From the IMG/VR virus record IMGVR_UViG_3300031994_000020: 64,000 nucleotides of DNA; one strand, 5' to 3'. Position 1 is the first letter of the stretch. Each line of letters begins with the position of its first letter. The notes beneath the pieces were generated by a model. The model was not told the origin of the DNA and made no database searches. It saw only the letters and a list, made by a program, of their open reading frames with translations. Below, in pieces: positions 1-64,000 of this stretch. This DNA comes from a virus. Lineage: Duplodnaviria > Caudoviricetes. The position numbers were made by a program, and so were the translations under genes.

Positions 1-12
1 GATATAAAAGAG

Positions 13-483
13 ATGGGTCTTGATTCATATAAGATAAAAGACTGTTTTATAAAGATATGGGTAAGGAGAATTATCCATCTCCCGCCTGATATATGGGACA
101 GGGTGAGAAAGGTTACTGAAGGATTAGATGGAAGTTATATGAATATGAGTGTTGGTAATTTTCTTGCTATTGTTAATAATAATACAGAAGAAGATGCAAG
201 GAAGAAAATAGAATTATGTAATAAGAATAATAGTTATTATGAAGTGAGAGAAAAGGTTATTAATAAAGATAATTTTGACTCTATTCCTGTTCCTATTGTA
301 AACAATGTAATAAAAGAGTATGGTATTGATGGGGCAGTGGTTAGATTAAATGAAGACGCGGATGTGTCGTATGGGGAGATTCTTTCTGTTGTTGATGAAG
401 CTATAGAACAGATTGGTATTGTAGAAGATGCTTTAAAAAAGTTTGATAATGTGAAGAAGAGATCATTGAATGAAGATAAGTAA
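13..483 (+). CDS. hypothetical protein
   Basis: 156-aa ORF ending in TAA; the start may lie upstream of the window. Confidence 0.6.
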   Translation: MGLDSYKIKDCFIKIWVRRIIHLPPDIWDRVRKVTEGLDGSYMNMSVGNFLAIVNNNTEEDARKKIELCNKNNSYYEVREKVINKDNFDSIPVPIVNNVIKEYGIDGAVVRLNEDADVSYGEILSVVDEAIEQIGIVEDALKKFDNVKKRSLNEDK

Positions 484-663
484 ATAAGTAGTTGGGGATG
501 GAGATGATAAGAAGGCGGGTAATGGTGAGTAGGGTAACGGCGGGTGAGATTAGTTAGGTAATGATGCTAGGTAATGGTGAGTGTTAGGTGCACCTGTACC
601 AGACCTGTGTGATTTTACCGTCATCGTTATCGTCTTCCTCTTTAAATAAAAAAATAACTTAGC

Positions 664-1017
664 TTACGCTAAGTTATTCTTCTTCAGAAACTCTATGATT
701 GTTTTATCTGGGTTTATTCCTTTTCTTTCTCTTGTTGGAACCACTTTAGTCAAGACCTCTTCTATTGGATCGAGGTTCTTTATCATTGTGTCATAGAAAT
801 CATTTTCCTCTTCCTCGGTCATGTTCTCAAAGTTAGGATCGAGGAGCTTAATGTATTCTAGAATTGCATCAAGCATCTCCTGCCGCGCATTGATGAATTC
901 CTGTCTTTTCTCTTTCGCAGCCACTTCATTTATCTGGGCGGTGATGTCCGCAATAACCTGTTCCTTGGTTGCGCGCTGCAGCCAGGCTCTTATTATATCA
1001 TTATCTATTGTTATCAT
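664..1017 (-). CDS. hypothetical early protein
   Basis: ORF with AGGAG RBS and an upstream TTGACA/TATAAT promoter (~1049-1077). Confidence 0.8.
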   Translation of the reverse strand: MITIDNDIIRAWLQRATKEQVIADITAQINEVAAKEKRQEFINARQEMLDAILEYIKLLDPNFENMTEEEENDFYDTMIKNLDPIEEVLTKVVPTRERKGINPDKTIIEFLKKNNLA

Positions 1018-1616
1018 ATTTATTCTCCTTTTTTTATTTTATATATATATTATATCATATTTTTTTTAATTTGTCAACTGCTGCCGGCATATACAAAAAT
1101 GAAAGTGCGGCAAGCGAAAATTGTAAATCGTTACAAAGGCTGTAGTTAGCTCTTGTTTAATGAAAGATAATTGAACGAAACTTTATGAGCCAGAAGCAAA
1201 AAATGGCTCACAGAGCCTCTGAGAATGTGCGGATTTAAAAAAGGGTTTTTTTAATATTATAACATATTTTTTTTGAAAGCGCAAGTAAAGGCAGACAACT
1301 AGCGGCGGCCCGCATATTGCGGGATTTAGTCTGGAGATCTCATAAGTTCAAACATCTGGGAAAAAATTCCATATAGGATCGCGGAGCTGGAATTCGGCAC
1401 ACTGCAGTCGCAGTCGCGCCGCAGTAATAAAGGTTTATTACGTATCATATAGAATAGATATCAGAATTAACGTGCCCCGCTCGAACGTGCGGTAGAAGCT
1501 TGCTATAGGTTATTTAGATTTTTTCCTTTATCTATAATTATTATATCATAATTTTTTTAATTTGTCAAGAAAAGCAGAAAAAGGCAAACCTTTTAGAAGA
1601 AAGGTTTGCCCTCTCT

Positions 1617-1883
1617 TTAAAAGAAATAACCATCTTCAAAAGAGAATTTTGCTATTTCCATTAACTCGGCAAGTTTGCCAAAGGTTCCGAAGTTCATTTC
1701 TGAAATACACTGAACCAACCACTGAAAGCACTCATACTCGGGACTTGTAATAAATGTTGAGGGGATAAACCTCTTTTCTTCCTTATCCCACTGAAGCACT
1801 CGCCGCACATCGGGATGTTTAGTACTTCCGCCCCATACCTCAAAATATGTATTTTTTGTATCAAGTCTTGAGTATATTATCAT
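1617..1883 (-). CDS. hypothetical early protein
   Basis: ORF with AGAGAGG RBS. Confidence 0.75.
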   Translation of the reverse strand: MIIYSRLDTKNTYFEVWGGSTKHPDVRRVLQWDKEEKRFIPSTFITSPEYECFQWLVQCISEMNFGTFGKLAELMEIAKFSFEDGYFF

Positions 1884-1923
1884 TTTTTATTCCTCTCTTT
1901 CTTTATCTTATGTATTTATTATA

Positions 1924-2118
1924 TCACTCTGCAAGGAATTTGTCAAGCTCTTTTTGAAAATTTCTTTTAGCTTTTTTGCGGGAAGGCTTCTTTTTACTTT
2001 CGAACATGCGTTCGCCTGTATTAAAACCATTCATAATGCGGTTAGCTTTTTGTACCTCAAGCCACTGCTTTTTTGTCATGGTCTTCCGCATATCGAATTC
2101 AATATATTTATCATTCAT
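1924..2118 (-). CDS. hypothetical basic protein
   Basis: ORF overlapping the stop of the upstream gene. Confidence 0.7.
   Translation of the reverse strand: MNDKYIEFDMRKTMTKKQWLEVQKANRIMNGFNTGERMFESKKKPSRKKAKRNFQKELDKFLAE
2001..2014. promoter_or_regulatory. LexA/DinR-type box (intragenic)
   Basis: CGAACATGCGTTCG matches Firmicutes GAAC-N4-GTTC. Confidence 0.45.
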
Positions 2119-2368
2119 TTTTTAATTCCTCTATCTGTTTTTTGTACTTTTTATAAAGGTCTTCTATTGCTTCATAAGTTACTTCTTCATAATCTTCATC
2201 AAAAGACTGTGCAAATAATGCCGCTCCCATTATTCTGCCTAATGCTCCATTGATAAGTTCATCAATAGTAATCCATCTAACTATGCCTAATCTTACGCCC
2301 TCAATTACTTCTTTTGTGTCATTTAACTCCATTTTATAGTAATTTTCAAGATATTTTAATACTTTCAT
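2111..2368 (-). CDS. hypothetical early protein
   Basis: ORF with GAGAGG RBS. Confidence 0.75.
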   Translation of the reverse strand: MKVLKYLENYYKMELNDTKEVIEGVRLGIVRWITIDELINGALGRIMGAALFAQSFDEDYEEVTYEAIEDLYKKYKKQIEELKNE

Positions 2369-2382
2369 GCGGTTTTCCTCTC

Positions 2383-2604
2383 TTATTCTACATAGTCATC
2401 ATAAATTTTTATTTCAATTTTTGCTTTTTCAAGTTTAGGTATATCCTCTTCCTTAAAGCCATCCCAAAAATCTAATATGTCTTTAGTATAGGTATTTTGT
2501 GAAACAATAAGGCTATCAGCAATTTTAAGTAAACTTTCAAGAGTATTAACTTCTTTAAATTGATACCAATAATCATCACTTGCTTTAGTAATTAGTGCTA
2601 ACAT
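2383..2604 (-). CDS. hypothetical early protein
   Basis: ORF with AGAGAGG RBS. Confidence 0.75.
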   Translation of the reverse strand: MLALITKASDDYWYQFKEVNTLESLLKIADSLIVSQNTYTKDILDFWDGFKEEDIPKLEKAKIEIKIYDDYVE

Positions 2605-2607
2605 TCT

Positions 2608-2724
2608 TTATTTTCCTCTCTTTCTATTTTGCACAAATTCGATAAACCCTACTATTCCACAAAAAGGGTAATATAATATTGCAATAAATAATATTATTAA
2701 TAATAGTTTTTCAATATCAAACAT
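2608..2724 (-). CDS. 38-aa membrane peptide (MFDIEKLLLIILFIAILYYPFCG...)
   Basis: RBS, ATG, hydrophobic stretch, TAA; below the ORF-track size cutoff; duplicated at 4195-4320. Confidence 0.6.
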   Translation of the reverse strand: MFDIEKLLLIILFIAILYYPFCGIVGFIEFVQNRKRGK

Positions 2725-2740
2725 TTTTTTCCTCTCTTTC
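2615..2740. repeat. 126-bp direct repeat, copy 1
   Basis: identical by eye to 4195-4320. Confidence 0.9.
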
Positions 2741-2975
2741 CTTTGATAATCTTATTATATCATATTTTGGGATAATGTAAATAGATAAAAATGACAAAAA
2801 ATCGGTCAAAAAATAGTCAAAATTGCATAAAAGTGCCTAAATTTGGCGCATTTTCGAGCGAAAATGCGCCATCCAAGCTTTTTTTAGCTCAAATTGCGCT
2901 TATTTGCAACTTAAATGACGCATTTTCAGTTTTTATGTGGGGGTGGGGGATTACTTGCCCCACCCCTTTGGTCTA

Positions 2976-3329
2976 TCAGGCTACAGAGAACAGAGCCTTT
3001 TTCTTGTCTACAGTTCTGACAACCTCGCCAGCCTTGTTAAGTGCGGTAAGCAGAGCAGTTACCTTGGGCAGAGAGAGAACAGCCTCGGCGGTTGCATTGT
3101 AGCGGTTCATTACCTCGGTAGCGGATACAGGCTCCTCAGTAAGCAGAGCGACAATCTTAGCCTTTATCTCCTCATTTTCTTTCTGGGTCTTGGTAGCGCC
3201 CCTGTTCTCGGACTTCTTGACAAAGGATGCCTTGATAGCGTTCAGCTTCTCAAACACTTCCGCAGGAAGTTCATTTTCAAAGTTGGTTACTACATACTCA
3301 ATTGCCTTTACATTAGTCATCTTTTCCAT
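2976..3329 (-). CDS. small basic protein, probable winged-helix DNA-binding; paralog of 6397-6756
   Basis: shared MEKMTNVKA...LPKxTALLT.L...V.R..DKKKAL. Confidence 0.8.
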   Translation of the reverse strand: MEKMTNVKAIEYVVTNFENELPAEVFEKLNAIKASFVKKSENRGATKTQKENEEIKAKIVALLTEEPVSATEVMNRYNATAEAVLSLPKVTALLTALNKAGEVVRTVDKKKALFSVA

Positions 3330-3872
3330 AAATTTGCACCTCTTTCATTTTTTGATTTATTATAGTGTTTACATTTACATTTTACCATATTCAATTGTAT
3401 TTGTCAAGCGGTTGGCTGAATTTTTTTAATGAGGATTTCAAACCTCGGAATTGACTGTAGTAGTTTTCCTTTGCGCGCGGGGTAGGTTGTCTACTCTCTT
3501 TTAAGTCGCTTCCTTTATCTTATATATTTATTATATCATATCTTTTTTATTTTGTCAAGCATTTTTTTTATTTTTTTTCTTGACTTTCGCTTGGCTTCTT
3601 TCTTTATCTTATATATTTATTATATCATAAGATTTTTATTTTGTCAAGCATTTTTTTTAAGATTTCTCAAAAAGGATTATTGACTATATCTTATTTTTAT
3701 AAGCCCGAAACATCAATTTTCTTACACACTTGATGGGGTTTTCTTATCAAGTTTTACAAGCCTTTTTGATTTATCTTATGTATTTATTATAACAAAAAAT
3801 TTTTAATATTGCAATATACAAAATATACAAATTTTGGGAATGATCTTTGTGCAATTTTTTTAAAAAATCCAC

Positions 3873-3957
3873 TTGACAAAATCTCAAAAGCATGGTATAA
3901 TGGTAAATTTGGCGCGTGACCAGCCTTGGGCGCCCGGTCACGCGCCAACAAAAAAGT
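3873..3957 (+). ncRNA. antisense promoter + GC-rich hairpin unit 1 (candidate sRNA)
   Basis: TTGACA 3873, TATAAT 3896, stem TTGGCGCGTGACC/GGTCACGCGCCAA. Confidence 0.45.
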
Positions 3958-3968
3958 CAAGGGGATTA

Positions 3969-4304
3969 TTAAATAATCCCCTCAGCTTTACAACAAGTTG
4001 CAAAAGCATTTACACAATCTAACCAACAGTTTTCGATGCTTGCAATTTCTGAAAGTATTATATCATCTGCCGCATCGGGAACACCATCCGCAAGCCAATA
4101 CTCATAAAAAGTATCTTCTGAAAAATGCTCCCTTGCGTAAGCGTCCATTTCTTTAAGTAATTTTACTCTTAATTCAATAATGCTCATTTTTTCGCCTCTC
4201 TTTCTATTTTGCACAAATTCGATAAACCCTACTATTCCACAAAAAGGGTAATATAATATTGCAATAAATAATATTATTAATAATAGTTTTTCAATATCAA
4301 ACAT
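3969..4304 (-). CDS. hypothetical protein; own RBS/ATG at 4187, with an in-frame N-terminal fusion to the duplicated membrane peptide
   Basis: two in-frame RBS+ATG starts (4304, 4187). Confidence 0.7.
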   Translation of the reverse strand: MFDIEKLLLIILFIAILYYPFCGIVGFIEFVQNRKRGEKMSIIELRVKLLKEMDAYAREHFSEDTFYEYWLADGVPDAADDIILSEIASIENCWLDCVNAFATCCKAEGII

Positions 4305-4320
4305 TTTTTTCCTCTCTTTC
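4195..4320. repeat. 126-bp direct repeat, copy 2
   Basis: identical by eye to 2615-2740. Confidence 0.9.
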
Positions 4321-4348
4321 ATTTGATAGATTTATTATAACATACTGT

Positions 4349-4864
4349 TTACTCATTGTCAAGGTTTTTTGTGTAAAATTCTATAAAAGCTTTTTTCAGT
4401 TCTTGCCATATCTCCTCAAGTTCTTTTTTGTTTTCTTTTGCATAATTTATAGCCCATTCAGTGGCGATTATTTCATCAGGCAAGCTAAAATACTCAAACT
4501 CAAGCTTTTTAGCTTCTTTTTCGCTTTTTGCTTTTTCCATTTCTGTTTCGATGCGCTTTTTTTCTCTCATGCAAAAGTCATAAGCCACTTCACTTTCATA
4601 AATATCATCAAGTGTCATTTTATGTCCGATTTCATGGAGTACAGTTATTATAAAAGTGTTTTCAACCTTATAACCAAAACGCTTTTTTACAAACTCATTA
4701 AACCATATATCTTCTGCTTTGTTTTCTACAAGAGAATAAGTTATTTTATTTTCATTAGGGTAAAATGCCCAGTCCCCATTCATATTAAATTTATCTATCC
4801 CAAACTGACTAAAAGCAGTTATCATAGCCTTATTCAGTTTCTTTATTCCTTTAAGCTTTGCCAT
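4349..4864 (-). CDS. HExxH zinc-metallopeptidase-like protein
   Basis: VLHEIGH motif plus downstream E..A..WA (DEIIATEWA). Confidence 0.65.
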   Translation of the reverse strand: MAKLKGIKKLNKAMITAFSQFGIDKFNMNGDWAFYPNENKITYSLVENKAEDIWFNEFVKKRFGYKVENTFIITVLHEIGHKMTLDDIYESEVAYDFCMREKKRIETEMEKAKSEKEAKKLEFEYFSLPDEIIATEWAINYAKENKKELEEIWQELKKAFIEFYTKNLDNE

Positions 4865-4967
4865 TTTGTTTACCTCTCTTTTCTTTATCTTATGTAATTA
4901 TTATATCATTACATTTTTATTTTGTCAAGATATTTTTTAAAAAATTTTTTTATTTTTTCACTTGACA

Positions 4968-4981
4968 AGAACGCATGTTCG
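4968..4981. promoter_or_regulatory. LexA/DinR-type box
   Basis: AGAACGCATGTTCG, intergenic, near the promoter of 4349-4864. Confidence 0.55.
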
Positions 4982-5001
4982 GCGTACGTGCGGGAGTTAG
5001 C

Positions 5002-5460
5002 TTAAGCTAACAGTTCCCGCAATTCCGCAATTATGTTTTTATTTGCATCTATTGTTGTACCTAAATCCCATTCCTTGCGGTTGCGCTCCTCATCATCAAC
5101 AAGGATGCCTTTTCCATACTTGCGGCAAGTATCCGCTTTCCGCTTACCATAAGCGGTGATTAAAACCTTATCAAGCACTGCATCAAACAGATATTTTTTT
5201 AACCATTCCATTTTAGCTTCAATTACCGCCTTATCATAATCTGCATTGTGTGCTTTACTGCACCAAGAGATTATGCCTATTTTATAACCGCTCATTTTAA
5301 GCTCTACAAGGACAGGCATTATTTTAAGTAAGTCATAAATCATGCCCGCATTGCGGTAAGGTCTTGTATTAAAAGCGTTAAGGTCATCAAGCCAACCATT
5401 CACGCTGTATAAGTCTGCTATTGTTCCATCCATGTCAAGCCATATCCAACCTTTATCCAT
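5002..5460 (-). CDS. HAD-superfamily phosphatase (5'(3')-deoxyribonucleotidase-like)
   Basis: DMDGT motif I, ISW motif II, K, LVDD motif IV. Confidence 0.8.
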   Translation of the reverse strand: MDKGWIWLDMDGTIADLYSVNGWLDDLNAFNTRPYRNAGMIYDLLKIMPVLVELKMSGYKIGIISWCSKAHNADYDKAVIEAKMEWLKKYLFDAVLDKVLITAYGKRKADTCRKYGKGILVDDEERNRKEWDLGTTIDANKNIIAELRELLA

Positions 5461-5580
5461 TCTTTTGTTCTCCTCTCTTTATCTTATGTAATTATTATAA
5501 CACATTATTAGATAATTACAATAGACAAAATAAACAAAATTGCGGGAGATTTTTTATTAAAATTTACAACAAAATTTCGC

Positions 5581-5652
5581 TTGACAAAAACTGCGGGGTA
5601 TGGTATAATGGAAAATCTGGGTCGCGAGCCACCGCACGCGACCCACCAAAAA
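5581..5652 (+). ncRNA. antisense promoter + GC-rich hairpin unit 2
   Basis: TTGACA 5581, TATAAT 5604, stem GGGTCGCG/CGCGACCC. Confidence 0.4.
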
Positions 5653-5707
5653 GAAAACCCGCATTTCTGCGGGTTTCAGAGAGGAGGTCGAACATTTTGA
5701 TTTTGAG

Positions 5708-5779
5708 TGCGCCGAATGGGAGTTGAACCCACCTAACCATGATTAAAAGTCATGTGCCTATCCGCTAGGCTATCGGCGC
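5708..5779 (-). tRNA. tRNA-Lys(UUU)
   Basis: cloverleaf: acceptor GCGCCGA/TCGGCGC, D arm GCCT/AGGC, anticodon arm CATGA-CTTTTAA-TCATG, T arm GTGGG-TTCAACT-CCCAT; CCA not encoded. Confidence 0.9.
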
Positions 5780-5794
5780 AAGGTTGGGGAGGTC

Positions 5795-5965
5795 TTACTT
5801 GACCTTTGCCCCTGCAATCTTGCCATCAGGTAAGATTACATTTGTACCGAACAGGATGTCAAACCCTGTAAACTGCGCTCTTGCGCGGAAGATGCGGTCA
5901 GAGTTCCACTTTGCTATGAACTCCGCCTTGGTTTTAGGACACTCCTCAAAAGTAAGTTTCTTCAT
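5795..5965 (-). CDS. hypothetical 56-aa protein (MKKLTFEECPKTK...)
   Basis: manual translation, AAGGGG RBS, TAA stop. Confidence 0.65.
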   Translation of the reverse strand: MKKLTFEECPKTKAEFIAKWNSDRIFRARAQFTGFDILFGTNVILPDGKIAGAKVK

Positions 5966-5969
5966 TTTT

Positions 5970-6296
5970 TTATTCCCCTTTCTTTCTGTGCTTGATGAGA
6001 GTTACTGAATAATCACCGAAAGTGATTTCCCTCTGTTCATTTACTATTGTAGCATCATTGTAGCCATTTGTCAAGAGAAAATCCGCAAGTTTTTTAATTA
6101 TTTCAATTTTTTCCGCATCTTTCTTGACTTCTCTTGGCTTGCGCTTGGGCTTGTTTTCGCTCATTGTCTTGCCCTTGTTTGCGTTGGCTTTTAACTCCAT
6201 GTCAGCCATTTCTTCGGCTTCTTCTCTTGTAACTGGCTCACCATCCGCTTCGGCTTCTTTCATAATGTCAAGTATCAGTTTTTCTCTTTTGTCCAT
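5970..6296 (-). CDS. hypothetical early protein
   Basis: ORF with GAGGT RBS and promoter. Confidence 0.8.
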   Translation of the reverse strand: MDKREKLILDIMKEAEADGEPVTREEAEEMADMELKANANKGKTMSENKPKRKPREVKKDAEKIEIIKKLADFLLTNGYNDATIVNEQREITFGDYSVTLIKHRKKGE

Positions 6297-6396
6297 AATC
6301 TTTACCTCACTTTCTATTATGATTATAGCACATCAGTTTCAGTTTGTCAACAGTTTTTTTTATTTTTTTTGGGTGGGGGCTTTCGCCCCCTATCCC

Positions 6397-6756
6397 TTAT
6401 GCTATCTTATAAAGTGCCTTTTTCTTGTCAGTCACTCTCTCAACAGCCTTTGCATCTTTCAGCTGAGTAAGCAGAGCGGTAAGCTTGGGCAGAGTGACTA
6501 CATTATACTTTGCATCAGCCGCCTTTATCTTTGTAAGGATTTCAGTAGCAGTTGCGCCCTCTGCGGTCACATTTGCAAGGATTACCGCCTTAAGCTCTTC
6601 ATTAGCTTTCTGTGTAGCGGTAGGCTTGCGGTTTTCCGCTTTCTTGATGAATGATGCCTTGATAGCGGTCAGCTTGTCAAAAACCTCTTCGGGCAGGTCA
6701 GCACCGCAATTTTCGAGAACATAATCCATTGCCTTTACATTAGTCATCTTTTCCAT
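6397..6756 (-). CDS. small basic protein, paralog of 2976-3329
   Basis: high similarity along the full length. Confidence 0.8.
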   Translation of the reverse strand: MEKMTNVKAMDYVLENCGADLPEEVFDKLTAIKASFIKKAENRKPTATQKANEELKAVILANVTAEGATATEILTKIKAADAKYNVVTLPKLTALLTQLKDAKAVERVTDKKKALYKIA

Positions 6757-7090
6757 AGTTTTGCACCTCTTTCTTTTTTTTGAATGTTTTTTGTTGTTTT
6801 CTTATGTATTTATTATATCATAAGTTTTTTTGTTTGTCAAGCATTTTTTTTATTTTTTTAAGAGTTTTTTCAGTGCTTGTTCTTTTTTTCTCTTTCATCT
6901 TATGTATTTATTATATCATAAGATTTTTATTTTGTCAAGACTTTTTTTATTTTTTTTTAGGAAAGTTTCTTGACTTTTTTCTTTCCTCATCTTTATAATA
7001 ATATTATATCATAAAAAATAAAAAAAGTCAATTGTTAAAACCTTACAAATTTTGGGAATAATTTTTGTATAATTTTTTTTAAAAAAGTGC

Positions 7091-7174
7091 TTGACAAAAA
7101 GTGCGGAGGTGTGGTATAATGGAATTTCTGCCCGCAGCCGACACCTTTGGCGCCGACTGCGGGCCGTGCAAAAA
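7091..7174 (+). ncRNA. antisense promoter + GC-rich hairpin unit 3
   Basis: TTGACA 7091, TATAAT 7115, stem GCCCGCAG/CTGCGGGC. Confidence 0.4.
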
Positions 7175-7181
7175 GCGCACC

Positions 7182-7316
7182 TTAGTAGGTGCGCTCTTCC
7201 TCATACTTCGGCTTGTAAGTACCACCTTCCGCCTTGACCTTTTCAGCTTCTGCGTAGGTTCTGACCTCAAAAACCTTGCCATTCTTATCAGTGCATACAT
7301 AAGTTAAAGTTGTCAT
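7182..7316 (-). CDS. hypothetical 44-aa protein (MTTLTYVCTDKNG...)
   Basis: manual translation, RBS and promoter. Confidence 0.6.
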   Translation of the reverse strand: MTTLTYVCTDKNGKVFEVRTYAEAEKVKAEGGTYKPKYEEERTY

Positions 7317-7391
7317 TTTATTTATCCCCTTTCTTATCTTGTAAATTTATTATATCATATTATTTTTTATTTGTCAAGGATTTTTTAGCAA

Positions 7392-7604
7392 TTACATGTC
7401 GTCATATTCAACCTCTATATCACCTAATGATGTGCGAATTGTACCATATTTGCCATAAATTCCGAGTATTACTTCAACAAGCACTTCAGGGCGATCCTCT
7501 ATATCTTCTATATTAAAAACATCTTCTACTATGTTAGTAATTTCTCTTATGGTATTTCTTTCCTCTTTTGTTACCCCTATTGTTACTTTCTTATTCAATT
7601 TCAT
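7392..7604 (-). CDS. hypothetical early protein
   Basis: ORF with RBS and promoter. Confidence 0.75.
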   Translation of the reverse strand: MKLNKKVTIGVTKEERNTIREITNIVEDVFNIEDIEDRPEVLVEVILGIYGKYGTIRTSLGDIEVEYDDM

Positions 7605-7810
7605 TTTTATTTATCCCCTTTCTTATTTTGTAAATTTATTATATCATTCTTTTATCATGTTGTCAAGTTCTTTTTTCATTTTCTGTCGAAATTTTTTTCT
7701 ATTTTTCTTTTTGTACCAGCTCCACCCTTGAGGATGATTATGAGAAGAACAGCACCAGCGTTTTATAAAATTATCTTGAAAAATTTCCTTTTTGATATTT
7801 CTTCTCATTT

Positions 7811-8071
7811 TTATATCCCCCTATACAAAAGTGTCAAAAAGTAAATGTTTAAAACTGCGCTTGCAGTGTGCATCATTATTGAATTTATATGGCGGTCAGT
7901 AGTAAAATCTTTTACCAGACCGAATACCGCAAGAGCCAAACCGAACCATGATACCGAAAGTCCAAACATCATTATAAGGGCTACATTGAGAATTTGAATT
8001 CCCGCCCGCAAGTCATTCATTTCAAACTTATAAGCGGTTTCGATATTGAAAAACCTTTTTATTTTTTTCAT
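7811..8071 (-). CDS. small membrane protein
   Basis: hydrophobic segments, RBS and promoter. Confidence 0.75.
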   Translation of the reverse strand: MKKIKRFFNIETAYKFEMNDLRAGIQILNVALIMMFGLSVSWFGLALAVFGLVKDFTTDRHINSIMMHTASAVLNIYFLTLLYRGI

Positions 8072-8157
8072 TCTTTTGTTTCTCCTCTCTTTATCTTATG
8101 TATTTATTATAGCATTATGTTTTTATTTTGTCAAGCATTTTTTAAAAAATTTTTTTT

Positions 8158-8171
8158 AGAACATTTGTTCG
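8158..8171. promoter_or_regulatory. LexA/DinR-type box
   Basis: AGAACATTTGTTCG, intergenic. Confidence 0.55.
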
Positions 8172-8201
8172 GGGTGCACGTGCGCCCATAGGGCGGGATT
8201 G

Positions 8202-8924
8202 TCAAGAGGCTTTTTTAAAAACCTCTTTCAATCCCATTTCTTTTCTTTTTCTCTGTACTTTTCGCCAACAAGCAGAGTTTATTTCTTTATCCATTTTTTT
8301 ATGCTGTCTATAACATTCAGCCATTATTTTTACTTCAATTTTTACATCTTCAAGCCCTGTATGATTTTCAATAAATTCTATGCTATCTGTTAAATAGCGG
8401 TAGGCACATTCCGCACTTGTTAAAATATTATCACTTGCGGAGATAAAACCATTTTTTGTTGCAAAATTTATGTAAGATGCTCTGTTCAAAATCACATCAC
8501 AAGCCATATTCCAAATACAGAAAAATTTTACACCAAAGGGAAACCACCACCTTTTAAAGCTTTTTGATACATAGCGGATAAGGTTATTTAATGCCCTTTT
8601 ATCAAAGCCCATGTTGTATGCCCCTATCTCTTTTATTTTGTAAACCTTTATATCATCAAGCATAAGTTTTCTAATATTCCACATGCTTCTGATTTCTCTT
8701 GTGCCATTTTTTATATCTTCCCAATACTGCGGTATTTTTTCCGCATAATAGGCACTTTTCATGACATCTTTCATATCAAGGAAAGTGTCAGCAACAACAA
8801 AAGACCTTTCCTGATAGATATTACCATATCTGTCACATATACACCACCCTATATCATAAGGGAGTGGCTGTTCTATTGTATTGCAAGTTTCGGTATCAAG
8901 TACAAGATAATATTTTTTACTCAT
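8202..8924 (-). CDS. DEDDh-family 3'-5' exonuclease
   Basis: LDTET (ExoI), AYNMGFD (ExoII), HTGLED (ExoIII); all Trp codons are TGG. Confidence 0.8.
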   Translation of the reverse strand: MSKKYYLVLDTETCNTIEQPLPYDIGWCICDRYGNIYQERSFVVADTFLDMKDVMKSAYYAEKIPQYWEDIKNGTREIRSMWNIRKLMLDDIKVYKIKEIGAYNMGFDKRALNNLIRYVSKSFKRWWFPFGVKFFCIWNMACDVILNRASYINFATKNGFISASDNILTSAECAYRYLTDSIEFIENHTGLEDVKIEVKIMAECYRQHKKMDKEINSACWRKVQRKRKEMGLKEVFKKAS

Positions 8925-9058
8925 TTGTTTGTGTCCTTTCTTTCTTAACTGTTAAACTTATTATACATCACACAAGAGATAAAGTCAAGCGGAAGATGCA
9001 AAAAATATTATACAAAATTGCGGGAGATCTTTTGTTAAAATTGCCGATAAAAAACCAC

Positions 9059-9142
9059 TTGACAAAATCTACAGAGCGTGGTATAATAGAAAATTCGCCC
9101 CGCAGCGGGCACTGGCGCGTCGGCTGCGGGGCGACAAAAAAA
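9059..9142 (+). ncRNA. antisense promoter + GC-rich hairpin unit 4
   Basis: TTGACA 9059, TATAAT 9082, stem TCGCCCCGCAGC/GCTGCGGGGCGA. Confidence 0.45.
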
Positions 9143-9165
9143 TAGGGCGGTCTCCCGCCCTGTTA

Positions 9166-9339
9166 TTACTGAAAATCTATTTCTGTTTCCTCAAGTTTAT
9201 CCCAATAAACATCATCAGTGAGAAGATCATTTTCATGTAACCATCCTAAAAATTTAAGCTGGTCTTCTGATAATAAGGCTATAAATCTATTGTTATCATA
9301 TCCATTTGTAATTACATATTTCCTTTTTTCTGTTACCAT
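9166..9339 (-). CDS. hypothetical 57-aa protein
   Basis: manual translation, GAGGT RBS and promoter. Confidence 0.6.
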   Translation of the reverse strand: MVTEKRKYVITNGYDNNRFIALLSEDQLKFLGWLHENDLLTDDVYWDKLEETEIDFQ

Positions 9340-9406
9340 TTTTTCTTACCTCTTTTCTTTCATTTGATGATTTTATTATAGCATATAGTGTTTATTTTGT
9401 CAACCC

Positions 9407-9592
9407 CTAATCTACAAAAATGAAGACATATTTTGAGGTTACTTTTACTTGAAAAATATGGCGGTCAGCGTTATTATAAGGACCGCCCAAGTATTCCCTT
9501 GTATCAGACTCAAGAATTCTTATTCTTTTTCCAAAAGTTGCGGGCATATCTATTCTTTTATTCATAAAATCAGCTACTGTCATATCATCCAC
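9407..9592 (-). CDS. hypothetical protein (ends in TAG; next TAA at 9392)
   Basis: GTG-start ORF. Confidence 0.6.
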   Translation of the reverse strand: MDDMTVADFMNKRIDMPATFGKRIRILESDTREYLGGPYNNADRHIFQVKVTSKYVFIFVD

Positions 9593-9637
9593 CGCCTTTC
9601 TTTATATAATATATTTTATCATATAGGGGAGGGCTTG

Positions 9638-10093
9638 TCAAGCCCTTTTCCCCTTTTTCTGAAGATTTTTCAGCGTTCTTTCAACTACTATCTGCGCGCC
9701 GTTCATTTTCACCTGAACCTGCTTGCCATCTATCTCAATATCACCCGACACCCAGAAGCCTACACTATCTTTTCCACGATATTCAATTCCATTGAGTTCT
9801 GATATAAGTCTTTCAAACTCAACACCCTTGTTATAATCGCCTATGAGAAGCTCCTCACCGCCCAAACATCTAGCACCCTTGCGCATAAGATACTCCATGT
9901 GGGGCTTTGTAAGTCTTAGCTGAAGCTTTGCACAGCCGCCTTTTTTAGAGGACTCATGTTCAACACGCATAAAGCGGGGGGCGATTTCGTCAACCATAGC
10001 CACATATACATTATGACCATATATAAAGCCTAACGCATAGCTATCTGCCGCACTGAATTTTCTGTAATTTTTAATCATTGTCTGCTTGTTCAT
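9638..10093 (-). CDS. hypothetical protein, possibly PD-(D/E)xK-like
   Basis: RBS before ATG 10093; GVEFE...GD......QVK pattern. Confidence 0.7.
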   Translation of the reverse strand: MNKQTMIKNYRKFSAADSYALGFIYGHNVYVAMVDEIAPRFMRVEHESSKKGGCAKLQLRLTKPHMEYLMRKGARCLGGEELLIGDYNKGVEFERLISELNGIEYRGKDSVGFWVSGDIEIDGKQVQVKMNGAQIVVERTLKNLQKKGKRA

Positions 10094-10230
10094 TTTCTGT
10101 TCTCCTCTCTTGTTTTCCTTACCTTGTAAATACATTATAGCACACGTTGCAAAACCCGTCAACACTTTTTATTAAAAAAATTGCACAAATTTTGGGACTT
10201 TATTATTAAAAATTTTGTGCAAAATGCCTA

Positions 10231-10316
10231 TTGACAAAAACCCGAAGATGTGGTATAATGTAAAATTCGGCCCGTGCGGGATGGGAGAAGCCAGGCACGG
10301 GCCGCCAAAGCAAAAA
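10231..10316 (+). ncRNA. antisense promoter + GC-rich hairpin unit 5
   Basis: TTGACA 10231, TATAAT 10254, stem CGGCCCGTGC/GCACGGGCCG. Confidence 0.45.
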
Positions 10317-10359
10317 GCCCCAAACATTCAGGGGCTTTCCGCATATTGAGAGGAGGATT

Positions 10360-10533
10360 TCAGTCTTCCGATATAGGCGATACTTTTATATTTCTCCACT
10401 GAGGAGTACGACCAATAGCATGATCAAGCTTTCTCAAAGCGACACCCGCCGCCTGTTCGTGGCAAGATGCCTGTACTGTGTACTCATATTTTTCAAGGTT
10501 TACTGTATTTATTGTCACTTTAAAATTCTTCAT
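10360..10533 (-). CDS. hypothetical protein
   Basis: RBS before ATG 10533. Confidence 0.65.
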   Translation of the reverse strand: MKNFKVTINTVNLEKYEYTVQASCHEQAAGVALRKLDHAIGRTPQWRNIKVSPISED

Positions 10534-10747
10534 TTTGCTTTCCTCTCTTTCATTTCTTCTTTTGTTAACATCAGATTGTATATACATAATAAATCTTGTC
10601 TATTTAGATTGCTTGTATCACCATCCCAGTGGTCTTTCACATATTGTATTCTCATTTCCTCAATTTTTTTCTCTAATTCAATGGCGGTCATTTTGTTTTC
10701 CTCTCTTTCATTTGATAAATCTATTATATCATGCTTTTGTTAGTTTG

Positions 10748-11191
10748 TCAAGGGAGTTTTTTAATTTTTTCAATTAAATTTTCAACATCTTCCGCACCCT
10801 TGCCCCAAGCTTTTCTGTTAGGCTCTTCATCATCGAACAGGTAACCCGATCCGAACAGGTGTTTGGGAGTGCCATAAGCTATAATATTTATATTGTTAAA
10901 CTTGACACTCGGAAGCCTTTTCTTGAGATAATTTATTTTAGCTTCACGGATGCGGGCGTTGTAGTCCTCATCATCCACCTTTGCAGTCCATGAAATAACA
11001 TTTATTTCATAGCCCTTGCGCTGTTTATTATTGAGAACCCTTGCAAGTGCGCTAAAGTTAACCAGAGGTTTTGCTATCTCATAGGGTGTAGTATCTTTTG
11101 CAAGTATATAATCAAGCCATCCCTCTACGCCATACAGATTTACGAATGTCCCGTCCATATCAAGGTTAATTGCTTTTCTCATTCCGTTCAC
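10748..11191 (-). CDS. HAD-superfamily phosphatase, paralog of 5002-5460
   Basis: DMDGT, ISW, LFDDEE.NRK.W. Confidence 0.8.
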   Translation of the reverse strand: MNGMRKAINLDMDGTFVNLYGVEGWLDYILAKDTTPYEIAKPLVNFSALARVLNNKQRKGYEINVISWTAKVDDEDYNARIREAKINYLKKRLPSVKFNNINIIAYGTPKHLFGSGYLFDDEEPNRKAWGKGAEDVENLIEKIKKLP

Positions 11192-11214
11192 CTCTCTCCT
11201 TTTTGATAATTATA

Positions 11215-11427
11215 TTATATCACTTTTGTGTAATTTGTCAAGCATTTTATAAAAGTTTTTGGAGTAAAAACTATTATTGTTATATCTAATATATCGTAAG
11301 TAGAATAAAAATCAATATCATTTGTTTCATTAAATAAGAAATGAATTCTTTTCATCATATAGCGAGTAAAACCATACTCATAAAAAATTATTCCTGTTTC
11401 GTTATTTCTTACTTTTATCCTATACAT
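11215..11427 (-). CDS. hypothetical protein
   Basis: ORF with RBS. Confidence 0.65.
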   Translation of the reverse strand: MYRIKVRNNETGIIFYEYGFTRYMMKRIHFLFNETNDIDFYSTYDILDITIIVFTPKTFIKCLTNYTKVI

Positions 11428-11602
11428 TGTCTATTTCCTCTCTTGTTCTGATAATACTATTATATCACATTATGGGATGAATACAATAGGCAAAATGCAC
11501 AAACTTTGGATCAAAATTTTGTTAAAATTGCTAGTTGACATGAAATACGCGGCGTGCCGAGGCACAACCAGCCAAGCACGCCGCGCTCAAAGAAAAAGAG
11601 GC

Positions 11603-11800
11603 TTATGCCTCTTCTTCCTCAAGCTCTTCGAGGTACTGCTCAAGCGAGCGGTAGCCTGTTCTGCTATATATTATAGCGTTAAGGCACTCTTCCCAATTGC
11701 GCCAAGTTGAGCAATTCCATACGAGGTTTATTTCCTCTGCGGTTGCTATCTCAAGCTCTACTACTCTGTCATACATTATCATTTCTTCTGTTGTCATCAT
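11603..11800 (-). CDS. hypothetical acidic protein
   Basis: ORF with RBS and promoter. Confidence 0.75.
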   Translation of the reverse strand: MMTTEEMIMYDRVVELEIATAEEINLVWNCSTWRNWEECLNAIIYSRTGYRSLEQYLEELEEEEA

Positions 11801-11868
11801 GGTTTTTATCTCCTCTCTTTATTGTATCTTTATTATAACACGGTGGTCGATGTTTGTCAAGCACTTTT

Positions 11869-12066
11869 TTAGATATTTTTAACTTCAACTATCCACCAAG
11901 GAATTCCTTTGTATTTCTTGCTTTCTTTCATATATTTTTCTAATCTCTTTTTAGAAGTAGAAAATTCAACTATAGGGCATCCGGGTCGACTTATTTTTGC
12001 TACATACAGCGGTCTTCTTTCTTTTTTAACTTCCTCAGTAATAGTTATTGTAATTGTCTTTGTCAT
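11869..12066 (-). CDS. hypothetical protein
   Basis: ORF with RBS and promoter. Confidence 0.7.
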   Translation of the reverse strand: MTKTITITITEEVKKERRPLYVAKISRPGCPIVEFSTSKKRLEKYMKESKKYKGIPWWIVEVKNI

Positions 12067-12129
12067 TTTATTTTCCTCTCTTTCCTTATCTTGTACCCCT
12101 ATTATAACATGTTAGGTTTGGTTTGTCAA

Positions 12130-12275
12130 CACTTTTTTATTTTTTTTTGAGGAAGTTTCCGCAAGGTGAGAAGTTACTTTTCCGAATGTCTTTGTCAAGT
12201 CACCCTTACTTTTCGCTTAACAGTACTTGCTATCTCACTGAGTGGGTTTCCGCTTCCTCGTTTCCCTCTCTGTAA
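12130..12275 (-). ncRNA. candidate structured ncRNA, copy A
   Basis: promoter-driven, no start codon, AGGAAG/CTTCCT closing stem, homologous to 13860-13985. Confidence 0.45.
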
Positions 12276-12376
12276 TTATAATATACCACATCCCCCGCTT
12301 TACGTCAAGAGTTTTTTATAAAAAAGTTGCACAAATTTCGGGATCTGATAATTGAAAAATTTGTACAAAATGCCTA

Positions 12377-12459
12377 TTGACAAAATTTGCAGACTGTGGT
12401 ATAATGAAAAATGCGCACCGTGGCGAAGCAGAAGGCGCCAGCCACGGTGCGCCCAATAA
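12377..12459 (+). ncRNA. antisense promoter + GC-rich hairpin unit 7
   Basis: TTGACA 12377, TATAAT 12400, stem GCGCACCGTGGC/GCCACGGTGCGC. Confidence 0.45.
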
Positions 12460-12669
12460 TCACTCTCCTGTATACAAATAAGGAGAGATGACTTCTCTGG
12501 CCTGAGTCCAGTCAACTTTTACAGTTTTAAAGGGTTCGAGAACATGCAGCTCGAAGCGGTTTTCGTCTATGTCTACATAGGCGCCCCATGCACCAAGAAT
12601 TTTCGTGGTGACAAGGTTTACAAGGACATCGGGGGAGATTTTAGCGTAATCACAAATAAATGCTCTCAT
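12460..12669 (-). CDS. hypothetical protein
   Basis: ORF with RBS and promoter. Confidence 0.7.
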   Translation of the reverse strand: MRAFICDYAKISPDVLVNLVTTKILGAWGAYVDIDENRFELHVLEPFKTVKVDWTQAREVISPYLYTGE

Positions 12670-12712
12670 GGGGTTTACCTCTCTTTCTTTATTATGATTT
12701 TATTATATCATT

Positions 12713-12862
12713 TTATTTTTTATTTGTCAAGAAAAATCTTTCAAATTCTTTTGTTTTTTTGTCAAGTTCTCCCCATGTAGGAGCTTTCTTGAATTTTTTA
12801 CAATATATTGAGTACCATACATCAACTGCCTTTGAAACTTCTTTCTGTATATTCTTATCCAT
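12713..12862 (-). CDS. hypothetical protein
   Basis: GAGGT RBS before ATG 12862. Confidence 0.6.
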   Translation of the reverse strand: MDKNIQKEVSKAVDVWYSIYCKKFKKAPTWGELDKKTKEFERFFLTNKK

Positions 12863-13364
12863 GATATCTACCTCTTTCTCATTTGATAAGTCAATTATAC
12901 CAACGTTGCGGGAAAAAGTCAATGTACAAGATCACCAAAAATGCAACTGAAAAATTGTTAAAATTGCCATCTTGACAAAAATGCGGAACCTGCGCGAAGA
13001 GTAACGCCCGCGCAGGTTCCGCCAAATAAAAAATCTGCGGATGCGCTTCTCCCCCGCAGACTCTGCCCGCATTATTTCGCGCCCTACTGAAGCGTGGGCT
13101 GTGGCGCGCCCGAATGGGTATTTTTTAAATATTTAGTTGTCGGTCGGCGATGCTCTAATCATATTATTTGGTGCGCTCCTTGCGCTGATCTTGGTTTGCT
13201 GATATTGGTTTATGGTTACATTATATCAAATAACAGATGCGTTGTCAAGCCCTTTCTTCTAATATTTCTTCATTTATTTCTCTCCTCTCGTTTGTTTGTT
13301 TTCTTTATCTTATGTACTTATTATATCATGGGGCTTGGCTTTTGTCAAGCCCCATTTTTATTTT

Positions 13365-13547
13365 TTATGCTTCTGCCCAAAACCACCATTCATCCTCGGT
13401 TATCTCTGCTTTCTTGAGCGCTCTGCGGAAGCGAGCTTTTGCGTTCTTATCACCCATTGCGGAGTCCCAACTATTATTGTTAAGACGATCGAATAATTCA
13501 GCATCCAGTCCGCAAATTATTTCGTTCAGCTCTTCAAAATCTCTCAT
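13365..13547 (-). CDS. hypothetical protein
   Basis: ORF with RBS and promoter. Confidence 0.7.
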   Translation of the reverse strand: MRDFEELNEIICGLDAELFDRLNNNSWDSAMGDKNAKARFRRALKKAEITEDEWWFWAEA

Positions 13548-13859
13548 TTTTTTGTCCTCTCTTTCTTTATCTTATGTACTTATTATATCACGGTACTTTG
13601 TGCTTGTCAAGCACTTTTTTCAATCTGCTATAAGTACTATTCTGTTTTCTTCTTCATGCTCGTTGATGTCATCAAGGTTACGCACAAATCCTTCATTGTC
13701 AAGAAGCTGAACTACCGCATCATCCTTGTACTTGTTTAAGAGTTCCTTGAGTTCCTTTACAGTAATCTTGTTCATACCTCGTATCTCCTTTCCTTAACTT
13801 GTGCTTTTATTATAACACGTTAGGTTTGGTTTGTCAAGCACTTTTTTAAAATTTTTTTT

Positions 13860-13985
13860 GAGGAAGTTTCCGAAGGGTGATAACTTACTCTTTCGAAGCA
13901 TCTTTGTCAAGTTGCCCTTACTCTTTCGGTTATCAGAGCCTTCTATCTCTTCGAGTGGTATCCGCTTCCTGTTCCCTCTCTGTGA
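13860..13985 (-). ncRNA. candidate structured ncRNA, copy B
   Basis: homolog of 12130-12275. Confidence 0.45.
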
Positions 13986-14086
13986 TTATAATATACCATA
14001 CCCCGCGGAAGATGTCAACAGTTTTTATTAAAAAAATTGCACAAATTTCGGGATCAGATTATCTAAAAATTTGTGCAATTTGCCTA

Positions 14087-14194
14087 TTGACAAAATGTGC
14101 AAGGCTGTGGTATAATGGAAATTCGGCGCGAGCGCGACTGAAAGGAGTCGCGCTCGCGCCGCGCAATTATACCACTTTTCTGAAAATTTGTCAA
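14087..14194. ncRNA. 16-bp GC hairpin between convergent promoters (unit 9)
   Basis: plus TTGACA 14087/TATAAT 14111; stem 14124-14161; minus-strand promoter 14166-14194. Confidence 0.45.
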
Positions 14195-14644
14195 TAGGAA
14201 AATTGCACAAAAATTTGCGGTAGATTTCTAACATCTACCGCGCAAGTGCCTATGCATACAGGGCGTCAAGATCTGCTGCCGTCAGTATATAGCCGTTATA
14301 GTATTTTTTTATTCTTATGGCATCATCTTCGGTATCCACTTTTACAATTAAATCATCCTCATCATCATATACGTAGAACATATGTTTTCTCCTCTCCTAT
14401 AGTTATGGTGCTTGAGGGTTTAACCCTCAAGCATCTTCAGCCACTCGGCATCCGCATCTGCGGTGTAAGGAACTGTGTCCTCTGTGGTGTTTGCGATTGC
14501 TTTAAAACCAACCTCAGTGTAAACCTCTTCAAGTTCTATTCTTTCGTTCATCATATTTTTTGTTCTCCTCTCTTGTTTTCTTTATCTTATGTATTTATTA
14601 TAACACGTTGTTATCTGCTTGTCAATACTTTTTTTAAAAAATTT

Positions 14645-14827
14645 TTAATCATCTTCATTTTCAAGTATATGTAAACAACATTCAAGATGAAGATCCATAT
14701 TTTCGATTTCTTCAAATTCCGCAGAAAACTCTTCCCAATCATCATCATCAGTAGACTCTAATATCTCTTCTCCATAAGCCTTGAGTTCCTTTACAAGTTC
14801 TATATACTTTGCAATTTTCTTTTTCAT
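14645..14827 (-). CDS. hypothetical acidic protein
   Basis: ORF with RBS and promoter. Confidence 0.7.
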   Translation of the reverse strand: MKKKIAKYIELVKELKAYGEEILESTDDDDWEEFSAEFEEIENMDLHLECCLHILENEDD

Positions 14828-15389
14828 TTCTTTGTTCTCCTCTCTCTTGTTCTCTTTATCTTATGTATTTATTATACTATACGTTTTATTCTTTGTCAAT
14901 ACCTTTTTTAAAAAATTTTTTATTTTATATAGTATTCTATGACATACTTTCCGCTGTCTTTGTCCTGATATACTGTTGCCTCTTTCACTCTTTCTATAAT
15001 CTCTTTCACTTCATTCATGTAATTTACTTCCACTCTTTTCATTTTTTTATCCTCTCTCTCTGTTTATCCTTTGTTTTCTGAAAAGGCTTTTTTCAAGCCT
15101 TTTCATATCCTCTCTTGTATATTGCTATTATGTCAAGTATCATTTCTTTTGTTATATCTTCTCTTCTTGTTACTTCTTTTTCAAGTGATGTGAGTGTTCT
15201 TATTATTGCATTGTTTGTTAACTCTTCTACTGTACTTGTGAACTCTTCTGTTGTTACTGTTATATTCATCATATCTTTTCTCCTCTCTTGTATTGCTTTA
15301 TCTTATGTATTTATTATACTATACGTTTTGTTGTTTGTCAAGTGTTTTTTTTATTTTTTTGTTTGCGATATGCCCTTTTAGGTTACTGC

Positions 15390-15551
15390 TTATTTATTTT
15401 TCTTGAAGTACTCTTTATCCCATATCCACTCTACAATATAAGTCTTTGTTTTTGCGTTAAGGCTTTTGTAAGCTACTGTTGACATTTTGTTTATCCCGTA
15501 AAAGAACTTTCCTGCTTCTTTTCTATCTGTAAACTCTCTTCTCTTCATCAT
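15390..15551 (-). CDS. hypothetical basic protein
   Basis: AGGAG RBS, promoter. Confidence 0.65.
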   Translation of the reverse strand: MMKRREFTDRKEAGKFFYGINKMSTVAYKSLNAKTKTYIVEWIWDKEYFKKNK

Positions 15552-15777
15552 CTCTCTTGTTCTCCTTTCCTTTATCTTGATTAAAGTATACCATACCATT
15601 ACACGTCTGTCAATAGTTTTATTATAAAAAGTTGCACAAACTTACTTAGTTATTTTTGTCTATTTTGCTAATAAGATCTTTTTGCTAAATTTGGCTTTTT
15701 ATTGCTTTTTGCTGAGTTTTGCAATTTCGTGAATTTGCATAAACTTGCATAATTGCTTTTATGCATTTTGCTAAACC

Positions 15778-15791
15778 CGAACAGGTGTTCG
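15778..15791. promoter_or_regulatory. LexA/DinR-type box
   Basis: CGAACAGGTGTTCG, in a non-coding gap. Confidence 0.6.
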
Positions 15792-16118
15792 GAATGAAAA
15801 TAAGGCGCGCCTTGATCGTGGGCGCGCCTGGCTCAAATAGTTTATCTACACAACGTTTCTTTTTATGAAGGGGGGCTATATTTTGGGATGAAACTCTAAA
15901 AAAATTTGAAATTGGTTTGTGCTCGACCAAAAAATCTCCAAATCAATTTTCAAATCTAAAAAACGATAAAAATCTCCAAATCATTTTTCAAATTCAGAAC
16001 ACGACAAATCTAGGAAAAAACAAAAGTGAGACATTCTCCTCATATCCTATCTTAAAATATCTACGCCCCTATAAAACCTCCGTTTTACTTTCTTATACGA
16101 TACTTACAGTTAGCCTCT

Positions 16119-16451
16119 CTACCCTTTCTCAGCTGCCGCAGCCTCGTCGCATACATAGAAAATATTTTCATCATATCTTTGTTTTTTTAGTCTTTCTATC
16201 CATTCCTTTCCATCATTCGCCTCTTCCCAACTTATCATATTACCATCTTTTATTTCATAACCATATTCTTCCAATACATTTATTATCTTTTTCCTTTTAA
16301 TATTGGATAAAACAGCAACAAAATCAATAGGCAAATAACAGTACATTTCCCCTTCTTCTATAGCTTCTTTTATCAATTTCTCAATATACTCCAACTCTTT
16401 ATTAATATCACATTTTTCCGCTATTTTTTTAGCATCAACCGCATTAATCAT
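16119..16451 (-). CDS. hypothetical protein (ends in TAG; next TAA at 16110)
   Basis: ATGA overlap with the upstream gene. Confidence 0.7.
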   Translation of the reverse strand: MINAVDAKKIAEKCDINKELEYIEKLIKEAIEEGEMYCYLPIDFVAVLSNIKRKKIINVLEEYGYEIKDGNMISWEEANDGKEWIERLKKQRYDENIFYVCDEAAAAEKG

Positions 16452-16711
16452 TCTCTTTGTATCTCCTTTTCTTCATAATCAACATAATAGACACCTTCTC
16501 CATAAACATCCCTTATCCATACAAAGCGGGAACCCTCCATTTCAACAATAGCGAAAGTCTTATAATCCTTTACAATACGCGGGGACCTATACTTGCAATA
16601 AGCCATGCTAGCCAACATAGACAAAATTATTAATACAATTAGCCATATCGCTACTACATTAACGCGCTCCCATTCCGCATCAGACCTCATATCCCGCGCC
16701 CTCCTCATCAA
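16448..16711 (-). CDS. hypothetical membrane-anchored protein
   Basis: single TM segment; overlaps its neighbours. Confidence 0.65.
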   Translation of the reverse strand: MMRRARDMRSDAEWERVNVVAIWLIVLIILSMLASMAYCKYRSPRIVKDYKTFAIVEMEGSRFVWIRDVYGEGVYYVDYEEKEIQRE

Positions 16712-16904
16712 ATATCTTTTGTGCCAAAGCAGTTAAAGTCATTTGCATTGCAATATAAGATTCTTTAAATTCTGGATTAAAATTAAATTCCTCCTGAAGC
16801 TCTTCTTCTGTTAAAGCCTCTAAATAAGCACCTTCAAGATAGACATCACTGAGATAATCTTTAAATTTCTTTTCTATTATATTATAAACTTCTTTCCAAG
16901 ACAT
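16680..16904 (-). CDS. hypothetical protein
   Basis: AGGAG RBS, promoter 16939-16966. Confidence 0.75.
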   Translation of the reverse strand: MSWKEVYNIIEKKFKDYLSDVYLEGAYLEALTEEELQEEFNFNPEFKESYIAMQMTLTALAQKIFDEEGAGYEV

Positions 16905-16987
16905 ATTTATATCTCCTTTTTTCTTTTTTATAATATAATTATATCAAAAATTTTTTATAATGTCAAATAAAATTCTTTTGACCAAAC

Positions 16988-17016
16988 TTGCGTTACAAAA
17001 AATTTTTTGGTATAAT
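16988..17016 (+). promoter_or_regulatory. sigma-A-like promoter starting the plus-strand arm
   Basis: TTGCGT-N17-TATAAT with extended TG. Confidence 0.6.
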
Positions 17017-17095
17017 ATTAGTAGATGGATGAAAATTTCATTTTCATCATTTACTAAATATGGATAATTTAAATTACGCATAGGAGGAAAAAGCA

Positions 17096-18202
17096 TTGGA
17101 TAATTTGCAAGAAAAAGAAGAAAAACTCCAAGCGGAAGATGGATATATAAAAATGGATTAGAGTTTAGAATCTCCCGCAGATAGAGTTAAAAAAGTAGAA
17201 GAAATTATTGCCAATACTCCTTCAGAAAGATTAACGCCAGTATATTTAGAAAAATTATCAGACTATATTATTTTAGCTATGACAAAAGAAGAAAGAAAAC
17301 AGAAAAAAATATTAACAGATAATCATATGGTAACAGTGAATAAGCGGGAGATGTCTTATGAAGGATTAGTAGGTAAATTAGAAAATGGAGAAGATGGTAT
17401 TTATAATATTATGACAAATGATAAAAATATTATCTTTGCTCCTAAAGTTAAAATTACAGAAGAAGATGTAGAAACTATTCCTGGTTTAAAAGAATTGCGG
17501 GAAGGTATAGAGCGAATAGAAGAAGAGTGTAAAAGCGCCCGCGGAGCTCGCGCCTTCCGCCTTAAAAAGCAACTTATAGAAATGAGACAAGATCAGTATG
17601 TTCTTAAAAACGCATATAAAAAACCAACTTATGTAATGAATATAACAAAAAGTTTATCTAAATTAGATTTACCAGATGAAAATTACGTTGATGATGATGG
17701 AAACCCGCAGAGTGCCACATTAATAAATTTATTTAATCCAAAGCATGTTTCTGCATTATTATGTAATTACTCTCAAATAAAAGAAGATTGTTGGGATAAA
17801 TTTAATAGCGATATAAAATGGTTAATGGAGGATCTTGATTTTCTTGTTGATGCAACATTAAAAGAAGACTATCCTTTATATTATGATATAGTTATTTATA
17901 AAATAGATGGATTACAAAATATAGATATTCAACAAAAATTATTTGAAGATTATGGAATTAAACATAGTGTAGAATATATATCATCACTTTAGCGCAATAA
18001 GATACCTAAAATGATTGCAGATAAAGCGGGAGATGATTATCTTATTTAGCACTATACTAATGAAGAATATGGAAAATGGAAAAAGTGCTCGCGGTGTGGA
18101 CAAATCAAGTTAGCCAATAATAGATTTTTTTCTAAAAATAGTACAAGCAAAGATGGATTTTATAGTATATGTAAATGCTGTAGAAATAAAAAGAAAGGAT
18201 GA
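17096..18202 (+). CDS. 368-aa protein with HTH-like region and C-terminal Cys4 zinc finger (3 in-frame TAG read as Trp); candidate regulator
   Basis: AGGAGG RBS + TTG; TAG at 17159, 17990 and ~18047; CSRC...CKCC lies after the TAGs; TGA stop just before the next ATG. Confidence 0.8.
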
Positions 18203-18208
18203 TGTTAA

Positions 18209-19417
18209 ATGGCAGAACAAAGATTTTGTTCCAAATGTCGTAAGACAATGGCGGCAGACACTAACTTTTATACCTATAAAGATGGAACGAAATGCGAATT
18301 ATGCAAAGCATGCTTAACTATGCACATAAATAATTAGGAGCCGGAGACATTTCTTTGGCTTTTGGAAAAATTTGATGTTCCTTGGATTCCATCAGAATAG
18401 AATGTATTAAGAGATAGAGCTTATCAAAAAGACCCCCATAAGATGACCGGTATGTCTGTCTTTGGTAAGTATTTGTCTAAAATGAAATTAAAACAATAGA
18501 ACAAATATACTTAGGCAGATACTGAAAGGCTAAAAGCGGAAGCTGAAGAAAAAGCTAAAAAATATGGTATGCCTGATGAACAAGCGCAAGCTCAATTAGA
18601 AGAAATGAAAACTGCTTATGAAAATGGAGAAATTTCAGAAGCTCAATATAAAACATATGCAGAACAAAATGCACCAGAGCCAACACCCGAACCTGCGGCG
18701 GCTCCTCCTTCTGATGGATATGAGTATCCGGTAAATTCTCCCTTTGAGGAAGTACCCATTGTAGATGTAGGTGCGGATCTTACTGATGAAGATAAAATTT
18801 ACTTGGCTATGAAATAGGGAAGACTTTATAAAGCATATGAATGGGTTGCGCTTGAGCAATTATATAAAGAGTTTATGGATTCATTTGATATTCAAGGTGC
18901 AGCAAGAATCGACACTCTTAAAATGATATGTAAAACAAGTTTAAAAATGAATCAAGCAATAGATTGCGGGGACGTCGATTCGTACCAGAAGTTATCTAGA
19001 GTATATGATGCCATGATGAAATCCGCAAAATTCACAGAAGCTCAAAATAAAGAAGGTAAATCTGATTTTGTTGACTCTGTTGGTGAATTAGTTGCTTATT
19101 GTGAAAAGAATGGTGGACAAATTCCTAAACATGAAATTAAAGCTCCTTATGATATTGTTGATAAAATTATAAATGATTTAAAAGAATATAATAAGACTTT
19201 AATATATGAAGATAAATCATTAGCGGAAGAAATTGAACAATATTTAAAGAATAAAGAAATTGCTGAGAATATGAAGAGAGATAGAGAAGCTGCACGAGAA
19301 AAAGGTCAAGATGAAGTTGAATTAACTGATGAAGATTATGAAAATTTTAAAAAAGCAATAGCAGAAGATAAAGAAAAAGATCAACAACTTGAAGCGGGAG
19401 GTGCTGATGAAGAATGA
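18209..19417 (+). CDS. N-terminal Zn-finger protein, probable terminase small subunit (5 TAG)
   Basis: CSKC...CKAC; joins track ORFs 18569 and 18875 in frame; ATGA overlap with the terminase gene. Confidence 0.7.
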
Positions 19418-21153
19418 GTTTACAAAATTTATTAGACCTCTCAGAATCAAGATCAGTTAAACAAGGTCTTTCTGAAGAAAGATTAAAAGAACAAATTCCT
19501 CATTTGAGGAAATTAATCTCTTTTTATAGAGAATATCCTGATTATCTTGTTGATTTTATGAAAGGTCCAGATAGTACTTTTCAATTTTATTTTTATCAAA
19601 GAATATTTTTAAGAGTGGTAATGCGACATAGATATGTTTATGCAACCTTCCCTCGTGCTTATAGTAAATCATTTTTAAGTATGATGGTTTTGATGCTTAG
19701 ATGTATTCTTTATCCTAATAGTCAATTATTCGTAACGACGGGCGGAAAAGAGCAAGCTGCAAGTATCACAATAGCTAAGATAGAGGAGATATGTAAGCTG
19801 ATTCCCGCACTTAATAATGAAATAAATTAGAACCGCGGTGTTTCTAAAAAATCTAAAGATGATGTAAAATATGTATTTAAAAACGGTTCTTCTATTGATA
19901 TACTTGCGGCAAGACAATCTTCCAGAGGTCAACGTAGAACAGGTGGCCTTATGGAGGAATGCGTGCTTATAGACGGTGATATACTTAATGAAGTTATAAT
20001 TCCTACTACAAACGTAGATAGATTACTACCGGATGGAAGTAGACATAAAGAAGAAAATGTAAATAAATCTCAAATATATATTACAACGGCGGGATAGAAA
20101 AATAGTTTTGCATATGATAAACTTGTGGAACTTTTAGTCCAGAGTGTAATTGATCCAAATGAGGTTATGGTAATAGGTGGAACTTATGAGACACCAGTAA
20201 CTGAAGGACTATTAGATGAGTCTTTTGTTGATCAACTTAAAATACAAGGTACTTATAATGATGAATCTTTTGATCGTGAATATAGATCAATCTGGTCTGG
20301 TGATGTAGAAAATGCTTTTTATTCAGCAGAAAAATTTGATAAACATAGAGTATTATTACAGCCAGAGTATGAATATAGCGGAAGGTCCTCTAAATCAGCC
20401 TACTATGTAATTGGCGTAGACGTTGGTCGTATTGGATGTACGACAGAGGCTTGTGTATTTAAATCAACACCTCAACCACAAGGTTCAGATCTTAAGACTC
20501 TTGTTAATATTTATACTTACGAATCAGAAGATTTTGAAACACAAGCAGTTAATTTAAAAAAATTATATTATAAATACAAGGCGCGGGTGCTCTCTATAGA
20601 CGCCAATGGTCTAGGTATTGGTCTCGTTGATTTTATGACTAAAGCTCAAGTAGATCCAGAGACTGGTGATGATTTACCTCCATTTGGAGTTGAAGGCGGT
20701 ACTTCAGAAGACGCTTCAGAGCTTTATAAAAATATAAAAGGGTATGGAGTTGAAGAAAATGCCATGTATTTAATTAAAGCAAATGCTCCTATAAATACAG
20801 AAGCTTATTCTTATGCTCAAACACAAATGTCAAGCGGAAAGGTAAAGTTTCTTATTGATGAACAAGCTGCAAAGACTAAATTAATGAGTCAAAAACAAGG
20901 ACAGACATTAAATGCAGATCAAAGAAATGAATATCTTAAACCTTTCGTTTTAACTTCAATATTAAGAGAACAAATGTTAAATTTGGTACAGGATAATGAA
21001 GGTGTTAATATTATTTTAAAGCAAAATAATAAAAGTATTAGAAAGGATAAATTTTCTGCTTTTATTTATGGTTTGTATTATATAAAACAAGAGGAAGATA
21101 AAAAGAGAAAGAGAAAGAAAAGAGATATAAGTCAAATGTTATTTTTTAGTTAA
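19414..21153 (+). CDS. terL: terminase large subunit (2 TAG: 19828, 20095)
   Basis: YQ..F, Walker A-like PRAYSKS, Walker B LMEE, ITTAG motif III, GVDVG nuclease, C-terminal KD..SA. Confidence 0.92.
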
Positions 21154-21216
21154 CTTGGGCAGTGAAAATTAAGAGAAGTAAGATTAAATTGATATACAGT
21201 ATAAAGGAGATTGATT

Positions 21217-21573
21217 ATGAGAGCAAGCCGTGGTGAAATAAAGATAGAAGATATATTAACTGATGCGGGATTGGTATTTAAAGAAGAGTATAGTTTTTCA
21301 GATCTCGTATCAAGTAGCGGTAGACCACTCAGGTTCGATTTTGCAGTCTTTGATGATAATGGAGACTTAGATTTTTTAATTGAGTATCAAGGTATTCAAC
21401 ACTATCAAGCTAAATCTAAATTTGGTGGTTCAAAAGGTCTTTATAGACAAAAATATAATGATGCTCAAAAAAGACAATATTGTCAACAACATAATATAAC
21501 TTTAGTTATTATTCCTTATTAGGATGAAAATATACTTGATTACGATTATATTATGAAAGCGGCAGGATATTAA
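21217..21573 (+). CDS. PD-(D/E)xK / very-short-patch-like endonuclease (1 TAG)
   Basis: LRFDF...IEYQG.QHY...K..YC....I.L..IPY[TAG=W]D. Confidence 0.75.
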
Positions 21574-21594
21574 TCCTGTCGTTTCCTTTGTTGC

Positions 21595-21623
21595 TTGACA
21601 ATTTAGAAAAAATATGTTATAAT
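21595..21623 (+). promoter_or_regulatory. sigma-A promoter upstream of portal
   Basis: TTGACA-N17-TATAAT with extended TG. Confidence 0.75.
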
Positions 21624-21653
21624 AGAAATATAGTGAGAAAAGGAGGTGTCTCT

Positions 21654-23273
21654 TTGCGTAATAGAATTAAAGAAAATCATATTAAAGATTTTAGTATGAT
21701 GACACCAAGAGATACTAACCCTAATCAAACTTCTGGTTATCAAGGTATCCCCGCCATTGATTTTAATAAGATTAGGATTGGTGCGAAAACCCTTGATGAT
21801 GCCATTCTTAAATTAGGTGATTTAAAGAAAGCTAATCCAAAATTAGCAGATAAAGGAACTATATTAAAAGCTATAACTAGTTATGATTTACAAACTATGA
21901 GAGAAGCATCTGATTTATTTTATAAAGTAAGTGGTATTTATTCTCGTATTATTAAATATATGGCTTTTATGTATCGCTATGATTGGATGATTACTCCTTT
22001 CGTTAATGATGAATCTGTTAAAAAAGAAAAATTATTAAAAGGTTTTCAAAATGCTTTAAATATATTAGATAATTTTGGAGTAAAGAAAGCTTTTGGAGAA
22101 ATTGCTAAAGAAGTACTTTTACATGGAGCTTATTATGGTTATAAGGTAGATACAAAGGAAGGAATGTGTTTACAAGAACTTCCTGTAAATTATTGTAGAA
22201 GTAGATTTAATCAAGGCAAAAGACCGGCAGTTGAGTTCAATATGAAATTTTTTGATGAACAGTTTAGAGATGCCGCACAGAAGATGAAAGTATTAAAAAT
22301 GTTTCCAGATGAATTTTCAAAAGGTTATATTTTATATAAGCAAAATAAATTACCTCCTGAATTCATGGGTGATACAAGTGGTTAGTATTTATTAGATCCA
22401 AATAAGACTGTTAAATTTAATATTGCGGGAGACGATTATCCTCCATTTATAGCAGTCATTCCTTTATTAATTGATTTGGATGAAGCACAGGCATTAGACA
22501 GAAAGAAAACTTTACAAAGATTATTAAAGATAGTAATTCAGAAGATGCCGTTAGATAAAAATGGTGAATTAATATTTGATGTGGATGAAGCTCAACAGCT
22601 TCATAATAATGCTGTTCAGATGTTAAGTAGAGCAATTGGTGTGGATGTCTTAACTACATTTGCAGATGTTGATGTAGCTAGTATGACCGAAAATCAGGCA
22701 TCTGCGCAGACAGATGATTTAGCAAGAGTTGAAAGACAAGTTTTTAATGAAGCTGGTTTATCTCAGATGCAATTTAATACTGATGGAAACATAGCATTAG
22801 AGAAGTCTATATTAAATGATGAATCAAGTATTTATAATATGATTCTTCAGTTTGAGCAATTTTTAAATGAGCTTATTGAACCATGTAATATGGGTAAGAA
22901 AGCTCAATTTAAAGCACAGATATTAAGCACTACAATTTATAATTATAAAGAGTTATCTAAATTATATAAAGAACAAATGCAAATTGGTTTCTCAAAGATG
23001 TTACCTCAAATTGCACTTGGTCAATCACAAAGTAGTATTCTTGCTAATGCATACTTTGAAAATGATATACTTGATCTGGTTAATGTATTTATACCTCCTT
23101 TAATGAGTTCTACTATGAATGAAAATATTCTTAATAGAGTTAAAGGCGGGAACCCAGGCACTGGGAGTCCATCAACTAACCCTGGTAAGGAACAGGAAGG
23201 CGCCGGCCGCAAGGAATTACCAGATGATCAAAAGTCAACAAAGACTATTCAAAATAGAGAGAGCATGAATTAA
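21654..23273 (+). CDS. portal protein (1 TAG at 22383)
   Basis: AGGAGGT RBS + TTG; 539 aa after readthrough; position between terminase and protease. Confidence 0.8.
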
Positions 23274-23286
23274 GGAGGATATAGTA

Positions 23287-24636
23287 ATGGCACGAATGAG
23301 TGTTGCAACGATAGATTCTCCGGAGTTTATTAATATTACTTCTATTAATCCTCTTGTTTCTAAATGTGAGATAAAAGTTCTTTATGTTGGAGAGAATAGA
23401 AATAGAAGTTTTATTTCAAAAGAAGTAGCTACTGAAATGGCGCAGACTTTACCTGGATGTCCTATTGTTGGCTACTATATTGAAAATAAAGAAGACTTTG
23501 GAGATCATGGTGACCAAATGATTATTGATGGTGAGGGTATTAAATTTAATAAGCTCACTAAACCTTATGGATTTGTTGCTCCTGATAGTAAAATATAGTT
23601 CCAAAAGTTTGAAGATACTGATGAATTTGGAAATACTGTTATTAGAGATTATTTAATGACAGAAGGGTATATTTAGACTGGACAGTTTGAAGAGTGTCAG
23701 AGAGTTGTCGATAAAGGAAATCCGCAATCTATGGAACTTGATGAAAAAACTTTAAAGGGTCATTGGTCAACTGATAATAATCGTGGCATTGATTTTTTCA
23801 TTATAAATGACGCGATATTTTCTAAGTTATGTATTTTAGGAGAGGACGTTGAACCTTGTTTTGAAGGTGCTTCAGTTTCTGCTCCTCAAGTAAGTTCTCA
23901 TTTTAGTATGGATAATGAATTTACAGCTACTTTATCATCAATGATAAAAGAATTAAAAGAACTTACTTTTGCATTACAAAATAAAGGAGGAAATTCAATG
24001 GACGGTATGGAGAACACAACACCAGTAGTTGAAGAACAAGCTATTGAAGTACCTGCCGCAGAAGAAGTTGCTACAGAAAATTTTTCTGCTGAAGAGGACA
24101 AAGTAAGTTCAGAAACTATAGTTGAAAATCAAAATACAGTAGAAGAGTTCGAAAAGAAAGAAGAACCTGAAGAGGAAAAGAAAGAAGAGTCTGAAGAGAA
24201 AGAAAAAGAAGAAGATGATGAAGAGGAAAAAGAGCCTAAGAAAAATCATTCTTTAGAAGATGAATTTGCTTTAGTAAAAGAAGAACTTGACGAACTCAAG
24301 AATCAGTATTCACTTTTACAGAAAGAAAATGAAGAACTTATTAAGTTTAAGAACTCTGTAGAAGATGAAAAGAAAGATGCTCTTATAAATTCTTTCTATA
24401 TGCTTTCTGATGAAGACAAGAAAGAAGTTATTGAGAATAAATCTAAATATTCTTTAGATGATATTGAAGCTAAACTTTCTGTTATTTGCGTAAGAAAGAG
24501 AGTTAATTTCAATAATGAAGAAGTAAAAACAGAAGAACAGCCTGCTCTTATTTACAATTTTAATGCGGCAGAAGAAGTTGATGCACTTCCTGCATGGTTA
24601 AAGGCTGTTGAAGCTAAACGAAACAATAATAATTAA
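23287..24636 (+). CDS. prohead protease-scaffold fusion (2 TAG)
   Basis: N-terminal H...GYI[W]T...QSMEL protease-like domain; acidic coiled-coil C-terminus. Confidence 0.75.
23998..24636 (+). CDS. nested in-frame scaffolding protein
   Basis: internal AAAGGAGG RBS 7 nt before ATG 23998. Confidence 0.6.
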   Translation: MDGMENTTPVVEEQAIEVPAAEEVATENFSAEEDKVSSETIVENQNTVEEFEKKEEPEEEKKEESEEKEKEEDDEEEKEPKKNHSLEDEFALVKEELDELKNQYSLLQKENEELIKFKNSVEDEKKDALINSFYMLSDEDKKEVIENKSKYSLDDIEAKLSVICVRKRVNFNNEEVKTEEQPALIYNFNAAEEVDALPAWLKAVEAKRNNNN

Positions 24637-24649
24637 GGAGGAATATACA

Positions 24650-25345
24650 ATGGCATTTACAAGAGTCGGATATGGTCAAGTAGAGCCTAATCAACTTTCT
24701 GCTCAGAAAACTGGCCAGATTTATGCTAGTCTCCCTCTTGATCCTACTGTTAACGTACTTCAGAATGGTGAATTCATGTATTATGATTATGCCACTGGTA
24801 AAGTAACAGCAGATGATTCAACAGGTGTGGCAGAGCCTATGCTCGTATTCAATGAAATAAAACTTTATGAACCTTTCTGGAGACGTTCTTATAAAGATTT
24901 TGCAATGATTAGAGTTGGTGACAATTATGTTACTTCTGATCTTGCAGTTAATGGACCTATCGAAGGAAAATATGGTGATGGCGCTTTAACAACAGGCGTT
25001 GTTCCTACAGCAAATTACATGGATGATCAGACACCTCCAGTACAGCAAACACTCACCGGTCATACTGAGTATCCTTATCGAATGGATGGTATCGCACCTC
25101 GTCTTTTCAAGACAAATGTAGGTGATATTTATACTACTAATATGGTTAAAGCTGGTGCTAATGTAACTTATGCTGTTGGTGCATTACTTGTACCTGTTAA
25201 AAATACAACTTCAAAGACACTTGTTCTTGAAGAGTTCGTACCTGCTCAGACAGGCGATAAGCCTACTGGTATGGCATGGGTTGTTGTTAAAGTTTACACA
25301 ATGCCTGATGGTCAAGATGCTGTTAAGCTTCAGAGAGTACAATAA
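24650..25345 (+). CDS. head decoration / minor capsid protein
   Basis: RBS; position before the MCP; no TAG. Confidence 0.6.
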   Translation: MAFTRVGYGQVEPNQLSAQKTGQIYASLPLDPTVNVLQNGEFMYYDYATGKVTADDSTGVAEPMLVFNEIKLYEPFWRRSYKDFAMIRVGDNYVTSDLAVNGPIEGKYGDGALTTGVVPTANYMDDQTPPVQQTLTGHTEYPYRMDGIAPRLFKTNVGDIYTTNMVKAGANVTYAVGALLVPVKNTTSKTLVLEEFVPAQTGDKPTGMAWVVVKVYTMPDGQDAVKLQRVQ

Positions 25346-25364
25346 TTAATAGGAGGATAAGAAA

Positions 25365-26396
25365 ATGGCTTTAGAATTTAAAGATGTATTAGCATTAGCT
25401 AAAACCGTAGCCAAGGCTAATTCTTCTGCTCCTACTGCGTACAGCTTTGGAGATAAGAAATATAGCTATAATGAGTTACAGGAAACTTTAAGAGATGAGT
25501 TCAAGGAAATCGCTGGAACTTATTCACTTTATAGAGAAAATAAGAATACTGTATTTGCTCTTTTAGAGCAGACAATTGACGATGTATTACCCGCAAGAGT
25601 TCTTGAACAATATGGTCAGTTCGCTGAAATCAAGACTTTCGCACAGGGTGACAAGCCTATCTTCACACAGAAGATAACAACCGCTTCAAGAAGACGTGCA
25701 AGACAGTTTATCGGAAAAGTTGGTCTTGCTGGTTTATACGAAGTATTCAAGCTTGATGGAACTAGCTACGAAGTAACAACCAATGCAATTGGTGGTGCTG
25801 CGCAGATCGGTTTTGAAGAGTGGATGGATGGTCGTGTAGATTTCGCAGACGTTCTTGATATAGTAATGGAAGGTCTTGATTCTTGCATCTATGTTGAGAT
25901 TGAGAAGCAGTTATTAGGTGCTGTAGGTATTATGCAGGCAGCAAATAAGAGATCTGTAGCTGGTTGGAGTGAGACCGATATGGACGCTTTAATCTCCATC
26001 GCTGATTCTTATGGAAAATCTGCTATTTACTGTACATATGAATTTGCAGCAACTATGGTTCCTGCTCAGGGCTGGGTTTCTGATGAAATGAGAAATCAGA
26101 AGTGGAATAATGGTTATATCGCTAACTATAAGGGTCATACAGTAATTGTTCTTCCTCAGTCATATGAAGATGAAACAAATAAGGTAAAGGTTATCGATCC
26201 TAGTTTCGCATACATTATTCCTGTTGGTGCTGAAAAACCTGTTAAGATTGCATTAGAAGGACAGACAATCGTTGATGAATACACCAATTATGATAGATCA
26301 AGAGAAGTACAGATCTATAAGAAGATCGGTGTAAGAGCTATCTTTTCTAACGCTATCTGTGTATATCAGAACACAACATTAAAACGTGGTATTTGA
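25365..26396 (+). CDS. major capsid protein
   Basis: 343 aa, position, high-expression codon bias, followed by a terminator; no TAG. Confidence 0.85.
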   Translation: MALEFKDVLALAKTVAKANSSAPTAYSFGDKKYSYNELQETLRDEFKEIAGTYSLYRENKNTVFALLEQTIDDVLPARVLEQYGQFAEIKTFAQGDKPIFTQKITTASRRRARQFIGKVGLAGLYEVFKLDGTSYEVTTNAIGGAAQIGFEEWMDGRVDFADVLDIVMEGLDSCIYVEIEKQLLGAVGIMQAANKRSVAGWSETDMDALISIADSYGKSAIYCTYEFAATMVPAQGWVSDEMRNQKWNNGYIANYKGHTVIVLPQSYEDETNKVKVIDPSFAYIIPVGAEKPVKIALEGQTIVDEYTNYDRSREVQIYKKIGVRAIFSNAICVYQNTTLKRGI

Positions 26397-26421
26397 TAAT
26401 TAATTGCTTTAAAATAAAATA

Positions 26422-26456
26422 TGGGGAAGATGGATCAATCTTCCCCAATATTTTTA
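26422..26456 (+). terminator. intrinsic terminator
   Basis: TGGGGAAGAT/ATCTTCCCCA + T run. Confidence 0.75.
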
Positions 26457-26482
26457 TATAAGAGGTAAAAGGAGATAAGTTT

Positions 26483-27088
26483 ATGAAAGATATAAATAGT
26501 GGTTTAATTTCCGTTAAAAATAGAAATAATGGAACAACAGTTTATAAAATCCCAGATAAAAATATAGTAAGAACTTTTGCTCCAGGTGAAACAAAGCAGA
26601 TTTCTTTAGATGAATTAAAAGAACTTCAGTGGATTCCTGGCGGTGAATATTTACTTAAAAATCTTTTAATTGTTGATAATAAGGTAGCATTAGATGCTCT
26701 TAATATGAAAGTAGAACCAGAATATTTCTATACTGAAGATGATATTAGAAAACTTCTCACAGGTATGGATAATATGGATGAATTTCTTGATTTTCTTGAT
26801 TTTGCAACTGAAGGTGCTATTGATATAGCAAAAGATATTGCTGTAAAGGAAAGAATTCCCGATTCAAGAAAGAGAGAGGCTCTTTCAGCAAAAACTGGTT
26901 TTAATATAGATAGTGCAATAAATATGGACAAACTCTTTGAAGAAGAAGAGAATAAGCCTGAGCCAGAAAAGAAGGAACGCAGAGTAAAGGTGGCAGATGC
27001 TAAAGAAGAAGAAGCTCCTAAGAGAAGAGTTGCTATTTCTGAAAAAAGTGCGGAAACCGCATCTAAGTATAAAATAATTTCTAAATAA
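26483..27088 (+). CDS. hypothetical protein
   Basis: ORF with RBS. Confidence 0.8.
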   Translation: MKDINSGLISVKNRNNGTTVYKIPDKNIVRTFAPGETKQISLDELKELQWIPGGEYLLKNLLIVDNKVALDALNMKVEPEYFYTEDDIRKLLTGMDNMDEFLDFLDFATEGAIDIAKDIAVKERIPDSRKREALSAKTGFNIDSAINMDKLFEEEENKPEPEKKERRVKVADAKEEEAPKRRVAISEKSAETASKYKIISK

Positions 27089-27112
27089 TATTAGAAGAAA
27101 GTGAGGTGCCGA

Positions 27113-27718
27113 ATGAGTAGAATAAAAGCTCCCACCTCATTTGTAACCATATATGATAGTTTCTTTGCAAGAGTAACTGATGATATGTATATGGAGATAA
27201 CTGAACTTGAAACGTTAGAAATGTTACAAGACCTTTTATTAAATGCTATTTCTAGATTTGAATTTCCTAGAGTAGATATATTCGATTATGAAGAAGGTCA
27301 TTAGGAAGATATGGGTACTTATAAAGGCGTTGAAAGTGAAAATAAAAAAGTGCCAGCTACCGGATAGGTAGGTGGCTTTTTTAATTATCTTCTGACTGAT
27401 GAAGAAATTAATATTCTTGCTTTAAATATGGTTATAGAATGGTTAGGACAGCAATTAGATACTACTGAAAATTCAAGAATGAAATATAGTGGTTCTGATT
27501 TTAAATTTACTTCTCAAGCTAATCATATGGCTAAATTAAAAGTTCTTATAGATGCACATAAACAAGATTGTGTTCATTTACAGAGAATTTACAAGAGAAG
27601 AGTATTTACTGAAAATGGTGCCCAATCCACCATGGGTCAGATTGTCTCTCGCCCTGATTATGGAGTAGACAAAATTAATAGAATAGGTTGGTATTCTAAA
27701 CGTGGTATTAAAATATGA
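27113..27718 (+). CDS. putative head-tail adaptor (2 TAG)
   Basis: joins track ORFs 27101 and 27428 in frame; synteny. Confidence 0.65.
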
Positions 27719-28013
27719 TTTAGAATTTGATAATGATACTATAAAGAAAAGTCTTGATAGAATCACAAATCAAATTTTTAAATTATTACCAAGTAGAGAA
27801 GAAGGCGGCGATTGGTTAACGCCACTTCAAAACTTGATATATGAAATTATTGGTATGAAAGCACTTTGGGTCGATCAAACAAATTTGTTTTCTTTATTAT
27901 GTAAATTAGAAGCCTTATTAACATTAACAGATGAAAATGATTTTCTTATTTTTAGAAAACTTATTTTTGAATGTTTAGGGCTTGTAACTCAAATAAAAAA
28001 ATGTCTGGATTAA
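27702..28013 (+). CDS. hypothetical protein
   Basis: ORF overlapping both neighbours. Confidence 0.7.
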   Translation: MVLKYDLEFDNDTIKKSLDRITNQIFKLLPSREEGGDWLTPLQNLIYEIIGMKALWVDQTNLFSLLCKLEALLTLTDENDFLIFRKLIFECLGLVTQIKKCLD

Positions 28014-28957
28014 GTAATATGTTATTAAGAGCCGGTTATAAAGGTTATGACAGGGCGGATGATCGTAACGTCACTGGTAAGTTTAAATCTTTTTTAGCTG
28101 CTTTAAAAAATTCATACCAAGCGGAATGGATTACCTTAAATAAAGGTGAAGAAAATGAACAAAGATAGAGATGTTTAATAAATCCTTCCCGCTTAACAGA
28201 GCAATTTGATAAAAAAGTTATTTCAATAGAGTTTGAATCTGGGTTAGAAGAAGGTTCAGTATTTTATTAGGATAGAACCAACAGATATTGGATTGTTAAT
28301 CTTCAACAGCATACAGAGGAAGCTTACTTTAGAGGTACTATAACAAGAGCTGATGGCATTATAGAAGTTGATGACCATCCATATTGGGTTAGTGTGCGCG
28401 GACCTGTTGAAACTGAGACGATATAGAATCAGAAGCATGGTATTACATAGAATGATCTTAATTACTCTATGGTAATTCAAATTGCTAAGGATAGTAGGAC
28501 AGTACCTTATTTTTCAAGGCATAAAGTTATTAAAATGAGATTATCTTATCCTGATGCGGAAACTGGAGAACCTTTAGAAGAATGGCATAATTAGAAAGTG
28601 GTTGCCACTGATAAATATTCTGAAGAGAAAGTTATGCAAGTATATCTTGATGAATAGTATGATAATGAGGCGGAAGATGCCATGATCCCAGAAGAGGAGA
28701 CAGTACCTGATCTTATGGCTCCACATATCGAGGGTCCCGCAGATGCACATGTTTATGATGAAAATTTAGTCTTTTCTATTGTTGGTTTAAACAGTGGAGA
28801 ATTTGTAGTTAACTCTGATAAAGTTAAAATTACAAAAATGACTGATACTTCATGTACTTTAGATATTTTAGCAGGAAAATCTTTCAGTTTTAATTTGTCT
28901 TATAAGACGCAGGATGGAACTACAGTTGATAAAGTAATAACTGTAAAATCATTTTAA
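28001..28957 (+). CDS. putative head closure protein (6 TAG)
   Basis: continuous frame to TAA 28955 if TAG is read through. Confidence 0.65.
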
Positions 28958-28983
28958 TTAAAGGAGATACAAGGAGGGATAAT

Positions 28984-29568
28984 ATGAGAGGTTCAAGAAT
29001 GAATGGTTATCAAGGAGAATTCCAATCTTCTTTTCTCTCTTGTGAAAAAGATACAGAGACGATTATAAAGAAGTTATTTGTTGAAAGTCGTCCTTATAGT
29101 GATTTATTAAAAAGATTGCTTTTGATAAATACTAAAGATTGCCTATATGATATGACTAATCCTAAATATATAGATATTATAAAAAATACTTCGGTGCAAG
29201 ATTTACATGATAAAGGTTATGTTAGACTTAGCCCTAAAATTTTATTGGGTGAAAATGAAGAAGTTAAATCTTATATAAGAATTTCTTATGACCATTTTAC
29301 TCCTTCAAGAAATTTACAATTTAGAGATTGTATTGTAGAGATAGATATAATTTGTCATCCTGAATATTGGGATTTGGGCAATTATAGACAAAGGCCTATA
29401 AAGATTGCGGGATTTATTGATGGTATTTTAAATAATAGTAAATTATCTGGAATAGGTACTCTTCAATTTGCGGGATGCAATGAAATCATATTAGATGAAA
29501 ATTTAGCTGGCTATTGTTTAATGTATACAGCTACTCATGGTAGTGATGATATAATTGAGGAGGAGTAA
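28984..29568 (+). CDS. putative tail terminator/completion protein
   Basis: synteny; RP.KI...ID..L pattern. Confidence 0.55.
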   Translation: MRGSRMNGYQGEFQSSFLSCEKDTETIIKKLFVESRPYSDLLKRLLLINTKDCLYDMTNPKYIDIIKNTSVQDLHDKGYVRLSPKILLGENEEVKSYIRISYDHFTPSRNLQFRDCIVEIDIICHPEYWDLGNYRQRPIKIAGFIDGILNNSKLSGIGTLQFAGCNEIILDENLAGYCLMYTATHGSDDIIEEE

Positions 29569-29571
29569 TTT

Positions 29572-30306
29572 ATGGAGGTCGATGAATTATTATTACAAAC
29601 TGGTGCGGATATACCTTTTGCCCAGGCGCGGTTAACAATTCATCAACCACTTTTGAAAGAAATTGCTTTTATGGGGGAGAGTAATTTTCATATAGGTAGT
29701 CAATTTTTGTTGTTTGATAAAAATAATTTATCTGACAAGGACAAGGTTGGTTTAGAAAATCAAAGCAATTTTAATATATTTATGTCAGTAATGCATAGTC
29801 ATGAAAAGGCTATACATAAGACATGCGCTTTGATGATTTTAGCTTTACTTTTTCCAGAAGCTAAAATGAAAGTTGAAGCAGATAAAATACTTCTTCAACT
29901 AGAACAATTTTCATCAAGTATAAATGAACAAAATTTTGTGGATTTCCAAAGTATTATAAAGCAAATATTTTGTTTAGGAGATAAAGGAGATTCTAGTAAT
30001 TATGATCCCGCGGATGCGCTTGCCGCACGAATAGCTAATAAGATAAAAAAAGGTAAAGAAAAGTTAGCAGAAAAAAAAGGTATTGATATTACCAAAATTT
30101 CTATTTATAGTAAATATATAAGTATATTAGCGGTGGGATTAAATAAAGATAAAAATGAATTATCTAATTATACTGTTTATCAGTTAATGGATGAATTCGA
30201 GAGATTTCAACGTTATCAAAGTTTTGATATTTATATTAAGGCAAAGATGGCTGGAGCTCAAGACTTAGAAGAAGTAGATAATTGGATGGGTGATTTACAT
30301 TCTTAA
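29572..30306 (+). CDS. hypothetical tail-region protein
   Basis: ORF with RBS. Confidence 0.75.
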   Translation: MEVDELLLQTGADIPFAQARLTIHQPLLKEIAFMGESNFHIGSQFLLFDKNNLSDKDKVGLENQSNFNIFMSVMHSHEKAIHKTCALMILALLFPEAKMKVEADKILLQLEQFSSSINEQNFVDFQSIIKQIFCLGDKGDSSNYDPADALAARIANKIKKGKEKLAEKKGIDITKISIYSKYISILAVGLNKDKNELSNYTVYQLMDEFERFQRYQSFDIYIKAKMAGAQDLEEVDNWMGDLHS

Positions 30307-30341
30307 CCAATTTAGCTAAATTTATTAAGGAGGAAAAAATA

Positions 30342-31559
30342 ATGAAGTTTGGTGTTAGAGAAATCGTTGACGTTGTCTTCAAGGCAGCGGATAATATGAG
30401 AATCGGAAACAAAACTTTCAAAAAGTATCAACCTGTATTTATGATTGATACAGCTACAACTTCCTCACTTGAACAAGCAACAACTACCGTATATGCACAA
30501 GGTGGTAAAGGTTATAGCCGTTTAATCGCTTGGGAAGGTGAGAAAACAATGACCTTCACTGTTACTGATGCTCTTATGTCTCCTATGGGACTTGCAGTTT
30601 TAACAGGCGCTGGTCTTATTAATCCTGACAAGACAAATCAGGCTCATGTACATACAACATTAAATGTAGTTACTAATGCAAGTGGTGAAGCTACTGTTTC
30701 TGTAGATGATCTTAATGAAGAATATGGATTAAATGCAGAAGATTATGTAATCTGCAATGCAATAGAAAAGTATGCTACAGAACTTGATGGATCTGGTGCT
30801 GGTATTGAATGGTTTGATAAAGTTTCTATAAAGGATGCTACTGGGGATTATGTTCACATTAGTAAAGCACAGGGTGAAACTCCTAATGCTACATTTGTTA
30901 TTAATGGAGCTGCAAATACCACTGTTCAGCTTGACTTCTATGTAATTATGAATAATAGTGTAACAGAAGTTCAGATTGAGCCAGGTAGCTTTGGTGGATA
31001 TTTCTATGTAGAAGCTCAGACATTATTCAGACGTGAAGATACCGGTAAGGATATGGCTGCAGAACTTATTATTCCTAAAGCTAAGGTACAGTCAGCGTTT
31101 ACATTTACAATGGCTGCATCTGGAGATCCTTCTACATTTGATTTCGTTATGGATGCTATGCCTGGTTACACAAGATTTGATTCTACTAAGAAACAAATGT
31201 GTGTAATTCAGATCGTAGGTGATGACAAGAAAGCTGTTAATGATGTTGGTGCTCATACACATGAGACTCAAACAGAAATAGATTCACCTTCTTGGGAGGA
31301 ATCTCCTGAACCTACAACTTATACAGTTACACAGAACCTTACAAATGTAACAAGTTCTTTCTCAGGCAATTCAGTTAATGCAGGTGCTGCCTTTACTGCA
31401 ACACTTACTGCTGAGACAGGATATACAATGGATGCAGTTACAGTAACAATGGGCGGAACTGATATATCAAGCACCGCTTGGGACGAAACTGCAAGTAAAG
31501 TTACTATCGCAGAAGCAACAGGTAATATAGTTATTACCGCAGCTGCTACTGAGGAATAA
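30342..31559 (+). CDS. major tail tube protein with C-terminal Ig-like domain
   Basis: position, codon bias, C-terminal YTVT...GY....VTVTMGG.D.....GNIVITA; no TAG. Confidence 0.75.
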   Translation: MKFGVREIVDVVFKAADNMRIGNKTFKKYQPVFMIDTATTSSLEQATTTVYAQGGKGYSRLIAWEGEKTMTFTVTDALMSPMGLAVLTGAGLINPDKTNQAHVHTTLNVVTNASGEATVSVDDLNEEYGLNAEDYVICNAIEKYATELDGSGAGIEWFDKVSIKDATGDYVHISKAQGETPNATFVINGAANTTVQLDFYVIMNNSVTEVQIEPGSFGGYFYVEAQTLFRREDTGKDMAAELIIPKAKVQSAFTFTMAASGDPSTFDFVMDAMPGYTRFDSTKKQMCVIQIVGDDKKAVNDVGAHTHETQTEIDSPSWEESPEPTTYTVTQNLTNVTSSFSGNSVNAGAAFTATLTAETGYTMDAVTVTMGGTDISSTAWDETASKVTIAEATGNIVITAAATEE

Positions 31560-31573
31560 TTATAAAAAATATG

Positions 31574-31604
31574 ATGCGGGAGGCGGAAGTCTCCCGCATT
31601 TTTT
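31574..31604 (+). terminator. intrinsic terminator
   Basis: ATGCGGGAG/CTCCCGCAT + T6. Confidence 0.8.
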
Positions 31605-31629
31605 GTTTATATGAAAAGAGGTGAGATTC

Positions 31630-32784
31630 ATGGACCTTGTTATTGATATATATTCAATAGATGCAAATTCAATAAATATAAATGATGTAACTTTAAAAGA
31701 ATTAATGAATAGATTAGAAAATAATATAGCAGAAGAATCAATTCCTTTTTTAAAAATGGATTGGCAATATTTAAGAATTGCCGCTGCTAATTTTTTAGGA
31801 GGAGAAAGAAGATTAGATAATTTAAATAAAGTAAATGATTTTTCTAAATTAAAAAGAATGTTATATAATACTGATCCAGAAAAAGGAACTGTTTTTTCTA
31901 AATATGCTAATATAAGGCAAAAAACTGATGAGCAAATAATTTTACAATCAAAATATTTATTAGCGAGAGAATTTGAAAAATATTTAGATTCATATAGAGG
32001 CAAACAGAAGGCTCGAAAAATGGTATTAGTACATGAAGATAATGAAAATAAACAAATAAGAAGTTATCAAATTGATTTTCCAGATATAGTATTATATGCT
32101 GATAAATCAGGGAATATTAGTACAGCTGGATTATTAGCTAAATTAGAATCTGAAAAAGATAGCTATATTTTAGAATCTAATACAGAAAATAAAAAGCAAG
32201 AAGATCTTGTTGCTGCAGGTAATGATGCTTATTTTGAAGTTAAAGATAGATTACATAATTTTTATAAAAAATATGGTAAACAAGCAGGTATTCCAGAAGG
32301 TATAGGTATTTTAATGTAGAAAATAGGAAAAAATTAGCACACAGCAAGAGTATTAAATAAAGGAGATCAAAAAGAAGCTTATGTTGCATTTATAATGTCT
32401 AATGAAGATCCTTATAAAATTCCTATTCGTACTAGAAATAGTAATATGCATAAATTTATTCAATATTATTATAATAATTATTTATCTAAAATTACTAATT
32501 TAGCTGCAATAATTGAAGAAGATGTTGTTACTAAAGATAAAGAGCTAGGCGTTAAAGGAGCGGGGGCAAATTTGCCGAGCTTAATTCAATATGAAAAAGT
32601 GGCTGCTTAGATTTTATCTCAAGAGCAACCATTATCTAGAGAAGAATTAGAATTCGCTTTAAGAAATGATAAAACTTTAGGTAAGGATGTAGAAAGAAAT
32701 ATAGAATTTGATATAAAAGGAACAAGTTTAAAAATAGTAGCTCAAGAATTATTTAAAGAATTAAAAGCAAGAAAAAAAATTTGA
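31630..32784 (+). CDS. hypothetical protein (3 TAG)
   Basis: joins track ORFs 31621 and 32395; TGA at 32782. Confidence 0.7.
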
Positions 32785-32809
32785 CATATTAAAAAAAATA
32801 TGTTATAAT
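32781..32809 (+). promoter_or_regulatory. sigma-A promoter
   Basis: TTGACA-N17-TATAAT with extended TG. Confidence 0.75.
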
Positions 32810-32840
32810 ATAAAAAAGGAAATAAAAGGAGGATATTGCT

Positions 32841-33365
32841 ATGCAATATAAAGATTTGGGTTTAAAAATAAATAATGATATAATATCTTTTAAATTTGGA
32901 GATAAAGAAATTAAAGTAAAGAAATATCTCCCTGTAGAAGATAAATATGATATTGCCATGATTACGCTTCAGAAATCTGCGGAAAATGGTATATTTAACC
33001 CTATTAAACTTGATATATTTTATCATCTTAATTTAATTTATGCTTATACTGATCTTGAGTTTTCTGCGGAAGATAGAGAGGATGAATTAAAACTTTTTGA
33101 TGAGTTAGAAAGTTCCGGTTTTATGGATGAATTTTTAAAAGTTATTGATGAAAATGAATATAAGAGTATTCTCGAAAATATAGGGGACCTTGAATGGTCT
33201 TTAACCGATTATAATAAATCAGCGGCTTCAGTCTTTAAGAGCTTTATTGAAGATCTTCCTGCAAATGCGGAGGCCGCGCAGGCAATAGTTGATAATTTCA
33301 ATCCTGAAAAGTATCAAGCTGTTGTTGATTTTGCAAAAGCAGCCAACGGAAATCGTCCTATTTGA
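32841..33365 (+). CDS. putative tail assembly chaperone
   Basis: directly upstream of the tape measure gene. Confidence 0.55.
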   Translation: MQYKDLGLKINNDIISFKFGDKEIKVKKYLPVEDKYDIAMITLQKSAENGIFNPIKLDIFYHLNLIYAYTDLEFSAEDREDELKLFDELESSGFMDEFLKVIDENEYKSILENIGDLEWSLTDYNKSAASVFKSFIEDLPANAEAAQAIVDNFNPEKYQAVVDFAKAANGNRPI

Positions 33366-33462
33366 TAAGGTCAAAATGAATTAATAGATAAACCCTCGTT
33401 ATTATATAATATAACGAGGGTTTATTTTTGTTTTGAAGAAAACAATAGGAGGTATAAGGATT

Positions 33463-36400
33463 ATGGCAGGAAAAAATCGTATAGATTTTCAACTTGGTTT
33501 TACAGTTGACAAATCTGGATTAGAGCAGATGCAATCTCTTTTCCAACAAATTGCCAATAAAGCAAAAGAGCCTGGTAATCAATTAAATACAGGTTTACAA
33601 CAGGCAGCTAAAACTGCTACTACCCTTGATGGAATATTAGAAAAGACTTTTAATACCGAACTTGGTAGTTTAAATGTAACAAAATTTAATCAAGAAATGT
33701 CTAAAGCTGGTTTGACATTAAAAGGAGTTAAATCAGACCTTTCTAATGCGGGAAATCAAGGAGCTACCGCATTTAATAGATTATCTCAAGCTATATTGGG
33801 AACAAATTTACAATTAAAGCAATCTAATCAAACATTAGATAAAATGTTCGTTACATTAAAGAATACTATTAGATATGGTATATCAAGTAGTTTATTTAAT
33901 AATGTAGTAGGGGCAATAGAGAAAGCATATAGTTATAGTAGAGATTTAAATACATCATTAAATGATATTAGAATAGTAACAGATAAATCTGCGGAAAGCA
34001 TGGCTAAGTTTGCGGAGGAGGCGAATAGTGCCGCTAAGGGTCTCGGTGCAAGTACTTTAGACTATACTAATGCTTCTTTGATTTACTATCAACAGGGTCT
34101 TGCTGATGCGGAGGTTCAAGCAAGAACTGAAACAACATTAAAGGCAGCAAACATTACAAGTCAGTCTGCAGCTGAGGTATCTGAACAGCTCACCGCTGTG
34201 TAGAATGGTTATAAAGTAAGTGCGGAAGAGACTGAGCTTTATGTTGATAAACTTGCGGCTGTGGCAGCAACAACCGCCGCAGATTTGGAAGAATTATCAA
34301 CTGGTATGTCAAAGGTAGCATCTGCCGCGAACGCAATGGGTGTTGATTTTGATGACTTAAATGCTCAGATTGCTACTATTGTTTCTGTAACTAAACAGGC
34401 TCCTGAATCAGTTGGTACTGCATTAAAGACTATCTATGCTCGTTTAGGCGATTTAAAAGTTGATGGTATAGATGAGTTTGGCGTAAAACTTGGTGAAGTA
34501 TCTAGTCAGTTACAGACTATGGGCATTCAAATACTTGATCAAAATGGAAATATGAGAGATATGACCTCTATTATGACAGAGGTTGCAGATAAATGGAATA
34601 CATGGACTGAAGCTCAAAGACAAGCTGCAGCAGTTGCTATGGCTGGTAAGAGACAGTATAATAACTTAGTTGCTTTATTTGATAACTGGGATATGTATTC
34701 AGATGCTTTAGAAACTTCAGCAGATGCTATGGGAACATTACAGCATCAACAAGATATTTATATGGAGTCTACTGAAGCTAAATTACAGAAATTAAAGACT
34801 ACATGGCAAGAGTTATATGGTGATTTAATAGATACTGATGAACTTAATGGCGGAATTGAAGCTATTACTAATTTAGTAAAAGTACTTGATAATTTTGTTG
34901 CTTCTTTTGGTGGTGGTCTTAAGAGTATCGCTGGATTTGGTGCTATTCTTGCTAATATATTTAATAAGCAAATTTCTGAATCTATTATACAAGCTAATCA
35001 AAGAGCAGAAGTATTTAAGCAGAATTTAAATGCTCTACAAGCAAAAAAAGATATGATTGATCTTGGGAAAATGGATTCTTCTGGAAGCACTATGAGAGAT
35101 CAAGCATCTGCTGAAAATACTAAGATTCAATTAGAATATGCAAAGCAAATATATGATGTTCGTGTAGGATTAAATTCTGAAGAATATAATAATTTAACTT
35201 TAATGCAACAAGAACTTGGTCAATTAGTTGAACAAGTAAGATATTCTGAATTAGCTACTGCAAATAAAGAGAAGTCTATTTTAGGAGAAGAAAAAACTCT
35301 TAGCTTATTGACTGAAGAACAAAATATAGTTCAAAATCTTTTAGATGAAACAGCAGAACAATATAATATTCAATTAAAACAAGTATCCAAACAAGAAGAA
35401 TTAGTAAATAAGTTAGATGAACAAGTTCAAAGATCAATTGATTTAAAAGAGAATACGCAAGCATAGGGCGGATATAAAACTCAAATTTTAAAGATAGCAG
35501 AGCAAATTGGTGATGAAGAATAGAAGGCTGTTTCTAATATATTAAATGGTGTTAAAGCTGGTCAAATAAATAAAGATATAAAAGAGAAAATTTTAACTGC
35601 TTGTAGTAAACAATATGAAAAAGAATCTGAAATTCTTACTAAAATAGAAGCTGAAATGGAGGCTGAACAAAGAGTTTTAGATGTAAGAGAACAAAATGCT
35701 CAATTAAAAGATAAAGAGATTAATTTACAACAAGAATTAAATAATAAAATAGAACAAGCTGGAAAAAATGAGAAAATTACGCAAGTAATAGTTGGTATTA
35801 CCTCTGCTCTTGGTAATATGGCAATGGCTTGGAGTTCTATTAATTCTTTAATAGCTACATAGGAAGATGAATCGGCTTCTTTTGGTGATAAGTTAACTCA
35901 AAGTTTAATGACTTTAGGTTTTACATTACCTATGATAATATCTTCTTTTTCTAAATTAAGAGAAACTATGAAATTAAATTCTGTTTTTGAAGTTTTAAAG
36001 ACAAAAATAGAAGGTGTAATTTTAGCAAAAGAAGCTTCAGCTTTAGCAGAGAAGAAAGAAACTTTAGAAATAGAGAAAAATACTGCATAGCAAGCATATA
36101 ATGAAGCAGCGGAACAAGGTCGCGCAGACGCTGCAATTTTAGAAGAAGCAGCTATTGAAAAAACAACAGCTGCAAATGCTGCTAATACAGCATCTTTAGA
36201 AGCAGATGCTGCTGTAAAAGAGAAAAATATTGCTATAACTAAACTTTAGAATAATACTTTATTAGCAAGTCCATTATTTTAGTTTGTAGGCATTGTGGGT
36301 GGAATTATAACAGCTCTTGTTGCGTATAATGAGCATTTAAAAAAAGTAAGAGAAGAACAAATTAAAAATAATCAAGAAGAAATTGATGTTATTAAAAGTA

Positions 36401-39400
36401 AACAAGAAGAAATTAAAGTTAATAATGAATTAGTTGATTCTTATATGAAATTATATAAAACTTATGAAGAAACAGGAAATAATAAAGAAGAATTATATAA
36501 TAAAAGTTTAGAATTAATTGATTTATATAACATTGAAAATGGTAGAATTTTAGCTTTAAGTGGAAATTATAAAGAATTAGCTCAAAGAATAAGAGAAGCT
36601 AGTAAAGAAAGTTTAGAATCAGATATAAATAGTGCAAAAGTAGCAGCAGGAGATATTGCTGAAAATATTGTTCTAAAAGATGTTAATAATAAAAGTACTC
36701 CAGGACATGAAGTAGAAAATGATTTAGTAATGGGATATACTGGAGATTTTGATAATATATATAGAGAAAGCGCTGAAAAAATATTTAAAGATAATGCTCA
36801 TGCAATTTTTTCTGATGGTGGAGCTTCTTTACAGTTATCTTATAATAAAGATGATTTTAAAGATATATATACTTATACTCAAGATATTACTAATGCAATA
36901 GAATATTTAGAAGCTAGATATACTAAAGCAGAATTATCTGGAAGTTCATTTTATAAGACTTTAAAAGAACAACAAAAAAGTTTTTCAGAAGATATTGATG
37001 AATTAGAAAATCAAGTAGATCTTATTTATTCTAAATCTGTAGATAAGGCTTTTTCTGGTATAGATTTTAATGAATTAAAAAATAATTCAAAGGACACTTT
37101 TGTTGATTTTGAAAAATTATATGATAAAGTTAAAGAAATTAGAAATGAATTAAGTGGAGAAATACCTGAAGATAGTATTGATAAATATATTAATAAAGTA
37201 TTATCAAGCTATGAACAAATACCTGCTGATTTTACTTCAAAGTTAGATATTATAAATAAATTTTTAGAGTCAAATCCTTTAGATGTAGAAATTGAAATAA
37301 ATGAAAAAGAGTTAGTTAAAGAAATAGATAAATTAAATGATAAACAATTAGCATATTTAGCTGTTCATTTAGATTCTGCTATTTTAGATGGCGATTTAAA
37401 AAAATAGGTAAAAGATAATGAACCTATTTTAACTTTTTATGAAAAAGCAGAAACTTCTAATAATATGCGAGATTTATTATCTGGTTATAAGGATAAAGAA
37501 GGTTTTGATACTGAAAAGAAAGATATCTTTTTTGGTAATGAAGAAAATGTTCAAAATTTAGGTGTTTCACAAGAGCAGTTTGATATTTTAGATCAAGGTC
37601 AACAATTACAAGTATTGACAGAAAAATAGATTGAAAATACAAGAGCAACCGAAGATGCTAGAAAAGAAGCTGTAGATTCTACAGAAAAAAGAATAGAAGC
37701 TCTCCAAGATGAAGGCGGCGCTTACTATGAAGCGAGTAAAGCGCTTCAAGATTAGAAACAAAATTATGACGTTTCAGATACAATAGAAGAACAAATTGAA
37801 AAATCTGAAGAATTAAAAGGAAAATCTGAAGAATTAAAAGATGCTCTTATAGCATATTCTCAAGGTGTCGCAACTGAAACACAAAAGGGTTTAGTTGATA
37901 GTTATAGAGAGTTAATAAGTGCTAATGGAGAATTAACAAAAGCTAATGATGAATTAGCTAAATCATATGGAAGAAATCTCTCTTATGGTAAAGAATTAGA
38001 AGATAGTTTTGATGAAGCAAATAAAGAATTAAATACTCAAGAATCTTTATTAGAAGAGGCAAAAAGTAGTGCTTTAAGTTATAAAGAGTCTATTGAATTA
38101 TTAAGTAAAGCTACTGCAAATCATAATGCTATTTTAGATGAAGTACAATCTAAATACAAAACTTTAATAGGTATTGTTGATGATTATAATGAAACTGGGA
38201 AATAGACATTAGATAACGTTCAAGCCTTAATGGAAATGAGCGATCAGTATGTTGCTCAATTAGAATTTGAAGGTAATACTTTATCTTTAAATGAAGAAGG
38301 TTTTAAAGCATTAACATTAGCTAAAATTGATGATTTAGTGGCAACTGAAAATTCAGCTTATGAACAAAAAGTTTTGGAATTAGCTCAAATTGCAGAATCT
38401 AATTCTACCGATGCAGCAGCACAAAAAACAGCTTTATTTACTCAGATGCTTCAAACATTGGGTCTTGTTTCTAGAGAAACTGCTAATGATATAATAAATT
38501 TAGATGCAGCAATAAAATTAATTGGAAAAGAAGGTTCTGATGAAACTAAAGCGGCATTAGATCAAGCTACTAAAGCACATGAAAATAGATTAAAAGCATT
38601 AGAGGATTTACGAAATCAAATTAACTCAAGTTCTGGCTCTGGCGGTTTACGTAAAGTAATGGGGGCAGGAGAAAAGAAATCTGGTTCTAGTAGTGGAAAA
38701 GATAAGCAGCAAGATCAAAAAGAATAGGATGATGAATTTGACCGTTATTGGCAGATTAAGAAAGCCATTGATATGGTTGATAAAGCCATCTCCCGCCTTG
38801 ATAAAGATCAAGAAAACCTCCATGGTAAAGAGCTTATTGCATCATTAAAACAAGAAAATCAACTCCTTCAAGAGCAAGCTAAAAATTATGAGACATTGTA
38901 CGAAATGCAGAAACAGGAAGCGGAAGAGCTTCGCGCACAGCTCAGTACAATGGGACTTGCCTTTGACGCAAATGGCGCTATAACAAACTATGCGGCAGCC
39001 ACTAGTGCAGCACTCGCGCAATATGCACAGGCAGTAGAGCAATATAATGCAGGACTCATAGATGAGACCACTTTTAAAGTTTTTGAAAAATCTTATGAAA
39101 ACTTTAAGAAGTTGTTAGAAAGATATGATGCATTATATTATACTGAGATGCAGGATACTCAAGATAAACTTGATGAAATGCGTCGTAAACAGTTAGAAAA
39201 TAACCTTAAAGCATGGGAAGTTGAGATTCAGTTAAGGTTAGACACTACCAAGGCCCAGCGCGAATAGAATGATTTCTTAAAAGATATTAAACAAGATTTT
39301 AGAAAAGTATAGACTGATCTTACTATTGATTCTTCTTTTGATAGAGATAACTTTAAAGAGTATATGAAAGATGTTGACACCACATTAAAAGCAATTAAGG

Positions 39401-41826
39401 ATGTAGAAGCTGAAATTGATAAAATGATGAATGGTGGAGAGTCTGATATGTTTGAAAGTGTATCTCAGGCTCAAGAGAAACTGAAAGAATTACAAGAGCA
39501 GTTATTAGAGCAAGGTAAAGCATTATATGAATTATATAAAGCCTTATAGCAAAATTATATTGATGGAATGGATCAAGTTAAAGATAAGTTTGATGAACTT
39601 ATGAAGAGATATAAGCATCTTGATAATGAACTTAAATTCCAGAAAGAACTTGTTGAATTAATATATGGTGATAAGGCATATGATTTAATGGATAAATATT
39701 ATGAGACTCAAGAACATAATATAGAAGCTCAAATTGATTCTTTAAGACAGCAATCTGATTTTTGGCAAGAGCAATTTAATGAATCATATGAATTGGCTAA
39801 GAGAACCGGTGCAGACGTTAATCTTGATGATTGGACTACATGGACTGAAGATATGAAGAAAGCCTATGATAATATGATTCAATCTCAAGAAGATTTAAAT
39901 GATTTAGTTCTTGAGGGTGTTAAGATACTTCAGGATAAATACCTTAATTCCATTAATAAAATAATGGATGCTATGGATGAAGGTGTTTGGGGCAAGGGCG
40001 GATTTGATGAAATGAAATCTAATTAGGATTTCATGCAAAAGAAAGCTGATGAATTTCTTGATGATGTTCAAGGTATGTATAAGATTCAATCTTTTGCTAG
40101 TAAAATAGATGCCGATATTGCTAAAACTGCAAATGTTAAAAATCAACAGAAATTATTGAATTTTAGAGAGCAAGAAATAGACGCCTTAAGAGAGAAAGAA
40201 AATTTAACGCAGGCTGATTTAGATCTTGCGGAAGCCCGCTATCAAATAGCATTAAAAGAAATTGCCCTTGAAGAAGCTCAGAATAATAAAACGTCAATGA
40301 AGTTGACAAGAAATGAACAGGGTAATTAGTCTTATCAATATGTCGCTGATGAAGATGATGTAGCTGCAAAAGAACAAGATTTAGTAGACTCTTATGGTAA
40401 TTTATATGAGTTAGCTAATAACTCCTATGAACATAGTATGGAATTAGTTATGGAACTCTAGGAAGAAATGCAAGAAAAAATGGCAGAAGTAGCTAATGAT
40501 ACTACATTATCAGAAGAAGCAAAGAATCAAAAATTACTTGAAATACAAGAACAATATAGACCTTTAATGGAGGCTGCTGCAACGAATGCAGAAATCTATA
40601 AACAAGAGGCTATTGTTGCTACAAGCGCAATTTTTGGTAAGAGTTGTGAATTAGACTTAAGTAATTATGAGCATTTAACATCTGAGCAAAAGAGACTTGT
40701 CGATGAATACAAAGAAGCTGCGGCAGGGGACTATGAGCAACTTCGTACAGGTATTATTGAAGGATATTATCCTGCTTTAGCGGAAGCTTCAGAAACTACT
40801 TTTAGCAATACTAATATAAATTCTCAAACAACTGCGGCAAATGTAATTAAAAGATAGGTTACTGATCCAGATAGCGTTCAAGCTGAAATAACTAAAGCTA
40901 TAAAAAATATTAGTAAAGCAACTGAAGATTATCAAAAACAACTTGATAAATTACAAGAAATAGCTGGTATAGATTTTAGTAAAATTGGTGACGCTATTGA
41001 TGCAGTTGATCAAAAAATCAATGACATGAATGATGATACTAAGAATCTTACTGATGATTCTAGTAATTATCTTGATGAATTGAGAAAATTACTTGAAGAA
41101 GTTGCAGAAGCATAGAAAGAAGTATCTGAGAAAATTCAAAATGCTAAGCGGGATATGGATGACTATGCGCAGGCAACGAGAGAAGCCAAAGCAGCTGAAC
41201 AGCAGTTAGGTAATCCTCCTTCTAGCCCTGGAGGCCCTACTTCTAATAATAACGGTAATGGTGACGATAAAGATAAGACTAAAAATGGTGAAGTGAGAAA
41301 GAATTGGAAAATTCAAGATAGAATGACAGGAACCATTTACGAAACAAAAACAAATGCAACTGAAGAAGAAGCAAATGATTGGTTTAGAGAGAGATCGAAA
41401 AATAGAGGAGATGGTAAGTAGCCTGAAATGGCGCAACCTTTCTTGTCTTCTTATCGCACTGGCGGTTATACAGGTGAGTAGGCTGATGATGGCGGACGTC
41501 TTGCAGTGCTTCATCAGAAAGAACTTGTTCTTAATGCTGATGATACAAAGAATTTCTTATCAGGTATTAATACTATAAGAGATTTAACTGCATTAAATGG
41601 TTCTATATCAAATGCTATTATAAGTGCAGTTGCGGGAATGGCTATGAACCTTGCGGGAGTCAATCCTGGAATTAGTGGTCAAGGATCTGGAACAGCAGCC
41701 GCCGCATCTAATACTTATAATATTACAGCAGAATTCCCTAACGCTTATAGTGCAGAAGAAATTAAACAAGCAATACTTGGTTTACCTAATTACGCATCAC
41801 AATATGTTAATAGAAATGTAATTTAA
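33463..41826 (+). CDS. tape measure protein, ~2787 aa (about 22 TAG)
   Basis: 13 track ORFs in one frame separated by TAG; TMP motifs (G.ALKTIYAR, AGKRQYNN..AL..NW), C-terminal TGGYTGE[W]...LHQKELVLN. Confidence 0.9.
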
Positions 41827-41830
41827 AATG

Positions 41831-41863
41831 AAGGAGGAGCGAAAGCTCCTCCTTTCTTTTTTT
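41831..41863 (+). terminator. intrinsic terminator
   Basis: AAGGAGGAGC-GAAA-GCTCCTCCTT + T run. Confidence 0.8.
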
Positions 41864-41936
41864 GGTCTAAAAATTATAATAATATAAATATATTTTTTAA
41901 ATACTTTATAAAGATATAAAAGGAGGGAGGAATAAT

Positions 41937-44900
41937 ATGGGTTTTACACAAGAGTTACAAGAAAGTATTATGTCAGCAATTCAAAGTGCTTCTAAAAAAG
42001 AAGTAATGAATTCTAATGCTACCTGTACATTACAATGCGAAGTTGTCGAAGTAACAGATCCGGGTAAAAATGAGTATAAAGTAAAAATTCAGAATAATAT
42101 TATTACTGCTTATGGAACTCCATCTGTGACTTATAAGCCCGGAAATTTAGTCTAGGTATTATTCCCAAATGGTAATGATTAGTCAGATCAAGACGCCATT
42201 ATAGTAGGCGCAGTGACATATTCTACTGAATTATATACAGAGAATGGTAATGATAGTTATATTAATATAAGTGAAAATTTAATAAATGGTTTGAATGAAA
42301 TTGATTTATACACTTATAATTCAAGTGAACAATCAATAGAATTAACAAATGATAATTTTGGAAGTATATTTCTTGATTACTTAAAAGATTATCAAGTATG
42401 GAAATTATCTGCTAATATAAAAACAGATATTCAACCTATGGATCAACGTGCGGCAGGTGATTATGGTATTATTTTAAAATTGCCTATTTTAAAAGACAAT
42501 GGTAATAATAATTTAAGCCATGATTAGTTTGATATAAAAATAAATGTAGATAATATTCAAGGAGATCCTTATAATTTATCTTCATATACAAATCAAGAAA
42601 TTTATGTAGAGGTTCCCGCGGATTTAGTGTAGGATCCAACAGATGAAAATGGTAATAAGAGATATCCTATTTTTACTGCTTTTGTTACAGGGTTCGCTCA
42701 AAGCCCTCAAAGTGATAAAAAAGATATATTTTTAAAAGATTTTTCTTTTCAAGCGGTAGATGCTTATACAGAAAAAGTAAAATCTGGCTACTATCTTACT
42801 ATTGTTTCAGATACTGGAAGATATTATGTAGGCTCCGAAGAGACAAAAACTCTTAGACCTGTTTTAAAAGTTAATGGAAAAAATAAAAAATTAAATGATT
42901 ATGATTGCTATTGGTTTAGAGAAAATACTACGATTACTCCAGGAAATAGTAAATATTCTAGTTATGGAAAAAGTGGTTAGGAGTGTTTAAATGATTATAA
43001 CTCTCTTGGAGAGAATGAAGATGGAACAGAATCTATTCAGTAGGTAACTGATAATTATGAATATAGTGTACCACAAGATAGTATATACACTTCTATGAAA
43101 TTTAAATGCGTTTTAGTTGATAAAGAGGGCGCAGCAGTTGCAGAAGGATATATTGTTTTAACTAATAAATCAACAGATAGTGTTGAGTTTAATTTAAAAA
43201 CTACAACAGGTTTTACTTCTTATACTAAGAATGTAGGTAATGTATCTTTAGTAGCAAGTATTAAACCTAATAATATAATTGTTAATGATTTAATATCTAC
43301 TACATAGCAAAGATTTGATAAAAATGGTAATGCTATAGATACCGATTTTTATAATGTTGTAAGAAGTAATGATAAAAATGAAGATTAGATTGAATTTGAA
43401 ATAAATTTTCCTTGTTCTTTTATAAATGAATAGAATACTATAAAGTGTTCTTTTTAGAGAGAATTTACTAAAAGTACAGGAGAAGTTAAAAAAGAGCTTA
43501 TTGGAAGTTCAGAAATTCTTATTAATACTCAAGGTAATTACACTTACAGAGTGGTGATAGAAAATGGTAATTATTTATATAAGTATGATGGTAACGGTAA
43601 TTCTCCTTTTGTAGCAGATTATAGTGGCCCTGTCTCTTCTCGTGTTAAAACCATACCTACTTTAAGTTAGAAAATATATAAAGCGGATGGTACTGAATTA
43701 ACAGAAGATGAATATAAATATTGTAAATGCACATAGGTGGCTCCCGCAAATAGACAAGAGTAGAAAACTACTACCATGTTTGATTTTTATGATAATGATA
43801 AACAAAATGAAAGAGAAGGTTACTATCATATAAATAAAAATCAACTTGATTATAAAATTGCTAACCGTTATAATGATAAAACTTTTGTTAATGATATTAC
43901 TTTAGTTATTGAATATAATGGAGCTACAATAGAAGAAACTACTGATATAAGATTTCTAAAAGAAGGCGAGTCTGGTACTAATGGTTCTAAATATACAGGA
44001 CTTATATTATAGAATGGTTGTACTTATGGAGAATATGAAGGTTATCTCCATAAATTTCAATTAATTTATAATAATGGAGCAGATCCGGGTTAGTATTGGG
44101 TAAATAGAGCTAATGAAGAAGGATCCATTGAAAAATTTATAGAAACTGAATTTACTGTTCAGATTTATTGCAATGGAGAATCTATTAATGATGATGATAA
44201 TAATAATAGTCATATACAAAATATAACTTAGTCTCTTTTTAATGAGCGTCAAGCCAATCCTATGATTGAAATTGATAATAATGGTAAAGTAACTATTAAA
44301 GAAGGCACGACTTAGGATGGCATAAAAGACACAATAAATATTATTCAAGCGAAAGTTGAAGTAGGACCTTCCGCAGGAGGAATTTCAAATCCGCAAGAAG
44401 TACTTTACATTTATTATCCTATTGAAATAAGTTATATTACTAGCAAATTATATAATAAATCTATTCCAAACATAGGTGGAGGATTTGATAAAGTTTTATA
44501 TGCTTCTAATGATGGAACGAATCCTCAATATAACAATGTTGATTATTTTGAATATATTAATAATATAGATGATGAAGAATATAATTCTTATAATTCATAT
44601 ACTTAGGATGTAATAGGAAATTTAGAATTTAAAAACTTTTATCCAACCCCTACTGAAGATGATCCTAAAAAAGTAGATGAGTCAAGAATAAAAGTTGATG
44701 CTTTGACTACAAAAGAGTCTGCTTTTGATTTTAATTATGTGAAAGTAACAATGACTAATAAGCAAACAATTGAAAATATAAGAACTAAAATAGATAATAC
44801 TCAAGGACAAATTAATGATAATAAAGATATAGAAACAAAAATTTCTACTATTGAAACTAATATTATAAATTTAAAAAATTATTGGTTAAATATTAAAGAT

Positions 44901-47369
44901 AATAATATAGAAAATTCTTTAAGAAGTAGTAAAGAATTTGTTAATACAAGGACTAATATGTTAAATGCTTTAAATGATGCTTTAACAGATTTATATACTT
45001 TTAATGAAGAATTTAAAAAGATTTTTCCTTCTGGTAATGAAAATATTTTTAATTATGAAGTAACCAAGGAAGAAATTGAAAATAAGAAAAATGAATTAAG
45101 AGTTTTAGGTAAAAAAGATACGCCTGCAGAGCGTCCTTTTATAAATAAATTAAACACTATTACATTTAATGCACAGCAAATTTCTAAAAAGATAGCTTAT
45201 GATTTAAATATGTTAATAGATGCTTATAATGAAGATATTGAAAGATTTAATGATAATTGTAATATTTTTAATGACTTTAATGTTAAAGCAAGTTATTATG
45301 GGTAGAAAAATTTTAAGGGCGGAATGTATGAATATTGTAATAATAATTCATAGTCAGATTCTCTTAAAGAAAGACCTGAGTACTTAAAATTACAAAATAC
45401 ATTAAATCAATTATTATTAAATTTGAGTAACGATAATGATGAAGCTTTAATTTATACTTATTCAGATATTAAAGATAAAGTTTTTGATGAATTTGATAAG
45501 TTAATAGAACAATACATGGATACTCCTGCTTTAGCCCCTATTGATAAAGAAAAAAGTGATTTAGAAGAAGCAAATGTAGCTTTAAATTCTGAATTAAATT
45601 CTTATAAAAAAGAACTTGATATTGCAGAGCATAGCTCTTCAGTTGTTCATTTAAAACCTATTATAGTTACAATGAATACTCATTCAATGAGTTATTTAAA
45701 TGATTAGGATGGTAATAAATTATATACTGGAGGAGATGATGGTGAATACTTATTTGCTCCTCAAGTAGGCGCTGGTAAGAAAGAAAGTGACGGATCTTTT
45801 ACAGGAATAACTATTGGTGTTAAAGCAACTGATAAGAGTCCTAATGAAAAACAAATTGGTTTATTTGGTTTATCTAAAGGTGAGCAAAGCATCTTTTTGA
45901 GTGCGGAAGATGGACATGCTGAATTTGGTAAATCTGGTTCAGGTCAAATAAAAATATTACCTAATGATCCAACAAATGAAATGGCTGCTATTATTGAAGG
46001 TGGTAATTATTCTACTTCTAAAAAAGAAGGTATGCAAATAGATTTATCAAAGCCAACAATTAAGTTTGGTAGTGGTAATTTTGAAGTTAGTAAAGAAGGT
46101 TGGATAAAAGCTAAAGGCGGTGGGTCAATAGCTGATTAGACTATTGGAGATAATATTTTAAGTAGTGCAGGTGTGGAGCTTAACTCTTCAGAAAGTTCTG
46201 TATAGGTTAAATCTGCGAGAGGGAAAATATATTCTGGTTCTCATAACGCTATAGATAATCCTAGTGTTGGCTTTTAGTTATCTAATAATGGATTATCAAT
46301 TGGTTCTAAATTTAAAGCAACTGATACCGGAACCGTTTAGGTTGGAACTGGTGCTTATAATGCTTCTTCTGAAACCGCGACTGATAATAAATGTTAGGCT
46401 ATTAATGGAAATACAGATGGCTCTTATATTGGTTTTAAAACAAATAAAGCATATTTTAAACGTGATGAGCATAATGTTTTAATAGGAATTGATACTAACT
46501 CTGCAACAGGACATGCTAACTCAGGAGAGGTATATATTGGTACTGATGGTTTTAGATTAGGCACTAATTTTGCTGTTGATTCTAATGGTGATTTATTTGG
46601 TTCTAGTGTTACTGTTACAGCCGGTCACATTGGAGATTAGAGTATTAGTAATGGAGAAATAGTAGGTGAGACTTCAAGCGGAGGCGGAACAATAACTTTA
46701 AATGCAAAAGGTTCCATAATAGCTAAAAAAGGAAAAACTACTAAATAGATAATTGATAGAGATGGTTCAGTTACTTTTACAAACGGAACTATTGCAGGGT
46801 AGACTTTAAATGAAGCATCTGGAAACATTTCTGCTAGTTTGACTGCAGGAAATATGACTTTAAGATCAGATGGCTATATCGGGGGAGGTTCCGATTATGC
46901 TTAGTATATTGATAATAAAGGTAATGCTTCTTTTAATAAAATTACTGCAAATGGAATTTTTTCAGGTTCAGCAGATGGAACTTTTTCAGGTTCAGCATCT
47001 GGTACTTTTTCAGGCTCAGCAACTGGAACTTTAACTGGAAATGGAACGAATCCTTTAGGAGGAACTTGTGTTGATCAAATAAAATCTTTATCAGTAGGAC
47101 AATTAACAGCTCAAGGAGTTTTGGTTGGCGCTGCTGGAAGTACACACGCTATTACAATGAAAAATGGAAAAATATCAGCAGATAGTATTGATGTTGATAG
47201 TATCATAGCGGCCATTGGTAAATTAGAATATCTTGAAGTAAGAGGTTTACGAGTAGGATCAACATCATCTACAGGAAGTTTTTATTTTAATGGTTATAAT
47301 GTATCTAGAAGTGAAAAGGCATCTACTAGTTATACTCATGTACTTTCAACACTAGCGAGTCCAGGATAA
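41937..47369 (+). CDS. large tail tip/baseplate protein, ~1810 aa (about 30 TAG)
   Basis: 8 track ORFs in one frame; repeated GxIxx[TAG]xI motifs; ends TAA TAA. Confidence 0.8.
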
Positions 47370-47402
47370 TAAATTAATGCATAATAAAAAGGAGATAAAA
47401 GG

Positions 47403-47579
47403 ATGGAAGAATTAAAACAACAATTACTTGATATTTGTAACGCTAGCGGACTCCCGCTTGAGGCGATTTTATTCGTGACCAAGGATCTGTATCGCGATGT
47501 TGAGGACACACTCCGCCGCGTCAAAACAGGTCTTTTAGTAAAAGATAATAATGAAGAAGAAAAGGAGACAGAAGAATGA
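47403..47579 (+). CDS. hypothetical 58-aa protein
   Basis: AGGAG RBS, ATGA overlap with the next gene. Confidence 0.65.
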   Translation: MEELKQQLLDICNASGLPLEAILFVTKDLYRDVEDTLRRVKTGLLVKDNNEEEKETEE

Positions 47580-47869
47580 CTATAACATTATTTTTAACAC
47601 TCGTGACTATTTTGTCAATTATAAGTTCTGCAATAACCGAAGCAATAAAGAAAGTATTTGGTGATCAGCAGCCTACATTAGTAGACTTAGTTCTTTCTGT
47701 TGTTACCGGAATAGGAGGAGGGTTTGCTGCATATATTCTTATGGGAATTAATTTTACTCCCACAACAATTATATGTTTAATACTTTTACCGCTTGCTATC
47801 TGGTTATGTTCTACCCTTGGTTACGATAAAGTAAAAGAAATTATAGAACAGATAGGTATGAAATCATAA
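47576..47869 (+). CDS. putative holin
   Basis: 97 aa with three hydrophobic segments and a charged C-terminus. Confidence 0.6.
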   Translation: MTITLFLTLVTILSIISSAITEAIKKVFGDQQPTLVDLVLSVVTGIGGGFAAYILMGINFTPTTIICLILLPLAIWLCSTLGYDKVKEIIEQIGMKS

Positions 47870-47876
47870 TTTAATT

Positions 47877-47907
47877 TGGGTTGGCTTTGTGCCAACCCAT
47901 TTTTTTT
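47877..47907 (+). terminator. intrinsic terminator
   Basis: TGGGTTGGC/GCCAACCCA + T run. Confidence 0.75.
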
Positions 47908-47986
47908 GGTCTAAAGTCTTTTATTCTCTTTGCTTAAAAATTATATATATAGAATAAGGAAATCCACTTTTAAGGAGGATGAAAGG

Positions 47987-48481
47987 ATGTTAGATTTATT
48001 AGCGAGTTTTTCTGTTTCGCAGATACTCTCTTTTTCTATATTAGGAGTGCTTGCTTTAAAAGGTTTTTTAGATATAATAGATTTTTTTAAAGGTAAGTAT
48101 CAAGAAAAATTTAATAGTGATTATAAGAAGCTTAAAAATCAAGAGGACATTGATGAACAGCTTCAATTGGCAAAAGATAACCATGAAGAAATATTAAAAA
48201 TATGCAAAGCTTTTGATGATAAACTAGATACCGTTGTTGGCTCAGTTGATGAATTAAAAAGCATTGTTGATGAATTAACTCAATCTGATATGCACGATAT
48301 AAAACAATATATAGTTCGTGAATATCATTATTTTGCAGAAGAAAGAAAATGGATAGATGATTATAGTTTGGATTGTATTTTAATTAGATACAATGATTAT
48401 AAGAAAGAAGGCGGAAATTCTTATATAGATACGCTAGTAGAAGAATTAAAAAAATTACCTAAATGTCCGCCTAAAAATTGA
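47987..48481 (+). CDS. membrane-anchored coiled-coil protein (holin/antiholin-like)
   Basis: N-terminal TM, C-terminal Y..Y...GGNS motif. Confidence 0.55.
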   Translation: MLDLLASFSVSQILSFSILGVLALKGFLDIIDFFKGKYQEKFNSDYKKLKNQEDIDEQLQLAKDNHEEILKICKAFDDKLDTVVGSVDELKSIVDELTQSDMHDIKQYIVREYHYFAEERKWIDDYSLDCILIRYNDYKKEGGNSYIDTLVEELKKLPKCPPKN

Positions 48482-48510
48482 TTAATTTGAGATAAAAGGA
48501 GGGCTTTGAA

Positions 48511-51219
48511 ATGGCGTCAAATGTGTTATATCCTCCGATTCTTGATAGTTATATGCCGGCCTTCCGCGCCTCTGATGGAGAATGTAGAATATATTTTTCT
48601 TTATCAAAATATAACTCTCAATCGGATTTTAAAAACCTTCATGTTTCTATTGTTAAACAAAAGAATAATGCAAGAGTTGTGAATAATAAAAAGAATGATG
48701 GTGGAGAAGGAAGATATAGAAGTACTGGTATTATTTTAAATGTAAATTATAATCGAGATTATTCCCAAAGTAATCTATATTATTTTACTCTTAAAAATGA
48801 TGATTTATTATCTGGTTTTGAAGTAGGTGAAATTTATAAGGTACAAGTAAGATTATCTGGTGCAACTTATAATGGAGCGCAAACAACAGAAGGTCAGTCA
48901 TCTTAGTTAAATAAAAATGCTTCTTTATTTTCAGAGTAGTCTACTGTTTGTATTATAAAAGCAATAGGTGATATGAATGTTAAAGTTGGCATTTTAAATA
49001 ATGGAAATCCTATTAATAATGAAAGTAATTCTACTATTGAAACTGCTACATTATCTTATAGTACGTTAGATATTTTTGGGAGTGTTAAATTTGTAAAAGG
49101 GGGATTAAAAGCAGAAGATAATGAAATATTATATATGTATAATATTAAATTATTTGATGTTTTAGAAAATAAATATGTAGAAGAAAGCGGCAAACAATAT
49201 GCTGGTGAAGTGCTAAATATAAATGAATTTAGGTATATTTTTAAAACAGAATTAAAAGATACCAAAGAATATAGATTAGATTTTTATTTTACTACTAATA
49301 ATTATTATGAGTATTCTTGTAGTTATAATTTTGTTGTTGAATTAGACACAGCAGAAAAATGTAGTATAGAAATCAAAACAGTTGAAAGTGATAATCTTAA
49401 TATTTTAGATTCTACAATTTCATTAGAACAGGAAGAGGGGAGAATAGGTTTAAAACTTGTTGGAGAGAATCCGGTATCTACAAATATATGTATTAGACGT
49501 TCTGACTCTAAAAGTAATTTTTCTATTTAGGAAGATATAAAAATATTTCCTATTATATCAACAATTCCTAGTAGCATACCTATAATATAGGATTATACTA
49601 TTGAAAGTGGAGTATTTTATAAATATGGTGTTCAAACAATAAATGAAAGTAATGAAAGAAGCGAATTAAATATTAATACTATTCCTGCTATGAGAGATTT
49701 TGAATACTCTTATCTTTTAGGAGAAGATAATAAGCAGTTAAAGTTAAAATATAATAATATAATGAATAGTTATAAAATACAACTTATGGAAAGTAAAATA
49801 GATCCTATAGGAGGCGCATATCCTATTATTACTCGTAATGCAGCATTAAATTATAGGATCTTTCCTATTGTTGGTACTATTTCATTTTCAATGGATGAAA
49901 ATCATTTGTTCTGTGATAGATCTATTCTTTATGAAAATGGAGGCGAAGATTTATAGATTAAGCCAAGAAAATTTAAGCCTACGGGAGATGATCAGCATAG
50001 TGAAAATACAGATATTGACTCTCCTAAATTTTCAGAAGAATATGAAAATAAACCAACATATCAAGGTAGCGTTACAAAAGATATTCAAGAACAATATGAT
50101 TATATATATGAAAGAGCTTTTAGAGAAAAAGTTTTAGAGTTTTTACATGATGGTAAACCTAAATTATTTAAATCTCCAACAGAAGGAAATATAATAGTTA
50201 GATTAACAGATATTAATTGTACTCCTAACAAAACATTAGATAGAATGATTTATGATTTTACATCTAATGGCAATGAAATTGCAGAAGCTACTTTAGAAAA
50301 TTATATTAAATATAATTTTTTAACAATAGGAGAAATTAATACTAATTTAAGTAAAGAAGAAGTTAAAATAGGTCAAGTTTCTGCTACTTTTGAAATGGGG
50401 AAAAATATTCTTCGAAGCATTTATGATAAATATGATGGCCATGGAGAAAATATCGGTGGTCAATTAAGAACTTTATTAAAAGTGTATAATGTAAGAATAA
50501 CAATTGAAGATATTCCATTAAGGTATAATAATTTAATAGGTAATAAAATTCTTTTAAATGGAGAGTCTGAAATAGCTATTTTAGCTCCTCAAAGAATATT
50601 TGATTTAGATTCAAGAATATTTTTTGATAGTGATGATTGTAGTGTTTTGGAAGGAAATACAGGAATTTCTTTTATAGATGGAGAAGATGATAGACCAGAA
50701 GGTACAATAGGGACTGTGAAAGCAGTTATTGACTTTCTTTATGAGTTAGAGGAAAAGCCTTAGACAGGAAAGAAAATCTTATCTAAAAAGAGTAAAAAAG
50801 GAATGGGGCAGTTATTTGGGCATTATTCTTCAGGATATTCTATTTCAGGAGAAATTTCTAGAAGATATTATTTTGAATCGGATAATATGTTTAGAAGATT
50901 AAATGCTATACACTCTATTGAAATTCAAGGTTCTCCGGGGTTGGTTTTTTCTATTAAAGATGACAAAGATCCAAGTGGTCTTGAACCAGAACATTATTGG
51001 CATGAAATAAATGATACTGGAATATTGGTTTTTTATGAAATTGAAGATATTAAAGAAATAAAATTTTATGGAATTAGAAATAAACTAACAGGGGCAGTTG
51101 ATACTATAAAAGAAGGTACTACTGAGCCTGTTTCTGCAGATATGTGTATTACATATTAGTATAATTCTGTAAGCGGTAGATATGATACTTCATCAAGAGA
51201 AAAAGGAGAAAGTGAATGA
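48511..51219 (+). CDS. tail/baseplate protein, ~902 aa (7 TAG)
   Basis: 5 track ORFs in one frame; FSE[W]STVC; readthrough frame ends in a TGA overlapping the next ATG (51216-51219). Confidence 0.8.
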
Positions 51220-53336
51220 ATAATTTAAGCTACTTAAAAGATAAAGATTTTTTAAGGAAGCTGGATAATGATAATAATAAGTTTTATTGGGTTAAGATAG
51301 AAGTTCTAGATGCGGAAGAGCGTACTATCAGTGCGATTCAAGGTAAAGTTCAAAGCGGATCATCAATCAATATTGATGGTAACTCTTCTGTAAGAAGAAC
51401 TTGTAATATATCTTTTATAGCAGAAGAGGCTGAAAACGATTTAACTAATGTAGATAATTTATTATCAGTAAATAAAAAAATAAGAATTATGGAAGGTATT
51501 GAGAATACTATAAATGAGAATTACGATCCCATAATCTGGTTCCCGCAAGGGATATATGTAATTGTTCAGCCTAGTATAAATCATTCTTCTAATGGTTGTA
51601 TAATTAATTTAAGTTGTAAAGATAAAATGTGTTTATTAAATGGAGAATGTGGAGGTAATTTACCTACCTCAATAACTTTTGATAGTTATGACCAAATTAT
51701 TGGTGAGGTTGTATGTCAAGGACATCCCGCAAATGACTCTACAATAATTCCTAATAATTATACAATATATTATGATAAAACAAATAATATTTATTATTCT
51801 TAGACCAAAGAGTCTGGATAGAAAAAGGAAAAGAATGGTTCTGCTATAGGTACAAGAGTTTCAGTAAAACAAAGAATTTATGATATTATCCGGACTCTTG
51901 TTTGTAATTATGGTGGAGAGTCTTTAAGCAAAATTTTTATTAATGATGTTCCACTTGATTTAAAACAAATAGTAAGATAGACAGGTTCAGAACCTTTATA
52001 TTATAAAACAGAAGGTAGTGTATATACTACAGACGAATCAAAGAAAATAAATGATGAATAGATTACTTTTGAATATGGTGATGATATTGGATATGTATAT
52101 ACTGATTTTACATATCCTGGTTCTCTTGTATCTAGTATAGGAGAAAATGTTTGTAGTGTATTAGATAAAATAAAAGCTACTTTGGGTAATTATGAATATT
52201 TTTATGATACAGAAGGTAATTTTTATTTTCAACAAATTAGAAATTATCTTAATAATTCTTATGATCCTGTAAATACATTTAGATTAGATAATCATGGGAA
52301 AATAAGAAAAGTAGAAACCACATCTAATGGATTGTGTATTTTAGATAATTTAAATTATGAAGTTGATTTTCATAATGGAAATAAAACTGTTTATTCTTTT
52401 GTTGAAGGTAGTGGGTTAATTACTTCTTATAATAATAATCCATCTTATACTAATTTAAAGAATGATTATCATATATAGGGTAAAACTAGTGATGGTTATG
52501 CCATTCATTATCATTTAGCTATAAAAGAGAAACCTTTAGAAAGTGATTTTAAAACTTATAATGTTATATTTTTGAAAAATAATAAAGGAGAATCTGCGGG
52601 TATTAGATTAGCTAATGATGATGAGGCAGGAGCAATATCTTATAAACCATCAGATTAGCGAGCTGAATTATATTTAAGAGGTCTTACTAAATAGAAAAAT
52701 CAAATTAGACCTGATGTATATGAACAAGAACTTCTTGATTTATTTGATAGTATATATGATTTTCAAGTAGAACAAAAAGATAAAGATAATAATATAATAT
52801 ATGGTGCATTTAAAACTGATATGGCATATAATCCAAATGCTTTAAAATATTTTTTTGATTACCTTGAACCTATTGATAAAATGGCGGATTGTTCTGTTGA
52901 TTTAATAGGAACAAGAATACAGTCTTATCAACAAGATAAAATAAGAAAATTATATAATACAGATATCCCTAATGTTATTATAATAGACATGGGAATGGAT
53001 AGTAAATCAAGAACTGAGCTTTAGAATAGATGCGATGCGGAAGGTCAACCTAGAGCCAATGTTACTTCAGAGATATATTCTAAAATAGCAATAGGTACAA
53101 TAGGATATACCGCACAGGAGACAATGAGAGACTTGCTTTATCAACATACTAATTATAATGAAAGTATTTCTATTCAAAGTATTCCTATATATTATTTAGA
53201 TGTTAATAATAGAATTTCTGTTTATGATAAAAAGTCAGGTATTTATGGAGATTATATTATAAAATCTATTTCATTGCCTTTAAATGCAGAAGGTACTATG
53301 AGTATTTCTGCGATAAAGGCTTTAGATAGAATATGA
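51216..53336 (+). CDS. baseplate hub / tail-associated protein, ~706 aa (multiple TAG)
   Basis: G.INIDG.S.VRR.C, DKMC.LNG..GG, IPIYYLDVN..I motifs; 4 track ORFs in frame. Confidence 0.75.
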
Positions 53337-53358
53337 GAGATAAAGGAGGTAATTAAAA

Positions 53359-54222
53359 GTGAGTTTTTATTTAAAGCAATATTATAAAGAAGCAGAAGAT
53401 GATGAAAATACTTATATGACATATATAGGTAACACTGGAGTAGCAACAATAATACAAAGAGATCAGACTGAAGATCCTTATGGAGGATTATTCCCTAATC
53501 CTTGCGTAAGATTAACTGGAGAAACTTTTAGTACAGATCAAACATATTATTTTCATGGGAAAATATATAGATTAGCAAATCCTCAAGAATTTACTGTAAA
53601 ATTAGCTAATTATGAAAATTATAGACATTCAAGTGTTTCTAACTATGCAAACCAATATCTTAGAATTTATAATATAAATCCTTTTAAAAGCACTGATAAT
53701 ATTAATGATAAATAGTATGATATTGAATTTATTTTTACTCCTGTAGCAGATGGCTATGATACAATTGTTTTTGAATTAACAAGAAGTACTGAAGATTTAG
53801 ATCCTAGCCAAACTAGAGTTCCTATTATTGGATATGAGGAATTAAGTCTTATTAATAATTCAAAAGCAACCATAGTTGATTCAGCAGCTACTTCTATAGT
53901 TAAATTAGGAATTCAAGCACGCCCTAGTTTTATAATATGTTTAAATGGAGAAGGAATTCGTGTTCCTTATAGTGGAATTTAGGAATTAAGAGAAGGAAGT
54001 GTTCCTATAGATTTTATTTCATTAGTAGCTCCCGCACAAGAAAAAGTAGATGCCACCACAGGAAAGTCAGCTATGGATTTATAGATGGAAGATGTAGAAA
54101 AAAAAGTTGAAGGTGTAGGTAGTAATTGCTTTTTTAATGTAAATGTAGGATTTTACCCTAAAACAAGACCTATGAGTGCTGTTGCTATTGATTATTTATA
54201 TACAAATGAACAAAAACAATAA
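53359..54222 (+). CDS. hypothetical baseplate-region protein (3 TAG)
   Basis: readthrough to TAA 54220, just before the next RBS. Confidence 0.7.
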
Positions 54223-54242
54223 GGAAGTGGAGGTTAATAAAT

Positions 54243-56165
54243 ATGGAAAGTTTTTATGGCGGAAGACCTGGCGCTTCCTTTGTAATTGTTAAACAATATG
54301 ATGGAATAAATATTCCAGATAAAAGTTTAAATAAATATAAATATTTTGCAGTTGATGCAGATGAAGTACCTTATTCAAGAACAGTAGGTTCTGGGAATCA
54401 TGAATTAATAGAAAGAACTGGAGAAAATTATAATCTTGATGTATTATAGAAAGCGTTACCTCTAAATGGAGCTACAATAGAAGAAACTATAGATATAGCA
54501 GATCCAAGTCAAAGTTATCGAGTATCAGTTCCTTTAGAATATCAAGAAGGTATGGTTCAAGATTTTTCAAGAGGGGCTGAAACAACAGGTAAAGTTAATT
54601 ATGGTGAATATGTTATAATTGACACTTTTGATAAAAATAACCCGGACAATGGTAAAGTTTTCCGCAGAGGTATAAATACAGGAGATCTTGGCGGGGCAGA
54701 ATATATTGGTCAAATAGTTGGTCCTCAAGGTGGAGTATCAGATATAGATTTAGTTCAATAGGATGATGTCCCTGAAGGCGCGGAAAGTGGATATTAGAGT
54801 GCATCTCAGGATAAACATAGTCTTATTCCAGGTTAGGATGGAACAAATTATAATGATAAAATTTATTATAAATATAAAGATTTTAAAGATAATAATGGTG
54901 TTATAAGTACTTTTAAAGTAGGATTTCAAATCCCTTATTTAGTACATGAATTTACAGGTGCTATAAGAAGTCCTTATAACAATGGAGTTCCAATTGATGA
55001 CACTTTTAATTTAATAGAAAAGATTGAAGAAGAAGAAGAGCATCCTTTTTATCAGGGCTTTAAAATTAATGTTCCTCAAGGTTTTAAAGGCGATACTCCA
55101 AGTAATTTTGAAATTTTCCCTACTGCTGTTAATGAAGCTCCTTATTAGAATAATGTACAATTAAGCGGCCCTGCTTCTGGAATTATCACTGGACTTATAA
55201 AAATAGATACTTATTATGATACTAAAACAGAATATTCATCTGCCGCAATTGTAGGTTCTCTTGAAGAAGGAAGTCCTATATTAGGTTATGTGTCATTAAA
55301 TCAACCAGAAGATAATAAATATTTGTATGAATATCATTTAGGATGTTTATTAACTAGATATGATGAACATGAAGCGGGAGATTCTAAATAGATTGATTTA
55401 GGACCTTATAGAGATATTGATAGCGTTAATATAAGCGCGGCAGGTGTAATTACAGTTAACTACACATGCGGAAGCCCGCAGACGCTTGATACTGTTATTG
55501 AATATCCTATTTCATTAACTGTTGGACCTGATGGTTCAATGACAACTTTATTTAATACTGGAAAATCTACTACTGTTACTAAATTAGTTAAATAGTTAAC
55601 TAACATAACAATTGAAAATAGTAGTCCTGAAGGAGTAGGTAATGATTATTTTAAAGCCTATTATAATGATGGTAGCAGTCAATATATTCAAAAGGCAACT
55701 GAAAATTATCCTATAAATTTTATTGATAAAGCTGCTGTTAATAGTAGTAATGGTCAGTTATTAGTTCGTTATACAAATCCCGCAAGTCGTGGTACGGTGC
55801 AATATGAAAATTATAATGACTAGAAAGAAGTAGGATTAGTAAAGGGGGACCCAGGTGGAGTCAGAATAGCTAAACAAGCTTCTAGTTATAGAGAATTAAT
55901 TGATCCTTTGACAGGTAAGGGAATCGCGCCTGAGAATTTTAGTACTCCTCCAGATTACAGTCGCGTTGGATGGTGTGCTACAGTTGAGAACCCTGGTTCA
56001 ACAAATCCCGCACTTTATTGGTATGATTATAATGATTCAACTTGGCGTATTCTTGCTTCGGTGGTTTCATCAACCGCAAATCCTGTAACAATTATAGGTT
56101 TTGATTATAACGCTTTGGCAGTTAATGGTGTTCAACTTATTGCTTCTCAAAGAAAATCTGTATAA
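54243..56165 (+). CDS. putative tail fibre/baseplate protein, ~640 aa (multiple TAG)
   Basis: 3 track ORFs in frame; G.IVGP.G and P.G.KGD motifs. Confidence 0.7.
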
Positions 56166-56171
56166 TAATTT

Positions 56172-56201
56172 TTGACCCATTCTTTTGAATGGGTCAATTT
56201 T
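56172..56201 (+). terminator. intrinsic terminator
   Basis: TTGACCCATTC/GAATGGGTCAA + T run. Confidence 0.7.
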
Positions 56202-56274
56202 CTTTTATTTAATATTAATAAAAATTATATTATATGATAAGATATTTTGGAGAAAAAGGAGGTATAAAATGTGA

Positions 56275-56880
56275 ATGAAAAGTAATAATGTTATATCTCA
56301 ATTAATTATAAAAGGAGATTCTGAACATAGTATTGAAGATGCTGTGTATAATATAGGTCCTGAATCAAAATATATTAGAGGTTTGTATCGTTCTAATAAT
56401 AATAATTTTGATGAATATTATTTATTAGGAACTGATACTATATCAACTTATTAGACGGAAGAAAGAGAAATAGATGGTGTTCCTATTGTTGTTAATGTAG
56501 AAGAAATAAAATTTTGTAGAGAAAGTGATGCTAGTAATTATTATGTTTTAAAGAAAGAGAAGTAGATTGAAAAGAATAAAAATATTGAATTAGTATCAGA
56601 TAATGACGTTTTAACTTTTCAATTTAATAATGAAGATGATATGCAATATATATCAGAATCTCAATCTATTAAACAAATAAATAATGTTATAGATATTTAT
56701 GTAGAAGATGAAGATATAAATATTATTGGCGATGTATAGCATGAGAATTAGTTCCTTTCTTTTGTTGAAAATGAAGGGATAGTTATTCAAGTTCTTCAAA
56801 AAGAAATAATATCTTCTACTAGAAAAATAGATGGAATAATAAAAACTTTTACTACAGAATCTATTTCAGATCCGAATTGA
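56275..56880 (+). CDS. hypothetical protein (4 TAG), paralog of 59441-60004; absent from the ORF track
   Basis: NNVISQL.IK...Y.IGPE.KY...L..SNN.N shared with the paralog. Confidence 0.8.
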
Positions 56881-56896
56881 GAGAAAGGAGTTAAAA

Positions 56897-59233
56897 ATGC
56901 CAGACATTGTAAAAAGAATTAGTCTTAAAAATAATCAAGGCGATTACACTAATTATGATATTGGTGCGGATGCTAACAATGTTAGTCTTGTTGAACCAAT
57001 CAATATTGGTGGCAATATATATAATGATGCAGAATCTGCATTAAATGCTTTAAATAATAATAACAGCGATGTTGTAATTAAAGATTTTATATCTAAAACC
57101 TAGACTGGTCTTACTAGCTTTGATGGTAAATATGTATGGACTGATGGAAATGATATTTATTATTCAAATAATTATCAGCAGTATAAATTAAATAAAAATA
57201 CCGGTGAATGGACTGAAGTTACTTGGGGCGGTTTAGCAAGTAATATTCAATTAGATGGTCAATATATATGGTCAGATGGAGAAGATACCTATTATTCAAG
57301 AAGCCTTACGGGACATCAATATAAATTAAATAAGACTTCTGGAGATTAGGAAACAGCTACTTAGCAAGGAAAATCATTATTCAATGGAATAAATGTATGG
57401 ACAGATGGAAATCAATATTATCTTTCATATAATTCAGATCAATATGTATTGGATAAAACAACAACTCCATATACTTGGGTTGCAGTTACTTAGTCTACAC
57501 CCGATGGAACATTTGGTGGGAATGGCTATTTTACGTAGTCAGACGGAAATAATACTTATTATTCTAGTGATAATACTCAATATGTTTTAGATAAAATAAA
57601 TCCTTATACATAGACACAAATGACATAGACTGGATTAACTTCCTTTATTGGTTCTAATGTTTGGACTTCTAATGAAGGAGATATTTATCTTTCTGAAGGA
57701 ACTAAACAATATGTTTTAAATAAAGAAACTTATAATTGGTCTCCCGTATCATGGTCTATTCAATTAGTTGATCAAACTAATTTTAAGGGAGAACATATTT
57801 AGACTGATGGAAGTGATGTTTATTTCTCTTATGGTTCAGAACATTTTATTTTTGACAATAGAAAAATAACAGAAGCTGGTGTACCAAATGGATTAGCTAC
57901 ATTAGATTCAAATGGTAAATTAAATAATACACAAATTCCTAGTGGAGCAATGGTTAAGGGTATTGATTATGTTACCGCTGGACAAAAAGCTAACACTACT
58001 TTAGGAAATGGAGCTACTGCGGAAGGTCAGAATACTACAGCAAGCGGACCTTATTCTCATGCTGAAGGGCAGAATACTACAGCAAGTGGACCATTAGCTC
58101 ATGCAGAAGGACAAAGCACTGTTGCAAAAGAAGTAAATGCTCATACAGAAGGTAATGGAACAACAGCTTCTAATGCAAATACTCATGCAGAAGGACTTTC
58201 AACAATTGCTTCTGGCCCTAATGCACATGCGGAAGGTAGTGGCACTGTTGCAAGAGAAGCAAATACACATGCTGAAGGTAATAGTACAACAGCTTCTAAC
58301 GCAAATGCTCATGCAGAAGGATATTTAACAATTGCTTCTAATGCAAATGCACATGCGGAAGGTAATGGTACAACAGCTGCTCATACAAATGCTCATGCAG
58401 AAGGTTTTAAAACTGTAACTGGTAATGCTAATCAGCATGTAGGCGGAAGATGGAATATAGGTAGAAATAATACTTTATTTGAAATTGGTAATGGTACAGC
58501 AAATAATGCAAGATCAAATGCTTTTGAAGTATATGAAGATGGAAATATATTTGTTGCAGGAAATGTTGCTAATAATAGGAAAGAAACATTTGTAACTAAT
58601 AGAGGAATACTTAATTCTTCTTTTGTTATTTCAGATGATTTTAAAAATAATAGTATTTATTCTTATTTTAGTAATTCTACTGAAAATATAAATATATATA
58701 TTAATGGTGCTAAATATTTTGGTATTAAAACATCAAATAATGTTTATTTATATACAGGACAAGTTAGTACTGGATATAATGGAATATATGTAAGAGTATT
58801 TAATGAAAGCACAGGATTATTAATACATCAAGGATATTATAATGATGCATCTTTAACTACCACTTTAGAATTAACAGGGAATATTAATTATACATTTTAT
58901 TTCTATGATATGAATAATGCTCCTTGGGATGAACATATTATTTATAAAGAATATTGGTTTGGAAGTGGATCACAAGCTGCCGGTCCAGCTGTTGAATGTT
59001 CGACATTAGATTCGCATACTTCACTATATTATGGAGTAGTAGATGTTGGTATTCCTAATTATCGTTTAGTATCTGCTAATCTTACATCTTCTTGGACACC
59101 TACTCCTGATAAAATAACGCCTACACTTTTATTAAGAGATTGGGATAAGATTAGGATTTTTGTGGGAGCGAGTCCAGAAACTCTTACTATGGGGTTAAGA
59201 TGTTTATATCTTAAACGTGGAAGCGAAACATAA
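56897..59233 (+). CDS. tail fibre/adhesin, 778 aa: Trp-rich ~45-aa repeats plus YadA-head-like 14-aa repeats (8 TAG)
   Basis: single frame; 5 WxxxTW...WTDG repeats; ~10 AHAEG repeats. Confidence 0.85.
58010..58420 (+). repeat. 42-bp coding tandem repeats (TASxxxAHAEGxxT)
   Basis: ~10 copies. Confidence 0.85.
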
Positions 59234-59313
59234 AAAATGAAATAGATCTATTTTTTATATTTAAAAAATTTTATCAAAAATTCAAGATAATAAAATTGTT
59301 TTTTAAAAAATTA

Positions 59314-59352
59314 AGGGGACTTAATCATTAGATTAAGTCCCCTTTTCTTTTT
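59314..59352 (+). terminator. intrinsic terminator
   Basis: AGGGGACTTAATC/GATTAAGTCCCCT + T run. Confidence 0.8.
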
Positions 59353-59440
59353 GGTCAATTATAGTAAATAATGCTTTTATCTTTTTAAAATATAATATTA
59401 AAGAAGATATTTTATTAAGAGTAAAAAGGAGGGACATTAA

Positions 59441-60004
59441 GTGACAACAAATAATGTTATTTCACAATTAAATATAAAAAGATCAAGTGATGGATACGAT
59501 ACTTATTATATTGGTCCAGAATTAAAATATGTTGGTAGCTTAGCTACATCTAATAATCATAATCTTGAAGAACAAATGATAATGGGAGTAGATAGACAAA
59601 TTGTTTCTTATTATGATGAAGTAAATAAAGCGCAAATTGAAATAATAGATTTTCGTAGAAATAGCGATACAAAATATTATACTTTAGAAAAAATAAAGTA
59701 TGATGGAGATTATGGTATGAGTGTTGCTTATGTTCAAGGAAATGTATTAAATTTTAATACTTCTAATATATTTTGTTCACAAGATCATATTTTAGATCAA
59801 AATGAATATGATCCAAATATGATTTTTACAGATAATAAATTTGATATAACATCAGACTCTATATTAGAAGTAGATACTCTTTATTATACAGATCCTGATG
59901 ATACAAGCGTACCTGATGGAAAGAAAGCAATATCTATAAAAACAACAATGAGAATTACTAAAGGCGGTCATTCTATGATTGTTGAAACTGTTCAAGAGCC
60001 TTGA
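59441..60004 (+). CDS. hypothetical protein, paralog of 56275-56880
   Basis: GGAGG RBS + GTG. Confidence 0.8.
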   Translation: MTTNNVISQLNIKRSSDGYDTYYIGPELKYVGSLATSNNHNLEEQMIMGVDRQIVSYYDEVNKAQIEIIDFRRNSDTKYYTLEKIKYDGDYGMSVAYVQGNVLNFNTSNIFCSQDHILDQNEYDPNMIFTDNKFDITSDSILEVDTLYYTDPDDTSVPDGKKAISIKTTMRITKGGHSMIVETVQEP

Positions 60005-60033
60005 TAAAATAAGAGAAAAGGAGTGGTAAAAAG

Positions 60034-60309
60034 ATGCCAAATAAGATTATAAATCAAATTAATTTAAAAAATTCTGATGGACAATCATCTGAACTTTATG
60101 ATATAGGTGCTAATGCTGTTAATGTTATGTATGATAATGATACTAATATAAAAACAAAGATTGATAGTAAAGCAGATACACAAGCGGTAGGTCAATCTAT
60201 TCAACAAATAAGAAATGTAATTCCATCTACCGCAACAAGTAGTAATCAATTAATAACAGCGAATGATTTAGATACTGCAATATATGATGTTCTTAATACC
60301 CCCGTTTAA
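60034..60309 (+). CDS. short fibre-anchor-like protein
   Basis: N-terminus shared with 56897 and 62022 (I.L.N..G....YDIGA.A.NV). Confidence 0.75.
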   Translation: MPNKIINQINLKNSDGQSSELYDIGANAVNVMYDNDTNIKTKIDSKADTQAVGQSIQQIRNVIPSTATSSNQLITANDLDTAIYDVLNTPV

Positions 60310-60327
60310 TAAAAGGAGGTAATAAAA

Positions 60328-61014
60328 ATGAGTTTAAAAAGTGTTTTCGTTGATATAGCAAATAGTATTAGAAGTAAAACTGGAACTTCTGAATTAATTA
60401 AGCCCGTAGATATAGCAGATGTAATAAATAATAGTACTTTAGGCGGCGGTGAATTTGTAATTGCAGATAATGGAGCATTAAAATTTAATTCTAGTGTATT
60501 TAATATGCCTGTGAATATTTCTGATAATGTCACTGATATGCGTAATTGTTTTTATGGTTGTAGTAATTTTAATCAACCTATTAACATACCTAATAACATT
60601 GCTTATATGGGTGGCTGTTTTGCAGGTTGTGACAACTTTAATCAACCTATTAATATATCTAATAATGTTACTAATATGTATGAATGTTTTGCAGGTTGTA
60701 CTAATTTTAATCAACCTGTTAATATACCTAATAACATTGCTCATATAGAGCGTTGTTTTTTGGGTTGTAGCAATTTTGGGCAGAATATTTTTTTAAACAA
60801 AACTAATTTAACCCCTATGTTTTATAGATCTATGCTTGGATCTTGTAATAATTCAAAAACAAAACGAATTTTCATTGGGGCCGGAGTTTCTCCTGGTAAT
60901 CTTATAGCTTATACTAATGAATTTTCAATAGTTGGAAATACAATCACATAGTCATCAAATTCAAATTGCACATATAATACAGCATATAATATATATATTT
61001 ATAATAATAGATAA
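60328..61014 (+). CDS. DUF285/BspA-like LRR protein, 4 repeats (1 TAG)
   Basis: FNQPxNIPNxxxxMxxCFxGCxN 23-aa repeats; TAG 60949, then TAA 61012. Confidence 0.8.
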
Positions 61015-61028
61015 AGGAGGTACAATGA

Positions 61029-61997
61029 ATGGCGATTTTAGAAGATGTTTTTATAAATATAGCTAATAGTATTAGAAGTAAAACTGGAACCTCTGAATCA
61101 ATTAAACCTATAGATATGCCAAATATAATAAATAATATAAGTGCTGGCGGTATTTATAATATAACTACAGGAAATGCAGCAACATCATTTAATAAAGAAA
61201 CATTTAATTATCCTGTTAATATTTCTAATAATGTTACTGATATGAGTAATTGTTTTAATAATTGTACTATTTTTAATCAGCCTATTAATATACCTAATAG
61301 TGTTACTAATATGTGTAATTGTTTTATACATTGCTATGAATTTAATCAACCTGTTAATATACCTAATAGTGTTACTGATATGAATAATTGTTTTAGCTAT
61401 TGTGGTTTTGGTTTTAATCAACCTATTAATATACCTAATAGCGTTACTAATATGGAAAGTTGCTTTCATTTTTGTAATAATTTTAATCAACCTATTAATA
61501 TACCTAATAATATTACTAGTGTGTATGATCTTTTTTATAATTGCTATAGTTTCAATCAATATGTAAATATACCTAATAGTGTTACTAATATGTGTGATTG
61601 TTTTAGTGGTTGTTAGAATTTTAATCAACCTGTTAATATACCTAATAATGTAGCAAGCCTTTATTATTGTTTTAGAAATTGTAAAAATTTTAATCAGCCT
61701 ATTAATATTCCTAATAGTATAACAAATATGGAAGGTTGTTTTGAGGCTTGTCAAAATTTTGAACAAGATATTATTTTAAAGAAAACTGATTTGCTTCCTA
61801 TTATGTATGCAAATATATTTAAAAATTGTAATAATTCAAAAAGAAAACAAATTTTTGTTGGTATAGGAGGGTCTCCTGGAAATCTTATAGCTTATACTAA
61901 TAGATATTCAATAGTTGGAGATACAATAACATAGACAACAAATTCAAATTGTGCTTATAATACAGCTTTCAATATATATATTTATAACAATAAATAA
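61029..61997 (+). CDS. DUF285/BspA-like LRR protein, 8 repeats (2 TAG)
   Basis: paralog of 60328; TAG at 61614 and 61932; TAA 61995. Confidence 0.8.
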
Positions 61998-62021
61998 CAA
62001 ATAAAGGAGGTATAAAATAAA

Positions 62022-64000
62022 ATGCCATTAATCAAACAAATTAACTTAGACAACGATGGTGTTGTAACCTCATATGATATTGCGGCAGATGCTACTAACG
62101 TAGAATTACAAAGCCCTGTCACAATAGATGAACAACAGTATGAAACTGCGGGAGGCGCGTTAGAGGCGGCCGCCGCAGCTATAAATAACATAGAAATAGA
62201 TATAGCTGATCTTGGTATAAGCAAGATAGGTATATCTCAGATTGGTATGGCTAATGGTGTTGCAAGTCTTGATGCTAATGGTAAGATACCAGTTTCTCAG
62301 TTGCCTAGTACCGGTTCGGATGTATATCGTTACAATATAGTTACCAAATCAACGGGCGGTTCGGATGCAGCGATAACTATAAAGAAATATCTTAATGAAG
62401 AGTTGGTATCATCAACTGACTACCCTTATAAGACATTTGATCATACCCATGTGATTATTGATAGTTTATTTGACATGATTTATGCCGAAGATGGTCAGGC
62501 TAAGTATACAATGACTTTACTTGAGAACTCTACCGATCATAATGCCGGATATTCAAGAAGATGGCAATACAATGAAACTGTAGACTTCTCAGAAACATTC
62601 ATAATGTCAGATGAAGATATTTCGTTTATCGCTCCTCCATTCTACGCAAATGTATCATATGTTGTTGGCGATAAAGTAACACGTAATGGTAACTTTTACA
62701 GATGTAAAATGCCTCATACCGGTGCATGGGATATTGCTGATTTCGATAAGATATCTGTGGATGAGTTATTTGACGAGGTGTATGATTCTCTTGATGATAT
62801 CGCAATTGACATAACGCAACTTGGTATAAGTAAGGTAGGCATTTCCCAGGTTGGTATCGCTGGAGGTGTTGCTAGTCTTGGTAATGACGGTAAGGTACCG
62901 AACAGTCAGTTACCTGCTATACCTACGAAAGTTTCAGAACTTCAAAATGATAGTGGATTTATTACAGGATATACAGAAACCGATCCTACAGTTCCCGCCT
63001 GGGCGAAAGCTTCTACTAAGCCTAGCTATACTGCAAGTGAGGTCGGCGCAGTTGCAACTACAGCTGTCGGTAGCGCTAATGGAGTCGCTGAACTAGATAG
63101 CACAGGTAAGGTACCTGCCGCACAGCTTCCTTCTTTTGTTGATGAAATTATAGAAGGTTATCTGAATCCCGCAGATGGTAAGTTTTATGAAGAATCTACT
63201 TATGAAACAGAAATACTTGGGGAAGAAGGTAAGATATATACTGAATTAGCAACTAATAAGACTTATAGATAGTCTGGTTCCGCATTCGTTGAGGTAAGTG
63301 AGAGTCTTGCTCTTGGTGAAACATCATCTACCGCATATGCGGGCAATAAAGGTAAAGCAAATGCAGATGCGATTGCCGCAATTAAAGATGGAACTAACAT
63401 TGACAGTTTTAGTGATGTTGAGACTGCTCTTAGTAATAAGCAGCCTAAGACTCTTGATACTCCTATAGTAGTAGATGAAACAAGTTATACTACTGTAGAA
63501 TCTGCTATGAATGCTATTAATAATAAAGCTGTGATAGTAGATGATGAAATGTCTGATACAAGTATTAATCCTGTTCAGAATAAGGTTATTACAGAAGCTT
63601 TAAATGGCAAAGAAGATGTGATGGAATATACCTCTGATACTAATGTGCTTGAAGTAAATTTACAGCATAGTGCTTTAGTATCAGGCATGGCGATTGACAT
63701 ACAGCCCATACAGGACTTACACGGATATGATAAACCGTGGGTTGGTGGCGCTTCAAAACAGCTTCTCCCCTTAACGGTAGCAGGATTAAAAGCATTAAAC
63801 ACCACAGGAACATGGTCTGGAAATAATTATTCCATTCATGGTGGAGTGATAACCCTTTTAACAGATACGGATGAAAACGTAATAGGGATAAATGCAAACG
63901 GGACATTTACCACAAGAGTAGACTTTTCTTTAGGTAGCGTGTCTCTTAATGGAAGTTATGTTATAAGTGGTTCAACAAATGGTGGTTTGGATAAGTGGAT
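62022..64000 (+). CDS. tail fibre/adhesin protein, partial (1 TAG at 63270)
   Basis: three GVA.LD..GK.P..QLP repeats; TYR[W]SGS..VE.S.SLALGETSSTAY; frame open to the window end. Confidence 0.8.

Follow-up and report, generated by a model that had tools for sequence, protein, structure and literature searches.

A siphophage that probably reads the amber codon TAG as tryptophan in its late genes

In the preprint of Borges et al. the only stop codon reassignments observed are TAG→Gln and TGA→Trp, and among the phages of the latter type (table 4) TrpRS:tRNA(UCA) pairs have been described for AP1/HF2 (PMC12636597). TAG→Trp with TAA and TGA as stops is the code of NCBI table 32, found in the plastid of parasitic plants (Balanophoraceae) with an extremely AT-rich genome; the codon table of the phage analysed here is formally identical, but it belongs to a phage, applies to only part of the genes and operates inside a standard-code host. 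Turning a tRNA-Trp into an amber suppressor removes its main identity element, and in E. coli a tRNA-Trp given the anticodon CUA receives mostly Gln (PMC9976931). Phage gene callers test only tables 11, 4 and 15, so that a TAG→Trp phage is either fragmented or assigned around 200 wrong glutamines. A preliminary description of the present DNA proposed such a code and knew of no description of it in phages, in agreement with our literature search, which found no description of TAG→Trp in phages. Here we establish the meaning of the codon, the gene classes that it favours, and the phage tRNA together with its kinship.

The phage genome (146 kb, gut or rumen; record 93% complete) is that of a siphophage with an SPbeta/YonF-type terminase, related to Enterococcus phage H1, Geobacillus virus E3 and phAss-1. 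A host among the Bacillota is probable, and the hints from MAG bins are limited to Erysipelotrichaceae, Lachnospiraceae and Bacilli. The window, a 64,000-nucleotide stretch of this genome, carries a late arm on the plus strand, whose start we move from the 17096 first given to an ATG at 17060, and the GC skew flips sign at 16-18 kb. The features discussed below are as follows (the tRNA in genome coordinates).

10262-10354, outside the window: tRNA(CUA), 93 nt, in a tRNA array, 8 nt after tRNA-Trp(CCA)
16938-16966, minus strand: sigma-70-type promoter, perfect TTGACA-17-TATAAT with TG, at the strand switch and pointing away from the late arm
17060-18202, plus strand: sigma-factor-like protein (phrog_5767), first late-arm gene, 4 in-frame TAG
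18209-19417, plus strand: YonG-like protein (phrog_3314), upstream of the terminase gene and overlapping it by ATGA, 5 TAG
19414-21153, plus strand: terminase large subunit (YonF/SPbeta type), 2 TAG
21211-21573, plus strand: small ORF, 1 TAG
21588-23273, plus strand: portal protein (phrog_2739), 1 TAG
23287-24636, plus strand: head-module protein (phrog_3313), 2 TAG
24608-27088, plus strand: three head genes, 0 TAG, with 2, 4 and 1 TGG; 25365-26396 (phrog_4088) is likely the major capsid protein
27101-28957, plus strand: two head/connector genes, 27101-27718 (2 TAG) and 27971-28957 (6 TAG)
28984-33365, plus strand: virion structural genes (phrog_6123, 4051, 2729), TAG only in 31621-32784 (3)
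33433-41826, plus strand: tail tape measure protein, 2797 aa, 22 TAG
41937-47369, plus strand: tail protein without a named family, 1810 aa, 30 TAG beside just 5 TGG
48511-53336, plus strand: two tail proteins, 902 aa (7 TAG) and 706 aa (8 TAG), ATGA overlap
53359-59233, plus strand: four genes for tail or fibre proteins, 287 aa (3 TAG), 640 aa (8), 201 aa (4) and 778 aa (8)
59441-61997, plus strand: last arm genes inside the window, 59441-60004 (0 TAG), 60328-61014 (1) and 61029-61997 (2)
From 62022, plus strand: 1634-aa gene extending past the window end, 3 TAG, 1 of them inside the window

Read with table 11, the plus strand at 17060-64000 is a chain of same-frame fragments, which TAG readthrough joins into 29 ORFs. 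Twenty of the 29 are interrupted by in-frame TAG alone, 120 times in total, which puts exact figures to the roughly 20 genes and more than 100 TAG first noticed. The 14,796 codons of 28 late-arm ORFs hold 119 in-frame TAG (the 120th lies in 21211-21573) and no in-frame TAA or TGA. As the preliminary description had it, TAA and TGA are the only terminators seen and close every readthrough ORF of the arm; neighbouring ORFs mostly lie 3-60 nt apart, both ATGA overlaps (19414-19417 and 51216-51219) are present, and the reported peptide contexts of TAG (ITTAG*KN, SG*YLLDP, GYI*TG, LTAV*NG, GYTGE*, GTIAG*T and FSE*ST) were all located. With TAG as sense, 95.5% of the late arm (17060-63998) is coding, and the comparison of tables that had been suggested gives a genome-wide greedy-ORF coding density of 0.913, against 0.786 under table 11. 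ORFs over the genome end at TAA (89) or TGA (34; n=123) directly ahead of the next start, and of the 123 ORFs with 100 aa or more no more than 6 could terminate at TAG, indicating that TAG is avoided as a terminator. TGA→Trp (code 4) was rejected, there being no in-frame TGA and 34 of 123 ORFs terminating at this codon. TAG is followed by A 47% of the time (background 35%), a weak bias.

Alignment with homologues from 85 related loci shows what TAG encodes. Among about 1,200 residues aligned to TAG, W occurs 793 times, Y 125, F 100 and Q 8, with a further 73 in-frame TGA; when only the 38 standard-code subjects are counted the fractions are.736 for W,.079 for F and.074 for Y. The TGG columns of the phage itself give a matching spectrum in standard-code subjects (W.67, Y.123, F.103), and Q or E columns give different ones. 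Non-W residues make up about a quarter, just as at TGG columns, but this leaves room for some TAG sites where another residue is tolerated. Per-column-weighted log-likelihoods are -126.8 for Trp, -188.2 for Tyr, -196.2 for Phe and -218.3 for Gln, placing the Trp model 60-90 nats ahead, and 17 of the 22 TAG columns covered by 5 or more homologues have a W majority. In the nearest large relative, which uses the standard code, 40 of 67 aligned TAG sites are TGG and none is Gln, and the in-frame TGA of other relatives falls in the same columns as TAG here. The tabulation that the preliminary description had called for thus returns predominantly Trp, neither Gln nor random residues. As a control, the same test on relatives gave Glu, Gln or Trp depending on the lineage.

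The pattern recurs gene by gene. In the sigma-factor-like protein, TAG columns 311 and 330 hold W in 65/66 and 57/66 homologues, the remainder being mostly in-frame TGA; in the YonG-like protein columns 64 and 203 are exclusively W or in-frame TGA and column 97 is mostly W. Terminase columns 139 and 228 have W in 71/85 and 69/85 loci and in-frame TGA in 10 and 8, portal column 266 has W in 67/70 homologues, and head-module columns 104 and 130 have it in 61/63 and 60/61. W is the majority at 4 of the 6 TAG columns of the connector gene at 27971-28957. In the tape measure protein, whose homologues are just 25-27% identical, W or in-frame TGA is present at columns 257, 1945, 2198, 2343 and 2683. 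The related-loci search yielded no relatives of the 1810-aa tail protein; against a code-4 relative, columns 348, 600 and 1257 show W or in-frame TGA. In a standard-code relative TGG occupies columns 132, 143 and 340 in the 902-aa protein and 421 and 481 in the 706-aa protein. Pfam returned nothing for ten late proteins except a sub-threshold DUF5048 match, and the endolysin gave a single weak match in the PDB, whose one X column did not separate the readings of TAG.

Codon use points the same way. TGG accounts for 1.34% of codons in TAG-free genes and 0.60% in TAG-bearing genes, in which TAG makes up 1.01%; the depletion is confined to in-frame TGG, out-of-frame TGG being steady. TAG and TGG would be synonyms, with TAG used chiefly in late genes. 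It occurs in the sigma-like factor, in terminase/packaging, head and tail genes and, outside the window, in endolysin and homing endonuclease genes. No TAG is present in 71 genes of 100 aa or more, which are mostly early or replication genes; genes of these classes use TGG only and are therefore readable by an uninfected cell. An independent contig, 98.7% identical over 8.6 kb, keeps 13/13 TAG and 8/8 TGG.

The putative decoder of TAG is the phage tRNA(CUA), whose anticodon is called by ARAGORN and by Rfam (54.2 bits, Rfam tRNA). In acceptor stem, G73, D arm and T arm it is of the Trp type and unlike the tRNA-Tyr(GUA) that the phage also encodes, and it best matches the 96-nt tRNA(UCA) of a TGA→Trp relative (83% identity) and the phage's own tRNA-Trp (83%). 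The Trp identity set of Bacillus subtilis includes G73, G2-C71, G3-C70 and G5-C68 (PMC9976931), all of which are found in tRNA(CUA). The acceptor stem, GGGAGCU/AGCUCCU followed by G73, shares its first five pairs with the adjoining tRNA-Trp(CCA), and in both tRNAs A4-U69 replaces the identity pair G4-C69. The major TrpRS determinant, C34 C35 A36, is absent from the decoding arm, and a CCA loop occurs only in a second hairpin. In the nearest standard-code relative neither a tRNA-Trp nor a CUA tRNA was found. Together, the W-dominated columns, the likelihoods, the TGG depletion and this Trp-type tRNA(CUA) uphold the original proposal, and we consider it highly probable that TAG is read as Trp via the phage tRNA(CUA), TAA and TGA being the sole stops.

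The second hairpin, a 5-bp stem with a 7-nt loop (N-U-CCA-A-A), sits at the position of a long variable arm and has the loop of the Trp anticodon (U-CCA-AA). This two-hairpin build is shared by 48 distinct phage tRNAs, 47 of them opal (UCA) and the other tRNA(CUA); they have 38 different stems, with 5/5 pairs formed in 34 tRNAs and 4/5 in 13, while the loop is constant. A search without the loop requirement found TCCAAA in 29 of 62 long-arm UCA tRNAs. Folded to minimum free energy, the 93-nt RNA retains the second hairpin without forming the full cloverleaf (z = -1.69). Two pattern scans of IMG/VR for further CUA tRNAs with a CCA hairpin listed only chance, non-tRNA matches; a metagenome scan gave three, one on a 144.6-kb contig, so that the decoding anticodon of this build is UCA in at least 47 phage tRNAs and CUA here and on three metagenome contigs. 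At the three metagenome loci the TAG-bearing ORFs are mostly spurious antisense frames, with one clean Trp column.

The second hairpin may tag the tRNA for the host TrpRS, as an identity element that would offset the CCA lost from the decoding arm. Tentatively, and with somewhat more doubt than belief, we propose a phage-only tRNA-Trp family with a portable TrpRS identity hairpin, in which the decoding anticodon is free to change. If true, the tag would explain repeated moves of one siphophage family among four codes (standard, TGA→Trp, TAG→Trp, and TAG→Glu or Gln) and be a natural design for anticodon-independent charging. The two-hairpin tRNA suggests a natural solution to the loss of the main identity element, and could serve genetic-code expansion.

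Searches of the 146-kb record (93% complete) gave no match to PF00579 (class Ib synthetase) for a TrpRS gene or to PF00472 (RF-1 domain) for a release factor. On these grounds the host TrpRS would have to charge tRNA(CUA), which would in turn have to compete with host RF1, and the supply of tRNA(CUA) may gate the late genes. In E. coli, Gln is the main amino acid charged to tRNA-Trp(CUA), so that Trp charging here rests on the evolutionary pattern rather than on biochemistry. To our knowledge Bacillota generally lack GlnRS, whereby the Gln-charging competitor would be removed.

TAG could also have a dual meaning, an early stop through host RF1 that becomes Trp once tRNA(CUA) is abundant, with partial and timed read-through. 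The same logic has been proposed by Borges et al., neither RF2 nor anti-RF1 genes were found, and the distribution of TAG would suit it, the 71 TAG-free genes belonging mostly to the early or replication classes and the codon being concentrated in late, lysis and homing endonuclease genes; moreover the sigma-like factor, the first late gene, has TAG at codons 8 and 34. However, proteins of 2797 aa with 22 TAG and of 1810 aa with 30 TAG require near-complete read-through at each site, and the ORFs that could end at TAG at all number 6 or fewer. We regard a dual meaning as unlikely, although it is a refinement of the Trp reading and does not exclude it.

Another aromatic residue, or an ambiguous reading as several residues, is very unlikely. 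Tyr and Phe do rank second and third at TAG columns, and a long variable arm is typical of bacterial tRNA-Tyr, the source of supF-type amber suppressors. Both residues are, however, equally frequent at the phage's own TGG columns, their models are 61 and 69 nats worse than Trp, TAG sits in columns invariant for W across 60-67 homologues, and tRNA(CUA), with its G73 and with acceptor stem, D and T arms of the Trp type, is unlike the phage's tRNA-Tyr(GUA).

The sole TAG reassignment reported in phages is to glutamine (table 15), which is the code of crAss-like and Lak phages and the one assumed for phAss-1, whose deposition places it in the 'code 15 clade'. A relative of the present phage fits Gln, and tRNA-Trp(CUA) takes Gln in E. 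coli. The column test refutes this reading here (Q 8 vs W 793): Gln falls 91 nats behind Trp, none of the 67 sites in the nearest large relative is Gln, the TGG depletion of TAG-bearing genes would be left unexplained, and CAA and CAG already supply 3.9% Gln, so we give this reading very little credence. That the TAG are an artefact of assembly or base-calling (e.g. of modified G), or signs of a decaying genome, can practically be dismissed, even with evidence mostly from one metagenomic contig, since all 13 TAG recur in an independent contig at 1.3% divergence, TGG is depleted in one frame and not in the other two, in-frame TAA and TGA are absent, TAG is confined by gene class and a matching tRNA(CUA) is present.

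The same terminase family includes members with the standard code, TGA→Trp, TAG→Trp and TAG→Gln, apparently also TAG→Glu, and on a tree built with FastTree these labels require at least 9 changes. Which amino acid a freed stop codon receives is not fixed, even between close relatives. For the tRNA(CUA) of the TAG→Glu relatives no isotype could be assigned by pairwise identity. Terminase calls at 80-84% identity, considered as more recoded relatives, were rejected as genes split by an HNH endonuclease gene.

Compared with described systems, the phage most resembles in layout the table 15 phages of Borges et al. (crAss-like, Lak, Jade, Agate), which likewise have one in-frame stop in structural and lysis genes, a phage suppressor tRNA, early genes in the standard code and a coding density restored by recoding; here, by contrast, the amino acid is Trp and not Gln, the RF2 or synthetase gene of some members was not found, and the tRNA is of the Trp type with a second anticodon-like hairpin. 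The table 4 phages, including 14 members of the same family, share reassignment of a stop to Trp, and the 96-nt tRNA(UCA) of these relatives, 83% identical to tRNA(CUA), has the same two-hairpin build, whereas here the codon is TAG, the anticodon CUA and TGA a working stop. In contrast to the AP1/HF2 pairs (PMC12636597), a phage TrpRS was not found. E. coli su+7 (trpT, CUA) is also a tRNA-Trp body with its anticodon changed from CCA to CUA, but is mainly charged with Gln by GlnRS (PMC9976931), while the evolutionary record here is Trp and the tRNA has the extra CCA-loop hairpin. The distant relative phAss-1 from the human gut (proposed Phassvirus, PMC10607447; OQ749652; TerL 44% identical) also has late genes interrupted by TAG, as well as tRNA-Sup(CTA) genes of which one has a long arm, but is annotated as TAG→Gln, having been deposited as code 15 on that assumption, and the extra hairpin of its long-arm tRNA is a different one (CCCUCUGAAGG) that lacks a CCA loop; the column test did not separate the meanings of TAG in phAss-1. 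TAG→Trp in the present phage is a recoding of the known late-gene type, with a pairing of stop codon and amino acid that the phage literature found does not describe.

The window corresponds to bases 73443-137442, reverse strand, of one 146,105-bp virus record whose completeness is rated 93%. Samples that contain this phage include JGI 3300041730. Its leftmost 17 kb carries small leftward genes, and GC skew changes sign at a promoter next to the late arm. The features that frame the window are:
17060 to window end, rightward: late arm, annotated with PHROGs.
16966-16938, pointing away from the late arm: perfect match to a sigma-70-type promoter.
5707-5779, minus strand: tRNA-Lys(UUU), lone amid small early genes, distant from the main tRNA array and the only tRNA in the window.

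In PHROGs terms the late arm runs from a sigma-factor-like gene through YonG-like, YonF/SPbeta-type large terminase, portal and head genes to a 2797-aa tape measure and large tail proteins. Cultured relatives are the Enterococcus phages H1, EF1 and VRE9, Geobacillus virus E3 and an Alicyclobacillus phage, with the human-gut phage phAss-1 more distant. The labels of MAG bins containing relatives (Erysipelotrichaceae, Lachnospiraceae and Bacilli) make a Bacillota bacterium the likely host. In 84%-identical relatives (L546:2376-4979, L547 and L548) the large terminase gene is interrupted by an HNH/NUMOD4 homing-endonuclease gene, as the terminases of Enterococcus phages EF1 and EF5 are split by a homing endonuclease; the shortened terminase calls in these three loci mimic recoding.

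Under table 11 the late arm is shredded into fragments. The preliminary description held that its genes are broken only by in-frame TAG, and this is borne out: with TAG as sense the fragments fuse in frame into 29 ORFs carrying 120 TAG and no in-frame TAA or TGA, each ending at TAA or TGA immediately before the following start, with 95.5% of the arm coding. The coding-density comparison suggested there gives, genome-wide, a rise in greedy-ORF density from 0.786 to 0.913. It is very unlikely that the in-frame TAGs are an artefact. A protein search recovered a 342-aa terminase fragment whose start lies directly 3' of the same TAG. It comes from another JGI contig, which over 8,598 aligned bases shows 95 differences from the window; across the shared late genes this contig keeps TAG at 13 of 13 sites and TGG at 8 of 8. 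A blanket TGG-to-TAG sequence error is excluded because TGG in the two other frames of TAG-bearing genes is unaltered. TGG-rich genes lack TAG, and vice versa.

Codon usage in the late arm (TGG 0.51%, TAG 0.80%) sums to 1.31%, an ordinary Trp content, and Gln already accounts for 3.9% of codons. Genome-wide, TGG makes up 1.34% of codons in TAG-free genes and 0.60% in TAG-bearing genes, which have a further 1.01% TAG.

To assign the amino acid, late-arm ORFs translated with TAG as X were aligned by tblastn to five stretches of related GenBank phages and to 80 IMG/VR loci picked up by terminase search (67-92% identity). The earlier claim that TAG means Trp fared well, the columns facing TAG holding W 793 times and Q 8 times; the other main classes were Y (125), F (100), in-frame TGA (73) and gaps (34), and every remaining residue occurred at most 15 times. 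At several columns Trp is invariant across 60-67 homologues. Against inflation by near-copies, a likelihood test gave each column one vote, used only 38 standard-code subjects and took its substitution frequencies from the same alignments; Trp came out best at -126.8, against -188.2 for Tyr, -196.2 for Phe and -218.3 for Gln. TAG columns (W.736, F.079, Y.074) share their residue spectrum with the phage's own TGG columns (W.67, Y.123, F.103). Even in fast-evolving tail genes (22-33% identity) W and in-frame TGA are commonest at TAG columns (15 of 69). G006, a 122-kb standard-code phage and the nearest large relative, carries TGG at 40 of the 67 sites that align with TAG, Tyr at 10 and Gln nowhere.

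The whole genome contains an array of 22 tRNAs and a tmRNA. Eight bases downstream of its tRNA-Trp(CCA) lies a 93-nt tRNA(CUA), matching that neighbour in the first five acceptor-stem pairs, G73 and the T arm, features that agree with the Trp identity elements reviewed in PMC9976931. Among the tRNAs collected its nearest match (83% identity) is the 96-nt tRNA(UCA) from a relative that reads TGA as Trp; neither tRNA-Trp(CCA) nor tRNA(CUA) occurs in the nearest standard-code relative. No release factor, TrpRS or TyrRS gene was found in the 146,105-bp, 93% complete record, which points to charging of the tRNA(CUA) by the host TrpRS. In E. coli tRNA-Trp(CUA) is mischarged by GlnRS, an enzyme that Bacillota generally lack, so this competition would fall away. 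Other RNA genes of the genome are:
Genome 10356-10474 (L086:3857-3975): tRNA-like gene 2 nt 3' of the amber tRNA, with good acceptor, D and T arms and a ~50-nt AT-rich insertion replacing the anticodon arm.
Genome 7792-7864: tRNA-like gene whose anticodon has four bases (aaag).
Genome 18416-18760 (L086:11917-12264), outside the window: tmRNA (Rfam 80.8 bits, tag AKKIVSFPTKVALAA).
The tmRNA, also present at L520:649-995 in a relative that likewise has a CUA two-hairpin tRNA, could be relevant to ribosomes stalled at TAG.

Both the tRNA(CUA) and the 96-nt tRNA(UCA) have a normal anticodon arm followed by a short linker and a second 5-bp hairpin, whose 7-nt loop (N-U-CCA-A-A) is the Trp anticodon loop. 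Next come xGGU and the T arm, exactly as after a native Trp anticodon arm. IMG/VR pattern scans yielded 48 distinct two-hairpin tRNAs with 38 different hairpin stems, paired at 5/5 positions in 34 and 4/5 in 13; 47 have anticodon UCA, and CUA occurs only in that of this phage. In a scan without the loop requirement TCCAAA was present in 29 of 62 long-arm UCA tRNAs, along with several UUCCAAC. A metagenome scan added three members with CUA, whose tRNA arrays show synteny with that of this genome; JAEEGL013603757.1 (144.6 kb) carries a tRNA of this type. In one of the three (L494) an in-frame TAG stands opposite a TGG Trp codon of this phage, and a TAG of this phage opposite a TGG. The long-arm families are:
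L146-L343 (IMG/VR; e.g. L104:1856-1951, L190, L219, L246): large, phage-only tRNA(UCA) family of 93-100 nt, labelled tRNA-SeC by ARAGORN, with the Trp loop constant across the 38 stems.
L087-L100 and L002:42443-42533 (the single member in phAss-1): second tRNA(CUA) family of 88-95 nt, with a different conserved extra hairpin, CCCUCUGAAGG-like, and no CCA loop.
We infer a duplication of the anticodon arm, after which one copy came to decode a stop while its twin was retained, presenting CCA to TrpRS. Alternatively, the second hairpin could be a duplicate that is now vestigial, or could serve as a second decoding arm.

Four or five codes occur within the terminase family. By the column test on relatives, TGA fits Trp in 14 loci and TAG fits Gln in one, L076. 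In some 30 loci with many in-frame TAG, this codon fits Glu much better than Gln (a margin of 15-50 nats in all 12 loci tested; raw counts E 602, D 121, Q 110). The recoded loci are:
L035-L039, L043-L064, L069-L073, L078: TAG-rich, Glu-type IMG/VR relatives (~73% TerL identity).
L076; L032, L034, L065-L068, L072, L075, L079-L085: further recoded loci noted alongside them.
The tRNA(CUA) of the TAG-to-Glu relatives is 74-76 nt long and has no extra arm; we know of no report of TAG-to-Glu reassignment in phages. At the divergence of phAss-1 the column test leaves Met, Gln and Asn tied as the meaning of TAG, and code 15 is its deposited label. In a FastTree terminase tree the phage is nested in a well-supported standard-code clade, its nearest neighbour 92% identical, and the code labels require at least nine changes.

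As many as 71 genes of at least 100 aa contain no TAG, polymerase-size replication genes included, and at most 6 of 123 ORFs of that size possibly end at TAG. Outside the late arm TAG occurs in the endolysin (5), the gene preceding it (3), two homing endonucleases (5 and 7) and a phrog_22899 protein (13); in the first late gene, that of the sigma-like factor, codons 8 and 34 are TAG. Within the leftward early block, a 106-aa ORF (window 8985-9305, minus strand) needs read-through of four TAG to stay open and contains no TGG; it may be another recoded gene outside the late arm. The overall distribution suggests gating of late and lysis genes, and matches the gating proposed for other recoded phages. 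In the openly accessible literature searched, TAG-to-Trp reassignment appears only for Balanophora plastids. In phage suppressor tRNA screens with E. coli extracts, the CUA forms inserted Gln or Ala and the UCA forms Trp. Phage surveys list TAG-to-Gln and TGA-to-Trp as the only reassignments; in this phage TAG most probably means Trp.
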